From assembly GCA_907165135.1 (NCBI GenBank), contig OU015567.1, forward strand, positions 11,594,001 through 11,658,000: a stretch of DNA of 64,000 bases. Direction: 5' to 3'. Positions 1-64,000 of the stretch are shown here, in pieces (within the stretch, counting starts at the first letter, position 1; each line of letters begins with the position of its first letter). Position numbers and translations under genes: made by a program. The notes beneath the pieces were generated by a model, which was given only the letters and a program-made list of their open reading frames with translations, searched no databases and was not told the origin of the DNA. The stretch comes from Oikopleura dioica (Eukaryota; Animalia; Chordata).

Positions 1-108
1 TTCTGAGCCCTCCATAAACAGGATGTACAGGTTTCAGGTGGATAATCGGGGTCCACCATTCGAGTTTGTTTCAAAGACCAAAAAGTGGAAATTAATTTTT
101 TTTGGAAG

Positions 109-1283
109 ATGTCCAACTGGGTAACTAACCAAAAAGATAATGATGCTTGGGGTTCCCGAAATTCTAACAATAAGACGGGATGGGATGACAATGAGGATAA
201 TCAAAATAATAACCGAGATGCAAATTACGAACCTACAGAACAACAAGTTCGGAAGTCTAGTTATGACGAAAATTCGAAGGAAAAGAAGATGTCTCGTAAG
301 CTAGGTAAACTGGGGTACTTGTGATAGTTAGCATTTTTTGATAAGCCGGTAAAAGAGGAAAAAGTTATTCGCAGAGAAAAGCTTCCATATTTCAACAGTA
401 CATCAGGTCGGATACTTGTCCTTTCTACATTTTTCTCCGTCGTCGTGGCGACTCTGGGATTTCGACTATACTTTGGAAGTCTCGTCAGTGCCTGCGTCAA
501 GGACACCAGCAATCGATTATCGAAGAATCCAGAATGGAAGGAAAGACATAAGGAATGTGTTCCAATCATAAATTCGACTAACGATAATCAAAATAATTTT
601 GAAAACTAACAATATAATTATGCACTCAATAAAGACGCGTGATGATCTTAACCCGACTCCAGATGAGGACGAGCTGACCGAAGTGCTAAAGGATGAGATC
701 TTCGGCCCATGCATACTTCTACCGATTATCTGCTCTATAACACAACTCACTTCGTTGATTATATTGTTGAAGTCGAAGATGCAGAAGCCAAAATGGGGAA
801 AACAACTGACGATGGCCATCATGTTCTTAATCGCTGGAACTTCATGTGTCTATTCAGGTTTGTTTTGAAGATATTTTCGCTTGCGATGCTATATAAATTC
901 TCTAAAACAAAATTAAGTTATTTGCGCGCTCTTGAATTTGATGCAGAGAAAGCTCTATTGCATCTTCTGGGTTACCGCTGTATTCCCGACACTGATGATG
1001 TTATCGCTTGGTGGACATTGCTTCGTTTGCTACATCGTCTTCTCTACAAAAGCCGAGCATCGAATTGAAGAAAATCTGAAGGAAATTATGGACAAAGGTT
1101 CGTGCTACTTCTCGCACACAGTTTTTTTCATCGCGTTTTTAGATGAACTACAGACAAATCGACAAGATCTGGAAGACTTCCGTGCGTCTTCGGGTGGAAT
1201 CCCGCCTGCTGGATCAAAGGTAAAGAAAATTAACTGTGATTTCGTAACAAAAATGAATAAAGGTTAAATACGAAAGACGATAA
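109..1283 (+). CDS. Spliced gene for a hypothetical four-pass membrane protein with an Asn/Asp-rich N-terminus
   Basis: Exons join in frame across short introns (e.g. 296-331). Four hydrophobic segments: ILVLSTFFSVVVATLG, CILLPIICSITQLTSLIILL, LTMAIMFLIAG..VICALL, CIFWVTAVFPTLMMLSLGG. No family recognised. Confidence 0.55.
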
Positions 1284-1383
1284 GAAGAAAAAGAAGTGAC
1301 TTTGTGTAAGTTTTTGCTTTTATTTTGTGCAAGATGACAATAAACTAGAATATTATGATGATGGTTGTCAGGAAATACGATAT

Positions 1384-2389
1384 TTAGTAGCAGAAAATAT
1401 TTTCCTCCTTGTGCCCGAGCTCGGCGAGATTAGGCATGCAGGCGAATTTGATCATTGGAGGAGGACCACAAATGAGGATCATTGTATCGTCCGATGCGGC
1501 GGGCAGGGACTCCGCGATCATGTCTTCGGCTTGTTAGGAATAAAAATTAGGAACTTGGATACCTTTGTTGATATGGCCAGTTTTGTAGCTCCATTCTTTT
1601 CCTGCAGGCGCGTTGTCAACTGTGAACATAAATTTGAATCGTCCAGGATGATTTTTCGCCGTCTCTTCGATTTCTTCCCGCAGCAAAATGTCTTCTTCAG
1701 ATCGATTTGCAAACAACAATGACAGCTGCGTATCTTCATTCGATTTTACTACTGCGTCACTAAAATACGATTTATTCTTGTTTATCAAAAGAACGAACCG
1801 AACAAGCTGCATCATCGGAGTAATGCCAGAACCTCCAGCGATCATTCCAATGTGCTTGATGCCTTTTCTTATTTTGAAATCCTTGTCGGAGGGAAGAAAC
1901 GACTCGCGAATGTGGAACTCGCCGTTTCTTCGGTAGATAAGCTTTCCTTTTGGTCCAACGAAATCCAGGGTGTCTCCGATCTTGAGTTTGTTGATGTACT
2001 GGGTCATCTTGCCGCCCTCTGGAAATCTCTCGCAGGGAAAGTAGACCTACAAATAGCGTTAGACAGCGCCTCAGACATTTAAAACCTTGATCAACAGGTC
2101 ACAGAACCCCAAATCATCTTCTGACGAGATCGGAGTGTAACTGCGCATGACAGTTTCTCCGTCAACCTCAGCAACTGTTCGCACATTCAAGCCGACAGGT
2201 AAACCAAGACGATGGCCTTCTGGAAGACCGAATCGGAAAATTTTCGTGTCAGGTGAAATTTCCGTGATTTTCGTCAGCGGTAGAGGAACAAGTGTTTCAA
2301 GGTCGTTTTTGAGCTAGTAAATGTCAAACTCGGAAGGTATTTTTAGTATTTACCACTTGTGGGGGTGTCTTGAATGATGTTCCTTTCAT
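1384..2389 (-). CDS. CYB5R: NADH-cytochrome b5 reductase
   Basis: Motifs ISPDTKIFRFGLP..LGLPVG, MRSYTP, GGKMTQY, GMIAGGSGITPM, LLFAN, ILICGPPPMIKFAC. Four ~40-nt GT-AG introns. Stop TAA at 1384-1386. Confidence 0.95.
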
Positions 2390-2922
2390 TTTTCGCAAAG
2401 TTTTCAGCACTGAAATCACAAAGTTAAAGCAATCTTCTTGGTTTACTCTAGAGAAAACAGTCTTAGTACTTATTTTTCTTCACAATAAAACTCTCATTTC
2501 TTTTCGTCGTTAAATTTAGTAGCTACAAAAACACTTCCTGTATAAAAAAATTACCTTGAGAGGTCTCTCTTAAAAGTAAATGTCTGTCGTTTTGCCCTTC
2601 TGAGATCACTTAGAAGTTGTTTGCTTAAATATTACGCCAAGATATGAACAGAGTCGACCTCTTGTTGGGGTCAAAGTTGTAAATCTTACGAATAAAAATT
2701 ATATGCTAAGGTGATCACACGGTGGTTTAGTATTGGCGAGACTTGGTTCGAGTTTATCGGAAAGATAATCATCAATCCATTACCAAAAGGGGACAGTAGC
2801 CGGTAACTCAGTAGGATATTGGTGCGCTAGGCGCCCTCTTTCGGCGAAATACGTTTATAAATCCCCAGTCAAACGCCCAAAAGTCACATCCAACCTCCAT
2901 TCCGAACATAAACGTTTTTCCG

Positions 2923-4060
2923 ATGAAACTCAGATCTCGCAAAGCTGATACTGATGAAGCTTCAACTTCTACCCCGAAAAAAGCCAAACTGGACTCTTTT
3001 GAAAGTATTCACCCAGGCATGTTGGTTTCTTACGGAAAATTCGGAAAGTGCTTCGGATCTGAATGTGATGGGTAAGATTTTAAAACGAAATTTCACAAAA
3101 AAAAAATATTAAATTTTAGAGTGCCGATGGCAACGGCAGATTCTGAAGTCGACAACCGACGATTCTGCAGACAATGTGCAGAGAAAGAGGGTCCGTTACT
3201 TGGACGTTCGAAGTGGTGGCATGAATATCTAACCTACGATCCTTCGGATGCTGAATTCAAGTGCCCTGCCTACAATACTGACGGAAGCTGCAAATCACTC
3301 AAGGTATCCTTCGAGGACTTCTATCTCGGGTCATGCTGCCAACCTGCATCAACATGGTTGATTCAAAATAAGAAAGGTACGAGATTTATTGTCAAAAGAA
3401 TTTCTATTCATGCATAATTCTTAGGACAGGAGAAAAAGCTGAAAACAATTCGACAATTCTACGACTCGCAGACTAAAAGAAGTAACTCAGCAAGCATGGC
3501 AGTCGACCACAAAAAGAAGGATCTCTGGAAGGCAGAACGGAAGCTGAAAGAACAAAGAAAGAAGCTCGAAGAGATGAAGAAGCAGATCGAAGAATGCGAG
3601 AAATCTGTAGCTGAAGAAGAAAAGGCTCTGGAAGATGCACGAAAGAAAGCTCGCGACGCAGATGAAAAAACGGAACCATACATCAAGCGATACAAGCAAG
3701 TGCTGTACGAGTATCATTCAGTTGCTACCGAGCTCTCTCTCGATAGTGAACGGCTACTACCAGGTATAAACCATTTTTTAAAATCCACTTCTATAAATTT
3801 GATAAGGGAACAAGAAGGACGTATGTGGACTCTGCAACGAGTACTACAACGAAGAAAATCGAAAATCAGCCTTGGCTAAATGTGGACATACTGCTTGCTC
3901 CAATTGCCTTTTTATGCGAATTCACTTTGAGGGACGTTCCTGTCCATTCGGCGACTCGGAGAAATGTAACTCCCATTACACACCGTATTACCACCGCTAT
4001 CATTATAATAGCGATGCAAGTGCTGATGATAACGAAGGGATAGTCACATTGTACGACTAG
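2923..4060 (+). CDS. Cys-rich / coiled-coil / C-terminal C3HC4 RING protein, paralogue 1
   Basis: MKLRSRK..YGKFGKCFGSECDG|VP..FCRQC..DAEFKCPA..SFEDFYLGSCC, then a coiled coil, then CGLC..KCGHTACSNC..CP. Three short GT-AG introns. Confidence 0.8.
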
Positions 4061-4529
4061 CTTGACTTCTGAAAAGAATATTATTACTGTGATAATAACT
4101 TGACCCTGCGACTGAAAACATTAACTAATGATAAACAAATAAATTACTTAGTAAAACAAAAAAGTCTGTTTTTATCATAATTCAAGGCTATAATTTCAAT
4201 CAGTACTCAGACAATATCTACCAGTAAACGGTTTGATTTAGAAGTTGAGAGTTGTATATCAGTAAGCAAGAATTTTGCTAAAAATCAGAGCTTTCTCCCT
4301 GTTCGTTTTCTTATCCAGTTTGATTCATTTGCGCTTTGAAATGAGTCGCACTTCGCTAGATCGCTTTTTGAGTCGAAGCGTGAATTGAAAAAAAAGATAA
4401 AATCTAAGGTTTTTCGAGAATTTGAACGAGAAAATACACCTAAGTACCTTTATTCTTGAAAAAGGCCATTTTTTCAGAGTGCGACTAAGAGAAGATTCAA
4501 AATAACTGTTCGCTTTTTAGAGAAAGCAA

Positions 4530-5603
4530 ATGAAGCTCCGTGGAAGGTCTATCCTCGAAGAAGTCAACGATTCAACCCCGAAGAGAGCGAAATGTCGGGA
4601 TCCAGACAACTTCGAAGAAATTTATCCTGATGCGATTACAGCATACGGACAGTATGGAAAATGTCATGGATCAGAATGCGACGGGTGAGTTTTCACAAAA
4701 CTACTGATTTGTTAGTTATCCTAGATTTCAGCGTACCTGCGGAGACAACCGAAATAGAGGGCAAGAGATTGTGCAGAGCTTGTGCGAGCAAGGATCACGA
4801 TGATCGCCAAATCGAGGGCAAGAAATTTGACAAGTCTGATGCCGAGTTCAAATGCCCGGCTTTCTCCAAGGCTGATAGCTGTAAATCCGAGAAGATCTCA
4901 TTCGAGGATTTCTACCTCGGATCTTGTTGCGAGGAAGGTTCCAAGTGGCTAACAACGAATGAAAAAGGTAATCTTGCAATCGATAACTTTGAGTTCATTT
5001 ATCTGATGATACTTTTAGCCAAGAAAAAGAAGCTTCAGGTGATCAAAAAGCTCTACGCCGAAGCAAAGCAAGAGCAACGGAAAGCCAAGCTAGAATCGGA
5101 AGAGAAAAAGAACAAAATCAAGAACATGCTGAATCTTCAGAGCGAACGAAAAATCAGGACCAAGGAGATTTTCAAGACGATTCTTGAAACAGATAAAGAA
5201 ATTGAAGCGTCAAAGAAGGGCAAGGAAGACACGGAGGAAAAATTACGGGAGGCAGAGGAAGATTTCGACATTGTAGCAAAGCGGTACAAGCAGATCTCTT
5301 ACGAGTATCATTCTGTCGCCAGCAAGAAAGATATTGGCCAAGAAAATGAAAGTGCAGGTAACGAAAATTTGCTTTCAACTCTATTCTAACGTTATTTTAG
5401 GCTATGGAACCTGCCAACAGTGCATGGAAAAGTACAGCGATGCTCGGCCTCGAAATAAATGTGTCATCCAACCATGCGGCCATGTTTTATGCCGAAGATG
5501 CCTTGATGAAGCAATCAACGAGAGCGAATGTTATAATCGAGGGCATTGTCCTCGATGTGATTGCCATTTTTACCGCGGAGAAATCATCACGATCTACGAA
5601 TAG
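4530..5603 (+). CDS. Cys-rich / coiled-coil / C-terminal C3HC4 RING protein, paralogue 2
   Basis: MKLRGR..YGQYGKCHGSECDG|VP..LCRAC..DAEFKCPA..SFEDFYLGSCC, coiled coil ending KRYKQISYEYHSVA, then CQQC..PCGHVLCRRC..CPRC. Intron positions match paralogue 1. Confidence 0.8.
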
Positions 5604-5884
5604 CCGTTTTCTTTCTGATCAAATTGAAACTGGAACATTGAAACTGTCGTTAATCGAGTGACAATCAAGACAAATTATGAGTGAGATATCTCACTCCGAT
5701 ATATCGGAAACTGTTTCATAATTTGCAGGAACCACCGGCGCTAAATAAACATGAACTCTGGTTGAAACTACCAAAAATGCAAATAACTAGACCAAATCCT
5801 CATAAATATCTGAATCACTGGCCACACAACAAACAAAGATTAGGGACTACATAGCTAGAATCTACCCTCAAAGATCAAATTATC

Positions 5885-8792
5885 ATGTTTTGGCTTTTTC
5901 TTCAAGTCTCACTCGCCTTTGCCAGTGCGAGTAAGACGCAGTATCTTGTCGAAAGAATCAGTGAGCATGAGGTTGATCAGGCCAAATACAACCCGTTTGG
6001 TAAGAAGAAGAGTGGATACAGAGATATTTTCGATAGTGAAGGAATCATAGAAGAGTTAGCAAGGTTTGATGAAATCGGAATCATGAATGATAGAGCAGAT
6101 CAGTGGAAATGTGGGTTAGAAGATGGATGGGAAGACAGGAATAGTGATTTAATCATAAAATTTTAAATAATATTGATGAAAAAGGTGAGATCGTTGAAAA
6201 TCATAGACCTAAGAATTAACGCCTGGTACCAGTACGCCGATAGAATCAAGAACAACCACACTCTCTGGGATGGATATACTTTGGCTCTTCTCAAGAATGC
6301 CGATTTCAACAAAGACAGATGTATAAACGCTCTGAGAGCCTTTGACGATGATCTCCGAGGAGATGACTGGCTTAATGGAGCCCTGAACCCAGCTAAGATC
6401 ATGTGCTCATCTTGGGGCTACAAAGGCGGCGAATTGAATCAGCCACAAAATTTCATCAAAAAGTTTTCCACTGAACCTATCAGCACCTTCCCAGCAAAAA
6501 CAACACAGTGTTATTTTGCTCAACGTTTTGATGATAATGGAGACCTAGTTTACTCTGGTCAATACGCTCATGAAGCGACTTTTGGCGCTGTTGAAGCTCT
6601 AAGAAACATCGTTGCCAAAGGAGCAAGAGATTTTATTGAGTGTAGCAACGAATGTATAGAAAAAGGACTCGAGCATGGTTTCAACGAAACATCAGATGAA
6701 GTTAACAACTGCCCTACGACAAACTGTGGCTTGAAATTCACCACGGGCAAGATTGGTCTCTGCTACCCAGCGCAATGCACTCCTCTTGAAATTCTCCTTG
6801 CAAGAAGAAATATCCCCGCCGAAAAGTTTCCTGAGCTTCTTATGACCAACCAGGGAAATTTCAATGAGAACATGTTTTTCATGGAAGAAGAAAAGCCGTG
6901 GGTGCAACGGGCTTCGGATGTCGCTTGGGTTAATCTCAATACTGGAATAACAAGGATAACAAAATACGTTGAACCGATTTACAGAGTAACTCAGGCAATT
7001 AGAATCGAGAATTTCTTTGGCAAAAATATAATTTTTAGGGAGGATTGATTGGAGCCTCAGTTGTCTTGGGAATCTATGGACTGATGCTCCTTTGTGTAAG
7101 TTATTTCCCGAAGAGTGACTTCCAAATACTCGCTGCCTTCCACCTCCCGACGCATTATCAATCGATGGTCAGTACTTTTCGACCTGCCAAAGCTATTCAA
7201 TGCATCGACGGAATTCGCGTTCTGTCTATCTGGTGGGTACTCATGGGACACATCATGTCACAGACGTGGAGCCTCCAAGACAATCTAGCTGAAGTTTCCT
7301 TGCGACTAAGAGATAGTAATTTTCTAATAGCTATAGTGAACGCATTACCTTCTGTTGATTCGTTTTTTCTGATGGGCGGCTTGCTTGTGTCCTACATTGG
7401 GACTGATAAGGTTGGTTTGAATATCATCTGATTTTATATTATTTAAGATCATCAAAACATCGAAAAGACCACTCGGCTTCATCGTCACCTTCTTCTTTAA
7501 TATTCTCAACAGATGGATGCGTCTTGTCCCCGTTATTCTCTTAGGAATCTGGTTACAAACATCAATCTTTCCGCTGTTTGGACAAGGAATAGGACAAACT
7601 ACTAGTAACATCATGGGTTCAGCTTGTCTACGTCTCAACATGTTTGCAAAAACGATATTCTTCGTGATGAACTTCTTTGTTGAGGGTTCGAGTTGTCTCG
7701 GACATGTTTGGTACTTAGGTTGCGAGTTTTGGTATAGTGCTATTTTTCCCATCAACGCGGCACTTTATGGGGTCCACAAGGCTCTAGGAATCACATTTAC
7801 TGTGCTACTGAGCTGTTTTAGCATTGGATGGGATTGGTACCAATCTGCAATAATAAATGCAACTCCTTATCAGCAACTGCGACTTTCTTACTCGTATTTC
7901 CTGGATAAATATTTTTTTTCTAAATAATAATTTAGAATTGACACAAATACAATGGCCAATGATGTTTACACTCGCCCCTGGGCTCGTTATCATTCTTACG
8001 GCGTTGGAATTCTCTTTGGATGGCTTATTCTTTCAGAGAGAAAAGGAAATGGTTTCAAAAAATTCGTCAAAAATAACAAAATAGTTGGGTATATGACTGT
8101 TTTCGCTCTCTGGTGTGTGTCATTCTTTTTTCTCTACTTCACTATCTACTTTTCGACAATGTGCTTTCAAGTCGATTTTGTGGGGATTTGGGAGAATCGA
8201 GTTGACTTGTATTACGATGACAGTGATAAATGGGACTTTATTTGGGGCTGCTCCTCAACAAATCAAGGTTCCGCTGCCTGGAATGGTTTTCACAGAGCCG
8301 TCTGGGCATTTGGACTTGGGTTGTTGATTTTTCTTTGCGACTCTGGGTTCGGATTTATGATTAACTCCATCTTAGCCCACACCGTAAGTCGCCTCGATCC
8401 ATCAAAAAGGAAAGATAAAATTTCAGGGCTGGATTATTTTTGCGAAGACATCGTTTGCTTTCTACATTGTTCACTACAGTCTAATCGTCATCTATCAGCA
8501 ATCTCTCACAATGATGGTTAATGTTGATGAGTACTGGGTTACATGGACCTTCTTACATCTCATGACTCTAACGACTGCAGTTGCTGTATTGATTTACATA
8601 ACGTTCGAAGTACCAATGGCAAAACTTTGGGGGATCGCATTTGGTTTCTTGCAAAGGCTAACTGCTCCGCCACGAAACGCAAAGACCGAAAGCTACAAGG
8701 ATGATTCTATTGAAGAAAGCCCTCCAAGTTATCATTCAGAAGAAAGAGACGAAGAACTCGAGTTATCAATGCAAAAAGCTGAGAAAATTTGA
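5885..8792 (+). CDS. NRF-6/OACYL-like membrane O-acyltransferase (Acyl_transf_3) with signal peptide and Cys-rich ectodomain
   Basis: Motifs IQCIDGIRVLSIWWVLMGH, VDSFFLMGGLLVSY, RWMRLVP, CLGHVWYL, YTRPWARYHSYGVG, LIYITFEVP. Signal peptide MFWLFLQVSLAFASA. First intron probably 5931-6206. Confidence 0.88.
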
Positions 8793-8862
8793 ACACTTCA
8801 TTCCTGATTACACAATAATATATTGACTCCTAGATATTTTTCTCTTTTATTAAATTAACTAT

Positions 8863-9360
8863 CTACGCACGGCCAAATGAGCTACAATAGTCCACAGGAA
8901 AACCTAAAGTAGAAAATATCACTTCGCCCTTGATATTCGATCGTACCTTTTTGAAGGGGAACCTGGTCGATCTGATAGTAGGTGTTGTACTGCTTCACCG
9001 GGACGTCGATAAAACAAGGAAATTCTGATGAGCTTCCAGTGTATTTTAGTTGGCAGACATGCTAGTAACACTTTAACAAACGCTTCCTTTTGCTTCAAAC
9101 CTGATATGGGTATTCTCCTGCAACTTCATCTAAGGGTGGGTTGCATTCAATCTTGTTAATTGACGGATAGCACTGGAAACCGCCTTCTGGCACGAAAGAA
9201 GTGCCAATAATCGCATTCGAGAAAATCTTTTCCATTCCATTTTCCCATTCAGCGTTCCATAATCGCGGACATTGCTTTACTTATACAGGATTACAAAATC
9301 TAATCTTAGAATTACCGGTAATGCAAGCGCAAAACTAAGGAAACAGCTCACTATTTTCAT
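8863..9360 (-). CDS. Small secreted protein (~125 aa, 6 Cys in the mature part), orphan
   Basis: Four exons join in frame through three GT-AG introns of ~40 nt: MKIVSCFLSFALALP|QCPRLW..FQCYP..IECNP..YPYQ|HVCQL..FPCF..QK|GFPVDYCSSFGRA*. Absent from the ORF track. Confidence 0.65.
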
Positions 9361-9614
9361 CCTCTTTCTCTACTCAAACAATGGCCCAAGATATTTTCTC
9401 ACACTAGACCTACCAGTGCTAATCTTCAATGATGGATAGCACAGGTCAAGGGCAGCTTGCTAATCTAACATACGTTCTTGTTCAAACTGCCCTGCTCTTG
9501 TAAATACACAACGGCGAACTTTGAATTTGAATTGAGTTGAATTTCAGAATTCTTGAAGAATGGTAAGATCAATATAAATCGAACAGAAGAAAATACAGAA
9601 TAAATACTTTATCC

Positions 9615-12600
9615 TCAGTATTTATACTTATCCAGGTCATCTTGCATGGCTAGAAAGAAAATCAAGGTTTAAAAGCACTTTCAGAACTACCTTTTGGCTT
9701 TATTGTATTTCTAGCACCATCTAAAGCATTTTTCGAAGCCTTTGCAGCGAGAACTACAGGTTTAACAAGCGTTGCCGGAACAGAGCTAACCGCAGATCCA
9801 ACAGCGCCTGCGAAGCCTCTCTGTTGCCATCCATCGCCTATGTTTTTCCCAACTTCCTTGTATTGCTGCTTGAGTCCCTAAACGTTTGGTTAAAATCAAG
9901 GCGTTAATATCGTTCTTACATCATGAACAACACCGTATGCGTTCGAAATTCCTTCCCTCAGGTCTGTAGGCTTCCTTCTCTGATCTTTCGGACTTTGGAT
10001 GTTATTTGAAGAAACCTAAAGACGTTGAAATTGAGCGTCTCTCACTATTCTTACGAAGTCATGTGTAAACGAAGCGGTAAAGTCGATCCAGTCGAAGAAT
10101 TTAGAAGAAAGTTCAAGTGCCGCGACAGCTGTAGAATTCGAAAAGGCAGAAGCACCCCGTCTCACACCCCGTAGAACTCGACCGTCGCGTTTGTAAGCTT
10201 CCACGGGAGCATTGAAGAGCTCAACAAAGCCAGATACTTCGATGAATTTCATAATCTAGTCATAGAATTTTTTGACTTACAAAGCTGGCGAACTGAATGA
10301 AGAGGTCCAACGCCTCCTAAGATCTTTGGAATCTGATTTCGCTTGATGTCGTTGCCCCAGTCGGTCAGAATATTCGTCAGAAGTCGTTCCTGGCCGAGAA
10401 CTCTTAAAATCAAAGATCAGTACATTGCAAAAATGCAGATTTCAAACCCATTTCGATTGAGATATCTCTTCAGAGTCACTTGGCTGCAGTTCAACTGCCC
10501 CAAACCAATTAACAGGCCCAGAATCGTTCCATATTCACTTGTTTCAACTCTTTTCCCCTAGAAATACATATTGAAAGAGGTTTGGAGGAATATTTTCAAA
10601 CCTGATAGTCGATTCGAATGCTCAAATCAGGAGAAAAGTTCACTTCTTTAAAGAAAATCTCCGGTTTTGCTTCAAAAGGCACTTCTGGACAATCCTCCTG
10701 GGCTGGAGGTGAGTCGCGAGGTAGCATCATTTCTTCTTGCATCGAAAATTGAGACAGTTCGTTGAAAAATTTGTACAGGTGAACTGCTGTATCCTGATCC
10801 AGGTTTATCTTTAGTGGCTGGATTGACACGCGGACTTTTGCATCTTGCGAGACAGAGTCATTTTGTTGCTCAGGATTCAGAAGAAGGAATTTAACGACGA
10901 TTGAAGGGTTCATGTTTGGATCGTAAAGATGTCTGTCTCGACTCAGGAGCTTGTTGAATTGAGATGTAGCCACATAATCGACGATTTCAAGCTCTTCGAT
11001 CGTTGCAGCCAATCTTTGTCGATAAAGTTTGTCTGGGAAAGATGATTATGAGAAATCTGAACATATTTTCTTACCTTCAAAGACATCGTGTCTCAATTTG
11101 AATTTCTTGACCATCAACTGGACCATCGTCTTCTTTTCTCTGGCCGAGTATATCTTTGGAACATGAATTTGATGCATCGTTCTGTCCATTCTCGTGAAGT
11201 CGCCTGACTGAAGAGTGATCGGGAAATCAGATCCTGCGAACATTTGCCAGGTGATGTTCAGTTCGCCGATACGGAATGTACTTGCTGGGGTTGGCATGTC
11301 TTTCGGGGGACCGAGCAAGTCTTTCCGCTCGTGTGGAACGCGGAAGAAGTTTTCTTTGATCTAATAAACATTACACACTAATTTTGAAAGAATAAAACGT
11401 ACCTTAAATTCGTCAAAGTACCGAATCGACGGCTTTGACTTGTTCTTTAAGAAACCAATTCCAGGTTCAGCTTCCAAATCAACAAAATCGTCAAAGTCCT
11501 CGTCATTCAACTCGACTGAATCTTCCATTTCCTTGTGAGTCCGCAATGCTGAAGTCCTTGATTTCGTGTCCACTAAGAAATCATCGTCTTCAAGCGCGTC
11601 GAGAAGATCGTTTTGAAACTCTGCTTTGACGAGAGGAGTTGATGACGTCATCGACGATGTCGGGGTTGATACTGGTCCCGGATCAGAAGTTCTCGGAGTA
11701 GAAGGAGTATCTGATGTTCGTCTGGAGCGGTTTTGAATGACCGAGCTCGTCGAATTGGAAGTATCGCCAGAAGAAGACTCGAAATCTGGCTTGAAGTCAC
11801 CCTCCTCAGCGACATACTGAATCAGCCTATTCAAGTAAGTGAAACTGTCGGCGCAAGTTTCCAGCGAAATATCTCCCCGAAGAGAAACATCAGACTTAAC
11901 AGCAGCTTCCGGATCGATTCTCACGGATATTTCAAGCAGCTTTGCGACCAGGAGCTTGGAGTAACTGAAGACCATAAATTATAAAAATATTCTAACATAT
12001 CGAATTTCTTCTAGCACTTTAATAATCACCGTTTACTCATGGGGAGTGCACTAGGGCAGGAGTTCAGTGATAAGTTTCTGATCTACAATCGCACTATGTC
12101 CCCTTAATCGATTGGAGGATAATCCCTGGCAATAGTCAACTGTACTTATGTCAGTTTCATGCCCTCCATACAGGCAAAATGACGACAAAAATTAAATGAA
12201 AGAAAAATATTAACGGGCCGAAAGAAGGGTTACGACTGACAGACCATTAATCTTAGCTTAAACCTACTTTAGTCAGTGTTTCAGTTCTCTTACCAGTCGT
12301 TCTTGAGATCGATGTTTCGATGAGATTCTCCGAGCTGTCTCCTTGTCATGTGAACCGCGATATACTCTCCGATCATGCTCAACAGGACCTTGTTCGAATT
12401 GGGTCGGAGAACTGTGGAAAGCGTGAAGTTATCTATCGACAGTATTGCACATTCAGATGTGTAGAGTGGCCGATAATCGAGGAAGATATCCTTGAGAGAG
12501 ACGTGAAGAGAGGTGATGTACGCAGGCGGTTCGTATCCCACTGGTAGCTCTTCTTGAACATTGAAAAGAATAGCAAGATGTTCCCACGGTGCTTGGCCAG

Positions 12601-15600
12601 GTTTAACCATTCGATACCTAACGGTTGTATTTGACAATCCAACAGCAACGGTATAATGAGCAAGACTTCTCGAGTCTTCTTCATTTTCCAATTTCAGCGA
12701 GACTTTGAGCATCGGATCCAGCTCTATCTCGCTCTTTCGCGGCCGATGAAAGTATCCAGCGCTCTCTTCGAACTTCGGATACACCCAGCAGGTAAATTCT
12801 GCGCATTGATCTGGTCGATGTTTTATTGAAAGAGTCTGGGCGGAAATGTAGATGTAGTCGGCGACGCCTGATAGATATTTTCCTGCGAAGATCAATTTGA
12901 AGTCAGAAATATCAATCAGAATTTCAGGCCCGGGAGAGTTATTTGTTTGTCTGCAATTGAGCACTACTTCACCTTCTTCTATATCTAGTTCGATTGCTAT
13001 GGGAGTGGGTTGAGAAGATCCAGGCAGCGGAGTTCCCTTTTTAGCTCTATGTACAGGTGGTAGCTCGCTATCGTCTTCGTCATTGTCCAAATCGAAGAAA
13101 ACCTGTTTCGGTGCGTGAACTTCTACCGGAGAAGCAACTGTTACCGGCTTCCACATGGCCAAATCCCAGGCAAGTCGATTGAATAGTTTTTCATAGAACT
13201 TGTTCGACAAGAGATCGATCCGAACTTTTGGAAATGTGAGCTTTACGAAAGTAAGCGAAGAGTCGTAAAGATTGCGACGGAACTTTTCGAGCTCAATGGC
13301 ATCTGCTGGCGCTTCGACGGATTGACGGTAAGTTTCGTCGCCATAGGAGGTTCTTTGGGAAGAGAAAGGCGTTTGTGGCGTAGACTGGGCGTACTGATGG
13401 AAGGACGAGTACATTGAATGGGCAATTTTAGAAGCGACGGGCTTCGTTTCTACCAGAATACTTGGAAAAACTATCGTTCGTCCATCGTCATTTGACGATA
13501 TTTGAATACAAGGAGGCGTTGATAAGTCCCACTCGTCGTTGAGAAAGAAAAGCTGGACATCTTTTATGGATAGGTTGACTGAATTGGCTTTGGAGATCGA
13601 GACTGTGAGTGAATGTAGATCGACCTTGAGAATTTCATCTCGAACGCGTCGCTGGTACCACGGCGCTCGATGAAGCTCATCTCGACGATCGGGAATTGGA
13701 ATGCGCAGTTTTAGGGATAGGTCTTGAGCAGAAACGTTGATTTCCATGCTAAGCTTCCTCTGGTCGGGGCGGGATAGGTCTGCAATAAGAGAATCGTGCG
13801 ATTGTGGATCTCTACGACGGCCGGACTTTGGAGGCTGATAGGAAAGTACTCTTGAAATTCTGTCGATAATTGACGGATCGAACTCAAAATCAGCTCGGCC
13901 GAGCTCAAGCCTCAGGCTCGACCGTGATCTCGTTTGGGAAATGTTCACTCGAACGCAGTAGCCATATTCGGGCAGTGATTCAAGAAGGGACTTTTGCATA
14001 TCTTGACGAAACTTGAGAATGGGAATCTGAAGGCCTTCTTTTTGCTGGTCGGGGGCGAGAACTGAGCCATTGTAGAGATGCTCCCAGATCCAAAGTTGAC
14101 CCATTTGAGCGTGTAGTTGCAGAGCTTCGCGTTGATAGCCAGTAAGGCCGCTTTGTTGCACAGAACCAGAAAGAGGAAAGGCAAAAATGGTCAAACGATC
14201 GGATTTAGACATGTTGTGAATTTCACTGGCGATGTCGGCCATCGATCGATTCACTAGCCCAAAGCTTTGTAATTCACGCATCTTCTCAAAGTGATCTTGC
14301 GCCATTTCGCGCATAGTATAGTCACTCACTGGATCGTTGTGCAGAACAGTAATGGAAAGGGAGGATACCTTGAATGAATATTGATATCCTCCGTAATTCG
14401 GATCCACTTGGTTTGCTAAGAAGTTATTTCTCCTCCCACCCGAAGCTGTGGACGAACCAGATTGAGTCATTTGCGAAGACCCCATCGACGGTGCAACAGA
14501 AGTAGCTCCAGAGCCATACATTGAGTAGAACTGCGGCTCCTGGCTTCCAGGCTGGAAGTGCATGGGCTTTTCTTCTTCATCTGTATCGCTATTCTGATCG
14601 ACGTCTTCGAAAACTTGCTCTTCGATTTTTCCGAATTCGTCGTAGTGAATCGGTCGCGATTGATGAGCGCTCTGCGATTTAGGAGCGTTTGTTGGCTGCG
14701 TTAGTTCGTTGATAAGATCCATTATTGAATGCACTTGAGATGGAGAGACGAAGAAGCAAAAGGGTTGGAAATTCGCGTCGAGCCAGAGCTTCGGAGCATT
14801 GACCCCTGTGCGCGGTTGAATTCGCACGCGAACTTCTTGCGTTCCCATAATTTCTCCGATAAGTGCGAAAGGATCTGCCAATGCTTCCATTGGATCGCCC
14901 GAATCGCAAGATTTATAAGAACCGGGGCTGGAGGGCGGCGATTCTGGGGCAGGACTTCTCCCTTTCTGCGAAGAATGGTCGCTCTCCGACGCTGAATCGC
15001 CGGGCTTCTTTTTATCATGCCAAAACGTCGCTCCGGAAAGAGAAACCTTCTTCATATAAATACTCGTTTTTCCTTCTTCTTCAAGCGAATTGTCTTTTCC
15101 ATCATTTTGTTCATCCGAGTACTCAATTTTTTTGATTCTGATTTCCATCCTCGTCAGATTCTCTTCCTTTCCTCTTTCTACTCGCAACACAGTGTCAAAC
15201 AGGCACACTTTTACCCTCGCCAAGATATTTTCAATATACTGAGCGAGGGAATCAAGCCCTTCTGTTTCTTCTTCAGTGTCTTGAACGACCTTTTCTGCGA
15301 TTTCAATCGAAGTCGTCATCGTGCACGCCGTTTGAAAGAGACTCTCGCACATTCCCTGCATCGTTGGTACTTCCTCAGCCATTTGGATGGTCAACTCGAG
15401 TCCGCGGAGGGTTAAAGTACAGGATTCTTTCATCAAGTTGCTCCATGGAATCTCGACTTTTATATTCCTCACAAATCCGTCGAGAACTTCTATCGGGACG
15501 CCAACGGAAGCCAGCTGATCATTGAGACTCGACAGATCAAGGTTGAGATTCGAAACTGATCCAGTTCCATTATACAGATCAACCGAGAGCTGCTCAAGTC

Positions 15601-15740
15601 TAAAAGAAGGAAATGCAAGGGGAAATGCAATAATTTCTATACCGAATGCGTTCTTGAAGAAAATCGCCGAGATAGTGCTGCAAAATGTACCGACATCCGC
15701 GCTTCTTGATGCTCTCCGGCCAAGGAAACCATTCCAACAT
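9615..15740 (-). CDS. ATG2: Autophagy-related protein 2 (lipid transfer protein)
   Basis: Spliced N-terminus MLEWFPWPESIKKRGCRYILQHYLGDFLQERIR|LEQLSVDLYNGTG (chorein-N). Also LETCADSF, PLKINLDQDT, IRIDY and C-terminal DGRVLRGVRRGASAFSNSTA and PATLVKPVVLA. Stop TGA at 9615-9617. Confidence 0.95.
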
Positions 15741-16058
15741 CTTTCAAAATACTTGTTCTTTATCAACTTCATCACGGATTTCATTTTGATCTTATGAAGA
15801 AATTTTTGACAAAACGAGAATCCATTCCTTTCTCTATCCTTCTACCATTTCTTTTTGCATGAAATTTATGTTGAATTTCTCTTTCTTCAAAACTCGATCG
15901 AGTTTTTACTTCTTCGATTTTTCGATTTTGAGTCTCATCACATGTTTTGGCCGTGGCAGACGGTTCAGACTTGCCTCATCACAGGACGGCTCAAGTAAAA
16001 AATTGAAAACTCGAGCGCGCGCGCTCATTGGCTGGCGATGGAGAGAAACGAAAAAAGC

Positions 16059-16132
16059 TGCCCTCTGTGAGGCTCGAACTCACGACCTTCAGATTATGAG
16101 ACTGACGCGCTAACCAACTGCGCCAAGAAGGC
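16059..16132 (-). tRNA. tRNA-Met(CAT), elongator type
   Basis: GCCTTCTTGGCGCAGTTGGTTAGCGCGTCAGTCTCATAATCTGAAGGTCGTGAGTTCGAGCCTCACAGAGGGCA folds as a cloverleaf with CAT anticodon and GTTCGA T-loop. A T6 Pol III terminator follows at 16051-16056. Confidence 0.97.
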
Positions 16133-16237
16133 AGGTGAAAGCTACCAAGGATGATGTTATTATAAAATACAATATAATGTATAGATTCTAGAGCAGGCTT
16201 CTTCGACTTTTGAAACACCTGGTTTAGTTTAAATTTA

Positions 16238-16398
16238 CAGTGGGTTGCGCAGGTACTGCACCCTTTGTGATTGCGTCGTTGCTGCACCCTTCGCCCGCAA
16301 TTTTTCTATTGTTTCTTTCTAGACTTGCTCAAAGTGATTGCGTGACTGGTGCACCCTTTACCCGCTCTTTAGGGGTGCATTACCTGCGCAACCCACTG
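16238..16398. mobile_element. Tc1/mariner-type MITE (161 bp)
   Basis: TIR CAGTGGGTTGCGCAGGTA(C/A)TGCACCCC at both ends, flanked by TA on each side. Internal TGCACCC repeats. Confidence 0.88.
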
Positions 16399-16787
16399 TA
16401 CAAGATCTTATTTTACTGGTGATGCGCTATCGTTTCGATCTACTACAAAATAAGATATTATAAATGTCAGACTATGACTTGAATCTTCAATAATGATTCC
16501 GTGAATTCGTTAGTCTAAAAGAAAATTCCCCGTTGAAAGATAAAGGATCTTTCTTTGGAAGAAACTATCATAACTCTTTTTTTGAACGGGTACACTTCAT
16601 ATGATCATCCCCATAAAAAGTACGCATACCTCCCGGGACCCTCGGAATTTGCACCTAGGCGGCTTTGTACGTTAGCCAAGGGTGTGAAAGTCACAAACCT
16701 GCCCGATGCAATGATTTTCAAGCGCGCAAGAAGTAAAGAGAGCCCCTTTTATCTGGAATATAAGGAGTCCCTTAGAAAGTCCGCGAG

Positions 16788-19176
16788 ATGAAAACTTCTG
16801 CGTTTCTTCTTTCCGCGGCGAGAGCGACCTGCCCGGAACAATGTGCCTGCGAGGGTACTGTTGTTGACTGCACTGGCGCCCAAGTTCAGTAAGTAAGCGA
16901 TTTCGCCGACGCTACCTTCAAGCTAGAATTATTTCCAGTCACTACGGTTTTGCGAGTTGAGGTTCTCGCTTTATCTGCTTTTTGCTGGAGACATAAGAAA
17001 GCAGCCAATACTGCCAAAAACTGAAAAATATATCAACTTTTTGGAATCGGTGCTGAAACAATACTCAAAGATCTTAAGCTTTTGGCAGATGAAATTTTCT
17101 CTCGTCAAAACTAATCGTTTTTGCAGGTACATTTCTGAACTGGACTTTCCATCAGATGTGACTGAAATCAACTTGTCCGACTCCTCTCTTTCTGCTTTGA
17201 GAAGCTTCGACTTCAACGGTGATAATGGAGATTTTGCAAATCTCGAGACTGTCATCTTCGACAACGCTGAAATCGAGTACATCGACGATTCTGCTTTCGC
17301 ATACTTGCCGAGTCTGAAATCTGCTTCGTTTGCTGACTCTTCTGTTTCATATGTCAGGTAGGAAACAGCTCGTACTATTGCTTGAAGCGAAGTTTTTCCC
17401 AGTCACTACGGTTAATTGATGAATAACTATCAATTTATCTGCTTTTTGCTGGGTACACCAAAATGGGCTTATACTCTCGGCAAAGTGACCTCCATCGTTT
17501 TGATCGTTTTTAAAGTTCCAAACAACTGTAATTGAAATATCAAATATTTCTTTCGCTGAAAACGGTTTTAAATTGATCCTAGCAAGAAGGCATTCTACGA
17601 ATGCGACAAAATCGAGAACGTAGACTTCTCAAATACGAATCTCAAATATCTTGACGCGCACTTTCTCATCTACGCGGATAACTTGGAATCGCTGAACGTA
17701 GCTGGAGCTGCCGAGTGCGACTGCGTCAACAACTGGATGAAACTGTCAGGAAAGGTTGTCGATGAGTTACCTGCTGTCAAAATGAAAGTTCTTCCTAAGC
17801 CACCTTTGTAAAGACTTCGATGAAATCATTTCCGGTTACGACTGCGAAATTAACCTTGATGATGCTTCAAAATGTGCGCCAAAGTCTGTTCTTCCCGATT
17901 ACGTGTTCACTTTTCAAGAAGGTCAGCCAGCAACTGCAATTGTAAGTAGTGATACTTCCTATTAGCTTACCTTTGCCACCCAGCTATCAAGGCTTGACGA
18001 TTTTGAAATAATCGTTCGAGTTTGCTTTTCCTGGGGAAAATAATAGATTGCTTCGAGTTTGACTATTGAGTCGGAGAATGTGTGAATGATGAAAGTGCAT
18101 ATTTCTTCGAATTTCTATAATTTTTCGGATCTCAGTCTTACAAATCTTTACTTGTCGATAACACGATTACCTTGAGTTTTCTAGTGTTTCATCGTTGGTT
18201 CCGACATAATGACCATCGACGTCCAAAACGGTGGAAAATATCGAGGACAGCGAATCAGCCTTTACAATGTCGGAATCGAAAACCACGACGAGTACACTTG
18301 CACAGCCAATGCTCTCAATCACGAGTCTGTTCAGAACTTTTTTACCATCAATGTCATCTCAAGGTGAGCTTCCATCTTGAGCCTCATTTTTCATTGATCT
18401 AGTGAGGAAGCCAATGAACCAACTGCCGATGATGCGAGCACTGAAGAAGAAGTAGTAGAAGTTGATGATGATGATGATGATGAGAATGAGGTTGACAATG
18501 CACAAGAAGATAACGATGATGATGAAGACGCAGAGGAAGTCATCGAAGAAAGTGAAGACAATGAGTCAGGTTCGAACTCAAAACGCCTTCAGGGCTAGCC
18601 ACTTACCAACCAACCAGTCGCTCTCGCTTACCAAAAAATTAAGAGGACGATGAACCTAGTGAGGTCACATCAGAAGTTCTCTCCACAGAGCGACCAGACG
18701 AATTGGAAGTTATCTCAGAGGACCTAACTGGTAACGACAGCGAATCTTCTGAAGAAGATAGCGAAGCAAGCTCTTGGAAAGATGTTAGCGCTAATACAGG
18801 TAAAATAAATATCAAAATGAGATGATAACCCAGATCTCTCCCCCGCCGACTTTCCAAGTAGTCGTTTGGGTTTTCAAAATCTGGGGACAAAAAAAAAGAT
18901 TGATTTCAAGGTGAATCGTGAACGTATTCTAAATTCACTCGGGTTCCAATCTAACAAGCTAAAACTTCAAGCTCTGATCATAAACATTAACATCAACTTG
19001 TAGCATGTCTGTTCGGCGTTCTTTGCGAAGAAGGAAGCTCCGAAGGAAGCTCAGAAGGCAGTGGTTACGACGGTAGTGGCGATACGGCTGAATACTCGTC
19101 AGCAATTTCTCTTCGATTCTCCTCCATGTCTCCAGCTTCGCTTTTGCTTGTACTCCTCGTCGCTTGCCTTCTGTAA
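16788..19176 (+). CDS. Secreted LRR + Ig-like + acidic-stalk protein with a probable GPI-anchor signal
   Basis: Signal peptide, LRRNT CPEQCACEGTVVDC, LRRs (FANLETVIFDNAEIEYIDDSAFAYLPSL), LRRCT ECDCVNNW..C, Ig-like DEYTCTA, a D/E-rich stalk, EGSG/DGSG motifs, and a hydrophobic C-terminus SLLLVLLVACLL*. Confidence 0.8.
16934..17063 (+). ncRNA. Candidate box H/ACA snoRNA 1 (intron 1 of the LRR gene)
   Basis: Hairpin TCCAG..CTGGA with an internal pocket, H box ACATAA (16991-16996), second hairpin CAGC..GCTG, ACA at 17058-17060. Paralogous to copy 2. Confidence 0.72.
17398..17527 (+). ncRNA. Candidate box H/ACA snoRNA 2 (intron 2 of the LRR gene)
   Basis: Hairpin CCCAG..CTGGG shares the pocket strands TCACTACGG and TATCTGCTTTTTG with copy 1 but has a different, still-paired upper stem. 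H box ACACCA (17455-17460), second hairpin, ACA at 17522-17524. Confidence 0.72.
17979..18145 (+). ncRNA. Candidate box H/ACA snoRNA 3 (LRR gene intron)
   Basis: CCCAG..CTGGG hairpin, H box AAAATA (18037-18042), AGATTG..CAGTCT hairpin, ACA at 18140-18142. Confidence 0.6.
18829..18959 (+). ncRNA. Candidate box H/ACA snoRNA 4 (last intron of the LRR gene)
   Basis: CCCAGAT..ATCTGGG hairpin, H box ACAAAA (18887-18892), AGATTG..CAATCT hairpin, ACA at 18954-18956. Pocket strands are complementary to a conserved 28S rRNA segment. Confidence 0.78.
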
Positions 19177-20079
19177 ATAAAAAATAGCTTGTCATCCTTC
19201 ATCAATTCTTCTTCTTCAAAAGAAACCAAAGAGCATTTGTGTAAACAAAAGAACTCTTACGAGAGCTACTTCAGACAAATTTTGTTCATTCAGACGAGTG
19301 AGACAAATGAGCGGTGCAATTTCGAATATTTCGCTAGCCCAGAATTATATCCTTGTGATTCATATTCCGCGCCCGTAACCTTACAAAACATCTATCACGA
19401 GCCATGTGACGAGCTCTTTAACAACGATAATGAGTATATGACGTGAGTTGCTCGGCGTTAAAAAACATAACACCAAAAGTTCAAAATTTCCATAAAAGTC
19501 TGTTCTGACGAATGAGCGAAATAAGCCGGGAGATCAAGTTTGTTTAAAAATCACTTTATTTCAATAGATCCAGCAGTCGAAAAGACACAGTGAGAGTACA
19601 GTATAAATATGTTTTTAATTAAATGCGATGAGTTCCGTAATTTTATTATGGAATGAAGTAATCACAGGGAGATTTAATAAGCTTTAAATTTTAGCGTTAT
19701 TTTATTCTGGAAGTGGATATTTGAAATAAAAGAAATGAAAAATTTCATATTGCAAAGACAAGAAATTTTAGCTGAGCAAGACGAGAGAACATATAAATTT
19801 GCTTTTCGTTTTAATTAAAGAGCGAGTAATTAAACGAGTCAAATAAAGTTTGCAACACTTTTAACGGTTTTCTTTAAGTTTTCAGGATATGTATTTCAGG
19901 ATATTATTTTTTAAAAATAAAAGCTTATTTAAAAGCTAGTTACTAGCTGCTAGTTGATGTTAACTTTAAATTTTAAAGTTTAAAATCAGAAGAACCAAAA
20001 AGCAGTCGTATCGTTAAACGATTAAAAAAGAGCTTGACTTATTTACTCGATGTGATATAAATATCTGTAGCGAGTAGTG

Positions 20080-21014
20080 TTAGCATTCAGAGAGGGAGAG
20101 ACGTCGGAAGGCCGGTAGACGAACGGATTCAGAGTTTTCATCGATCGACAGGGTACGGATCAGGGAGCGCTGAATTTTATCGTTAGTAACCAAATTCGGG
20201 CATTCAACTGACTCATGATACAGACTTATTACAAAACTGTATTTACCTGCATGATAGTCGGAACAGTCGGGACTGAGAGTCGTCTGTCCGCCTTCTGTCG
20301 GAGTCTGAGCGCCTCGAGCTGATCAGGCTTCTCGTTATGGAGAAAGTTGCAGCGGCTGCCGTACGAGCAAATGCCCGTTTGGTGGAAGGTCTTGCAGGGG
20401 ATCGTCTTGAACTTGGGGTGCTTAGTCACCTGGCGAAGTTCGTCGATGCCATGAGCGAACTGACACTTGTCCATGAAGCGACACTCGCCAGTTTCAGTGA
20501 AGCGCTGGCACATTTCCGTTTTGTATCGAGCAGTGTTGAACTTGGTTCCGTAGAGTGGTCCTGGAGTGGACAAGGATCGACCACGGTTGCGCACCATCTC
20601 CAGCATATGCTAATGTAATCGTAAAAAATGACTTTCTTTATTAAAATCCTTACCTCATCATCTTCCACTGAATTCTGACTGGCTGATGAGCTGCTGCCGC
20701 TTATGTTAGTGTTCGCATCGTCAGAAAAGTGATCCAGCCGCTCAGCGTCGTAATTCTCGCGGATAATATTGCCAAGTGGGCTGCCCAGGCGGGAAGTGTA
20801 AAGTCGGGATGTTGGATTCTTCTTGACGTTCTCAATGGACTGGCGGAGGTGGTTGAGCGGCTCGGAGAGCTGAGTGAGAACAGCAGCAGGTTCCTCAAGA
20901 AGCTGTCGACCCAGTTGACGGAGTTGCTGGACGTCGATTTCGTCGTTCATTTGCTCGAAAACCTTACGGATAAATTGACGATCTCTGGTATAAAAGCTAA
21001 GATCTTACCGTCAT
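20080..21014 (-). CDS. ZFP36L: Tandem CCCH zinc-finger ARE-binding protein (TIS11/tristetraprolin family)
   Basis: RYKTEMC-x8-C-x5-C-x3-H and KFKTIPC-x8-C-x5-C-x3-H. Final exon encodes RLPAFRRLSLSE, the CNOT1-binding motif. The last intron has a perfect TACTAAC branch point. Confidence 0.93.
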
Positions 21015-23105
21015 GGTTGGTTCTCTTGTGGATTGCTCTTCTCTTTTGAAATGCCCGAATTCGCTTCTAGAAATCAGCATGCAAGCTTTGGCAGGGGAAG
21101 AAAGTACTTTGGGCGAAGCAATTAAATAAAAAGGATTTAATTATTATTTAGAAAAGGCGTTTAGATATTTTTTATTTTGAAGGTTGTTGGTTACGGTCAA
21201 CCATGGAAATATATACGAGCGTTTTGCGACTCAGTGGCGCCGTCATCCGAAGCGCCGCGACGCGACCCATTCTGTATCAAGCGCAGCTTCAAAGGAAAAG
21301 AGCACCTTGAAATTTCTTCTTGTTGTGCTTTATCGGAGATCAGACTTTGTTGGTAATAATTGAAACGCTTACGTGTATCGGAGGAGAATATTCTTGTAGC
21401 CTTTGATCATTCAGTATTACTTATCGCTTTAGTACGCGTCATCCGTTAATTCATGTATGCAAATGCTTACATGTGTTTTTATGAAACTAAGGAAATAACC
21501 CAAATCTCAATAAAAGCATTAAAAATCAGTATTTAACCAAATATTCAATCGGTTATTTAAAAACGTTAAATTTAAAGGTTTGTAAAGCAAAAAAACTTAT
21601 TCAAAATTACCAGTGTATTTTGATTCTCATCAACGTTTGTGAGTAAAAATCTGCAGCAATAAAAGGTCCCGTCTTCAAATTTACAGAACAAATGCATGTG
21701 ATGTGTCGCGGACAGCTGCAAGTGGGGCCGAGATTGGTAAACCTTTTTCTTCATATTTGCTCGATGCAAATATCCTTCGCCACCAAGACCGGGTCATCTC
21801 CTGGAGAGAAGACTACTGCGCGCGATTTTGATGAGTGATAAGGGTCGCCCGCCGAGTTTTATTGGACTAAAAACGGCCTGTAGGTAGTGGAGGAAATACA
21901 CTAACTTTTGAGCTACCGTAAATATAATTTGCTGAGCGGTGTTGATGATAATTCCAATTCGTACACAATTAAGGTATTTCATTTAGTGGTGCTTTCTGAA
22001 TTTGAACCAGCCGGGGCTCATGATAGCACTGCTCGAGCGGATTTTCTTTCACTCGAAACTTGGCTAAATTGGCGTTTGAAATCGTTCTTGATTTCGGATT
22101 TTATGAAAAGAAGCACAGCTTAGAAAACGAGTAGGATCTTTTAGGACTGACAGAAAATGGAAAGAAGGAGAAGGAAAATGATTGAATTTTAAAAGGAGTC
22201 ACGAGCTAGAAGAATATTAAACATCGATTATATTACCAATTCTTACACTTTATTGAATCATGACTGGGAATTTCTTCCCTGTATTTGAGCTTTCTATAGG
22301 TACGAAGATTTTTTATTGAAAAAAAGAACTTATCGGAAAAGCTTTTATCGCCAAATAAATGTGCGCACTAAACGATAGCAATTTGCGCGTTTGGAGTAAA
22401 TTATCAAGTTGATATCGCGATTGGACGATATTCACTCTTAGTGACATATTTGTACATTTTCAGCGTCGTGTGCGTTCTACTGATAAGAAAGAGAGCTGTT
22501 ATTTTCCGCGCTTTCATCTACTGATGAGATTCTTTCGTCTGCCTGAGAGGTATCTTACTCGCCTATCAGTAGCTCGGGCCATTCTTTGGATACTCTGAGA
22601 ACGAGCAAGATGGGATTTCTTTCTTTCGTCACGAGACTCCTGAACGTTCTGCGAAATCTCCGAATAAACACTTTCTGCCTTCAACCCAGTAAGCACTTTT
22701 AGCGGATATTTTTTGCTGCTATCGGGTTCAATAAACCTTTTTTCGTTATTCAAAGAGATCCAATGGGCCGGAACACCGTCTTCTCATTGTGCCCAGATCC
22801 GGGGAGAATTCAGCCCTTTTGTCAAAAGTCAACATTGACTATTTTTTTTCTGAAACATAAGCCCCTCGAGCGTGAAAAATTTTAGTCCTGAAAGTGGGGA
22901 CAAAGACAAATAACGGCTATTATGCGCGAATTAGCGCAATCGCGTCCTTTTCCGGATAAGGGGGAGCTTTTTAAACATTGTCGACCTACAAAAACGAGCT
23001 TTTTTGAAGCATAAAAATAGGCTGCAATTGGGTCAGGCATTTTCAATGTTCAAAATTTGAAAATTGAATGGATTTTGTAATTTTGAAGAACTGAAGTTTA
23101 TTTGC

Positions 23106-25620
23106 CTAGTTTCTCGCTGTAATAATATTTTTACAGAAAGCTTCTTCGTGAACTTTTTCAGGATCATTAATTTGGGGAACGTCAGGGAAGATGGGCGGCG
23201 TGTGATCCAGATTTCCAAGCAGGGCGATGCATTTCTCCTCGCTGTCAATGATTTGGGTGACGCAGCGTTTCACGTCCTCGCGGGTGATGTTTTCGATGAG
23301 GTATTCGGTTTCGGGGTAGTGAATTCGACGGTTGTATACCAGCAGGTGACGGCCAATCTATTTTTATTAAATCTTCTGACTTCAATTTCCTGTCCTACCT
23401 CATCAGCAACGGGCTGAGTTCCGTCAATGCCAAGGCAAATGTCCGTGAAAAGACTTCTCTTGGCATTCGAAAGTTCCTCGTCGCTGAGATTCGTGGCGAT
23501 TCGTTGTAATTCTTCATGGAAAGCTTCGACCATGGTAGAAGCCTTGTCCAGTTCAAAGGCAGTGAAAATGAAGCCGAAGAGGCCCTTATCATTGTATAAT
23601 GACATGTAAGCCTGAAATTCCACATTATTACTTTGAAGAATAATAAAATTTCAATTTTAGAGAGCATGAATGACAGTGGATGATCGTCAATTATTTCTAC
23701 TTGAGTTACTTTGAAAGTACTGCTTGGATCGATATTCTGCATTTTCTTGACGAATGGCGATGTGAAAAACTGGAATCCGCCAGATCCATGCATGAAGACA
23801 CCAATCAGCTTGGCGATTAAATTCATGGTTAGACAGTCGGAGTGAGACCAGCCGCAGATTGGGTAAGTAACGCAGCCGACGAGCGTGTCAGAGCCTGGTT
23901 TGTGGTGGCGGATCTCGCAAGAGTGGAATGGTGTATCAACGCCCCAGAAATTTGCATAATGATCGGTTCTTCCAGCAGGAAGATTCGCCTGTCTGAACGT
24001 CAATCGTTTGATTCGGAATATTAGATTGCTGTAATTACCGCTCAAAAGTAGGCGTTCCAGGGCCGATGTAAGAGCCCCAATCATCAAAATACTTCCCGGC
24101 GAAATCGACAACTTGCTCATGATTGACGCCACCCGTCCCGACAAGGACCATTCGCGAGGGATGATAGTGCGTTTTAATGAAATTCTGAAAAAGGAAAATT
24201 AGCATGTCTTCGCGTCAATAAGTGAGAATTGATGTGTCGATTCACGAAATGAATTAAATTGCGATTTAATTATTACCTGGATGACATCTTTTGTGATGGC
24301 ATTTGAAATGTGGAAACGCGTGCCGAGGATGTTGTAGGAAAGAGACGAGTCGGTGAAATGGCCATCGACACCACCGAAACAGAAGGCATGGATGTAATCG
24401 AAGAGCACTTCTTCGTAGTTTGCCAGAATATCATCGTACTCAGCTGATATTACGCGTCGTTCGATTGCGATAGCAGATCTGTAAAGATATGGTTATTAAA
24501 GCTGTCAAACTTCAAATATAACAATAAAATCAGAGCTTAGTTAAAAATTAAAATATCATCAATAAAAATGACTGCTGGCTCGACCGGGCCTGTGTAGAAA
24601 ACTTAAGTCACGGGTTAGAAAAATCAACAGTAAAAAGCCGCGCTACCAGTTCATGTCTTTTTTTTAATTCCAGCGTAGAGGCTTTTTATTAGAGTTTTTT
24701 CCGGACCCTGACCCAGGTTTTCCTCACAGGTTGCAGATCCCATCGTCCTTGAATTCGAGATCAGAGGCAAAGAAGTTTACCTTGATAAATCAGGTTTTTG
24801 AATAACATCAGCCAAGATCTCCACTAATTTCTCGGTATTATCTCTTCTTCCTTGAAAATAATAGGACGTATGCTCCCTCGAAGTATAAGCATTTAATAGA
24901 GTTCCAGTCGCTTCTGCGTATTCGGAAAGCTCGTGCTGCGACATCTTCTCGGATCCCTTGAAGACCAAATGTTCGAAGAAATGGGCCGTTCCCATTTCTT
25001 CCAGTTTTTCGTAGCGAGTTCCACAGTCGATCCACAAACCAACTAAAGAATCGTTTGTTGCTTTTATTCTACGCTTAATTTAAATTGTTTCCTAAAGGCT
25101 GAAACATCAAAGACAAACATTATCTAATAAAATTGAATAGAGCTCATAATGAAAGAATTTTTACAGCGTATTTGTTACAGCTTGTCTGGGCAATAAATCT
25201 ACTATCTTTCAGTGCTTTTCAATGCGATAAGAGAAAGATTCTTTTGAGATAGAGAAATCGTCATTCAGGTAGTATCATTTTTTTATTCAATTATCAACAT
25301 ATTCGTTTCGTGACTACATCTATCTCATACAAAATCAATTAAAGACATTACCGCAAGTCGTTGGTAAACCCATATCTTCTGTTGCTACCCGAAGTCCATT
25401 TGGAAGGGTGGTTACTTTTGTGTCGCAGTAATTTACCAGCTGTTTTGCCTAAAAGAATCTGTAGATTAAAATTACCAAAGATTAAATTTCTTGGAAATTA
25501 TCTAAACTTGAGATTCCAAGGAGAATTTTTATCAATAAATTAGAAATTTTCGATTAATTTTTTTTTTTGAACCTGCGCAAATCTTCTTCTTATCGGGAAT
25601 TGTTTTACTCTTCTAATCAT
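23106..25620 (-). CDS. PMPCB: Mitochondrial M16 peptidase, MPP-beta / complex III core 1-like (divergent)
   Basis: Arg-rich presequence MIRRVKQFPIRRRFAQ, TKVTTLPNGLRVATE, GLWIDCGTRYE, GTAHFFEHLVFKGS (HxxEH), LNAYTSREHT, IDGTQPVADEIGRHLLVYNRRI. Confidence 0.88.
24575..24743. mobile_element. Degenerate MITE in an intron, same family as 61178-61411
   Basis: CCTGTGTAGAAAACTTAAGTCACGGGTTAG..AAAAGCCGCG and GACCCTGACCCAGGTTTTCCTCACAGGTTGC resemble both arms of the element at 61178. Confidence 0.7.
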
Positions 25621-25789
25621 CTTGCCCGAGATCACTTCAATCAGCTGTTTTCTTCAAGTCTCTCAAGATTCCAAAATTGTGTCTTAGGGCGTTTGAGAAA
25701 AACGAGGCTCGACCAATCGGCGCGGCGCGAGAATTCTGCACCACTTCGCGAAGAAGGAAAATTGAAAAGAGAAAAACGCGAATCAAAAA
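25621..25789. promoter_or_regulatory. 169-bp bidirectional promoter between the PMPCB-like gene and ATP6V1F
   Basis: Divergent ATGs at 25620 (-) and 25790 (+). CCAAT at 25713-25717 followed by GC-rich GGCGCGGCGCG. Confidence 0.65.
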
Positions 25790-26786
25790 ATGCTGGGAGG
25801 AAAATTGATGACCGTTATCGGCGATGAAGATACTGTTACGGGCTTTTTGATGGGTGGAATTGGAGAATTGAGCAAAGAGCGACATCCGAATTTCTTCGTA
25901 GGAAAAATATAAAGAAAATGGTATAATTAGTATTCAATTTTAGGTGGTGGACAAAGACACAGAGACGAAAGACATCGAAGCCAACCTGCGAACCTTCCTG
26001 GCTCGCCCCGATGTGGGAATAGTGATGATCACGCAGTGCTACGCGGAGCGAGTGCGGCACCTGATCGACGCTCATGTGGAGCCGATTCCGACGATTTTGG
26101 AGATTCCGTCCAAAGACAACCCATACGATGCGGAAAAGGATTCCGTCCTCAAACGGGCCAGGTAAACTTTTCCCTGACGAAACGGTCGTATTTTTGGAAA
26201 TTGGCAAAATTGGAAATGGAACACCTTCAGCTGAGGGAATCCAAGAACGAGAGCCATAAATAGGGCTAACTCGTGATCTCACAGTAACGCTAAAAGGCGA
26301 ATTGAAGACCCTTATGACCTCTTTTTAACTCGAATCGAATTTTCAGCTTCCATTTTTTAATGAATTTTCCCTAGAATTTCGTGTATTTTCGAAGAAAACA
26401 GCTTTCTTTTTCATGCGGAACGACATTTTTTTGCTGCAAATCGATTTCTTCCGCAAATTTGACTCTTGAACCCTGGTTATAGGGGAAAGAAAAAGCTCCA
26501 GAATACGGAAATTCATCTCTTTCATTTTCCGAAATGAGAATTTTACGAGGTTTCCGTTCGATTTTCCCCAAAAATTAACTTTCAGACCCGGCAACGCATC
26601 GGTCAGTTGACCGATCGTCTGGTGAACACTCAGCTTTAGAAATTTTCCGTCGTTTTTTGCTTGAATAGACAGTTTAAATCAAAACAACGAGCAGTGTATC
26701 GCGTTTAGTCTGGTCCAATTTACAACTGAAAATAGCTCCCGATTCAATCTCATGATTTCAGGGCCGTTATCGGTGGCGAAGGGTAG
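25790..26786 (+). CDS. ATP6V1F: V-type H+-ATPase V1 subunit F
   Basis: [27 protein letters not shown]|[31 protein letters not shown]. Last exon uncertain: 26762-26786 (AVIGGEG*), or an alternative at 26586. Confidence 0.93.
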
Positions 26787-27212
26787 AATTTCAGGCGAAA
26801 ATAAACTTCCATTTCACGATCAAATTTCTTCATGTTCATCCTTTTCCACAATATTGTCAACTCATACTAGCAAAAATATATAAATTACTTATCTCGTCAT
26901 TTCTCTGTTCAGCATTTAATTCTTTACATGTCAACTCACTGAATAAAAAAATTTCGTTCAAAAACTTCTCTTCTTCAAACAAAAAATTTTAAAAATCCGT
27001 TTTTATGTTATTTTGCCATCATATTTTCTATCAATTTTTATCGTTAGAGAATATTACAGAAAGGGTACTCAAGTTCAGATTTTTCTCGAAAAGGGACCTT
27101 GAGGTTCAGTTCATTTCTATTTGTTTGCTACTGAAGTAAACCTACAGTAAATAAGTTATCAAGTTTGAATTTGGAACTTCTGTTTGATTCTTTCTTTTCG
27201 ATAGATTTTTAG

Positions 27213-29456
27213 ATGACAGACAATAAAGCATATTCTGCTGAAGTAAGTTTAGGTGCATGAAGCTGGGTCAAAATAACTATTATTCGAAATTGGTGATGAT
27301 CTTTGTATTCTAGTGGAGGAAATTTAAGATTCCTTGTTCGTTCAGATGACCGAAATCGGGGTGGGCGATGAAACTCCTTCGCCAGAGAATTCGAACGAAA
27401 CGGAAGAAGTCGAAAACGAAGTAGAAGTAGCGACCTACTTCAGCGAGAGAATTCATGTCCCAGAGTCTCAGAAAGCGTTTTCATTCCGGAAATTGTGGGC
27501 GTTTACTGGTCCGGGTTTTCTGATGTCGATCGCATACTTAGATCCTGGGAATATTGAGTCGGATTTGCAGAGTGGGGCCATTGCTCAATTCACGCTGCTG
27601 TGGGTGTTAATGTGGAGCCATGTTTTGGGCCTGTTTATGCAGCGATTTGCGCTCAGACTCGGAGTTACTACCGGTAATAATCTGTCACTTGAGTTAGTTT
27701 AAAACGAGAACCGGTTTTAGGGAAGCATCTGGCGCAAGTCTGCTACGACGGCTATTCTCCTCCAGTGCGAATTCTTCTCTGGCTTTCGATAGAATTAGCC
27801 ATTATCGGCAGCGATATGCAAGAAGTAATTGGCACGGCCATCGCGTTCTCTCTTCTATCAAACGGTGCGATTCCTCTCTGGGGCGGTGTGCTCATCACAA
27901 TTGTCGACACAGTCGTTTTCCTTTTCCTCGACAAGTATGGCCTCCGAAAGTTAGAAGCATTCTTCGCAGTTTTAATTACGACAATGGCGATTTCCTTTGG
28001 TTTCGAGTACGTCCAAGCTGCGCCCGATCAAAAAGAAGTTGTTTACGGCATTGTTGTACCTCACTGCACCAATTGCGGAGTTCCTCAGCTGGCACAAGGA
28101 AAAGATTGAAATATTCGAGCGAGTAAGCACGCGTTCCATCGTAATTTAAACTCATAATCATCCAACTTTGTCAATAATAACTGTACTTAATAATCGCTGC
28201 ATAAAACTTCAAAGAAGTAATTCTCAATCTTCCCAAAGCAATCGGAATAATCGGCGCCGTCATTATGCCCCACAATATTTACCTGCACTCCGCTCTTGTG
28301 AGATCCCGAGAAGTAGACAGAAGAAAGCCAAAAGAAATCAAAGAAGCGAACATGTACTTTTTCATTGAATCCGCGATGGCATTGTTTGTTTCGTTCATAA
28401 TCAATGTATTCGTCGTTTCTGTTTTTGCAGAAGGTTTCTACGGGAAAACGCTGGAGAATTTGAACACCACCGCTACTGGTAAGCTTGATTCTCAATTATA
28501 TTAAATTTTTATCGGACTGATACGTTCTTTGAACATTTAAAGGTCACTGTTAAAATGATTTTGATTTTAGAGAATCTCTTGAAGGGATTCTTCAACCAAT
28601 AAATCTGATTTCGTAGCTTTTTACGAAGATGTACTGCACTCGAACCCGCCCTATTCGATCTTCCCCCTCGAAAACGAAGATGCGAACAGTACAGATGTAG
28701 CAGTAGATATATTCAAAGGAGGAGTCTTCCTCGGCGCTGAATACGGTCTGCCAGCATACTACATCTGGGCCGTCGGAATCTTTGCAGCTGGCCAGAGCTC
28801 AACCATGACCGGCACTTATAGGTGAGTCTTGCCATTCTTTCCACTTATGGAAAAAGCCTACACGTGTTACTCTCCTTTTCAGTGGCCAGTTTGTCATGGA
28901 AGGATTCCTCAATCTTCAGTGGTCCCGTTTCGCCCGAGTCGTTCTCACTCGCTCTCTGGCAATCGTGCCTACTTTCGCCATTGCCTTTTACTCGGATATT
29001 TCGAGCTTGACCAACATGAATGATATTTTAAACATCCTTCAATCGATTCTTCTCCCTTTCGCGATTATCCCTGTTCTTCATTTTTGTGCTCAAGCGAGGT
29101 TAGTGCCATTATTTTGCTTGAAATGATGAATAATTCAGAATAATGGGTGAATTTGCGACTGGAAAGTTTTGGACTATCTTCGGTCCATTGGTAGCTTTTG
29201 TGATTATTGGAATCAATTTGTATTTTGCTTACGATATCATTATTGGTTTTGAAAAAGTAGCTGCGTATGCGATTTCAGGAGTCATTGCTGTCCTCTACTT
29301 CAGTAAGTCTGAATGGATTTATCGATATTTATAATTCTTTCAGTCTTTTGCTTCTACATGATCTGGCTCTTCTTCCGCGACGCATTCCTCCCGCGGCTAC
29401 GATCGCTCTTCTTTCACAGCGGAGAGGACGAAGAATTACTGGTCGACGACGAGTAG
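27213..29456 (+). CDS. SLC11A2: NRAMP/DMT1 divalent metal transporter
   Basis: [82 protein letters not shown]. Includes GA-AG intron 28099-28238. Confidence 0.96.
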
Positions 29457-30339
29457 TTAACTCTTGCTCCGAATTTTTATTCTAGATATTGACTGTTCTT
29501 CATTATTATTTCAATCTCTTCACATCTTAGTTCCGAAATTTTCTTATCAAAAACCCACTTTTATGACCGTAGCGGTCAAAATACCAATAGGTACTGTACC
29601 TTTCTGTATTTAAAAACACAAGAATCCGACTATTAAATATACTGATACGCATGTAAAAAAACAAGTAAACCGAATTCAAAATTTAGAAAATAATGATTGG
29701 AATCTATCGCTATTATTTATTGAGGCATGATCAAAATGCTCCATATTCCCGGTAAGTCTTCGTCAAACACATTGATAGATTCTAAACAAAAATTCTTAAA
29801 ATAAGAAGTCAGCAGCTCGAATTCATTCAAGTATGACACGCGCACAAATATGAGAACTTCCTCTCTGTCTCCGTTTATTCTAGTTATGCTCGGAAATTGC
29901 GGAAATTCTTGAGCTTGAAACTAATGATTCTATCGCAAGAGCTATATAAAGTTTAAGCTGGTAAGAAAGCATTATTTTAATCAAGGATATATCGAGTTCT
30001 GAAGCTCTATTTTCAAGAGATTAGCTTCACCTTTGACTGAAGTCGAGAGCGTATTGACAAAAGCGCGTTTTTTTCGCACTGTGTTTTGGGTAAATTTTGA
30101 GAAAACTAAAAAATGGAGTAGCGCCGCCAAATAAAGTTTTGGAGTGCTGTTGACTCCCCCTTTTGTCAGGATGCGGCTAGGCGGCTTCCGTAGCGACCAA
30201 ACTTTTCATTTTCGATTCCATTCCGAGGAAGTTCTTCAAGAATTTTTTGTAATTGAGTTGTAGAGATAGAGAGAGATAGTGACATTGATTTTTAGAAGGC
30301 GCATCTGGCGACGCGCCGAGAATCAGAAGAGAGGGAGAA

Positions 30340-33300
30340 ATGACGATTCCAGTGCTCGATTTATTCAACTTTGAAAGCGACTCGGCTGAAGGATGCGAGG
30401 AACGGTTCATTTTAAATCTGATGAAATGTGGTATAATCTAACTTACAGTTATTTTCCTCTTTTGTGGACATTTTTTGTCACAAATTTTCGGAAAAATGTC
30501 CACAAAAATGGGCAAGGGTTCCCAAAAAAATGTCCCGCCGTAGTGTATTAAAATTTTTTCAAATATAAGTTTTTATGGAAAAATGGCGAATTTCATCCTC
30601 GAAACGCCTTTCTCTTGCTTAAATTAATTTATGAGGCTGTTGTACTCAAAATGGAGCATTTTCAGGAGGTATATTTGATGAAGATTATTACCTCAGTGAG
30701 TATGATTATCGATTAAAAACTGTAGTTGGTTACCCCGGACAAAATGAGATCTTGAGTATTTATCTTGAATACGGCAAATCCAACTAGGGACAATGGAAAT
30801 TTTGAATCTTGAAAAAAGTATGTCTTGACGTCACCAAGATCGCTTCAAGCCTGCGCTGCACTGGACATTCGACCCGTTGAGCTTTTAAAGGTAACTAATT
30901 TGAAAGATGTATTTTTGAAGGTGAACTTGAATGTTGTATCTGTAGTTGTCATGCAGTATTTTGTCAATAAGGTCAGATTTGCCTTTTTGAAGTCAATTAG
31001 TTTGCAGAGCTTTGCTCGCTAAGGACTGATAGTGTCAAATTGTTTGGCTAATCGAGTTTCGGATTTTGGAAGGAACTCTATGCAGATCAGAAATGAAGCC
31101 TTTAATTTGTTTGTCATACTTAGGAAGTGCTTAGGAAACGTAAGGGCTACAATTTTGGATAAATCGACATGAAGCCCTTGTTTTCGTCTTGTATTCTTCC
31201 TTGTTTTCAACATCAAAGAGGCATCAGAGCTCGTGATGAAATGCGCCATACAAATCCACTAATCCCATGTCACATTGTTTCTTGTGCCAGGAATCAGCTG
31301 TACGGCGGGAGCTAAGGCCTTTTTTTCTATTGAAAACACTTTTAATCTCCTCAAATCGCCAGAACCATGGCAATGAAAAACTGCCATCCACAGGCGGCTT
31401 TTTGGAACTTGGATTGAACTCAGGAAGTTCGTTTTAGCGCAGAACTTCGAGAAATAAATTGCACTAGAATAAAAAGTGTACTAATGGGAAATTGGCAAGC
31501 GAAATGGCGAGGGAAAAAGGTGATTGATGGGAGGTTGGCATGCGCTAAAACGCAAAGTTGGCCGCAGCCTGCTGCTAGTGCAGAACCGCTAGAACAATTA
31601 AAATGATGATTTTTGAGAAACTAAGCTGAGTTTGACACTTTCTCTTTTTCGATAATATCTTGTTTTCATTAAAAAAATCCTGTTGAACTCGAACAGGAAT
31701 CGATTTTTGGGTTCAGAGAGTCAGAAGAGTTTCAGTCTAGGGCTTTATAGTTATGATCAATTGAACAAGAACTAGTGAATCCACTTTTGAAGTCGAGTGC
31801 TTTTGAGCTTGATTAATTCTCTTTTCTTATTTCAATTAGTGCCGGACCGAGAAATGAGAAATCGCCAGCTCAGTGTTATCTTAATAATAAAGCCCGTCCG
31901 TGGCTGTCGGCACTGTGGGAACTCTGTATTGAAAGAAATTCAGGTGACGCTCAACGAGCTGGTAGCGGAGAGACCAGAGTTGTCGATCAGAGAAGCGAAG
32001 GAATTCCTGGCGAAAATCAACGAAGAAAGAGATGAAAAGCTGCAGGAAGCTAGGGTAGCGAGGAAAAGGATCATCGAGGGTCAGCCGGTGAAAAGACGCA
32101 ACGAAGAACCAAACAAGGAAAGGGGATGCAATTGAATGGGTGAATTAAGATCTTGTATCTATAAGACGTCGAACAACCCAATCCACATTTTGCAAGTTTA
32201 TTGATTGCTCGCAGCTTATGCTTTTATTTTATCGATGGCACTTGAAACTAACTTGAACCTTTATTCAAAAATCGAGAAATTCATTTGCACCAACTACATG
32301 CATCTCTTAAAAAGCCCTCGAAAATGCAGAAATTCACCTCTGAACCGACTGTAAGAAGTCAACCATCTCGTGGAACGAATATGATCAAATCCTCAAGGTA
32401 GTTTTTTGAGCTGAAATCATCAAAACCAAGAGATAACGGGTAGTTATTCCAGGACTTTTGAATAATTAATCGTCCGCGGAGAGTTGAATGGATAAAAATT
32501 TTAGTGTTCAAATGATCCATTTAGTAGACTCATGTAGAGAACGGATGGAAAAGAATGAATAAAAGTACCTTGATTTTAGGTTTTCTAAGTGATCTTTTTC
32601 ATCCCCAAAGCTCGTTTTTCGCCTTGAAAGATGAACTTTTCATAGGATAAGGATTATAAAATCGCTTTGATTTGGCATTTCCTGTCTGATTCTGATTCTG
32701 AATCTGAAATCTCGATTTTCAGCTCGCCTCACGTCAGACCTCCGGCGAAGTTGACCCCACTGGGGTTGTCTATGACCAAAATCCCTTCCATCGGCTCATC
32801 CGCATCATCGGTCGTCTCTTCCTCCCGCCGCCGCAGTGACCATGACCGTCTCATGAACGCAATGATAAGGCGATACCACGAGAAAAAGAAGGAGGCCAAG
32901 AACTCCCGAGAAAAATGGCATCAATGGGAACAAGATCGCCTCAAGACTGAAAGAGAGAAGATGAAAGCCCAAAGAAACACGCAGGTTAGTCATTAAATTT
33001 TTTTGATTGTTTGGCATAGCAAAAGATTAGCTATTTATTCAACGAGACAAGCTAAATATTTGATGTTCGTGTGAGTTTTTATAAGAATTTATCCTTCAGA
33101 CAACTCGACTCAAAAACGGCTGTTATGAGATAAATGTATTGATTTTCTATTTTCGCTCTCGTTTTCGATTCAAACTATCGTTCAATAGTCAATTGCCCAG
33201 TCAGTTTATAAAAGAGACGAAATTAAAATGACCCCGTTATAATTCTTTTGTCGTTTGTCAACAAAAGTACTGTTAAAGCTTTGATTTAATTACTGTTTAT

Positions 33301-35959
33301 ATCTTGCCAAAGATCATCGCTTGTAAAAGGCTTAATTCCCACGTGACCTTTTCTTGTCGCTCCCCATGTAGTCGGGTGGAGGAAAAGACTGGCTCTTGGA
33401 TCGGTTTAAAATTAATTTGTTGGGATAGGAGCCCTAAATGAATAAACGCAAAGTGAGATTTATTCAGGCGCGCGTGGCGAGGAACAGACGATCAGATATT
33501 CACCAACTGGCAGAAATGAGCGAACGAAGGCGGCAAGAAGAGGAAGTAACACTCAAGGAGCGAGAAAAGGCGATCGAGGAAAAACTTCAAAAAGCATATG
33601 CAAAGGTAAGATTCTTTATTGAAACTCGAATCGGAGGGGCAATAATAACCGTCATTTCTGGTAATAATCATTCGATGTACGAAAATTCTCGTTAGATAAG
33701 AAAAGCCCTGCTTTGATACTGGAATCTCAGACTTGTTAAATTGCTGTGAGGATTACACAAGATCATCTCTTGTCTGAAAAGTTGCACCAGGCTTGTGCCG
33801 CAGGGATTCGCAGGAAAGAGAGCGTGAGAATAAAAAGAACTTATTTTTGATCAAATTAGGAGTCTAAGAGGGGCATGATTAGGTAATTTTTAAATGTGCT
33901 TTTTAGGCTCAATTGATGAAAGAAGCGAAACAGCAGAGGATCAAAGAAAACATGGACATGGAAGCGAGGAAAAAGCGATACCAAGAAGAGCGATTGAAAA
34001 TGATGGAAAATGAAAAGATCGCGAGAGAACGTCAATTGAAAAGTGATCTGGAGAAGAAACTACGCGATGCTGATGCTGTCCGAAACCAGAAATTGCAGTC
34101 CGATGCGGAAGTGCTTCAACGAAGGAATCAGATGAAATTTCTGGCTTTTCAAGAGACGTATGAGGATGTGCAGAAAATCAAACAAGAAGAAAACGCGGAG
34201 AAAAAAGAGAGACTCAGTAAGAGACTCGAACAAGCGCAGAAAAACAACCAAGAATTGGTAAATAAGACTTGTATCTTCTTTTTCTTTATTTCAAGATGCA
34301 TAAACGATCACATGCTTTGAAAATCGCTGCAGCTCAGAAACAACGTCAGCTTGAAGAAGTTCGGGCAGCGAAAGAAGAGCTGCTGAAAGAACAACAAACC
34401 AGAATTCAAGAAGAAGTCCTCCGAAACGAGAAGCTCGCTGAAGAAGCTCGTCGAGGTAAAATTCTTCGATAATTTATTGAGCAAATTTTATCGGTCATTT
34501 TCAGGAGTGAGCCAAATGAAGCAGATGAAACTGGAAGAGATCAAAGAAAAGCATCAACTGGAGAGACTACGCGCTCAAGAAAATCTCCGACGAAACGAAA
34601 GAGCTTTTGAGGCTGAGCGCGAGAAATTAGAGCAACAAGTCGATCAGAAAATTGCAAAGAGTGAAAAAATTTTGGAAGATCGAGAAAGAGTAAGTCACAA
34701 TGACAGTTGATTATCCGTTTATTTTTTCAGTGATATTTTTTTCAATTATTTGTTTCCAATGTGATATGTAGAAAAAATTGAAAGACAGAAATCAGACAAA
34801 GTAAATTTTACGGCGTAGAATATTCAATTTAAAACAACAAAATCACCATGGCTGCCATGGCATTCTGAGGTTGTCGAAAAACATGTCGAAGTCCTCGATA
34901 TTTTCTGGCATGTTGTCTTCAGGATAGCCGCCCATATTATAAAAGATCGTTCGTTGTTGTGCCATTAATTTCTTGTACTGCTCGTTCTGATCCTTTGAGA
35001 AATAGTAGAAAGAATAGGATATTTCATTCAAACCTCCAGCTTTTTCTTCAACTCTTCTTTTTTTATGCGAAATTTCGCTTCGCAAATATGACTATCAACC
35101 ACTCGATGGCGCACGCGGCAAAAACAGCATCTATGATTAGTAGCTATGAAATCGCCCAAAAAAACCAAATCCCACCTGACAATTCGTTTACAAGATTTTT
35201 CCAAGTGAGCGGCGAAATCTTCATATTTCATTTCCACCTTATGATTAGTTAAAAAGTATCTTCAATAAGTTTTACCTTGCATTCGCTATCAGTGCATTGA
35301 ACAGCTCGCGCATTCATCATCTTCAGAAAGAACTTTGACGCGGGATAAGGTTCTTTGTCAAGAGGGAAAAACTTGGAACAAAGAGAGCATTCCCTGTCAA
35401 AGCCGATTTGCTTGAACGCGCATTCCCGGCAAACATTCTTGTTGCAGCAGGCTGTTACGACGGGATCTTCCATCTGTCTACGGCATTTTTTGCAGTCAAA
35501 AAATTTTGACGCAAAATCTTCTTTGTTGAGCGTTAAAGCGATTCCCTTTTCAATCAAAGGTTTCCAAAATAGACGCCCTTCTGAAATTCTCTCAGGATCA
35601 TCTGACTCGTAACCCTCAAAATTATTCATTTTTTATTAGACTTATTCGTTCCTTCAAATATTCGAAAATGAGTTTTTTACACCCGGACTGTCCCTTTTTA
35701 TTGCAGCGAGCTGATGATCGTGATGTTTCAGAGCTAGACATGAAGCTGACTAAGTTTTTGGATTCGACTTTTTGAGAACTGATCATAACCGAGCAATTCT
35801 GATTTATTCTTTCAGACCATCCTGATTTCGAAGGTTCAAGCGCGCAAACAAGCGGCGGAACGCGATGCCATCCGCAAAGAACTCGAAAGTTTCGACCAAA
35901 AAGTCTCCACTGTCAACATGCTCGCCGCCGTCGTCCATCGCCGCGACAAGATCATCTAA
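30340..35959 (+). CDS. CCDC177: Coiled-coil domain-containing protein 177-like
   Basis: VLDLFNFE..EGCE|YVLTSPRSLQACAALDIRPVELL matches the CCDC177 N-terminal motif, followed by long E/K/R/Q coiled-coil exons. Needs GA-AG introns 30400-30818 and 32118-32314. Confidence 0.82.
34843..35629 (-). CDS. RING + TRAF-type zinc-finger protein, nested antisense in the last intron of CCDC177
   Basis: CKKC..DPVVTACCNKNVCREC..CSLC, then VQCTDSECK|VEM..AHLEKSC. Three exons with short GT-AG introns, all inside host intron 34690-35815. Confidence 0.75.
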
Positions 35960-36135
35960 ACCGATCTCTTCTCGGTTAATAAATAAAATTGTACATTTCT
36001 GTGAAATTGTTGCTTCCCTTTCTTTTCGACTCTAATAAAAATATTTTCATTCCGTTTTTAATAAAAAGTGTTTTTCACGCTCGATTAGTTTATAGAATGC
36101 TGGCTCAAAAGTAAGATAAAGCATTTTGGAAAAAG

Positions 36136-37736
36136 ATGGTCCTTCAGTATGCAGAAGGTTAGTCAAAAAAGCGTAAAAAGAGGTGTTAGTTTCAAAGATA
36201 ATTAGTTTTGAAAGAATAGGGTGTTTTAGAGAAGATTTAATGAAGGCGAATTTTGTATAGGGTTAGAGCAGAAAGTGGACTTACGAAGGGTAAATTTGGA
36301 CGCTCTCAAGCCATGGATAGCTGACAAAGTCTCAAGGCTGCTCAACTCTGAAGACTCTGTCAAGGTACAGTTTCGTTCGATCGTCATTTTGTAATCTCTG
36401 TAGGTACCTCCCGATGTTGCTATAGACTATTGCTACAAACAACTTAGCTCGAAAGGGATTCTCCCAAATGGGAGGCAGATGCAGGTCAGTCAAGCTTTCA
36501 GAAGATCCCTTTTCAATCAATTCAGGATTCAATATCAACATTAATACAGGGAAAACCCGCAAGACTGTATATGGCGGAGCTGTGGCCACTACTTGTCTCC
36601 GCCCAAAACGTAGGTACCCCCAAATCTTCGCTGTCCAGAACACCCTATTTAGAGTCCTATGGGTATTCCGATGGCCATGATTGAGGCTAAAAAGCGTGAA
36701 ATCTTAGCCCGGGAAGGGAAAAAATCTAAAATTGACAAAATCGGTAAAAAGATCGACTCGGCGGTAAATGACTTGAACGGTAAGAAAGATCATCAACCAG
36801 TCCTCTTTTTATGTGTTTTTCAGACAAAGCTGTCGAGGAAGGAATGCGTAAGTACAACGTTAATTCCGGGAATCGGGTTTCTAAGATCCGCGACGCCAGT
36901 CGGGATAGAAGTAGATCTAATTCAAAACGAAAGCGCAGGTAAATTTGACAGTAAAACGACAGAAAGCTGAATCCCATTTGTTTAGTAGAACGCGCTCTCG
37001 TTCAAAAGAGTCAAAAAAGAGATCCAGCTCACGTCGACGCTCCAAGTCCTGGTTACCTCTTTAAAATCCTTTTTCTTTTGACTAATTAAAACTTCGTGAT
37101 AACCGAAAAAGTCCCGGACGAGGTCGAAATCCAGGTCGAAGTCGAGGTCGAAATCGAAGAAAAGATCAAAGTCAGAAGAAAAGAAGCGTTTGAAGAAGAA
37201 GAAAGAGGCGAAGAAAAAGAAAAAGGTATGGAAAATTATCGTTTCAAAAATAATTTCATTCTCAGATTGCATCGAAGAAAAAGAAGGCGAAATTAGAGAA
37301 GAAGAGAAAGAAAAGAAAGAAAGAAGAGTCATCATCTTCGTCGTCGTCTTCCAGCAGTTCTTCTTCTGAGAGTTCGTCTTCGTCCGACTCCGATTCTGAG
37401 TCCGAAGAAGAGAAGAAGAAGAAAAAGAAGTAGGTTCTATTTTTTTATTCCCATTTCTATAAATAAATTAAGGAAGCAACGAAAGAAGAAGCTGTCGAAG
37501 AAAAAATCGTCCAAGAAAAAGTCAAAGAAGAAAAACGACAGCGACTCGTCCGACTCTTCTGATGAAGATTCTCAGGTTGAACAAGGTGGTGTCCCAAGAG
37601 GCTCCAGAGGGGTTTTACTAACTCGTGTTCAGACGGAGACGTGCCGCCAGAAGCTGAAAAACCAAAGTCTTTGAGCGAGCTGGAGAAAAAACTTCGCGAA
37701 CGAGCTATAAGCTCCATGCGCAAAAAGAGCGCATAA
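36136..37736 (+). CDS. SRRM1: SRm160 / serine-arginine repetitive matrix protein 1 (PWI domain), compact form
   Basis: KVDLRRVNLDALKPWI..YMAELWPLLVSAQN..GIP..KKREI, RS/K-rich and S/D-rich tracts, and C-terminal LEKKLRERAISSMRK. Confidence 0.88.
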
Positions 37737-38287
37737 AAACACTCTTTCCTGAGGCAGAAATAATCACAGAAGCTTGAACCTTCTTTATCTCGCAAAATAA
37801 GTTCCAAACTCAAGTTTCCTATCATTTTCCTTCACATCTTTACTGTTTTTTTCTAAACAAAACTCTCCTTTCTGAGTTAAACATGTTTCTCGTAAACAAG
37901 TTCTATTATTTATCGTTTGAAATAACTTTCCAACTGCCCTGACTTCTGATATTTATCATTGTTACTACTGTTACCACTATTTTTATTAAAAATGTTTTAC
38001 CAAGTGCATTTAATATCTGCGTGTATCCATACTTTGCCTCCTCGAGACGAGAAATCTCCGCCAATACCGTATAAACTACGCAATACAATCTAATATCTAT
38101 TTAAACCATTTTTTCGAACTTAACTTTTTCCCTGGTGATAAAACTTTACTCAAAACTCGATTGAAAAAACTATTTTTGCAAAACTTCTTGCACCTTTTTT
38201 CTGTTTCAATACACGGAAAACCATCATAGCTTCATTTTTTATGTTTTCAGAAATCGTTAATCGATACGGAAAATATAAAAAAAAAAC

Positions 38288-41200
38288 ATGACAATAAAAG
38301 ATTATGTGTCGCCATATGCAGCTGTTTCCGAGGTGCAGGAAAAGTGGAAATTAGTACCCGCGTTTTTGGAAAGTAGAGGACTCGTCAAGCAGCATTTAGA
38401 CTCGTTCAATTATCTTCTGACACAAGGACTTCAAAAAATTATAAAAGCGAATGCGCGCACAGATGTTGATCAAAACTTCTTTTGGAATTACGATAATATT
38501 TACGTCGATCCGCCAGATGTTGAATATGGCATGAGAAGTGAGGCAATTACTCCACATGAATGTCGACTTAGGCTTGAGTTCGCAAGTTGTCTCTTTTGCG
38601 AGACTGAAGTGGTTCAATTTGTTGAACTCTTAAAAACAGAGACATGACATATTCGGCGCCAATTAAAGTTGATGTTACTTATGTCCGTGATAATCAAATT
38701 AGAAAGGCGCGAGGTCTGGTCATTGGCCGAATGCCCATCATGTTGAGGTCGGCTAGGTGTGTTCTAGCGGGGATGTCGCAGGAGCAGTTTTTTAAAGCGA
38801 AGGAGTGCCCTCTCGATCCTGGAGGGTACTTTATCGTCAAAGGAACGGGTGGTACACTTCACTTTTGGATGCGTTGTCACGAGTGACGTACTGTATCTCA
38901 TAAGCGGCTAATCGATTAAAGTCAGTGCTACCCCATTTGATAAGGTGCGGAAAAAGTGCTATTGATGCAAGAACAAGCTGTCTCTAATCGCATCCTGGTT
39001 GAGAAGGACAAAACCGGAATGTTCTGCGCAGTCGTCAAGTCAAAATCGGACACGGCGAATACCCAAACGAATCTTATCCAGTCGAAGAATAAAATTTACG
39101 TGAAGCAGAATAAGCTGCGTGAGCCTGTCAATGTTGTCGTGCTCTTTAAAGCGCTGGGAATCGAGCGGGATCAAGAAATCGCCGAATTGATCGCCACCGA
39201 GGACTCCACCTTGGCGCTCCTGGCGCCCAGCTTATTCGAATGCCAGCAGCTTGAAATCTTCTCCCAAAATCAAGCGATGAAGTACCTGGAAAAGACAATC
39301 ATGCGCATCCAGAACCCGATAGTTTCGCGATCGCAGATGCAGTCGCGCTTTCAAACCAGAACACCTCGTAACAGAGAACAAGAAGTCCATGTATGGCTCT
39401 GTAACACATTGCTGGTCAATGTGCCCTGTAAAGATTTTAACCTGTACGAGAAAGCTGTTTTTCTTGGACTTATGTGTCGACGACTTCTTCAAGCGCAACA
39501 AGGCATGATCAAAGCTGACGATAGAGATTACTACGGAAACAAGCGAATTCAGCTAGCGGGGGATTTGATATCCTTACTCTTCGAGGAACACTTTAAAAAT
39601 TTCAACGACGAGCTGAAACGTACGATTGGGAAGAAACTTGAAAAGAAAACAGCGCAGGGGAGGGGTGACATGACTGCGGCCAAGTTTGAATAATTGCTGC
39701 CTTTCACTTTTGAATTTATTATGGTCGTCTTTGGACTGCTCATTTTGGCCTTTTAATTAGACGAAAAGACAATTTTAAGGACAGTAATTAACATTAGAAT
39801 CGTCTTAAATCAGCACCCCTTTTTGACAGGTCGTTGACGTAATATCATCAATGAAATCACTACAAAACAAAATCACTCTAGCAATGGAAGCGGCTATTCA
39901 AACCGGCAACTGGAATCTAAAACGTTTCAAAATGGACCGCAAAGGCATCACGGAAATACTGAATCGAATGAGTTTTATTTCTATAGTGTTTGGGTTGTCA
40001 AAAATGCACATTGTTGTCGCGCGCTTGAATCCGTTATGCGCGACTGAAACGTGCTTTTCTTTTATTTGATATTCGTTCCATTTGTTTTTCAACCTACTTT
40101 CCAGTTGGCACAATGACCCGAATCAAGGGACATTTCGAAAAGACGATGAAAGTCACGGGACCCAGAGCGCTGCAAGGATCTCAATGGGGAATGCTCTGTC
40201 CTTCTGATACTCCTGAAGGGTGAGTTGACTAGAAACTTTCCGAGAACAAGTTTGGGTTCACACCGTTGTTGAAAATAAAGATTGTAAATCAGACTGCTCA
40301 TTTAACTGAGTCAACCACTCAATTTCCTGTTTAGGGGAAACAAGTATCATAGCCGGTTTTTGGGGTATTATGGGTTATTATCAGCTCGCGGATAATTTTC
40401 AATTGAAGTTAGATTGAACTTTAGATCTCTAATTGAGCCTAGTTCCGTCTTCTAGTGAAATCTTGTAACGAATTTGTCCCCTCTAAATTTCCACTTCCTG
40501 ACCGAAAACCTCGGCGTAAAATAGAAATTCTGCTTCGCTTTCCAAAATCACATAACGCCCAATCTCATAGTTGATGTAACGATCAGAACCAGACTTGTTC
40601 CGGAAAATTAGATTTCCCCTGGCGACCGACCTAGGACCTTCTCGCGTGGTAGAACTTGGCGAACGTGAAAATTTTGTTTAGAGCGCAATGTGGCCTTGTC
40701 AAGAATATGGCGCTCATGTCACACGTGACGACATTCGAAGATGATAAGCCGATCCATAGGCTTCTTATTAATCTTGGTGTGGAGGTTAGTAATCATTGAT
40801 ATTAATATTCGATGCACGTTTTCAATATTTTTTACTTCTCGCCTTGATTTTTATTATCAGTAGTCCAAAGTGTGGCCACGAAATGGCCATGGTTAGTTAT
40901 AAGTCGAGCGGGTTCATGGAACTGGAATATCGCAAAATTTCGAGCTTTCTTTTGCACTCGAAAACGAGGTCATCAAAGACTATTTTAGACAGAGCGAGAA
41001 TTCAAAAGCCGGAATGGAAGGCTTCGAGGTTGCTTCTCGTCGCTTAGTACGGGATTACCGCTACCAACGTTGCATGTTTACTTATGAACTTTGCGCGGTG
41101 CCGTTAACGAGTGGTTAGACGAGCGACGCTTTCGCTTTTCTTTCTTGAGCCTTCTATTTCCGGCCTAGTGCCAGGAACGATGTTAAATTTGCGTCTAGGA

Positions 41201-43663
41201 AACGAGCACTTTATCTGGCTACGATTTGCATGGTGCAAATTATTTGGTGTTTCTAAATGGCGCACTAGTTGGCGCCACGCGTAACCCAAAGAGTTTGACG
41301 CGCACAGTGCAACTCATCAGAAGGGCGGGTAGACTTCCTGAGTTTGTTTCGGTCTATGTCTCGGAGGAACATCGAGCTGTTTATCTCGCCTCGGATGGCG
41401 GAAGACTCACCAGGCCCTGTATAATTGTTGAAAATGGTAGGCCTAAGGTAACGACATTATTTGAGTTTATTTTTCCTAATGTTTCGACTAGGTCACCCAA
41501 AAGCATATCAACGCGCTACTGGAAGGCAAGGTGAAGTTTCCGGACTTTGTCAAAAACGGCCTCATCGAGTATTTGGACGTAAACGAAGAAAACAGCGCTC
41601 TAATAGGCACCCGGATTAGACAATTGTTTAAATACCAAGTACACGTAATGTTAAGTACGGACAGTTGTCCTCTTCGTTTTTCCCTGTTATCGTGTAACGA
41701 TATTTCCCGTACATTGCTTATCCAAATTAAAAGCCGTTTACGAACGTGATATCACAGAGCAGCATACGCATTTAGGTTGGTTGGAACATTCTTAGCCTAG
41801 TTTCTAAAGCGAAGTTTATCTTTTCCAACCTTTTTAAAAGAAATTGAACCCTTCGCCTTACTCGGAGTCTGTGCTGGTTTGATTCCTTACCCAGATCACA
41901 ATCAGTCACCAAGAAATACGTATCAATGTGCCATGGGAAAGCAAGCTATGGGTACAATTGCAATGAATCAAAGAGAACGAATCGACTCCTGCTTGTACAA
42001 TCTTGTTTACCCGCAACGCCCGCTGGTGAAGACGCGAACTATTGAACTCATCGGTTTCGAGCAACTCCCAGCTGGTCAAAATGCGACTGTTGCTGTAATG
42101 TCTTATTCTGGCTATGATATTGAAGACGCGTTAATTCTGAATAAAGCTTCTGTCGACAGAGGCTACGGACGATGTCTGGTTTATCGTAACGAAAAGACCC
42201 AGCTCAAACGTCAAGGAGGACTTGTTGAGACTATTGAAGAAAGAATCGATGGTCCAGCGCTCGATGCTCAAAGTGGGGAGAAAATCCGCGCAGATGAGTG
42301 CCTTGACATGGATGGAATCGTAGCACCGGGCGAGAGAGTCAAGGAACGGATAGCTAATCAATCTTTCCATTTCCACCCAGATAATCCTCTGGGTTCACAA
42401 AAGCTTGACGGAAATTTCGAGTGTGAATCGAATTTTGGCTATCTGATTAACAGGAGTACCATAAGTTAATCAACAAAGTGGTCTCAAAAGTTGTGGCAGG
42501 GGAAGGTAATCTACCACAGGATGAACCGAGGGCGATTAGAGCTCCAACGATGGCGAAATCGCAGCCAATTCACATCGGCACGGGTTAGACAGTTCTGAGG
42601 GCATATATTATAATATCAGAGGGTTGGGCGTTAGTTGATCTTGAACACGGCTGTCTAACCAACCGCTAGAGCGAGTTATGATCTCAGAAGATGCAACGTG
42701 GCGAATGGTGAAACTTTCTTACCGACAGACTCGACGGCCGGAATTAGGTGAGACATTTTCCTCGAAGCTCGTTCGATTTTTTTTTACGAATATATAATAC
42801 TAATATAACTATCATTTTCAGGCGATAAATTCTCGTCACGTCACGGACAAAAGGGTGTTACAGGGTTAATCGTTCCACAAGAAAATATGCCCTTCAACGA
42901 GATCGGAATGTGTCCAGATGTGATTATGAACCCTCACGGTTACCCATCACGAATGACAGTCGGCAAGTTGATGGAATGCATCGGCTCGAAAGCAGGTGCA
43001 CTCTCTGGAAAGTTTCACTACGGTACTGCGTTCGGCGGCAATACGACGGAAGAAATGGCGCAGACTATGTTAGACTACGGATTCAATTACTATGGAAAAG
43101 ATCTACTCATGAGTGGCGAAACAGGAGAACCTCTGGAAGCTTATATTTTCATGGGCCCAATCTATTACCAGAAGCTGAGACACATGGTTATGGACAAAAT
43201 GCACGCTCGTGCTACTGGAAAGGTCCACAATTTAACTCGACAACCACTAGAGGTAGATAATGAGAATGTTTCTGGTTTTAACATAATTCAGGGACGAGCA
43301 AAAGACGGAGGACTGCGACTAGGAGAAATGGAACGCGATGCATTGCTGGCTTACGGAGCATCGAACCTCTTGAATGAGCGATTCTTCTATTCAAGTGATA
43401 AATATAGGGTTTGCTAAGGCGATACTGGGTGCGATTGTTTAATAAATTTAGGTTGAAATTTGTGGCGATTGCGGGCTTCACGGCTATTCCGGATGGTGCC
43501 GCGTTTGTAGAACGGGAGAACATATGGCAAGGTAAGAATCCTTCGAATAGAGCTGTGTTTTTCATTTTTTAGTATTAACATGCCGTATGCGTGCAAGTTG
43601 CTGCTGCAAGAACTATTCTCGATGAATATCATGCCGAGGATACAATTGAAAAGCCAACTGTAG
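38288..43663 (+). CDS. POLR3B: RNA polymerase III second-largest subunit (RPC2), 15 introns
   Basis: [104 protein letters not shown]. Confidence 0.97.
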
Positions 43664-45292
43664 AACGACTCGACGCGAAAGAAAAAAGTATTTATGAAGA
43701 AACTTTTCTTCCTGTGTGGCAATGATTGAGCTGAACTGTCGAGAAATAAAAATCACGGAAAACTGATTCGCTCAGTATTTTCAAACGAAAATTTGGATTT
43801 ATTGGAGAGCAGCGTTAGACAGTTTGTTGGTGAATCTAACAAGAATCTCAATCCGCAAGCGCATGTTCGACTTGAAGCATTCTTAAGTTTAGAATTATAG
43901 TGGAACGTTGTGCTTCGTAAACTGATGCATTGAGCCTCTTAATCAATCGTTTCGTTCAAAAATTCAACAACAGCTGCATAGTCTTACACAACTCCTTTCT
44001 GTCCCTGTTGCATTTTTTCAAGATCATGGATTCTAATCGGCTAATCAAAGACACGAAATTCAAATATCGCAGGCTTTTGCAGACCAAGCATAGTCTTTGG
44101 TTGTTACTGTACCGGTTTACTGCTTCTATTGAGTCTATAGTCTATTATGTCTAAAATACAAAGTTTGCTTCTAAAAACGCCCAAAATATTTTCTGCTGAA
44201 TGCGTTCGAACATACTCTTGCGAAATTTCGCGGTCTCGGCTAATTCCTTAAAAGCTAAAAAATTGCCTTTAGTTTGGCGGCACGCGGTGCAAGGCGCACG
44301 TGTACTTCCGCAACCTTTGACTGACTTTTAAATTTCTTCCCGCAACGTTAAAAATCTCGGCCCTGGGAAAGGCGATGCAACGCGCTTATGTATAACTAAG
44401 GGATATTCAAAATGGAGGCGATAGCGTTTTCGTCAGAGCACTTTGTTGCTGTCATAGGTTAAACTCCATTTGCCTTGCATTTTTAAAATGTCAAATACCG
44501 ACTTTCAAACTGTAAGCCAACTTTTTTGGGGACGTCTATCATATTATGTCTGCTTAAGTCTAATTCGAGAAGGTACTGCCAGTATTCATCATACCTTAGG
44601 TCGTGTACTGTATTCTAGCTGCATAAATCTACCAGCAGACGGTCTTTTGTTTTACCATTTATTTATTTCGGAAACGGTGATTTCAAAGTCTTGTTTATTT
44701 ATGAGCTCGCTGGAGATTTCTTCAAAACTAAACATACCACACGTATAATAATGTTTATGTTTTTGCAATTAAGGAAATCTTTTAGGATGCCCTTCTGACA
44801 AATTGACTGATTATTTGGGTTGACGTCACTTTCAAGGCAAAGGCGAATTCATTATCGTATATTTATGTACAGACTTTGTGAAACCGTGCGTTATTTAAAA
44901 TGATGACTATGATAGTCATTATAAATCAAAGTCAGTGAAACAAATAAACAGAATCATAAACTTTGAATAAAATTGAGCATTATGGTCAGTCAATATTAAA
45001 GCGAATGCCAAATAATGGGAGCAAAAAGTTTTGCCACAAGTGTTAAAAATCTGACGAACATTGATGTTCAAGAACAACAGAAAATTGTGGCGCATTCGTG
45101 ACATTTTTCGATGGCGCTAGCACGCACGCCTGAGCGCGCACGAAATCGTCCGCGCTAAACTATCCGCTGATTTTTTTTATAGAAATTGATTTGTGTTTTT
45201 TATTGCTTTTGATAATCGGAAGTTGTTAATATCGCGTTTGTTTGAAAAGATAATTGCTGCCGAAGATTAATTTGCTAGAGAATTACTAGAAA

Positions 45293-46852
45293 ATGAAGCT
45301 CGTTGGATTGCTGGTTGCTGCTTCTCATGGGCAACTTTTGCCGAAACTCGAGTTCAAGGGAATGCCTGTACCAGGCCCGGAGTTAAATATTTTCGATCAT
45401 TTTCTAAAGATGATTTTATTGAAGCCTTTTATTTAATCCGAATAAAGCGCATCTTCTGAACATTGAACCAAAAGATCTTGAGTCACAGAGCTCGTCAAAA
45501 GCAGAGACGACTACTGTGATGCCAAGTACATCAACGATTACCACTTCTCGTGCGTCATCTACTGTTACAGAAAGTATTGTAACAACCACTACAGATTGGT
45601 GAAAAAAGAGTCTAGAATGAGCACGAGATTTTAACTATCTAAATAACACGATAAATGCTTTTTATATATTTTCACCATAAATGAAGACAGTTCACAAGCA
45701 ACAACCACCCATGCAACAACAACAGAAGCTGCGCAGAGCATCGAAGAATTCTTATTTTCAATGGAGAACAACGAAAATTCCAGCGTCTCAGGAAGCGCTA
45801 CATTTAAACCCCCGTGATATTAAAATTTGACATTTTTGAAAAGCAAGAGAACAGAACCTTTCAGTGACATTAAATGACTTTTCACGAGCAAGATACTTTG
45901 CATAATACGAAAGAAGTGAACTTGAAGGGGACTTTTATTTGATTAGCGAATAAAATAGACTCAAGAAATGAGAATGATACGACCAGACCGTCGAGGGGAT
46001 CTTTTGATTTGAAAGCAGCGATGGAAGAAAGTCGGGCGCAAGGATATGGTGAGTTGATCATGTTCTTGAAAACATGATAATATGAGAATGATTTTTTACT
46101 GATTTATTTTCAGGATCAGTTACTGGAGCGCGGCTGAGATTCGCCGGAACACCTTTGGGAGACGTAGCGCCAATTTATTTGTGCAAGAATCGCTCCGGAA
46201 ACCACTGCTGCGACAATAAAGATCCCGACTGCTTCACGCCCGGTGGCTGCTTCTGCGATTCGTCATGCCGAGCGTTTGGTAAGTCTCATTTTCGATGAAA
46301 TTGTGTACGACCCAAATTAGGGGGTAACGAAGATCAAGAGTCAAGAACTTTCGTTGCACGCAATGATTATGCTAAGAACACGTTGGGTTATCAAGTTTTC
46401 AACTCTAGAATAAATGCCAGCGGATCCTACTAAAAGCCTCTAATTGCGGCGGAGAGAGAGGCGCTCTGATCCACCTCAAACCCCCCGTTGTGTTCGTGTC
46501 TTTTAAGATTCATTTCAGACGACTGCTGTCCGGATTTTGAGGACGAATGCGTCGATAAAAAGTGTCTTGAAGAGACTAAAAAGAATTCAGGTTAGTTTTT
46601 GATAAAGGCTGAAAAATTTCGAAGAGCAGTTTAGATTTAGAAAAGGGTAACAATGTTTTAGCTGGAAAACTCGCGCTCCGAGGAATCGAGTTGCGGCGAA
46701 TGAGACATCCCGAGGTGATCATGGTCGCTTCAGGAGGTCAACCAACGCACGTAGAACCAGACGGCTGTTGCAACGGTATTCCATACAATCATGGAATCAA
46801 ATGCTGCTGCAATGGAGCTCTGACTGATCAGTGTCCTTGTCCAGAAACTTAA
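45293..46852 (+). CDS. Secreted protein: Ser/Thr mucin-like tract + somatomedin-B domain + di-Cys C-terminal motif
   Basis: Signal peptide MKLVGLLVAASHG, T/S-rich exons, GCFCDSSCRAF|DDCCPDFEDEC (SMB), GCCNGIPYNHGIKCCCNG..CPCPET*. Absent from the ORF track; needs GC-AG and GA-AG introns. Confidence 0.75.
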
Positions 46853-47156
46853 TTTCTATTTCATATTTTTTTTCTTAAATTTCTAACGCGCTGAAATCTC
46901 TTCAGTTTGTAACTTCTGTATAATAATGTGCAAGTGTATAGAATTCGTAGTGGGTAAGTTCATTAAACCCGTTTTTAGTGGGTTTATTTATTTGAACCTA
47001 AAGACTATAAAATAGTCAAAAAATCCACTGGTGAAGCTTTCCCTATAAATCATAGGCTATCATTAATAAGACACGAAGCGCTAGAATAATTTTTAAATGC
47101 ATGTGAAATGGTAAGCTTGAAAATCAATAAAAGAAAATCAAAACGAAGAAAAAAAA

Positions 47157-48116
47157 ATGCTGAACAGAAGCTGCTTGCCCAATGAAAGAGTTCTCCAATG
47201 CTGGAAAACCTCAATCCTTGCCGTCAGAAACTCCTTTACTGTAAAATTTCTTAAACTCCCGCGTATAACGCGAGCAGATCTTGTAAATAAATACGCTCTT
47301 TTCATATTATTTCTTAGTTTGTAAATCATTTGACTAATTGGACAACTTGGTCAGGTAATTATGGAGGAGCGCATGCTGCATTCATAAAAGTGCATAGATT
47401 ATATTTTTAGTGCACGTAGTTGTATTTTTATTGTCTATCATTTTGTTAGCGGGAACTTTCATTTAACGGAAACAGCAAAAAGCAGACAAGAGACAGAATA
47501 TTTCGTGCAAATATGATGCGAAACGCAGGGATTCATGCTAAAAAAATTTTCTGAAATATTTGTTCGTATCAAAAATATGAAGAAAGAAAAATCTGAAATC
47601 CCAATAAAAGAGACTAACAAATTTGAAAGGCTCCAAGGAACCTAAGCCCCAAGGCGTAAGATTTATTCAAAGTCACATTTTTTAGTTATATATTTCAGTC
47701 GGTCGGGCACAATGGGGCTCCTCGAAAAAGCTGGGCAAAGCTCGGCAATGGGACTCTCTTTACCTCTGTACTCAACAATCTCCAAGAAGGAGGTGACTTT
47801 CTAATAATTTGAAAACAAGGTCGCTCGTCTGAGAATTTTAGGCTCCACGTTTTTGTGAAATTCAAATCCTATTTCGAAAATCTTGGTCGGAATAATTTCA
47901 AACGTGGATTTTTCGTTGAAAGGAAAAATTTCCGAAATCGAAATCAAGTTAATTTCATTTTTCAAAAGAAATTCAGATTGGATTGACCAAGTTATACTTG
48001 TGGCGTTTGAAAAGCGGAGGGAGGAAATCAGACGGCGAGAAGCTGAGGAGGAGAAACAACGGGAGGAAGAGGCGAAACGTGCGTATGAATTTCGCGACAT
48101 GGAAACTCAGATGTGA
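47157..48116 (+). CDS. Hypothetical ~105-aa protein with a C-terminal E/R-rich helix
   Basis: Three exons join in frame through GT-AG introns: MLNRSC..NSFT|SVGHN..QEG|DWIDQ..EKRREEIRRREAEEEKQREEE..QM*. Confidence 0.45.
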
Positions 48117-48288
48117 ACAATTACTGCTTAAAAATTCACTTGAATGAAATGCTTTATTGAATATAACATCGCACCATTATCATTCTAATTGACTTCTTGG
48201 TCAACTGCATCAGCATGGGAATAGAAAATATGTTGAAAACACTCCCAGTTCTCATATGACTCTGACTGCCATATCTAAAAAACGAGAC

Positions 48289-51200
48289 ATGTTGTGTCGT
48301 CTAGGCCTTCTTGGACTCGTTCTTGGCCTCCCTCAACCACCAAGAGAAACTTATCCTTACGACGTTTCCTTCGGTGAGCTTGGACATGGATTCGGTCAAG
48401 TTGATAGGGCATTTCCGAATGTCGTAGAGCTTCATGGGATTCCCTATGCTCCCGCACCAATAGGAGAAAAACGTTTTGCGGTATCGGAGCTTCTCGAGAC
48501 TTTTCCTCACGACGACATGAACTTCCAAGAGAAGCCGTCAGTATGTATTCAGAGCAGATTTGATGGCGAATCTATCATACCATGGCAACCAGGAGCAAGT
48601 GAGGATTGTCTTTTCCTCTCAATCTGGGCGCGTAAGGACGGTGTCGAAGATCCTTCCAAGAAATATCCCGTTCAAGTATTTTTTCATGGAGGAGCTTTCA
48701 TGGTAAAATCTCGTTATCTTCTTATTTTTGCTATTTGATAGATCGGAACTGGCAACTTTCCGGATACTGATGGAACTGTTATTGCTGAGCGACAGAATAT
48801 TGTCGTCGTCAGTGTAGCGTATCGCCTAGGTGTTCTAGGCTTTGCTCACAACTCCGAGTTCCTAGCTGACTCAGGTAGCTCAGGCAACTTCGGATTTCTG
48901 GATCAGCGAGTTGCGTTGCAGTGGGTTAACAAATATATTCACCACGTTGGAGGAGACCCCACCGATGTGACCATTTCTGGCTGTTCTGCTGGTGGCCAGT
49001 CGACTCTAGTTCATATAACCTCTCCAGATAGCTGGGCATATTTTAACAAAGTGATTTCTTTCTCTGGGCCGATGGGTAGGCTTACCGGACTAAATTTCGG
49101 TCCATTTTTCTAGCTTAGTTTAGGGGGCATATAATATAGTTTTAGAAAGCCCAGAAGCTGAGCTTTCATTTGGGCACAAAATCATGGGGTCTGGGTCATG
49201 CCCGGAAGGCAAATTAGTGCAGCGGAAGTTCCAAAATGGGCACAAGAACTCTTCAATCGATTTTTTCGAAGGGTTTAAGGGATTTTGAGCGGTCGAAGCC
49301 TACTGAAATAGAAAGCTCAGGCTCTGAGCTTTCTAAAACGCCCATAAAATTGGGCCTTCACCAGGTTTTGGGCCACCTGGGGGCGCTAGAAAGTCGAGTG
49401 AAAAACCGGAAATACCGGAAACTTCTATTTTTGAGTCCTAAACTCACAGTCTATGCCTAAAATTAAATTGAGAAGAATAAACTAAGCTTAAAAATATCGA
49501 ACCGCGGTTGAACCGGGTGGTTAATCTTGCGGTTCATTGCGGTTCAACTCTAGAAAGTCTTCGAATCAGTGAAATATGGGTATTTTTTGACGAGAAATTG
49601 AAAAAACAATGAAATAAAAGATGAACCGCGGTTGAACCAGGTGGTTGACCACCCAATCAGTCATGCTGAATTTGTAAAATCTTTCGGAATTAGCTCGAAC
49701 TATTATTTTTTCAAATAAATTTTATATAAAACATTATTCTACAAAATAAAAATTATGAACAATCGTCTTGCAATAGTTTATTAATCAAATCTTTCTTTAA
49801 AGCTCTAGAAACAACCAAACCTGAAAATTTTGACCAAACTTTGAAAATAAATGAAATTTGTTATTATTTATCTTTATAAGGTAGAAATATATTGAAAATA
49901 AAATAACCCCTAATCACGAGTCATCTTTTATTTTATTGCTTATTCAATTTCCCGTCGAAAAATACCCATATTTCAATGTTTCGAAGATTTTCTAGAGTAA
50001 AACCACAATGAACCGCAAAGTCAACCACCCGGTTCGACCACGGTTCATCTTTTATTTCATTTCTTATTCAATTTCCCGTCGAAAAATACCCATATTTAAA
50101 AGTTTCGAAGACTTTTTAGAGTTGAACCGCAATGAACCGCAAGGTCAACCACTCGGTTCAACCGCGGTTCCATATTTTAAAGCGTTGCTTATTGTTTTTA
50201 ATTCAATTTTAGACATTTACAGTGAGTTTAAGACTCAAAAATAGAAGTTCCCAGTATTTCCGGTTTTTCACTCGACTTTCTAGCGCCCCCAGGTGGCCCC
50301 AAACCTGGTGAAGGCCCAATTTTATGGGTGTTTTAGAAAGCTCAGAGCCTGAGCTTTCTATTTCAGTAGGCTACGACCGCTCAAAATCCCTTAAACCCTT
50401 CGAAAAAATCGATTGAAGAGTTCTAGTGCCCATTTTGGAACTTCCGCTGCACTAATTTGCCTTCCGGGCATGACCCAGACCCAATGATTTTGTGCCCAAA
50501 TGAAAGCTCAGCTTCTGGGCTTTCTAAAACTATATTATATGCCCCCTAAACTAAGCTAGGAAAATGGACCGAAATTTAGTCCGGTAAGCCTACCGATGGG
50601 CCTTACCTTAAAAAATACAGATGAAGCAGCCTCTTACAATTCTTGGTTTCTGAAGCGAGTGGGCTGTTGCTTGGATGATCCTGAAGTTTGCTCTTTGGCT
50701 GATGTAGCTTGTCTTCGAGCTCGAAGTGTAACGGAAATTCAAGAGGCTGCAAGTGATCTTCGTCATCGACTCGAACCAATTCAAAACGGACAATTCACTC
50801 CTATTGCTGAGCCCTGGGCCGTTGTTATTGACGGAGAAGTGCTGACAGACAATCCAATGAGACACTTTCAGCGAGGGGAACTTAGACCAAGTACTCCGTT
50901 TGTCAATGGAATCAACGAGGAGGAGGGCTTCATATTCGCCCCAAGCAGAATCCTTGGGCCACCTCTGAGATATAAAAAAATGATGGAACAGCTTTATGGC
51001 GACTCGTCAGACGAAATTTTAGATGCATATCCTCCATGCACTGGAATCGACTGTGATAGCTCCCCTGAATTCGCAGCTTGGATGACTGACTATTCGTGGA
51101 CTTGTAGCTTTCAAGCAGCGATTACTCCAGCCATTCGGCCAACAAACCCTGTGTATGGCTTCTTATGGAACTCGCCCATTCCTCAGACATTCAATCGAAC

Positions 51201-51585
51201 AGCCATGGGCATCCTTAGAAAGTGTGTCAACGAGCAACGACCATGCCACTGCTTCGAGACAATCAACTATTTCGGAAATGCGATCAGAAGAGGACTAGAA
51301 CTGACTCAGGCTGAAAAAGAGTACATAGAAAAAGTGCAAAACTATTTGGGAAATTTCATCAGAACGGGTAATCCAAACGATTTCACCGGAAATCCACGAG
51401 GATCAATGGATTTTGAAGAAATGGTCAACATGAGGGACTCAGAAGGTCAACTCAATGTTGTCGGCCTAAATGGTCAATCAAAAGAGCACTACAGGTAGGA
51501 TATAAATCCCATGCTCAATGAAAACCAGTTTAGATCATCTTTCTGCGCCGTACACGATGACATTGACGAGTATCTGAAACATTGA
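48289..51585 (+). CDS. Secreted type-B carboxylesterase/cholinesterase-like enzyme; this allele is interrupted by a transposon
   Basis: GIPYAPAPIGEKRF, SEDCLFLSIW, VFFHGGAF, YRLGVLGF, GNFGFLDQ, SGCSAGG (catalytic Ser), NEEEG, CHCFE. Removing 49077-50600 restores ..FSGPMGLTLKN.. Confidence 0.88.
49077..50592. mobile_element. Non-autonomous foldback DNA transposon, hAT-like, 1516 bp
   Basis: Ends TAGGCTTACCGG..CCGGTAAGCCTA with ~400 bp of near-perfect TIR. 8-bp TSD CCGATGGG at 49069-49076 and 50593-50600. Internal AACCGCGGTTGAACC subrepeats. No transposase ORF. Confidence 0.95.
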
Positions 51586-51695
51586 GTAAAGAAAACTGTA
51601 AAATAAAAAAATCTCTAGAACAGCTGTTTATGAAAATATTTAAAAGCTGAAAATCGTCAGTTTAAGTCTTGCGCTCAAAGGGAAAGCAGCATGCC

Positions 51696-52477
51696 TAGGG
51701 TGGGGATACAGAAAATGGACTTTTTACTCGTAGCAGCAACGATAAAAACTTTTTGGGATAAGTTATTTTATTGCCAACCAAAAAAAATTCTTGAAAAAAA
51801 AATTTTGAATTTTGATTGTCACGTGATGAAAATCGCCATTAAAAGTGCCAAAAATGCCAAAATAGCCGAATGAACATGGATTTTTTTTATTCTCGGATAT
51901 GTGATAGAGAATTTGATTCTGAATCTAATGGTACCAAAATCTTTTTGGAATTGCATCGAGAAGGTACTTTAATCTACAAAAAACTGCTATATTACGTAAT
52001 AATTGATGACGTCATAAGCAAAAAAACACTGTAAATTACTGTAAAATGTAGTATTATAAGTGTTGAAGGTCATAGAACGACTGTAATTGACTCCGTAGAG
52101 TACATTTTGTTGGTTTTAGGTGCAAAAACTGACTTTTAAAATAACCATGACGTCATTAGTGATGACTCATTTTCCAAAATTATTACGTAATAAGGCATAT
52201 AAATAGTCATTATGGATCTTTAGGAGGCCGATTCCAAAAAGATTTTGGTACCACCAGATTCAGAATTGAATTCTCTATCACATATGCAGGAATAAAAAAA
52301 ATCGATGTTCATTCGGCGATTTTAGCATACATTTAGTGCTTTCCCACGTGACCTGAAAAAATTTCAAAAAAATTTTTTTTGCCAAAAAATTTTCTGGGGC
52401 TGATTCCATCTTGTCACCAAAAATAAAGTCTCTACGACGTTTGCTGAGAAAGCTCATTTTTTTGTGTCCCCTCCCTA
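51696..52477. mobile_element. Non-autonomous palindromic hAT-like element, 782 bp
   Basis: Ends TAGGGTGGGGATAC..GTGTCCCCTCCCTA. 8-bp TSD AGCATGCC at 51688-51695 and 52478-52485. Long imperfect internal inverted repeat (GCCGAATGAACAT..GGTACCAAAATCTTTTTGGAAT). Confidence 0.9.
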
Positions 52478-52792
52478 AGCATGCCGGAGGAAACCTTCAA
52501 GCAACGCGCCTCGAGGCGAGGAAGCATGTTCCAGCCGAAGAGAGAGATCCCCCGAGATTCTACAGCAGTTGTAAGTACACTCAAAGCTCTTCTTGTTGAT
52601 TGATTATTTCACAACAAGTCAGAGGACGCAGTTTCTTGTGTACTTTTAGTCGATAATTTGTTTACTGAAAAGTTCTCTTCTTGCACCTCTGGGTTATTTG
52701 AGCGCAGTGTCAAGTTGACGGCAAATCCTAGCGTTACAATCAGTCAACTAGGCCAGTACTTCAACAATCGACACTTTAGTAAACAGGAAATT

Positions 52793-52805
52793 GGGTCCTA
52801 GCAAC
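52793..52805 (+). promoter_or_regulatory. Possible RFX X-box
   Basis: GGGTCCTAGCAAC has a strong TAGCAAC half-site and lies ~40 bp upstream of a ciliary dynein light-chain ATG. Confidence 0.45.
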
Positions 52806-52844
52806 ACCCAAAAGCGGGAAAACTAGAAAGAGAAAAACAGTTTT

Positions 52845-53577
52845 ATGGCGATGGTGACCCCAAATATCTACAGACAAAGTGTAATCTTTCAATTTGTATA
52901 ATTTTTGAAGGAAAGCCCTTTTTTATTTTTTACAGAAATAAAGCTGAATTTCTAATTCTTACTCAATATCGACGCTTCGAATCAGGAATTATATTTGACT
53001 AGAATATTTCTCAGTGCAAGACTTTCAAAATGATTGACAGCATAAGACCCTGCGCTCAAAATTCCTTCCAACATAAACTAACTTTGTCTTTTTCAGTTCA
53101 GCTCAATTCTTTCGATGCAAGAACACCAGAAAAAGAACCGTCCAAAATACTTAAACACTTACAAAATGGAGCCTGATAAAAAGATGAACATGTTTAAAAT
53201 CAAGAACTCAATGCAAAAATGTCTTGAGAGTAAGACTTTTTGGAAGAATCATTCTGATCCGTTTTTAGAGCTTTGCGAGGACAAACAATTTGAAGAAGTC
53301 GTAGAACGAGAAATGATCCGAACAATTAACAATCAACTTCATAATAAAGTCAGGGACTTGGTGCCAGATAGATACAGATTCATCGTCCAAGGTAAGCTTA
53401 CCCATCTTTCATTAACTAGTCAAGAATTAAGTCATTGTGTGCGAGCGAAACGACAACGACTTCAGCATTTCTTCACGCTCGCTCATGAACAACGATCACG
53501 ATTCATACACGTCCGTCAGCTATGCCAAAGGAGATATCGTCGTCGTCGGAATCTGTCACGTTCTCTACCTCGAATAA
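52845..53577 (+). CDS. Tctex1-domain dynein light chain (TCTEX1D/DYNLT family)
   Basis: YLNTYKMEPD, VRDLVPDRYRFIVQ|VIVCE..ISSRSLMNNDHDSYTSVSY..VVGICHVLYLE*. Confidence 0.85.
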
Positions 53578-53792
53578 TCACCGACAAACTGATATTTTAT
53601 GGACTTGTACTCGAATAAAAAATATGAAACTGCTATAAAACAATGCAAAGAAAAGCTCTTTTCAAAGTTTTTCTTGGTAGCAACTATGACATCAATATTC
53701 TTAGCAAGAAAGGTAGAGCAAGAAGAATTCTTCATTGTGAAATATTCGAGAGAGATTTTCGACTGAATGAAATGTGATAACCGACCTTTGGC

Positions 53793-56700
53793 TTACTCAT
53801 GGTCATTTAGGCTTCGATGAAAAAGACCGTCGAGCTGATAATAGAAAACTAAGTAATTTCAACCGATGACCTTTTCCTGATTGGATATAAGAGGAACTTT
53901 GACCGTTGTCTTCTCTGATGAGCTGTTTTTGAAGACAAATGCTCTGTCTTCTTCGTCGAATCCATACATACACATTGCGTGCTTGATGTTTTTCAGCTCA
54001 GTTCTAAGCATCGATTTAAAACACGATTAAATTTGTTGATATAACTTGACTGGGCAAACAAGAGTCTTTTTAGAATCTATGGCGCTGAAGAAATCTCCAA
54101 TGATTCCGAATTTCTTGAAAGTTGCCGGAAATTTGTCAAATTCCGTGGGATGTGAATACACTTCCAGCACTGGTTGAACTTCCCCGATTCGATAGAAGAT
54201 TGGTTTCAAGCTGCCAAGAAGGTGTATACCTACATCAGTTAAACAATTCAGAAACAACACATTCTTAACCTTCTCGCTGGAGAAATGTCGGGCGTGAAAG
54301 TCTTTGCATGACATGGTGAAGCAAGGCAGCTTGTATTTCATCTTCGTTTGCATTTATTTTAGTCGGAATAACGTTCATCATCAATTCTGATCTCAAAGTC
54401 TACCGAAATCTAAATATACTTTGCTCACATCAGACTGCTGACCTTGTGATGCGACGGATCGCCGAGAATCTTTAAAATTGCATCCCTATTTTCTTCCGTC
54501 AGATCTGTATTGTCTCGTTTTCGTTATCTAGTGGTTTTAGTGAAAATAAATCAGAAATAGTATAACGAGTCCTTTGATGGTTTCACGGAAGGAAGATCGT
54601 AACATGCTCGCAGTCGCGAAAGCCCAACATTTGAACGAGTTACCCTATCAATCAAAAATTAAACCAAAGTTAAAAATTTAACCTGTTCATGAATTCTTTT
54701 GCTGATCATTTTAGTCGTCTTTTGAGGATATACTGTTTGTTAGTTCATAGACAATTTTCAATGATTTGAACGATATCCGGCCTTTGAAAGTTCGGCATAT
54801 GATGTAAAACTGTTCAGCGTATCCATGATATTCACGGCCGAGAAAGGACACTGCTCGAATTTCGCTACTCTCCGCTTTACATCACTATCAATGCTCCCAT
54901 CCAGAGTCTGCAAGTCTGCACTGATTCCAAGATCCCTTGCCGTTACTTTCTTGCCGTTCAGAGAGCTTCGATGGTGGGTCAAAAACATCTTGACTTGTTT
55001 TATGCTCGGCCTTTTTGACGGATCATCTGAGATCATTTTGGAAATGAAACATGTCAATTTGTGTTTGAGCGCTTCTTCTTTTGCAGATCGAAGGCTTTTA
55101 CTGTCAACTAAAAAAAATTGATATTTCAGAGAAGAAACTTTCAACCTGGAAGCATGTAGAGCTTGAACGCTAACTGTATATCGAAAATAGAAAGCAGAAT
55201 CGAAATGCCAAGCGAATATATGTCCGAAAGAAAAGGAATCGATTCAGTCAAAACTTCCGGGGCCATGAATAGAGGAGTTCCACCGATAATTCCAGCCATG
55301 CCGAAATCAGCCAGTCGAACGGAAAAAGTGCCGGTTTCATCACTTTTGAGGAGAATATTTTCTGGCTTCACATCGCCATGACATAGACCTTTTTCTCCGA
55401 TTGCCTTCAAAGCAGATGTGACCTATGAATTTCGTGAGTTTTGAACGCGATTATTAAAAACCTGGAGAAAATAATTCATAAAGGAGGACATCTGGAACTC
55501 GATCTGGTTCAATGTTGCATCGCACAACTCGGAAACAATGACAAACTCGTCTTCTCCATTTTTATGTTGCAAGAAGAAGTCAAACATTTTCAAAACATGC
55601 GGATGTCTTATTTCCCTTCCAATGTAGAACTCGGAAGCCTGGCCTCTGAACTGCTGCGCCATTTCCTTTTCTCGCATCGGATCCATTAATTTTTGAGGTG
55701 CTTTTTTAAGAGATTGTACCAGATGAAGTCCGCGATTTGGAATGAACTTGGCCGCTGCATTTTTGCCGTGCCAGGTGCACTTGTAGACCGATCCTTGGCC
55801 TCCGTTGCCAAGAAGATAGTTCTTCTCGATGAGCTGACCGGAAAAGTGTCGCATAGATGGAATCCTTTGCTTACAATTTCTTGGGCATTTCTCATCGCAG
55901 TCAATATTGTAAAGAGACATGTAAGTCGTCGTCAAAGGATTTCCTTCAGATGAGTATCCAGTCACGTACTTTTTCACCAACTCTGCGTAAGATTCAAGTT
56001 GCTGGATTTCGTGTTTATACTGCGTGAATGAGTCCGTTCGGAAATAAAGACTCTTCTCGAGTCTACAGTCTTTTAAATCTTCATGTGCATCGAAAGCGTA
56101 TTCAATCAAGTACCAGTTAACAGCATTTGAGTCAACGGGGCCGTAATTTGAAGCAATAAATGGATTCAAGCCTCGTTCAAGAAGCTTGCTGATGAGTGGC
56201 TGGAAAGTTAAACCAAGACTGTTGGTGTAGAAGCCGCAAAAGTTCATCTCTAAGTTGGGGAAGTTGTCCAAAAGAAAAATTGAAGAGCGATAATAATGTC
56301 GAGTCGCGTAAAAGGGAAATGTGAATGCAAGTTGGGTTGGAATCGAGATGACTTCTTGCGCTTCATCGATCGATATATCGTCAAGCATTTTTGACATCAA
56401 GAAAAGCATGGTCTCATCATTTGATGTCTGCATTTCGAATATTTCTTTTTTGGAGTATGCGCATTCCATGAACAATATTCTCATAATGAATTCGTTCGGC
56501 GCTGTGAAAACCGTATATCCACCAATACTGTATGTCCAATCGATCGAATCTTTTGAAAGAAAATTCAGTGTTTGAATTAAAAATGCCTACATTGATCCCA
56601 GAATTGACTCTTCAGTATATCGAAATTGAAAGTGAAGCTTGCAACAACCCGAAAGTGACTTGCACAAGCTCCATTTTGCAAGTCGATCTTCATGAGTTCT

Positions 56701-57176
56701 TCAAAAGTGTGCGGATCAGTGTTTTGCGTCTTGTACTCGTTTTCCCGATTACTTTGTTTCAGAACCAAATTAAGACCTTCAAAATGATTAGTGATGAATT
56801 TATAATTATAACGCAAACCTGCGTATCCTCCAGGAAGATTAAGGGTTTCCTTCCGTGAATCAATCCGATAAAGTTCTGTTTCGAGCTAAAAGGGAGCAAA
56901 GAGTTGTTTTCTATTTATACTTTTATGAAGACAGTGACCCCTTGCCTTGTGAAAATGTTCTGAAAGAGAATAGCCTTCGTCATTATCGCCAATGAGTTTT
57001 TTTAACCTTTTATACACAGCGATTGCATCAAGAATATCCGCGTCCGAGGATCGCTGAATAATCGTATCGTAAAGAATCAGTCTCCCTGCTGCGAGTTTAG
57101 AAATCGTTCCAGCATCTATCATTTTCGTCGAGGCCAAGCTCCAGAATTCAAGTCGACTCATCTCTGAGGTTCCCAT
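53793..57176 (-). CDS. Multi-domain protein: unknown N-terminal region + Ser/Thr kinase + papain-like (C1) cysteine peptidase domain
   Basis: Kinase motifs LGNGGQGSVY, AAAK, HGDVKPENIL, DFG, GTPLFMAPE, SDIYSLG, KRPS. Downstream in-frame exons give HEQ|GNSFKCWAFA, KHAMCMYGFD, FVFKNS. The 3' end is approximate. Confidence 0.75.
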
Positions 57177-60100
57177 TACTCTCTCGCGAGGAGGAAACTT
57201 TAGAAACTTTTTGAAAACGCCAACTTATCGTGGCGCTATAAATGAAGCACCGAAAGTTTAATCATTGGTTAATAATATCGATCCTTTGGAGTACTTTTCC
57301 GTACATCCGTTTCAAGGGGACAAGAACTCTGAGTCAAGAAGCAGTCAGAATAATTATGAGGAGGAGCGATACCCAGTGTTTTCTTCCATGATTTCACAAG
57401 ATCAAACACAGATCTGGCTAGAACTTTTCTGTAGATTTATTATTATTTGCTTTTCCACAGAATCCAATCGAAAAATTCGAGTATTTAATAATTTAGAAAA
57501 AGGATTCTGGAACAGAATCCGCTAAAAATTTTTAACGAGGGTCAAATCACTTTCCCACACTCCTCAAAAACGTGACCCCTAAAGCAGTTTACTGCCCGAT
57601 GTCCAGGCCTAAATTAGAAAAAATACTTCCGGAAAAGGTACACAAATCAAAAAGTCGCTTGACCTCGGTCGCTTTTTGGGGAGTTTATAGCGGGTTTTAT
57701 ATTCAACAAATATGCTTACATCCTAAGTTTGTTTATGAAATTTTGAATTCCTATAATTTTCCCTGATGTTTTGCCGATAAAATTGGTGAATATAATGAGT
57801 AGATTAAAATGGGTTCCTGAAGCACAAATGATTCAGCATTTTATAACCATTGCTTGAATAACAATCAATTAACTCGAAAAATAAGCACGAATCAAAGTAC
57901 CGACTCATGGGTTTTTATTTACGACTAAGAAAAACGGCATTTTACGAGGCTAAAAATGTCAGAGTTCTCCGCTGGTCGAGATCAAAGGCAAGGTATTATC
58001 ATCGCGGGCGGGGAAAAGCTCAATTTTCGCTAAATTTAGATCAGTACGGGAAATTTTTAATTTGGGGATGTGCACTGGCATGGCGCCGCGCCAGCTGATT
58101 GCCCCGACTCTATTTTCAGATTTCGAAAAAAAAATCGAATATTTTCTGTATAAAATCTTTTCCTATTTCCATAATTTGAAGTTTCTTTAATCCTCATTGT
58201 CAAAACTAACAAATCGGTAGACACGTGATATGTACGAACGGGAAAAACACGTGCTAGCGCTAGTATTTTTGGCAGGCACATAATATCATGTAGATTAGAT
58301 ATTGTTCTAGGACTTTTTACATGGGCGAAGGTGTTTTATGAATAGATTAGCTTGCGATTTGCTGTTTTAGTGTACAATAGAAATAGCCAAAACACTGAGT
58401 TTATGGTAGTTCTCATGTCCGTTTTGTACTTTTAGCAAATTGAAAACCGTATCTCAGGGATATGGCCGGAATGTGGCCAGCTGAGACTGGCCTTTTTCTT
58501 AATAAAAATTTAAGTTAAAACCTTCCATCAAGAAATTTATCATTGAACCTTGCTGTTTGGAAGTCATAAATCCCAAGAATTCAGAGGAGATACAGAGGTT
58601 GGTTATTGATCAGTGGAGTGACGCGAAAAAAGTTCTCAAGTAGACCCTTGAGTGTTGCGATTAGAGCCGACACGTGACTTCAAAGAGCGATTATTGAGAA
58701 TAAATCCGAAGATCGTTGGTGTTATTAAACGGCGCGTACATTTTTATAACAAGCACGCGCGTTCTTTGGACTTCAAATTTATCAACCTGCGCGCGTCAGG
58801 CGCCATTTTATCGAGTCCAGGAGAGGCTCTCAGTGTGCCTTGCGCAAATTTCATGGAAGCTGATTCTTGAACAACATTGTTACTCTTTCGTTAGGCTTAG
58901 ATTTGATAAGAATCTTAATTTTCTTCTGAAAAGTGCCCCTTTGAAAAATAATCGCAAATCGGAAGTGTCGCATCCGATCGGATCTATTTGAAGTCTTCGT
59001 GCCCTAAAAATTTTCCTTCACGCAGATTGTCACTAAAACAGTTACCAGGTACAGGTAGCAGCTGATTTCCGCTTTTATCTACTCCGCTTTACGACCTGTT
59101 TTCAGAACGGTTATTGATCAAGATCGAGGTTTAAAAAATAGAACTGATGATGAAGCTGATGGTTCACAGGTGCTTCTCCTTTCTAGGTCAATTTATGCTA
59201 GAAAATCAGGTCATTCAAAACTTCCAAATCTTGTATTCTTGCCCTAGAAGTTCAAAAAAATCAAGATATCCCAGTAAAAACAGTAGGCTTTTGCATTTAT
59301 GCAGCTCCCGTGAAAGAGCATTTCCTGATCCACTTTTAGAATTTCCTCCGATGAGCGAAATAAACTTTCGCCTTTGATCAAATTTGCCTTTCAAAACAGC
59401 TTCGAGACATTTTCCCGCTTTTTGAAAACTTCAAAACTTTTCATTCAAACAAAAACTTTCATTCCTCGAATTTCGAAAAGAGTCTATATCAAAATTTTAA
59501 GATAGTAGTATCCGGAAAGGATATATAAAAATCCACAGGGCGCTCCTGTCCGTCTCCTGATACAAGCCACAAAGACACACAGGAGTAAGTTACAGTACAC
59601 TCACGGAAGACAACGAAAACCGCTACTATTTCCAAGTCAATATAATCAAGTCTCGCGATACTGCCGGTTTCGGAGGCGACTTCGCGTCTGTGTCTGTAGC
59701 TGCTGTGAATAGCCCCTTTAGTTCCGCTTATTTCTGCTGAAGAAGAACTTCAAAAGTCGCCCCCGGATGTGCCATTTCCGTATCAAGCTGGATTAGCGTT
59801 TTGTCAGGGCAGTTTTTGGGCTCTTGAGATTTGATTTTGCGCCCCGGTCGCTACAACAAAAGTGCTCAATCAATTCCAGTACTTTTCATCTCAAAATAAT
59901 CGCGTTATTGAGCCAAAACGGCCGAATAAAAAATCTACGGAACTTGTAACTTTGATTTCTGAAGTTCTTTCAGACGTCAATTGCCCACGTGCAGCATGTT
60001 TACTGTCAGCTTAGAGTGCCCCATCTGTAGTGATACAGGCTGACCTTTTCCAAATTCTTACTGTCAACGGTCACTACAGCCAGTTTTTTATCACTCTATC

Positions 60101-61177
60101 AAAAAATTATCACCATCTGTTTAAAATTGTGCACTTACCGTTTACGCCCACCATTTGTTCAAATTTCAACGAAAAACTGTGACCCTTAAAAGTTGGTTGA
60201 TAATGTTATATTAACTGGCTCCCACAACTTCTAAACATAAGCCATTTTCGACCGACAAAAAGCTGCGTGTTTAGGGATGAAGGGCTTTCAAGCATCATCC
60301 GGCGGTATTTCTTCTTACCAACCTAAGCGGGTAAAAAGCAAGCCGCAGCGGATATCTTTATTCTGATAAAAACAGATCGAGTTCAAAACCGCTCAAAACA
60401 TCGTTTTACGAAGCGCTTTTTATTGAATAACTTTACGATTTGAATGCCCAGTCCTCACTCGTGTCTATCATTCTTAAACGGTCCATCTTTTACGAATCTC
60501 ACATGGTCGAATTTACGCCCAAGTTCAAATTGATTGACATTACGACATTTATAACATCCGGGCTTCGCTTTTTCCGGCGTCAAATAAACAAGGCCAAATG
60601 GAAAGCTTAGATTTGCACTTGTCGTTTTTTTTTTCTTGGCCTTGTAATCTTAAAATGGGAGGAGATAATGAAAGGGAGCTTTCTTTTCAGATTTGGCAAA
60701 ATTTCAGCTCATTAGCAAAAGTAACAACTAGTCAGAAAAATTGCCCCTTGTCCCGTGAATAACTCGACAAGGAGGGGCACTCATCTTTTCTGATTTATGA
60801 TGTTACTGTTTTCAAAAGAACTTGGGCAGAAACGGGGTCGAAAACCGGGGATATGCGAGCCCTAAATGTTTATATAATCTGCGTGATTATTTACAATCGC
60901 TATCACCGAGAAGAACCGCGGATTTTTTCAAATTTCTACTTTGCCAAATTTCAGTTTATCTCATTTCCCGTTTCCGTAGATTTATGAGCCGTAATATCGA
61001 ATTGAATAGACCCGTGGACTTGAGCGGCGACCATGGTCTTTGCCACGGTTCCGTTTCAGCTCTAGCAGATCAGAATGCTGACTTTATGGTGCTTTATTTT
61101 CAATTGAAAACATTAATGAAGAATTTATGAGTCTCGCTTCTCAACTGTCGATTTTGCGGTAACAGCCCTCCGCCAGT

Positions 61178-61411
61178 CTGAGCTCGGCAACCTGTGTAGA
61201 AAACCTGAGTCAGGGTCAGTACTGACCAAAAATGAAAAGCCGCGTAGCGGCTTTTTTTAAAACGAAGCCGCAAAGCGGCTTCGCCAGAAATCAGTTATTA
61301 ATCAACTTCCTGGATTTGCGGCTTCGTTTCTAAAAAAGCCGCTACGCGGCTTTTCATTTTAGATCTGTACTGACCCTGACTCAGGTTTTCTACACATGTT
61401 GCTGAGCCCAG
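61178..61411. mobile_element. Palindromic MITE with 8-bp TSD (hAT-like), 234 bp
   Basis: CTGAGCTCGGCAAC..GTTGCTGAGCCCAG with ~90-bp arms. TSD CCGCCAGT at 61170-61177 and 61412-61419. Nested AAGCCGC-N3-GCGGCTT palindromes. Confidence 0.9.
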
Positions 61412-61927
61412 CCGCCAGTTTCTATAAACTGCGGCTTATGCTTTTCAGAAAATGTTTTTTTTCCTATTTGTCTTGGCAGAAAGAGTCTTGATTTTTTTTT
61501 CAGCGTACTCTTCTTGGGCACACACCTGCCGGCAAATTTGACTTGGCTTGCGTTTGCTCAGATGCTGCGCGAAAGAATGTTCAAAATCGAAAGAATTGAT
61601 AAAACGTAATTTACGCCGCAAATTTGATCGCGCGGTTATGATTTTATTCACAGACGATCAAAGATTGAAAATTGAATAATTAATTAAGCAAAGTAAGCAG
61701 TTATTTACAAGGTTAATCATCGAAGAAAAAGGATGGCGGAATGTACAGATACAGTAGATGGAAGTTTTGTTCGAATATGGATACAGATATCTACAGAGGA
61801 GATGAAATGAATCGGTGTGATGTTAAATAATATTATTAAATAATTATTGCGTCAATTTACAAGACTCACGACACTTGAAGTGACTTGATTGAAGGAAAAA
61901 AACATTGACTGTATCTATTTATTTATC

Positions 61928-63561
61928 CTACTGTCTTGTTAGCTTCTCACGCGTTCCTACGTCTACCTCAGAGTAAATATGAATATCCATCTTTGAACAA
62001 ATAGAAAAGTTGGAGAAAGCTTGCTTAAAACGAAGCACGGTCACTTTTGGTTTCGCGAAGTTGGTTTGAACTTTAAGTCGGTTGGAGTTTGGATTGCCAT
62101 TTGGATCGTTTTTTGTACAGAAGGAGTTTTCTTCTTCAGTCGTCTATTTGATCAGCAGAGGGCGGGGAATGTCGTAAATCTGAACAAAGCGAAATTAGAT
62201 TATTTAATCAATTAGGTTAATTAAGAGTAGCGGGATTGATAAATTTCGATCGATTTCGACCAGAGAAGTTGACCTCAGCGGTTTGGCCGTGTCAACATGA
62301 CATTTGAGCGAATTAATTAATTGCCCCCTTTTTTCTAATTAACAAAATTTAGAAAGTTCCGATGATCGAAAAATAAAGAAGAAAGTTCATCCGAGCAAAT
62401 GGTAAAGCAAATAGAAGGCGCTCGATCATTCATTTTTGAATTGGGTGTGATAAATTGCCCAATTTCTACATCAATCGCTTCACTTTTGAAGCTTCCGGTA
62501 GTCAGAGAACATAATTGCCCATTTATTTGACGATTTTTTTACTTTACTTTGACTCATTATGACAGGCTTTTAGTAATTGCGGCCAATTTTCCTTTGAAAT
62601 TTATATTCTCATGATCGGTATCTGTTTTCTTAATATTTTACACGAGTGAAATATGGGACAATAGCCGTTGAATCGATTTTCGAGCTCAACTCGCCTCAAG
62701 ATAACGGTGATCTCGCCCTAAACAGCATATGGTGCAGCTCGCCCTCCTGCTGAGCGCAAATTTGATCCTGTCAGAGAAAATTGCTTTTCGCTGGCTAATT
62801 GCACTCCGAATAATGTGAGACGCAAATTTATCTTGCGCCACGGTCCCGCTTGGAATTCGCGAAAATTTTTCGGTAATAAAATCTTCGAAAAAGGAATTTT
62901 CAGGTTTTATTAACCTTTCGGAGGGTTAAAAGTTGGGGCAATTAATTTATACGTCCAAATGTCAAGTGCCGAAAATGATTTTTCAAGTACTTACATCGTC
63001 CTCCTCTTCTTCAACTTCCGAGATGATTCGATGAGGCCGCGGGATGTCATATTCGTCCTCTTCTTCCTCCTCAAGAATCTTTGTCGTCGAGCCAAAGGGT
63101 CGAGGAACGTCGTAGTCTTCGTCATCCATGAAGTTCTCGGCGGGCTGTCCGTCTGGAACAACGCGGGCGTTCGGGCTAGTTACTGGGACATCGTAGTCCT
63201 CCTCGTCGTCGTCGTATTGGTTAAGCGATGCTCTTGGTGTCTCCGTGCTGACTGGGCGCGTCTTCTGAGCTGGCAGCTGATCGTAATCTTCGTAATCATC
63301 CTCTTCGTCGACTTCGTATTGGTCCGAGAATCCCCTCGAGCTTCGTTCGGAACCGATTCCAGAGGTGCTCGCAGATCTTGCCGAGTAGATATCTCCACTC
63401 AAACCTTTGCCATTCGACGATCCACCCTTTGTCAAGTCGATGACGGAACCGAGAGTTTCTTCAATCTGCGCCTTGATGATCTCTTGCTCTTCGGCGGTAG
63501 AATGTCTCTTCTCGCAAATCTCTGAGTCTTCTTTAGTTCTGCAGCTAACGCAAGCTCCCAT
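61928..63561 (-). CDS. Lipid-anchored acidic phosphotyrosine adaptor-like protein with YDxP repeats
   Basis: MGACVSC N-terminus, then DYEDYDQLP, DYDVP x2, EYDIP. Donor at 62993 joins in frame to exon 62143-61928 (..DIHIYSEV..RQ*). Confidence 0.65.
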
Positions 63562-64000
63562 TTTTTCTGATTTCTGTTTGAGTTACTCTTCGAGTACAAT
63601 TCTGTATTGTTCGTTTGAAAAATATATTATGATTGCGTGAAGATCTTGCGCGGGGTGTATTATTTCGCGCAGAGTGCGCTGCGCGGGGCACCCCCAGCGC
63701 GCCATCCACGAGCAGGCGCTAAGGTGCGATCTCCAACCAGCGGCTTTTGAGCTTTTCGTTCATCTGATGGTCAAGTTGCGAGGCGGCTGGCCACCTGCTG
63801 CGTGTAGATGGGGACTCTAAGAATCGGTAGCAAGGTTAATTATTGATACGGAACAAGATGGCAACAGGACAAGGTGGTTTTCTACGAACAGGTCGATAGA
63901 ATTCAACTGCAGGAAGTTTCAGTCTGCCTTGAAGCTTGTCTTCTCTTCCAAATTGTAGATATATATTCAGGATCCTTTATTTTGAGGAAGAAAAAGTAGC

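What the first reader, a model, noticed from the sequence alone, without database searches (positions are those of the whole stretch)
17750..56945. A class of stem-closed non-canonical introns: a short RNA helix clamps the two ends of non-GT introns across 7 genes
Seen in sequence: nearly every intron that needs a non-GT donor to keep frame or homology has a stem starting about +2..+7 and pairing with a segment that ends 6-11 nt before the terminal AG. Cases: 17750-17813 GA (AAAGGT/ACCTTT); 28099-28238 GA (AAGATTGA/TCAATCTT); 30400-30818 GA (GGTTCA/TGAATC); 32118-32314 GA (AGGGGATGCA/TGCATCTCTT); 38572-38639 GC (GAGTTC/GAACTC); 38843-38944 GA (GGGTGGTAC/GTGCTACCC); 39658-39829 GG (AGGGGTG/CACCCCT); 41607-41733 GC (GGATTAGACAAT/ATTGCTTATCC, imperfect); 42344-42453 GA (GGATAGCTAA/TTGGCTATCT); 42578-42669 GC (GGTTAGACAGT/GCTGTCTAACC); 45375-45447 GC (CGGAGTTAAATA/TATTTAATCCG); 45792-45958 GA (CGCTA/TAGCG); and on the minus strand 54514-54571 GA (TCGTTAT/ATAACGA), 54733-54777 GA (GTTCA/TGAAC) and 56886-56945 GC (GCAAGGGG/CTCTTTGC, from +1). 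The stems differ in sequence and often use G-U pairs. The GT-AG introns I checked mostly lack such a stem (exception 41776-41840). Established knowledge: Oikopleura has many GA-AG introns; Fritillaria has TIR-bearing, MITE-derived non-canonical introns; euglenid nonconventional introns pair their ends. Inference: RNA structure at a near-fixed geometry substitutes for the GT in donor selection, rather than the stems being leftovers of one transposon family.
Basis: partly seen in the sequence, partly recalled or inferred. Interest (0 to 1): 0.92.

Follow-up and report, generated by a model that had tools for sequence, protein, structure and literature searches.

The report
Stem-clamped non-GT introns of larvaceans
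In the plankton chordate Oikopleura, introns that lack the usual GT start have two ends that base-pair into a short helix, probably inherited from the small transposons that created them and kept because it helps splicing, which may explain how this animal removes its many rule-breaking introns.

Summary
The window is Oikopleura dioica (Okinawa, chr2). All 17 non-GT introns pair their ends (median -9.0 kcal/mol versus -3.5 for 42 GT introns, p=5e-9; mismatched-end permutation p=2e-5). Spliced mRNAs of a sister lineage confirm the RPC2 junctions.

Corrections: 54733-54777 should be GC-AG 54719-54781, and two introns starting TC and TG were missed.

The pattern recurs in two other O. dioica lineages and in other larvaceans, at their own intron positions, including introns starting TA, CA, CG and CT. 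The helix arms are better conserved than the interiors over about 25 My. Own ends pair better than cross-lineage chimeras (p=0.005). Column-wise compensation and G-U bias were not significant.

Young insertions still show perfect inverted repeats plus a target-site duplication carrying the AG; old introns have lost the duplication but kept the helix.

Best model: transposon-born (introner) introns whose inverted repeat is retained as a splicing aid replacing GT and the pyrimidine tract. Function is inferred, not shown.

The parts
17750..17813 (+). GA-AG intron, LRR/Ig-type gene; helix +2:-7, 6 bp
   Evidence: frame only (in-frame stop, no GT donor of the right phase); stem
28099..28238 (+). 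GA-AG intron, NRAMP; helix +4:-8, 8 bp
   Evidence: junction matches homologues
30400..30818 (+). GA-AG intron, coiled-coil DUF4659-like gene; helix +5:-11; one C-G/T-A compensatory pair vs Norway
   Evidence: Norwegian orthologue
32118..32314 (+). GA-AG intron, same gene; helix +4:-7, 10 bp (weaker, interrupted in Norway)
37047..37111 (+).
   Evidence: spliced mRNA L001
38572..38639 (+). GC-AG intron, RPC2 (GA in the other two lineages); helix +5:-11
   Evidence: mRNAs L001/L022
38843..38944 (+). GA-AG intron, RPC2; helix +5:-12, 9 bp
39658..39829 (+). GG-AG intron, RPC2; strong helix. The same site holds a 45-nt GT intron in lineage B and a stemless 50-nt consensus-type GC intron in Norway
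39987..40104 (+).
41607..41733 (+). GC-AG intron, RPC2; helix +7:-11, short core
41776..41840 (+). GT-AG intron with the same helix (+4:-11) and A-rich tail; G-C/A-T compensatory pair
42344..42453 (+). GA-AG intron, RPC2; helix +4:-9, 11 bp
42578..42669 (+). GC-AG intron, RPC2; helix +6:-10, 11-12 bp; about 80% identical over its whole length between lineages
45375..45447 (+). GC-AG intron, cysteine-rich secreted-type gene; 4 bp + bulge + 7 bp; inner helix fully replaced in Norway
45792..45958 (+). GA-AG intron, same gene; helix +5:-11
54514..54571 (-). GA-AG intron, kinase; helix +4:-8, 7 bp
   Evidence: public model P0357 and paralogues
54719..54781 (-).
   Evidence: paralogues L017, L023 (two copies), P0359
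56886..56945 (-). GC-AG intron, kinase; paralogous copies start TA, GA and GC

Best explanation
These are introner-type introns processed by the single U2-type spliceosome. Origin (inferred): a small non-autonomous DNA transposon with terminal inverted repeats inserts into an exon and duplicates 7-11 bp containing an AG. Removing the element plus one copy gives an exon ending in AG, an intron ending in AG, an arbitrary first dinucleotide, and an inverted repeat set in 2-5 nt from the 5' end and 5-10 nt from the 3' end. Many different elements did this. Maintenance (statistically indicated): the interior and the duplication decay, but 5-12 bp of the repeat persist because the pre-mRNA helix is needed. 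Function (inferred): the helix holds the two ends together while the intron is defined. The cut sites are then fixed by the exon-terminal AG and by distance from the helix, replacing U+2 (sometimes G+1) and the pyrimidine tract, whose place the 3' arm occupies. The helix covers +5/+6, which must pair with U6, so it is probably unwound before catalysis.
For: Shown: stem enrichment in three O. dioica lineages and in other larvaceans, 8 non-GT vs 5 GT, p=0.002. Exon-terminal AG in 16/17. Register 3-7 in 16/17. A-rich, T-poor last nucleotides vs GT introns, p=1e-4 and 7e-6. Arm identity 0.78/0.69 vs 0.44/0.42 inside, with GT introns at 0.51/0.40. Own ends beat cross-lineage chimeras at 13/16 positions, p=0.005, GT control null, difference p=0.01. 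Three lineage-restricted insertions keep duplication remnants (14/19 matches beyond the AG vs 0.24-0.29 background); two have near-perfect 14-15 bp repeats, and an outgroup intron has a 17-bp perfect repeat. 0/8 stem-bearing vs 4/7 plain RPC2 intron positions are shared with an outgroup, p=0.026. The one clearly stemless non-GT intron has a consensus U1-matching GC donor. Known: O. dioica has only the major spliceosome and non-canonical introns are enriched among new introns (PMC4122922); Fritillaria non-canonical introns derive from TIR elements and need the U2 spliceosome (10.1101/2025.08.15.670264, PMC11282704).
Against: No experiment. Column-wise compensation does not beat the GT control (14/50 vs 21/86, p=0.69). 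No G-U over A-C asymmetry. Several helices are weak (about -5 to -7 kcal/mol), and one is not in the minimum-energy fold (38572). Old introns show no duplication remnant and no family similarity, so their transposon origin is extrapolated from four young cases whose windows were read off the stems. The sample is about seven genes, and the orthologous sets are not independent. The arms may be conserved partly as sequence signals (G at +5/+6).
Confidence: 0.62

Rival explanations
1. Neutral relic: the inverted repeats are transposon leftovers. A permissive spliceosome uses only linear signals (exon AG, G+5, terminal AG), and the apparent conservation reflects those signals.
For: Young cases look like MITEs. 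No G-U asymmetry, and column-wise compensation is at control level. m6A on U1 in O. dioica offers a structure-free route to permissiveness (PMC13326754).
Against: The equally old duplication has decayed to chance (0.24) while the helix persists across a split of about 25 My. The 3' arm is conserved at -9..-16, where GT introns are not. The chimera test is positive, whereas neutral decay predicts zero.
Confidence: 0.14
2. One reading: the helices arose or were built at RNA level by selection on introns that lost GT, with no transposon origin.
For: No interior similarity or duplication remnant among old introns. Inner helix segments turn over completely (45375). One site holds GG, GT or GC introns in different lineages.
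Against: The youngest introns have the longest, most perfect repeats plus duplications. Stem-bearing positions are lineage-specific gains. A GT intron (41776) has the same helix.
Confidence: 0.1
3. The helix is selected for another job (folding away a long intron, mirtron or circular RNA production, or avoiding cryptic sites), not for choosing splice sites.
For: Non-GT introns are longer (58 nt or more) than most GT introns. 42578 is conserved throughout.
Against: Long GT introns lack the helix (median -3.5). The helix stops short of the termini, unlike mirtrons (own knowledge). No Rfam match in any intron.
Confidence: 0.08
4. Non-spliceosomal, euglenid-like excision by a structure-recognising nuclease and ligase.
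For: Similar sub-terminal end pairing and no pyrimidine tract (PMC11282704); a pyrimidine at +1 is tolerated.
Against: AG at -2/-1 is invariant, G+1 is dominant and G+5 frequent. The same site toggles between GT, GC, GA, GG and TA. The related Fritillaria introns need the U2 spliceosome.
Confidence: 0.05

Closest known systems
Fritillaria borealis non-canonical, MITE-derived introns (PMC11282704, PMC13326754)
   Same: Larvacean, U2 spliceosome only, TIR plus target-site duplication, lineage-specific positions.
   Different: Fritillaria ends are mostly AG-AC/AG-AT, with splice sites at the TIR itself and duplicated U2AF. Here the 3' end is AG, the repeat is set in from both ends, most cases are old and family-less, and the repeat shows signs of selective retention.
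O. dioica GA/GC/GG-AG atypical introns (11-12% of introns; PMC4122922, PMC8008620, PMC7072748)
   Same: These are those introns.
   Different: The papers I could read describe only linear consensus and a permissive spliceosome, and report a U-rich tract for the class. The end helix, the A-rich tail and pyrimidine-start members are not mentioned.
Introner elements of Amoebophrya, Micromonas and others (PMC7789003, PMC9860276)
   Same: 8-20 nt inverted repeats, direct repeats across the junctions, predicted hairpins.
   Different: Those are recent multi-copy families. Here no family is visible in the window and the helix outlives sequence similarity.
Euglenid nonconventional introns (PMC11282704)
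   Same: Conserved end pairing beginning near +4, no pyrimidine tract, probable MITE origin.
   Different: Euglenid junctions follow a pyrimidine|purine rule without a required AG, pair +4..6 with -8..-6, and are released as circles. These keep AG and use register 3-7; their excision product is unknown.

Membership tests
O. dioica atypical GV-AG introns | Host is O. dioica | tested here: met
   25,376 nt 100% identical to OKI2018_I69 chr2
O. dioica atypical GV-AG introns | GA/GC/GG start, AG end, removed precisely | tested here: met
   15 of 17; mRNAs and models. Two start with T
Introner / TIR transposon-derived introns | Inverted repeats at the intron ends | tested here: met
   sub-terminal
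Introner / TIR transposon-derived introns | Target-site duplication across the junctions | tested here: inconclusive
   present in 3-4 young insertions in other lineages; absent in the window's older introns
Introner / TIR transposon-derived introns | Multi-copy family with similar interiors | tested here: inconclusive
   no similarity among non-orthologous introns in about 0.2 Mb; whole genome not searchable
Introner / TIR transposon-derived introns | Lineage-specific (gained) positions | tested here: met
   0/8 shared with outgroup L011; presence/absence among O. dioica lineages
Fritillaria-type AG-AC/AG-AT introns | Non-AG 3' end with YAY signature | tested here: not met
   all fit an AG end; register favours it
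Euglenid nonconventional introns | No conserved AG acceptor; pyrimidine|purine junctions | tested here: not met
   AG end invariant
Euglenid nonconventional introns | Excised as full-length circles without lariat | not testable with these tools
   needs lariat/circle sequencing
U2-type spliceosomal introns | Lariat, branch adenosine, U2 dependence | not testable with these tools
   no branch motif enrichment in either class; U12 system absent per PMC13326754

The most novel reading that the evidence does not exclude
Oikopleurids run a second, structure-defined mode of U2 splicing for about a tenth of their introns. A domesticated transposon inverted repeat plus the exon-terminal AG sets the cut sites so completely that even G+1 is dispensable: introns starting TG, TC, TA, CT, CA and CG are cut one base downstream of an available GT or GC.
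Probability: 0.3. Interest if true: 0.9.

Novelty: new variant of a known kind. Interest (0 to 1): 0.76.

Why it matters
How Oikopleura splices its 11-12% non-GT introns precisely, with a conserved U1 and no minor spliceosome, has been open since 2010. A cis-acting end helix is a concrete answer that can be tested by minigene in a laboratory animal. It would link transposon-driven intron gain to a lasting RNA function, show how a chordate spliceosome can bypass U+2, the pyrimidine tract and perhaps G+1, and improve gene models: public RPC2 models fail at the GG and TG introns.

Tried and rejected
- GT-AG alternatives by sliding: none for the transcript-mapped non-GT junctions.
- Length as confounder: long GT introns lack the helix in the window (p=2e-5). 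In lineage B that contrast is not significant (n=4, p=0.13).
- G-U vs A-C asymmetry: sense vs antisense -10.4 vs -9.4, p=0.19; 11 vs 5 at helix ends against a G-T-rich background. No support.
- Column-wise compensation count: not above control.
- One shared element family: no BLAST similarity.
- Duplication remnants in old introns: chance level.
- Branch-point motif: no enrichment.
- Rfam: only one tRNA in the window.
- Reverse-transcriptase template-switch artefact: rejected, because the essential RPC2 frame needs these removals.
- One search contained three off-by-one GT introns; these were fixed, and the -5.7 threshold printed there was post hoc and is not relied on.
- A notebook entry saying L008-10 have GC at 39658 is wrong: L010 has GG; only peptide P0001 implies such an allele.
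- Denoeud 2010, Henriet 2019 and Huff 2016 were not held.
Full report
Source and material. The window is Oikopleura dioica, Okinawa lineage: 25,376 nt are 100% identical to OKI2018_I69 chr2 (L021). For comparison I obtained the Norwegian locus (L020, GCA_000209555.1) and a third lineage, B (L005, L006, L007, L015, L016). I also obtained two fully spliced transcript contigs of lineage B (L001, 99.7% identical to L007/L016 exons; L022, 98% identical to L006) and kinase paralogues (L017, L023). L003, L004 and L011 are more distant larvaceans; they group with O. dioica at 100/100 apart from Ciona. Okinawa split from the other lineages about 25 My ago (10.1101/2023.05.09.539028). The one full-length query was a natural transcript contig (L001). 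I took no contig for human.

Are the introns real? All listed termini and arms are in the sequence. Aligning the mRNAs gives exactly the stated lengths for the six non-GT RPC2 introns and for 41776, and all RPC2, NRAMP and kinase exons are stop-free in the resulting phases. The RNA-hinted public OKI model crosses 38572, 38843, 41607, 41776, 42344 and 42578 and fails at the GG and TG introns. NRAMP homologues fix 28099. Norwegian orthologues support 30400, 32118, 45375 and 45792. 17750 rests on frame only. Two further introns came out of the mRNA alignment without looking at structure: 37047-37111 (TC-AG) and 39987-40104 (TG-AG). Both have helices.

Is the helix more than chance? I computed duplex energy between +1..+16 and -22..-5. 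The 17 non-GT introns have median -9.0 kcal/mol and the 42 GT introns -3.5 (p=5e-9). The contrast holds against GT introns of 55 nt or more (p=2e-5). Own ends give -10.4 against -5.1 for mismatched ends (permutation p=2e-5), while GT introns give -3.5 vs -3.1 (p=0.054). The transcript-defined subset gives p=1e-4. Pairing is confined to the last about 25 nt. The register (3' distance minus 5' position) is 3-7 in 16 of 17, and the helix closes the minimum-energy fold in 13 of 14 introns folded. Lineages B and C repeat the result (p=3e-4, 2e-3). The one clear exception is a 50-nt Norwegian GC intron with a consensus U1-matching donor and no helix. In the other larvaceans, 8 non-GT RPC2 introns at their own positions pair their ends and 5 GT introns do not (p=0.002).

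The class differs at both ends. The exon ends in AG in 16/17 and in G in 17/17; G is common at +5 (71%) and +6 (82%). The last nucleotides are A-rich and T-poor: 2.8 A and 1.7 T in -3..-8, against 1.0 and 3.6 for GT introns (p=1e-4, 7e-6). The acceptor is purine-AG in 10/17 vs 5/42. The 3' arm sits where the pyrimidine tract would be. The GT intron 41776 has both the helix and the A-rich tail, so the class is defined by architecture rather than by the donor dinucleotide.

Is it under selection? Between Okinawa and the other lineages, identity is 0.78 at +5..+10 and 0.69 at -9..-16, against 0.44 and 0.42 just inside; GT introns give 0.51 and 0.40. Nearly every orthologue keeps a helix. In an alignment-free test, each lineage's own two ends pair better than cross-lineage chimeras at 13 of 16 positions (mean -1.7 kcal/mol, p=0.005). 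GT orthologues show nothing (p=0.68; difference p=0.01). Neutral decay of a perfect repeat predicts zero. Individual compensatory pairs exist (30400, 41776, 37047, 45375), but the column-wise count does not beat the control (14/50 vs 21/86), and there is no G-U over A-C excess. The evidence for RNA-level selection is therefore moderate.

Where do they come from? None of the 8 helix-bearing RPC2 positions is shared with outgroup L011, against 4 of 7 plain GT positions (p=0.026). Lineage-restricted members look like fresh transposon insertions:
- A 456-nt CT-AG intron in lineage B has a perfect 15-bp repeat and a 10-nt duplication matching 7/10.
- A 226/243-nt GC-AG intron shared by B and Norway has a decaying 16-bp repeat and an 8-nt duplication matching 6/8.
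- A 395-nt Norwegian insertion has a 14-bp repeat and a perfect duplication; precise removal reads CG-AG. Its splicing is not shown, but both Norwegian assemblies encode the same mis-modelled peptide there, suggesting homozygosity in an essential gene.
- An outgroup GC-AG intron has a perfect 17-bp repeat and a 6-nt direct repeat.
Pooled matches beyond the AG are 14/19 against a background of 0.24-0.29 (three events, windows read off the stems). In each case the AG lies inside the duplication, which explains the exon-terminal AG, the free first dinucleotide and the inset helix. In the window's older introns the unpaired ends sum to 6-17 nt with a mode of 10, but the duplication itself is at chance level. 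The helix has outlived an equally old duplication. No interiors are similar to each other, so many elements, not one family, were involved.

Pyrimidine-start introns. Seven independent cases start TG, TC, TA (twice), CT, CG or CA after an exonic AG. The mRNA cannot separate this reading from sliding both ends one base left, which gives GT or GC donors with a non-AG end; GT-AA was among the hints allowed in a published annotation. The helix register fits the G-start class when the cut is after AG (p=0.17) and does not fit when slid (p=0.002), and G+5/+6 stay in phase. One kinase site starts GC, TA, GA and GC in four paralogues. One transcript contig has a junction 2 nt short at the CT intron (L024), compatible with either reading or with an assembly error. 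I favour a dispensable G+1, but only lariat sequencing can decide.

Mechanism. Shown: the junctions, the helix statistics, the A-rich tail, conservation, and repeat-plus-duplication in young members. Inferred: transposon origin of the old members, and a role of the helix in holding the ends together during intron definition so that exon AG, G+5 and distance replace U+2 and the pyrimidine tract. From established spliceosome structure (PMC13326754), the bases just inside the 5' splice site must pair with the U6 ACAGAGA box, so the helix is more likely an early, transient clamp than part of the catalytic core. The branch point is unknown.

Comparison and novelty. GA/GC/GG-AG introns of O. dioica are known. 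TIR-derived non-canonical introns are known in Fritillaria and Amoebophrya, and paired ends in euglenids. Nine literature searches found no description of end pairing in Oikopleura introns, but Denoeud 2010 and Henriet 2019 could not be read, so prior mention is possible. Verdict: observation confirmed and extended; interpretation partly supported; new variant of a known kind; interest 0.76.

Noticed in passing
window 49077-50592: 1.5-kb MITE-like element with about 580-nt inverted repeats (93%) and a perfect 8-bp target-site duplication (hAT-like) inside a carboxylesterase exon. The duplication has no AG, so precise removal gives no AG end; a GT donor at its edge with a downstream exonic AG would remove it in frame with loss of 7 codons.
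   Followed up: partly
window 51854-52328 (wider element about 51690-52490): Second inverted-repeat element (98-nt arms, 90%) downstream of the carboxylesterase gene.
   Followed up: no
window 42578-42669: This intron is about 80% identical along its whole length in all three lineages, unlike its neighbours; it may carry a further function. No Rfam match.
   Followed up: partly
window 30718-30818 vs L020 2875-2970: The last 100 nt of the 419-nt intron are 84% conserved with Norway, well beyond the helix arm; unexplained.
   Followed up: no
window 40423-40681 and 41067-41198: Long conserved stretches inside two GT introns of RPC2 across lineages; possible regulatory or antisense elements.
   Followed up: no
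window 37586-37632: 47-nt GT intron with an unusual G-rich 5' end whose first about 15 nt are identical in three lineages.
   Followed up: no
L001 1-4832: Transcript contig spanning the PWI-domain gene, the intergenic region and RPC2 with all introns removed: a cis-spliced polycistronic precursor or a merged assembly.
   Followed up: partly
L024 915-950: Transcript junction 2 nt shorter than in L001/L022 exactly at the CT-AG intron, causing a frameshift; mis-splicing or assembly error.
   Followed up: partly
L007 512-894 vs L006 3872-4327: The 456-nt CT-AG intron is only about 76% identical between two samples whose exons are over 99% alike, while its 5' arm is unchanged.
   Followed up: no
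L004 vs L011: Near-identical RPC2 protein over the short stretch compared, but different intron positions: rapid intron turnover in an outgroup larvacean.
   Followed up: no
L020 1-2000 vs window 27346-29460: The Norwegian locus lacks the NRAMP gene at this position (only its last codons match) and has an unrelated gene there, while outgroup L011 keeps NRAMP next to RPC2.
   Followed up: no
window 16059-16132 (-): One tRNA gene, the only Rfam match in the window.
   Followed up: no

Follow-up and report, generated by a model that had tools for sequence, protein, structure and literature searches.

A protein kinase continued into a putative papain-derived C-terminal domain in a multi-copy gene family of Oikopleura dioica

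For a kinase combined with a papain fold, the only precedent that we found in the literature comes from plants, in the EDR1 domain of Raf-like kinases. Raf-like kinases of the EDR1/CTR1 type carry this papain-like domain (PF14381) and the kinase in one chain (PMC10318531). The EDR1 domain is placed N-terminal to the kinase, resembles C71/C93-type peptidases and not C1, and belongs to a plant and protist lineage (PMC10318531). We found no published description of an animal protein in which a kinase is followed by a C-terminal C1-like cysteine protease, and literature searches on Oikopleura kinases with papain domains, or on the Oikopleura kinome, returned nothing relevant. In this sense, an architecture that had been flagged from the DNA letters as non-standard for animal kinases has no described animal counterpart among the reports that we found. 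Here we describe a gene of the larvacean O. dioica whose product continues from a kinase into a putative papain-type domain, an architecture that is conserved in at least ten genes of that genome and in divergent marine relatives. What is new is the domain architecture; the kinase and the cysteine protease are themselves textbook enzyme types.

The locus lies on chromosome 2 of the O. dioica assembly OKI2018_I69, within a window of 64,000 nucleotides (the whole stretch of DNA analysed, whose positions are used throughout), and the gene is read from the minus strand. A 13-exon model was derived from the coordinates, running from an ATG at 57176 to a stop codon at 53732 (-) and encoding 953 residues with no internal stop; it was used for checks of frame and residue numbering, and the query set for searches consisted of single exons or of the public protein models P0045, P0050, P0047 and P0053. 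The original prediction had placed the fusion at 53793-55900. The motifs that it quoted are located there, but the gene is larger than that interval, from 57176 to 53732, and its final exon had been overlooked. Three-frame translation recovered every one of the quoted Gln/Cys, His and Asn peptides from the minus strand, each in an open frame, in the order predicted: the Gln-Gly/Cys-Trp-Ala-Phe motif is split over the exons at 54718-54683 and 54644-54572, while the His and Lys-Asn-Ser-Ser motifs share the exon at 54003-53871. The features of the gene, from its start to its end, are the following.

56946..57176, minus strand: exon 1, start codon at 57176 and beginning of the N-terminal region; open frame from the ATG, 31-51% conserved in paralogues.
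56819..56885, minus strand: exon 2, N-terminal region, placed by paralogue alignment.
56591..56776, minus strand: exon 3, N-terminal region; the Tyr at its junction agrees with paralogue models.
55462..56549, minus strand: exon 4, remaining N-terminal region and kinase N-lobe (Gly-loop, Lys429), with a Pfam Pkinase match.
55146..55422, minus strand: exon 5, HGD catalytic loop (Asp541), DFG and APE; Pfam Pkinase E 3e-13.
54782..55107, minus strand: exon 6, last part of the kinase C-lobe (Pfam Pkinase profile positions 221-258) and linker, the latter kept in paralogues.
54683..54718, minus strand: exon 7, 12 residues, the last being Gln737 (codon 54685-54683), the presumed oxyanion-hole Gln.
54572..54644, minus strand: exon 8, putative active-site helix, in which Trp-Ala-Phe comes after Cys743 (codon 54629-54627).
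54514..54571, minus strand: GA-AG intron of 58 nt, its ends joined by a 7-bp stem; sole frame-compatible junction, used in the NCBI model, fold z-score -1.9.
54443..54513, minus strand: exon 9, variable helical segment.
54270..54399, minus strand: exon 10, best-conserved block of the protease-like domain, with 75-93% identity among paralogues.
54046..54229, minus strand: exon 11, middle part of the protease-like domain.
53871..54003, minus strand: exon 12, His898 (codon 53981-53979) and Asn916 (codon 53927-53925), aligned with cathepsin K residues His162 and Asn182; nine genomic copies.
53732..53791, minus strand: exon 13, conserved Gly-Tyr-His-Ile-Ser-Phe strand and stop codon; in four paralogues it directly continues the His exon.

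Introns in the model measure 38-79 nt, which is typical of the O. dioica genome. Nine of them are GT-AG, one is compatible solely with GA-AG, and two, at 56945..56886 and 54781..54719 (-), are best read as GC-AG. The first of this last pair gives exon 1 an inferred GC-AG donor, with an alternative GG-AG donor 6 nt downstream, and the GT-AG intron 56818..56777 (-) takes out an in-frame insert of 42 nt that is missing in paralogue models. The protease-like exons had been predicted to be linked by two GA-AG introns with stems. This holds for 54571..54514, while the intron before the Gln exon is more likely GC-AG (54781..54719) than GA-AG (54777..54733); the GA-AG version also keeps the frame, adding six residues, with the exon then starting at 54732. 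We prefer GC-AG because the same junction is used in the NCBI model of the paralogue P0047, because it fits the paralogue P0050, which has this stretch as a single exon, and because it puts the terminal stem as far from the two intron ends as the stem of the GA-AG intron lies from its own. The predicted stems were recovered, since each of the three non-GT introns folds so that a stem joins its ends (z-scores -1.9, -1.25 and -1.85); of two neighbouring GT-AG introns taken for comparison, a stem was seen in one alone, weak and AU-rich. A His-Asp/Glu-Gln counterpart of exon 7 stands ahead of the Cys exon in all paralogues and is contiguous with the linker in P0050.

The NCBI model CAG5113133.1 (P0045, 692 residues) covers the kinase and the C-terminal domain in a single coding sequence, and NCBI models of paralogues likewise join the two parts. 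Compared with the 13-exon model, CAG5113133.1 is without the first 200 residues, without residues 693-737, where the Gln exon falls, and without exon 13. NCBI models in this gene family are often faulty: one fuses two tandem genes and another is chimeric. Current O. dioica annotation truncates, merges or splits genes of the kinase/papain-like family, partly because of the non-GT introns. A Logan ORF of 458 residues that resembles a spliced product was also found, and was rejected as a genomic read-through of an in-frame intron.

Within the 953 residues, the N-terminal region extends to about residue 400, the kinase occupies about 404-660, a linker of some 75 residues follows, and the C-terminal domain covers about 720-953. 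The kinase is intact, as had been proposed: P0045 scores 104.6 bits against Pfam Pkinase (PF00069; E 8e-30, cut-off 31.7), and the Gly-loop, catalytic Lys, HGD, DFG and APE are all present (motif positions 411, 429, 541, 563 and 580), with an HGD loop that contains the Asn and is of the non-RD type. The kinase, of Ser/Thr type, looks active. The nearest solved kinases in the PDB, at a best E of 1e-11, are spread over several groups (CHK2, DAPK3, JNK and the bacterial PknG), which indicates a divergent, unclassified eukaryotic protein kinase. The N-terminal stretch of roughly 400 residues, which had been called uncharacterised, gave no match in Pfam, NCBIfam or PDB, and its relatives are Oikopleura sequences and marine metagenome fragments alone. 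In a phmmer search of the long exon 4 against 1.8 billion representatives, nine matches reached E <= 1e-10, all of them exon-sized fragments (95-384 residues), besides generic kinases; those matches from the representative library that could be traced were O. dioica records or ENA/Logan assemblies. One metagenome ORF is 97% identical to this exon. A word-index search with a region of P0036 returned no matches.

Paralogues, which had been suggested as something to look for among larvaceans, turned up in number. Whole-genome searches found nine close copies of the kinase exon, exon 4, and nine of the His exon, at the same loci, and among these close copies no kinase exon or His exon stands alone anywhere in the genome. 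With tblastn of exon pieces, every paralogous locus showed the pieces in the same collinear order, N-terminal exons first, then the kinase, then the His exon. A tenth, divergent member (L044) lies at C2:8.03 Mb (hhalign 97.6% and 82.7%). Beyond the genome, a 2-kb Tara Oceans contig of 35% GC from a more remote relative (L041), which has no close counterpart in the O. dioica assembly, carries the kinase end and the Gln/Cys motif in one open exon, and its next exon contains the His, the Asn and the Gly-Tyr strand. The gene is thus one of a small group of about ten that share a canonical kinase and are apparently limited to Oikopleura-type organisms. Two comparison loci of the same genome (L043 and L045) also have the order kinase, then papain-like domain, but with an atypical kinase catalytic loop. 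In L043 the Cys is not trailed by Trp-Ala-Phe, the kinase loop is the sole BLASTP match, and hhalign of our alignment A3 gave a weak result (probability 3%, E 0.014) that shares the Asp-Gln ... Cys active-site register. Our clade appears to be separate from these L043-type genes, and its active site is the most papain-like.

The C-terminal domain comprises about 215 residues and has Gln737, Cys743, His898 and Asn916 in the papain order. Gln and Cys are spaced by 6 positions, the same as in papain, and His and Asn by 18 (16 in papain); the Trp that follows Asn-Ser in the papain family is a Ser here. The Gly-Tyr-His-Ile strand of exon 13 corresponds to the Gly-Tyr strand that comes after the Asn in papain. 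All four residues are kept in 10 of 10 genomic copies and in the marine contig, and one metagenome fragment (P0065) has a Tyr at the Asn position. Between paralogue pairs the protease-like blocks have dN/dS of 0.03-0.15, with dS saturated, so that the domain is maintained by selection.

The papain C1 motif match of the original prediction finds support in a profile comparison and falls below the Pfam threshold. In P0050, Peptidase_C1 (PF00112) reaches 12.7 bits against a cut-off of 20.7 and Peptidase_C1_2 12.8 bits, and in P0045 Peptidase_C1 gave no match at E up to 1. Exon-by-exon Pfam searches of the C-terminal exons stayed at noise level, except for a hint of Peptidase_C1_2 in the Cys region (E 0.053) and in the His exon (E 0.023), both under the cut-off. 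A single-sequence search of the domain against the PDB was non-significant, and so was a first, narrower family profile, with cathepsin K at E 0.6. Upon addition of L044 and L041, the resulting profile (A6) matched cathepsin K at E 7e-4 among 177,635 PDB sequences, in two stretches, one over the Gln19-Cys25 helix and the other over His162/Asn182; C1A peptidases make up nearly all of the 72 matches listed. In this comparison exon 8 aligns with Gln19-Cys25 of cathepsin K, and it aligns as well with an O. dioica cathepsin L exon, against which the hhalign probability went from 54% to 81% (E 1e-5). The significant signal comes mostly from the Cys helix, the His half alone being non-significant. 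Alignments A3, A4 and A6 were used; in A1, A2 and A5, MAFFT with exon fragments misplaced pieces. We regard the papain homology of the domain, as read from these alignments, as supported but borderline, and at that same strength the domain would descend, by fast evolution, from papain-family (C1-like) cysteine peptidases. It lies below the Pfam cut-off and lacks the C1A zymogen layout, and is therefore classed as a divergent C1-like domain and not as a regular member. If this reading is right, a papain-family domain can drift far under the Pfam cut-off and still keep its active site.

Judging from the sequence, we think it probable that the gene encodes a single-chain architecture with a functional papain-derived catalytic domain, and three other explanations have to be weighed against this. 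The kinase and protease-like parts might be two adjacent genes, or a kinase gene with a decaying pseudogene tail, misjoined by gene models. Faulty NCBI models in the family would fit such an error. In three bulk RNA runs and one single-cell run under the same species name, reads over 53300-57400 fell on the neighbour gene alone, at 90-95% identity, leaving none on this gene; the runs come from a lineage that differs from the assembly by 5-10% even in that neighbour, so that the missing reads carry no weight on expression. The genome speaks strongly against it. No stop, start or long spacer separates the two parts, and the single chain that had been proposed is borne out by the continuous frame of 953 residues and by the NCBI model that joins them. 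Kinase and His exons co-occur nine to nine and are collinear. In L041 the tail of the kinase shares one exon with the Cys motif, which makes two separate genes very unlikely, and in P0050 the linker shares one with the Gln motif. Finally, dN/dS values as low as those given above are not those of a dead tail. We consider this explanation hardly credible. Somewhat less improbable, and still very unlikely, is a resemblance to papain by chance or convergence, in which an unrelated lineage-specific fold happens to carry short papain-like motifs. Two AlphaFold2 runs, on alignments of 27 and 48 rows, gave no confident fold (pLDDT 40 and 45, models too poor for triad geometry), Foldseek with the better model, whose pLDDT was too low, returned meaningless matches, and the single-sequence Pfam and PDB searches were non-significant. 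Similarly, a word-index search with the domain profile recovered own-family fragments and one true C1 fragment, whose 71% match corresponds to a database-level E of 8. Against chance stand the correct order and spacing of four motifs and the profile match to cathepsin K with both stretches in register. Even in the poor AlphaFold2 models, helices precede strands as in papain. Moreover, for two independent ESM Atlas models of the C-terminal part (P0050 and P0045), 10 of the 10 listed structural neighbours were of the papain clan in each case, with TM values by query of 0.43-0.54 and 0.49-0.58 respectively, the models themselves being of low confidence (pLDDT 0.51-0.54).

The main rival accepts the fusion as real and takes the domain to be something other than a protease: another papain-fold thiol enzyme (deubiquitinase-like, transglutaminase, acyltransferase or deamidase) or a pseudo-enzyme that binds substrates for the kinase. 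The papain fold does carry many non-peptidase chemistries (PMC10318531). The families among the Atlas neighbours, C1, C39-like, C70, phytochelatin synthase and BtrH-like, extend to C39-like, phytochelatin-synthase and BtrH-like proteins besides C1, the Asn-Ser-Trp motif has lost its Trp, and the domain stays under the Pfam C1 thresholds. Against this rival, every genomic copy retains all four active-site residues, Gln, Cys, His and Asn, and purifying selection on them is strong; the sequence matches, moreover, are specific to C1A peptidases and do not extend to other clans. We therefore judge a non-protease role to be unlikely, and hold to a papain-derived catalytic domain as the preferred reading. 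A specific coupling of the kinase and the protease is clearly less certain than this.

In the preferred reading, the C-terminal domain would have thiol hydrolase activity, most likely that of a peptidase. The protein is presumably cytosolic, given that it has no signal peptide, propeptide or disulphide cysteines; the first two had been predicted to be missing, and indeed the N-terminus is not hydrophobic and the domain comes after the kinase and the linker. Kinase and protease may serve a common pathway within one chain, with one activity controlling the other or with both acting on one substrate bound by the N-terminal region, which would likely be the recognition or regulatory part. The phosphorylation-gated protease of the original prediction, or its effector in defence or signalling, stands as a hypothesis. 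Autophosphorylation could activate the chain, followed by proteolytic release or by cleavage of a substrate, which is one possible mechanism of such a switch. A wider proposal is that larvaceans evolved their own families of single-chain kinase-proteases, in which a sensor-like N-terminus, a kinase and a cytosolic papain-type protease form a self-contained switch for signalling or cell defence. This is a speculative idea to which we give little credence at present; if it were true, these proteins might in part replace signalling or defence pathways possibly lost from the lineage. The family is conserved, multi-copy, under strong purifying selection and apparently restricted to Oikopleura-type organisms, which in any case recommends it as a place to look for signalling or defence chemistry peculiar to the lineage, within a chordate genome that is compact.

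Compared with known systems, the domain is closest in its putative active site to the cathepsins K and L (MEROPS C1A). It shares with them the Gln, a Cys-Trp-Ala-Phe that starts a long helix, the His, the Asn-Ser and the Gly-Tyr strand, at near-identical spacing, and in its predicted secondary structure, as in theirs, a helical half is followed by a beta half. Unlike cathepsins, it is without signal peptide, I29 propeptide and the conserved disulphide cysteines, the Cys of the C1A motif Cys-Gly-Ser-Cys being replaced, and it sits C-terminal to a kinase, in a presumably cytosolic protein. In lifestyle, the nearest papain-family enzymes are bleomycin hydrolase and aminopeptidase C (C1B), which are cytosolic, as the O. 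dioica protein presumably is, and which likewise do without propeptide or disulphides and have His-Ala-Met at the catalytic His. However, C1B enzymes have hexamer-forming extensions that are not seen in the O. dioica domain, and they have no kinase. With EDR1/CTR1 the gene shares the joining of a putative papain-type fold and a kinase, whereas the domain order is reversed and the papain subfamily is different; PF14381 gave no match at E up to 1 in P0045, P0050 or P0047.

In the kinase-papain gene, three introns do not begin with GT, and folding pairs the two ends of each by a stem. For the two internal introns, this stem begins 3 nt past the 5' end and ends 7 nt short of the 3' end. Two neighbouring GT-AG introns were also folded: one formed no stem, and one formed just a weak stem rich in AU.

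Features in the window
54514-54571, minus strand: non-GT intron with end-joining stem
54719-54781, minus strand: non-GT intron with end-joining stem
56886-56945, minus strand: non-GT intron with end-joining stem
52481-53618, plus strand: neighbouring gene, covered by RNA reads of a divergent lineage of O. dioica
51854-51951 and 52231-52328: inverted repeat, 98-nt arms, 90% complementary, spacing 279 nt

The RNA reads cover the neighbouring gene at 90-95% identity and lack positions 53392-53434. At the joint they carry three letters that differ from the window, and thus the intron at this place is not alike between O. dioica lineages. The inverted repeat, located between the neighbouring gene and a carboxylesterase-like ORF upstream, resembles a foldback or MITE-like element.

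NCBI gene models of the kinase-papain family are often faulty, as seen in public models from paralogous loci on C4, C5 and C1 of the O. dioica genome (G000). P0047 fuses two tandem genes in one model of 1480 residues, P0036 is a chimera whose N- and C-terminal parts are unrelated, and P0053 and P0003 each represent half a gene.

Related loci outside the window
G000:C4:12.564 Mb (L013/L019): first tandem copy, kinase catalytic-loop exon matching as two overlapping pieces
G000:C5:2119273-2119803 (L034): intron-poor C1-family gene, 353-residue open frame
G000:C2:8026500-8033500 (L044): tenth, divergent family member
ENA ERZ908196 (L041): Tara Oceans contig of 2046 nt, 35% GC, distant relative from a marine eukaryote

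The NCBI model of the first C4 tandem copy is devoid of the His-x-Asp loop. The catalytic-loop exon may contain a frameshift and, in that case, the kinase may be dead; this copy may therefore combine a dead kinase with protease-like exons that look intact. L034, a separate gene, has Ser-Phe-Ala-Phe at the position of the active-site Cys, and its product may be an inactive cathepsin-like protein.

Close-paralogue searches did not recover L044, which contains the complete set of kinase, Gln/Cys exon and His/Asn exon. Regarding L041, its His and Asn motifs are nearer to those of classical papain than the O. dioica ones.
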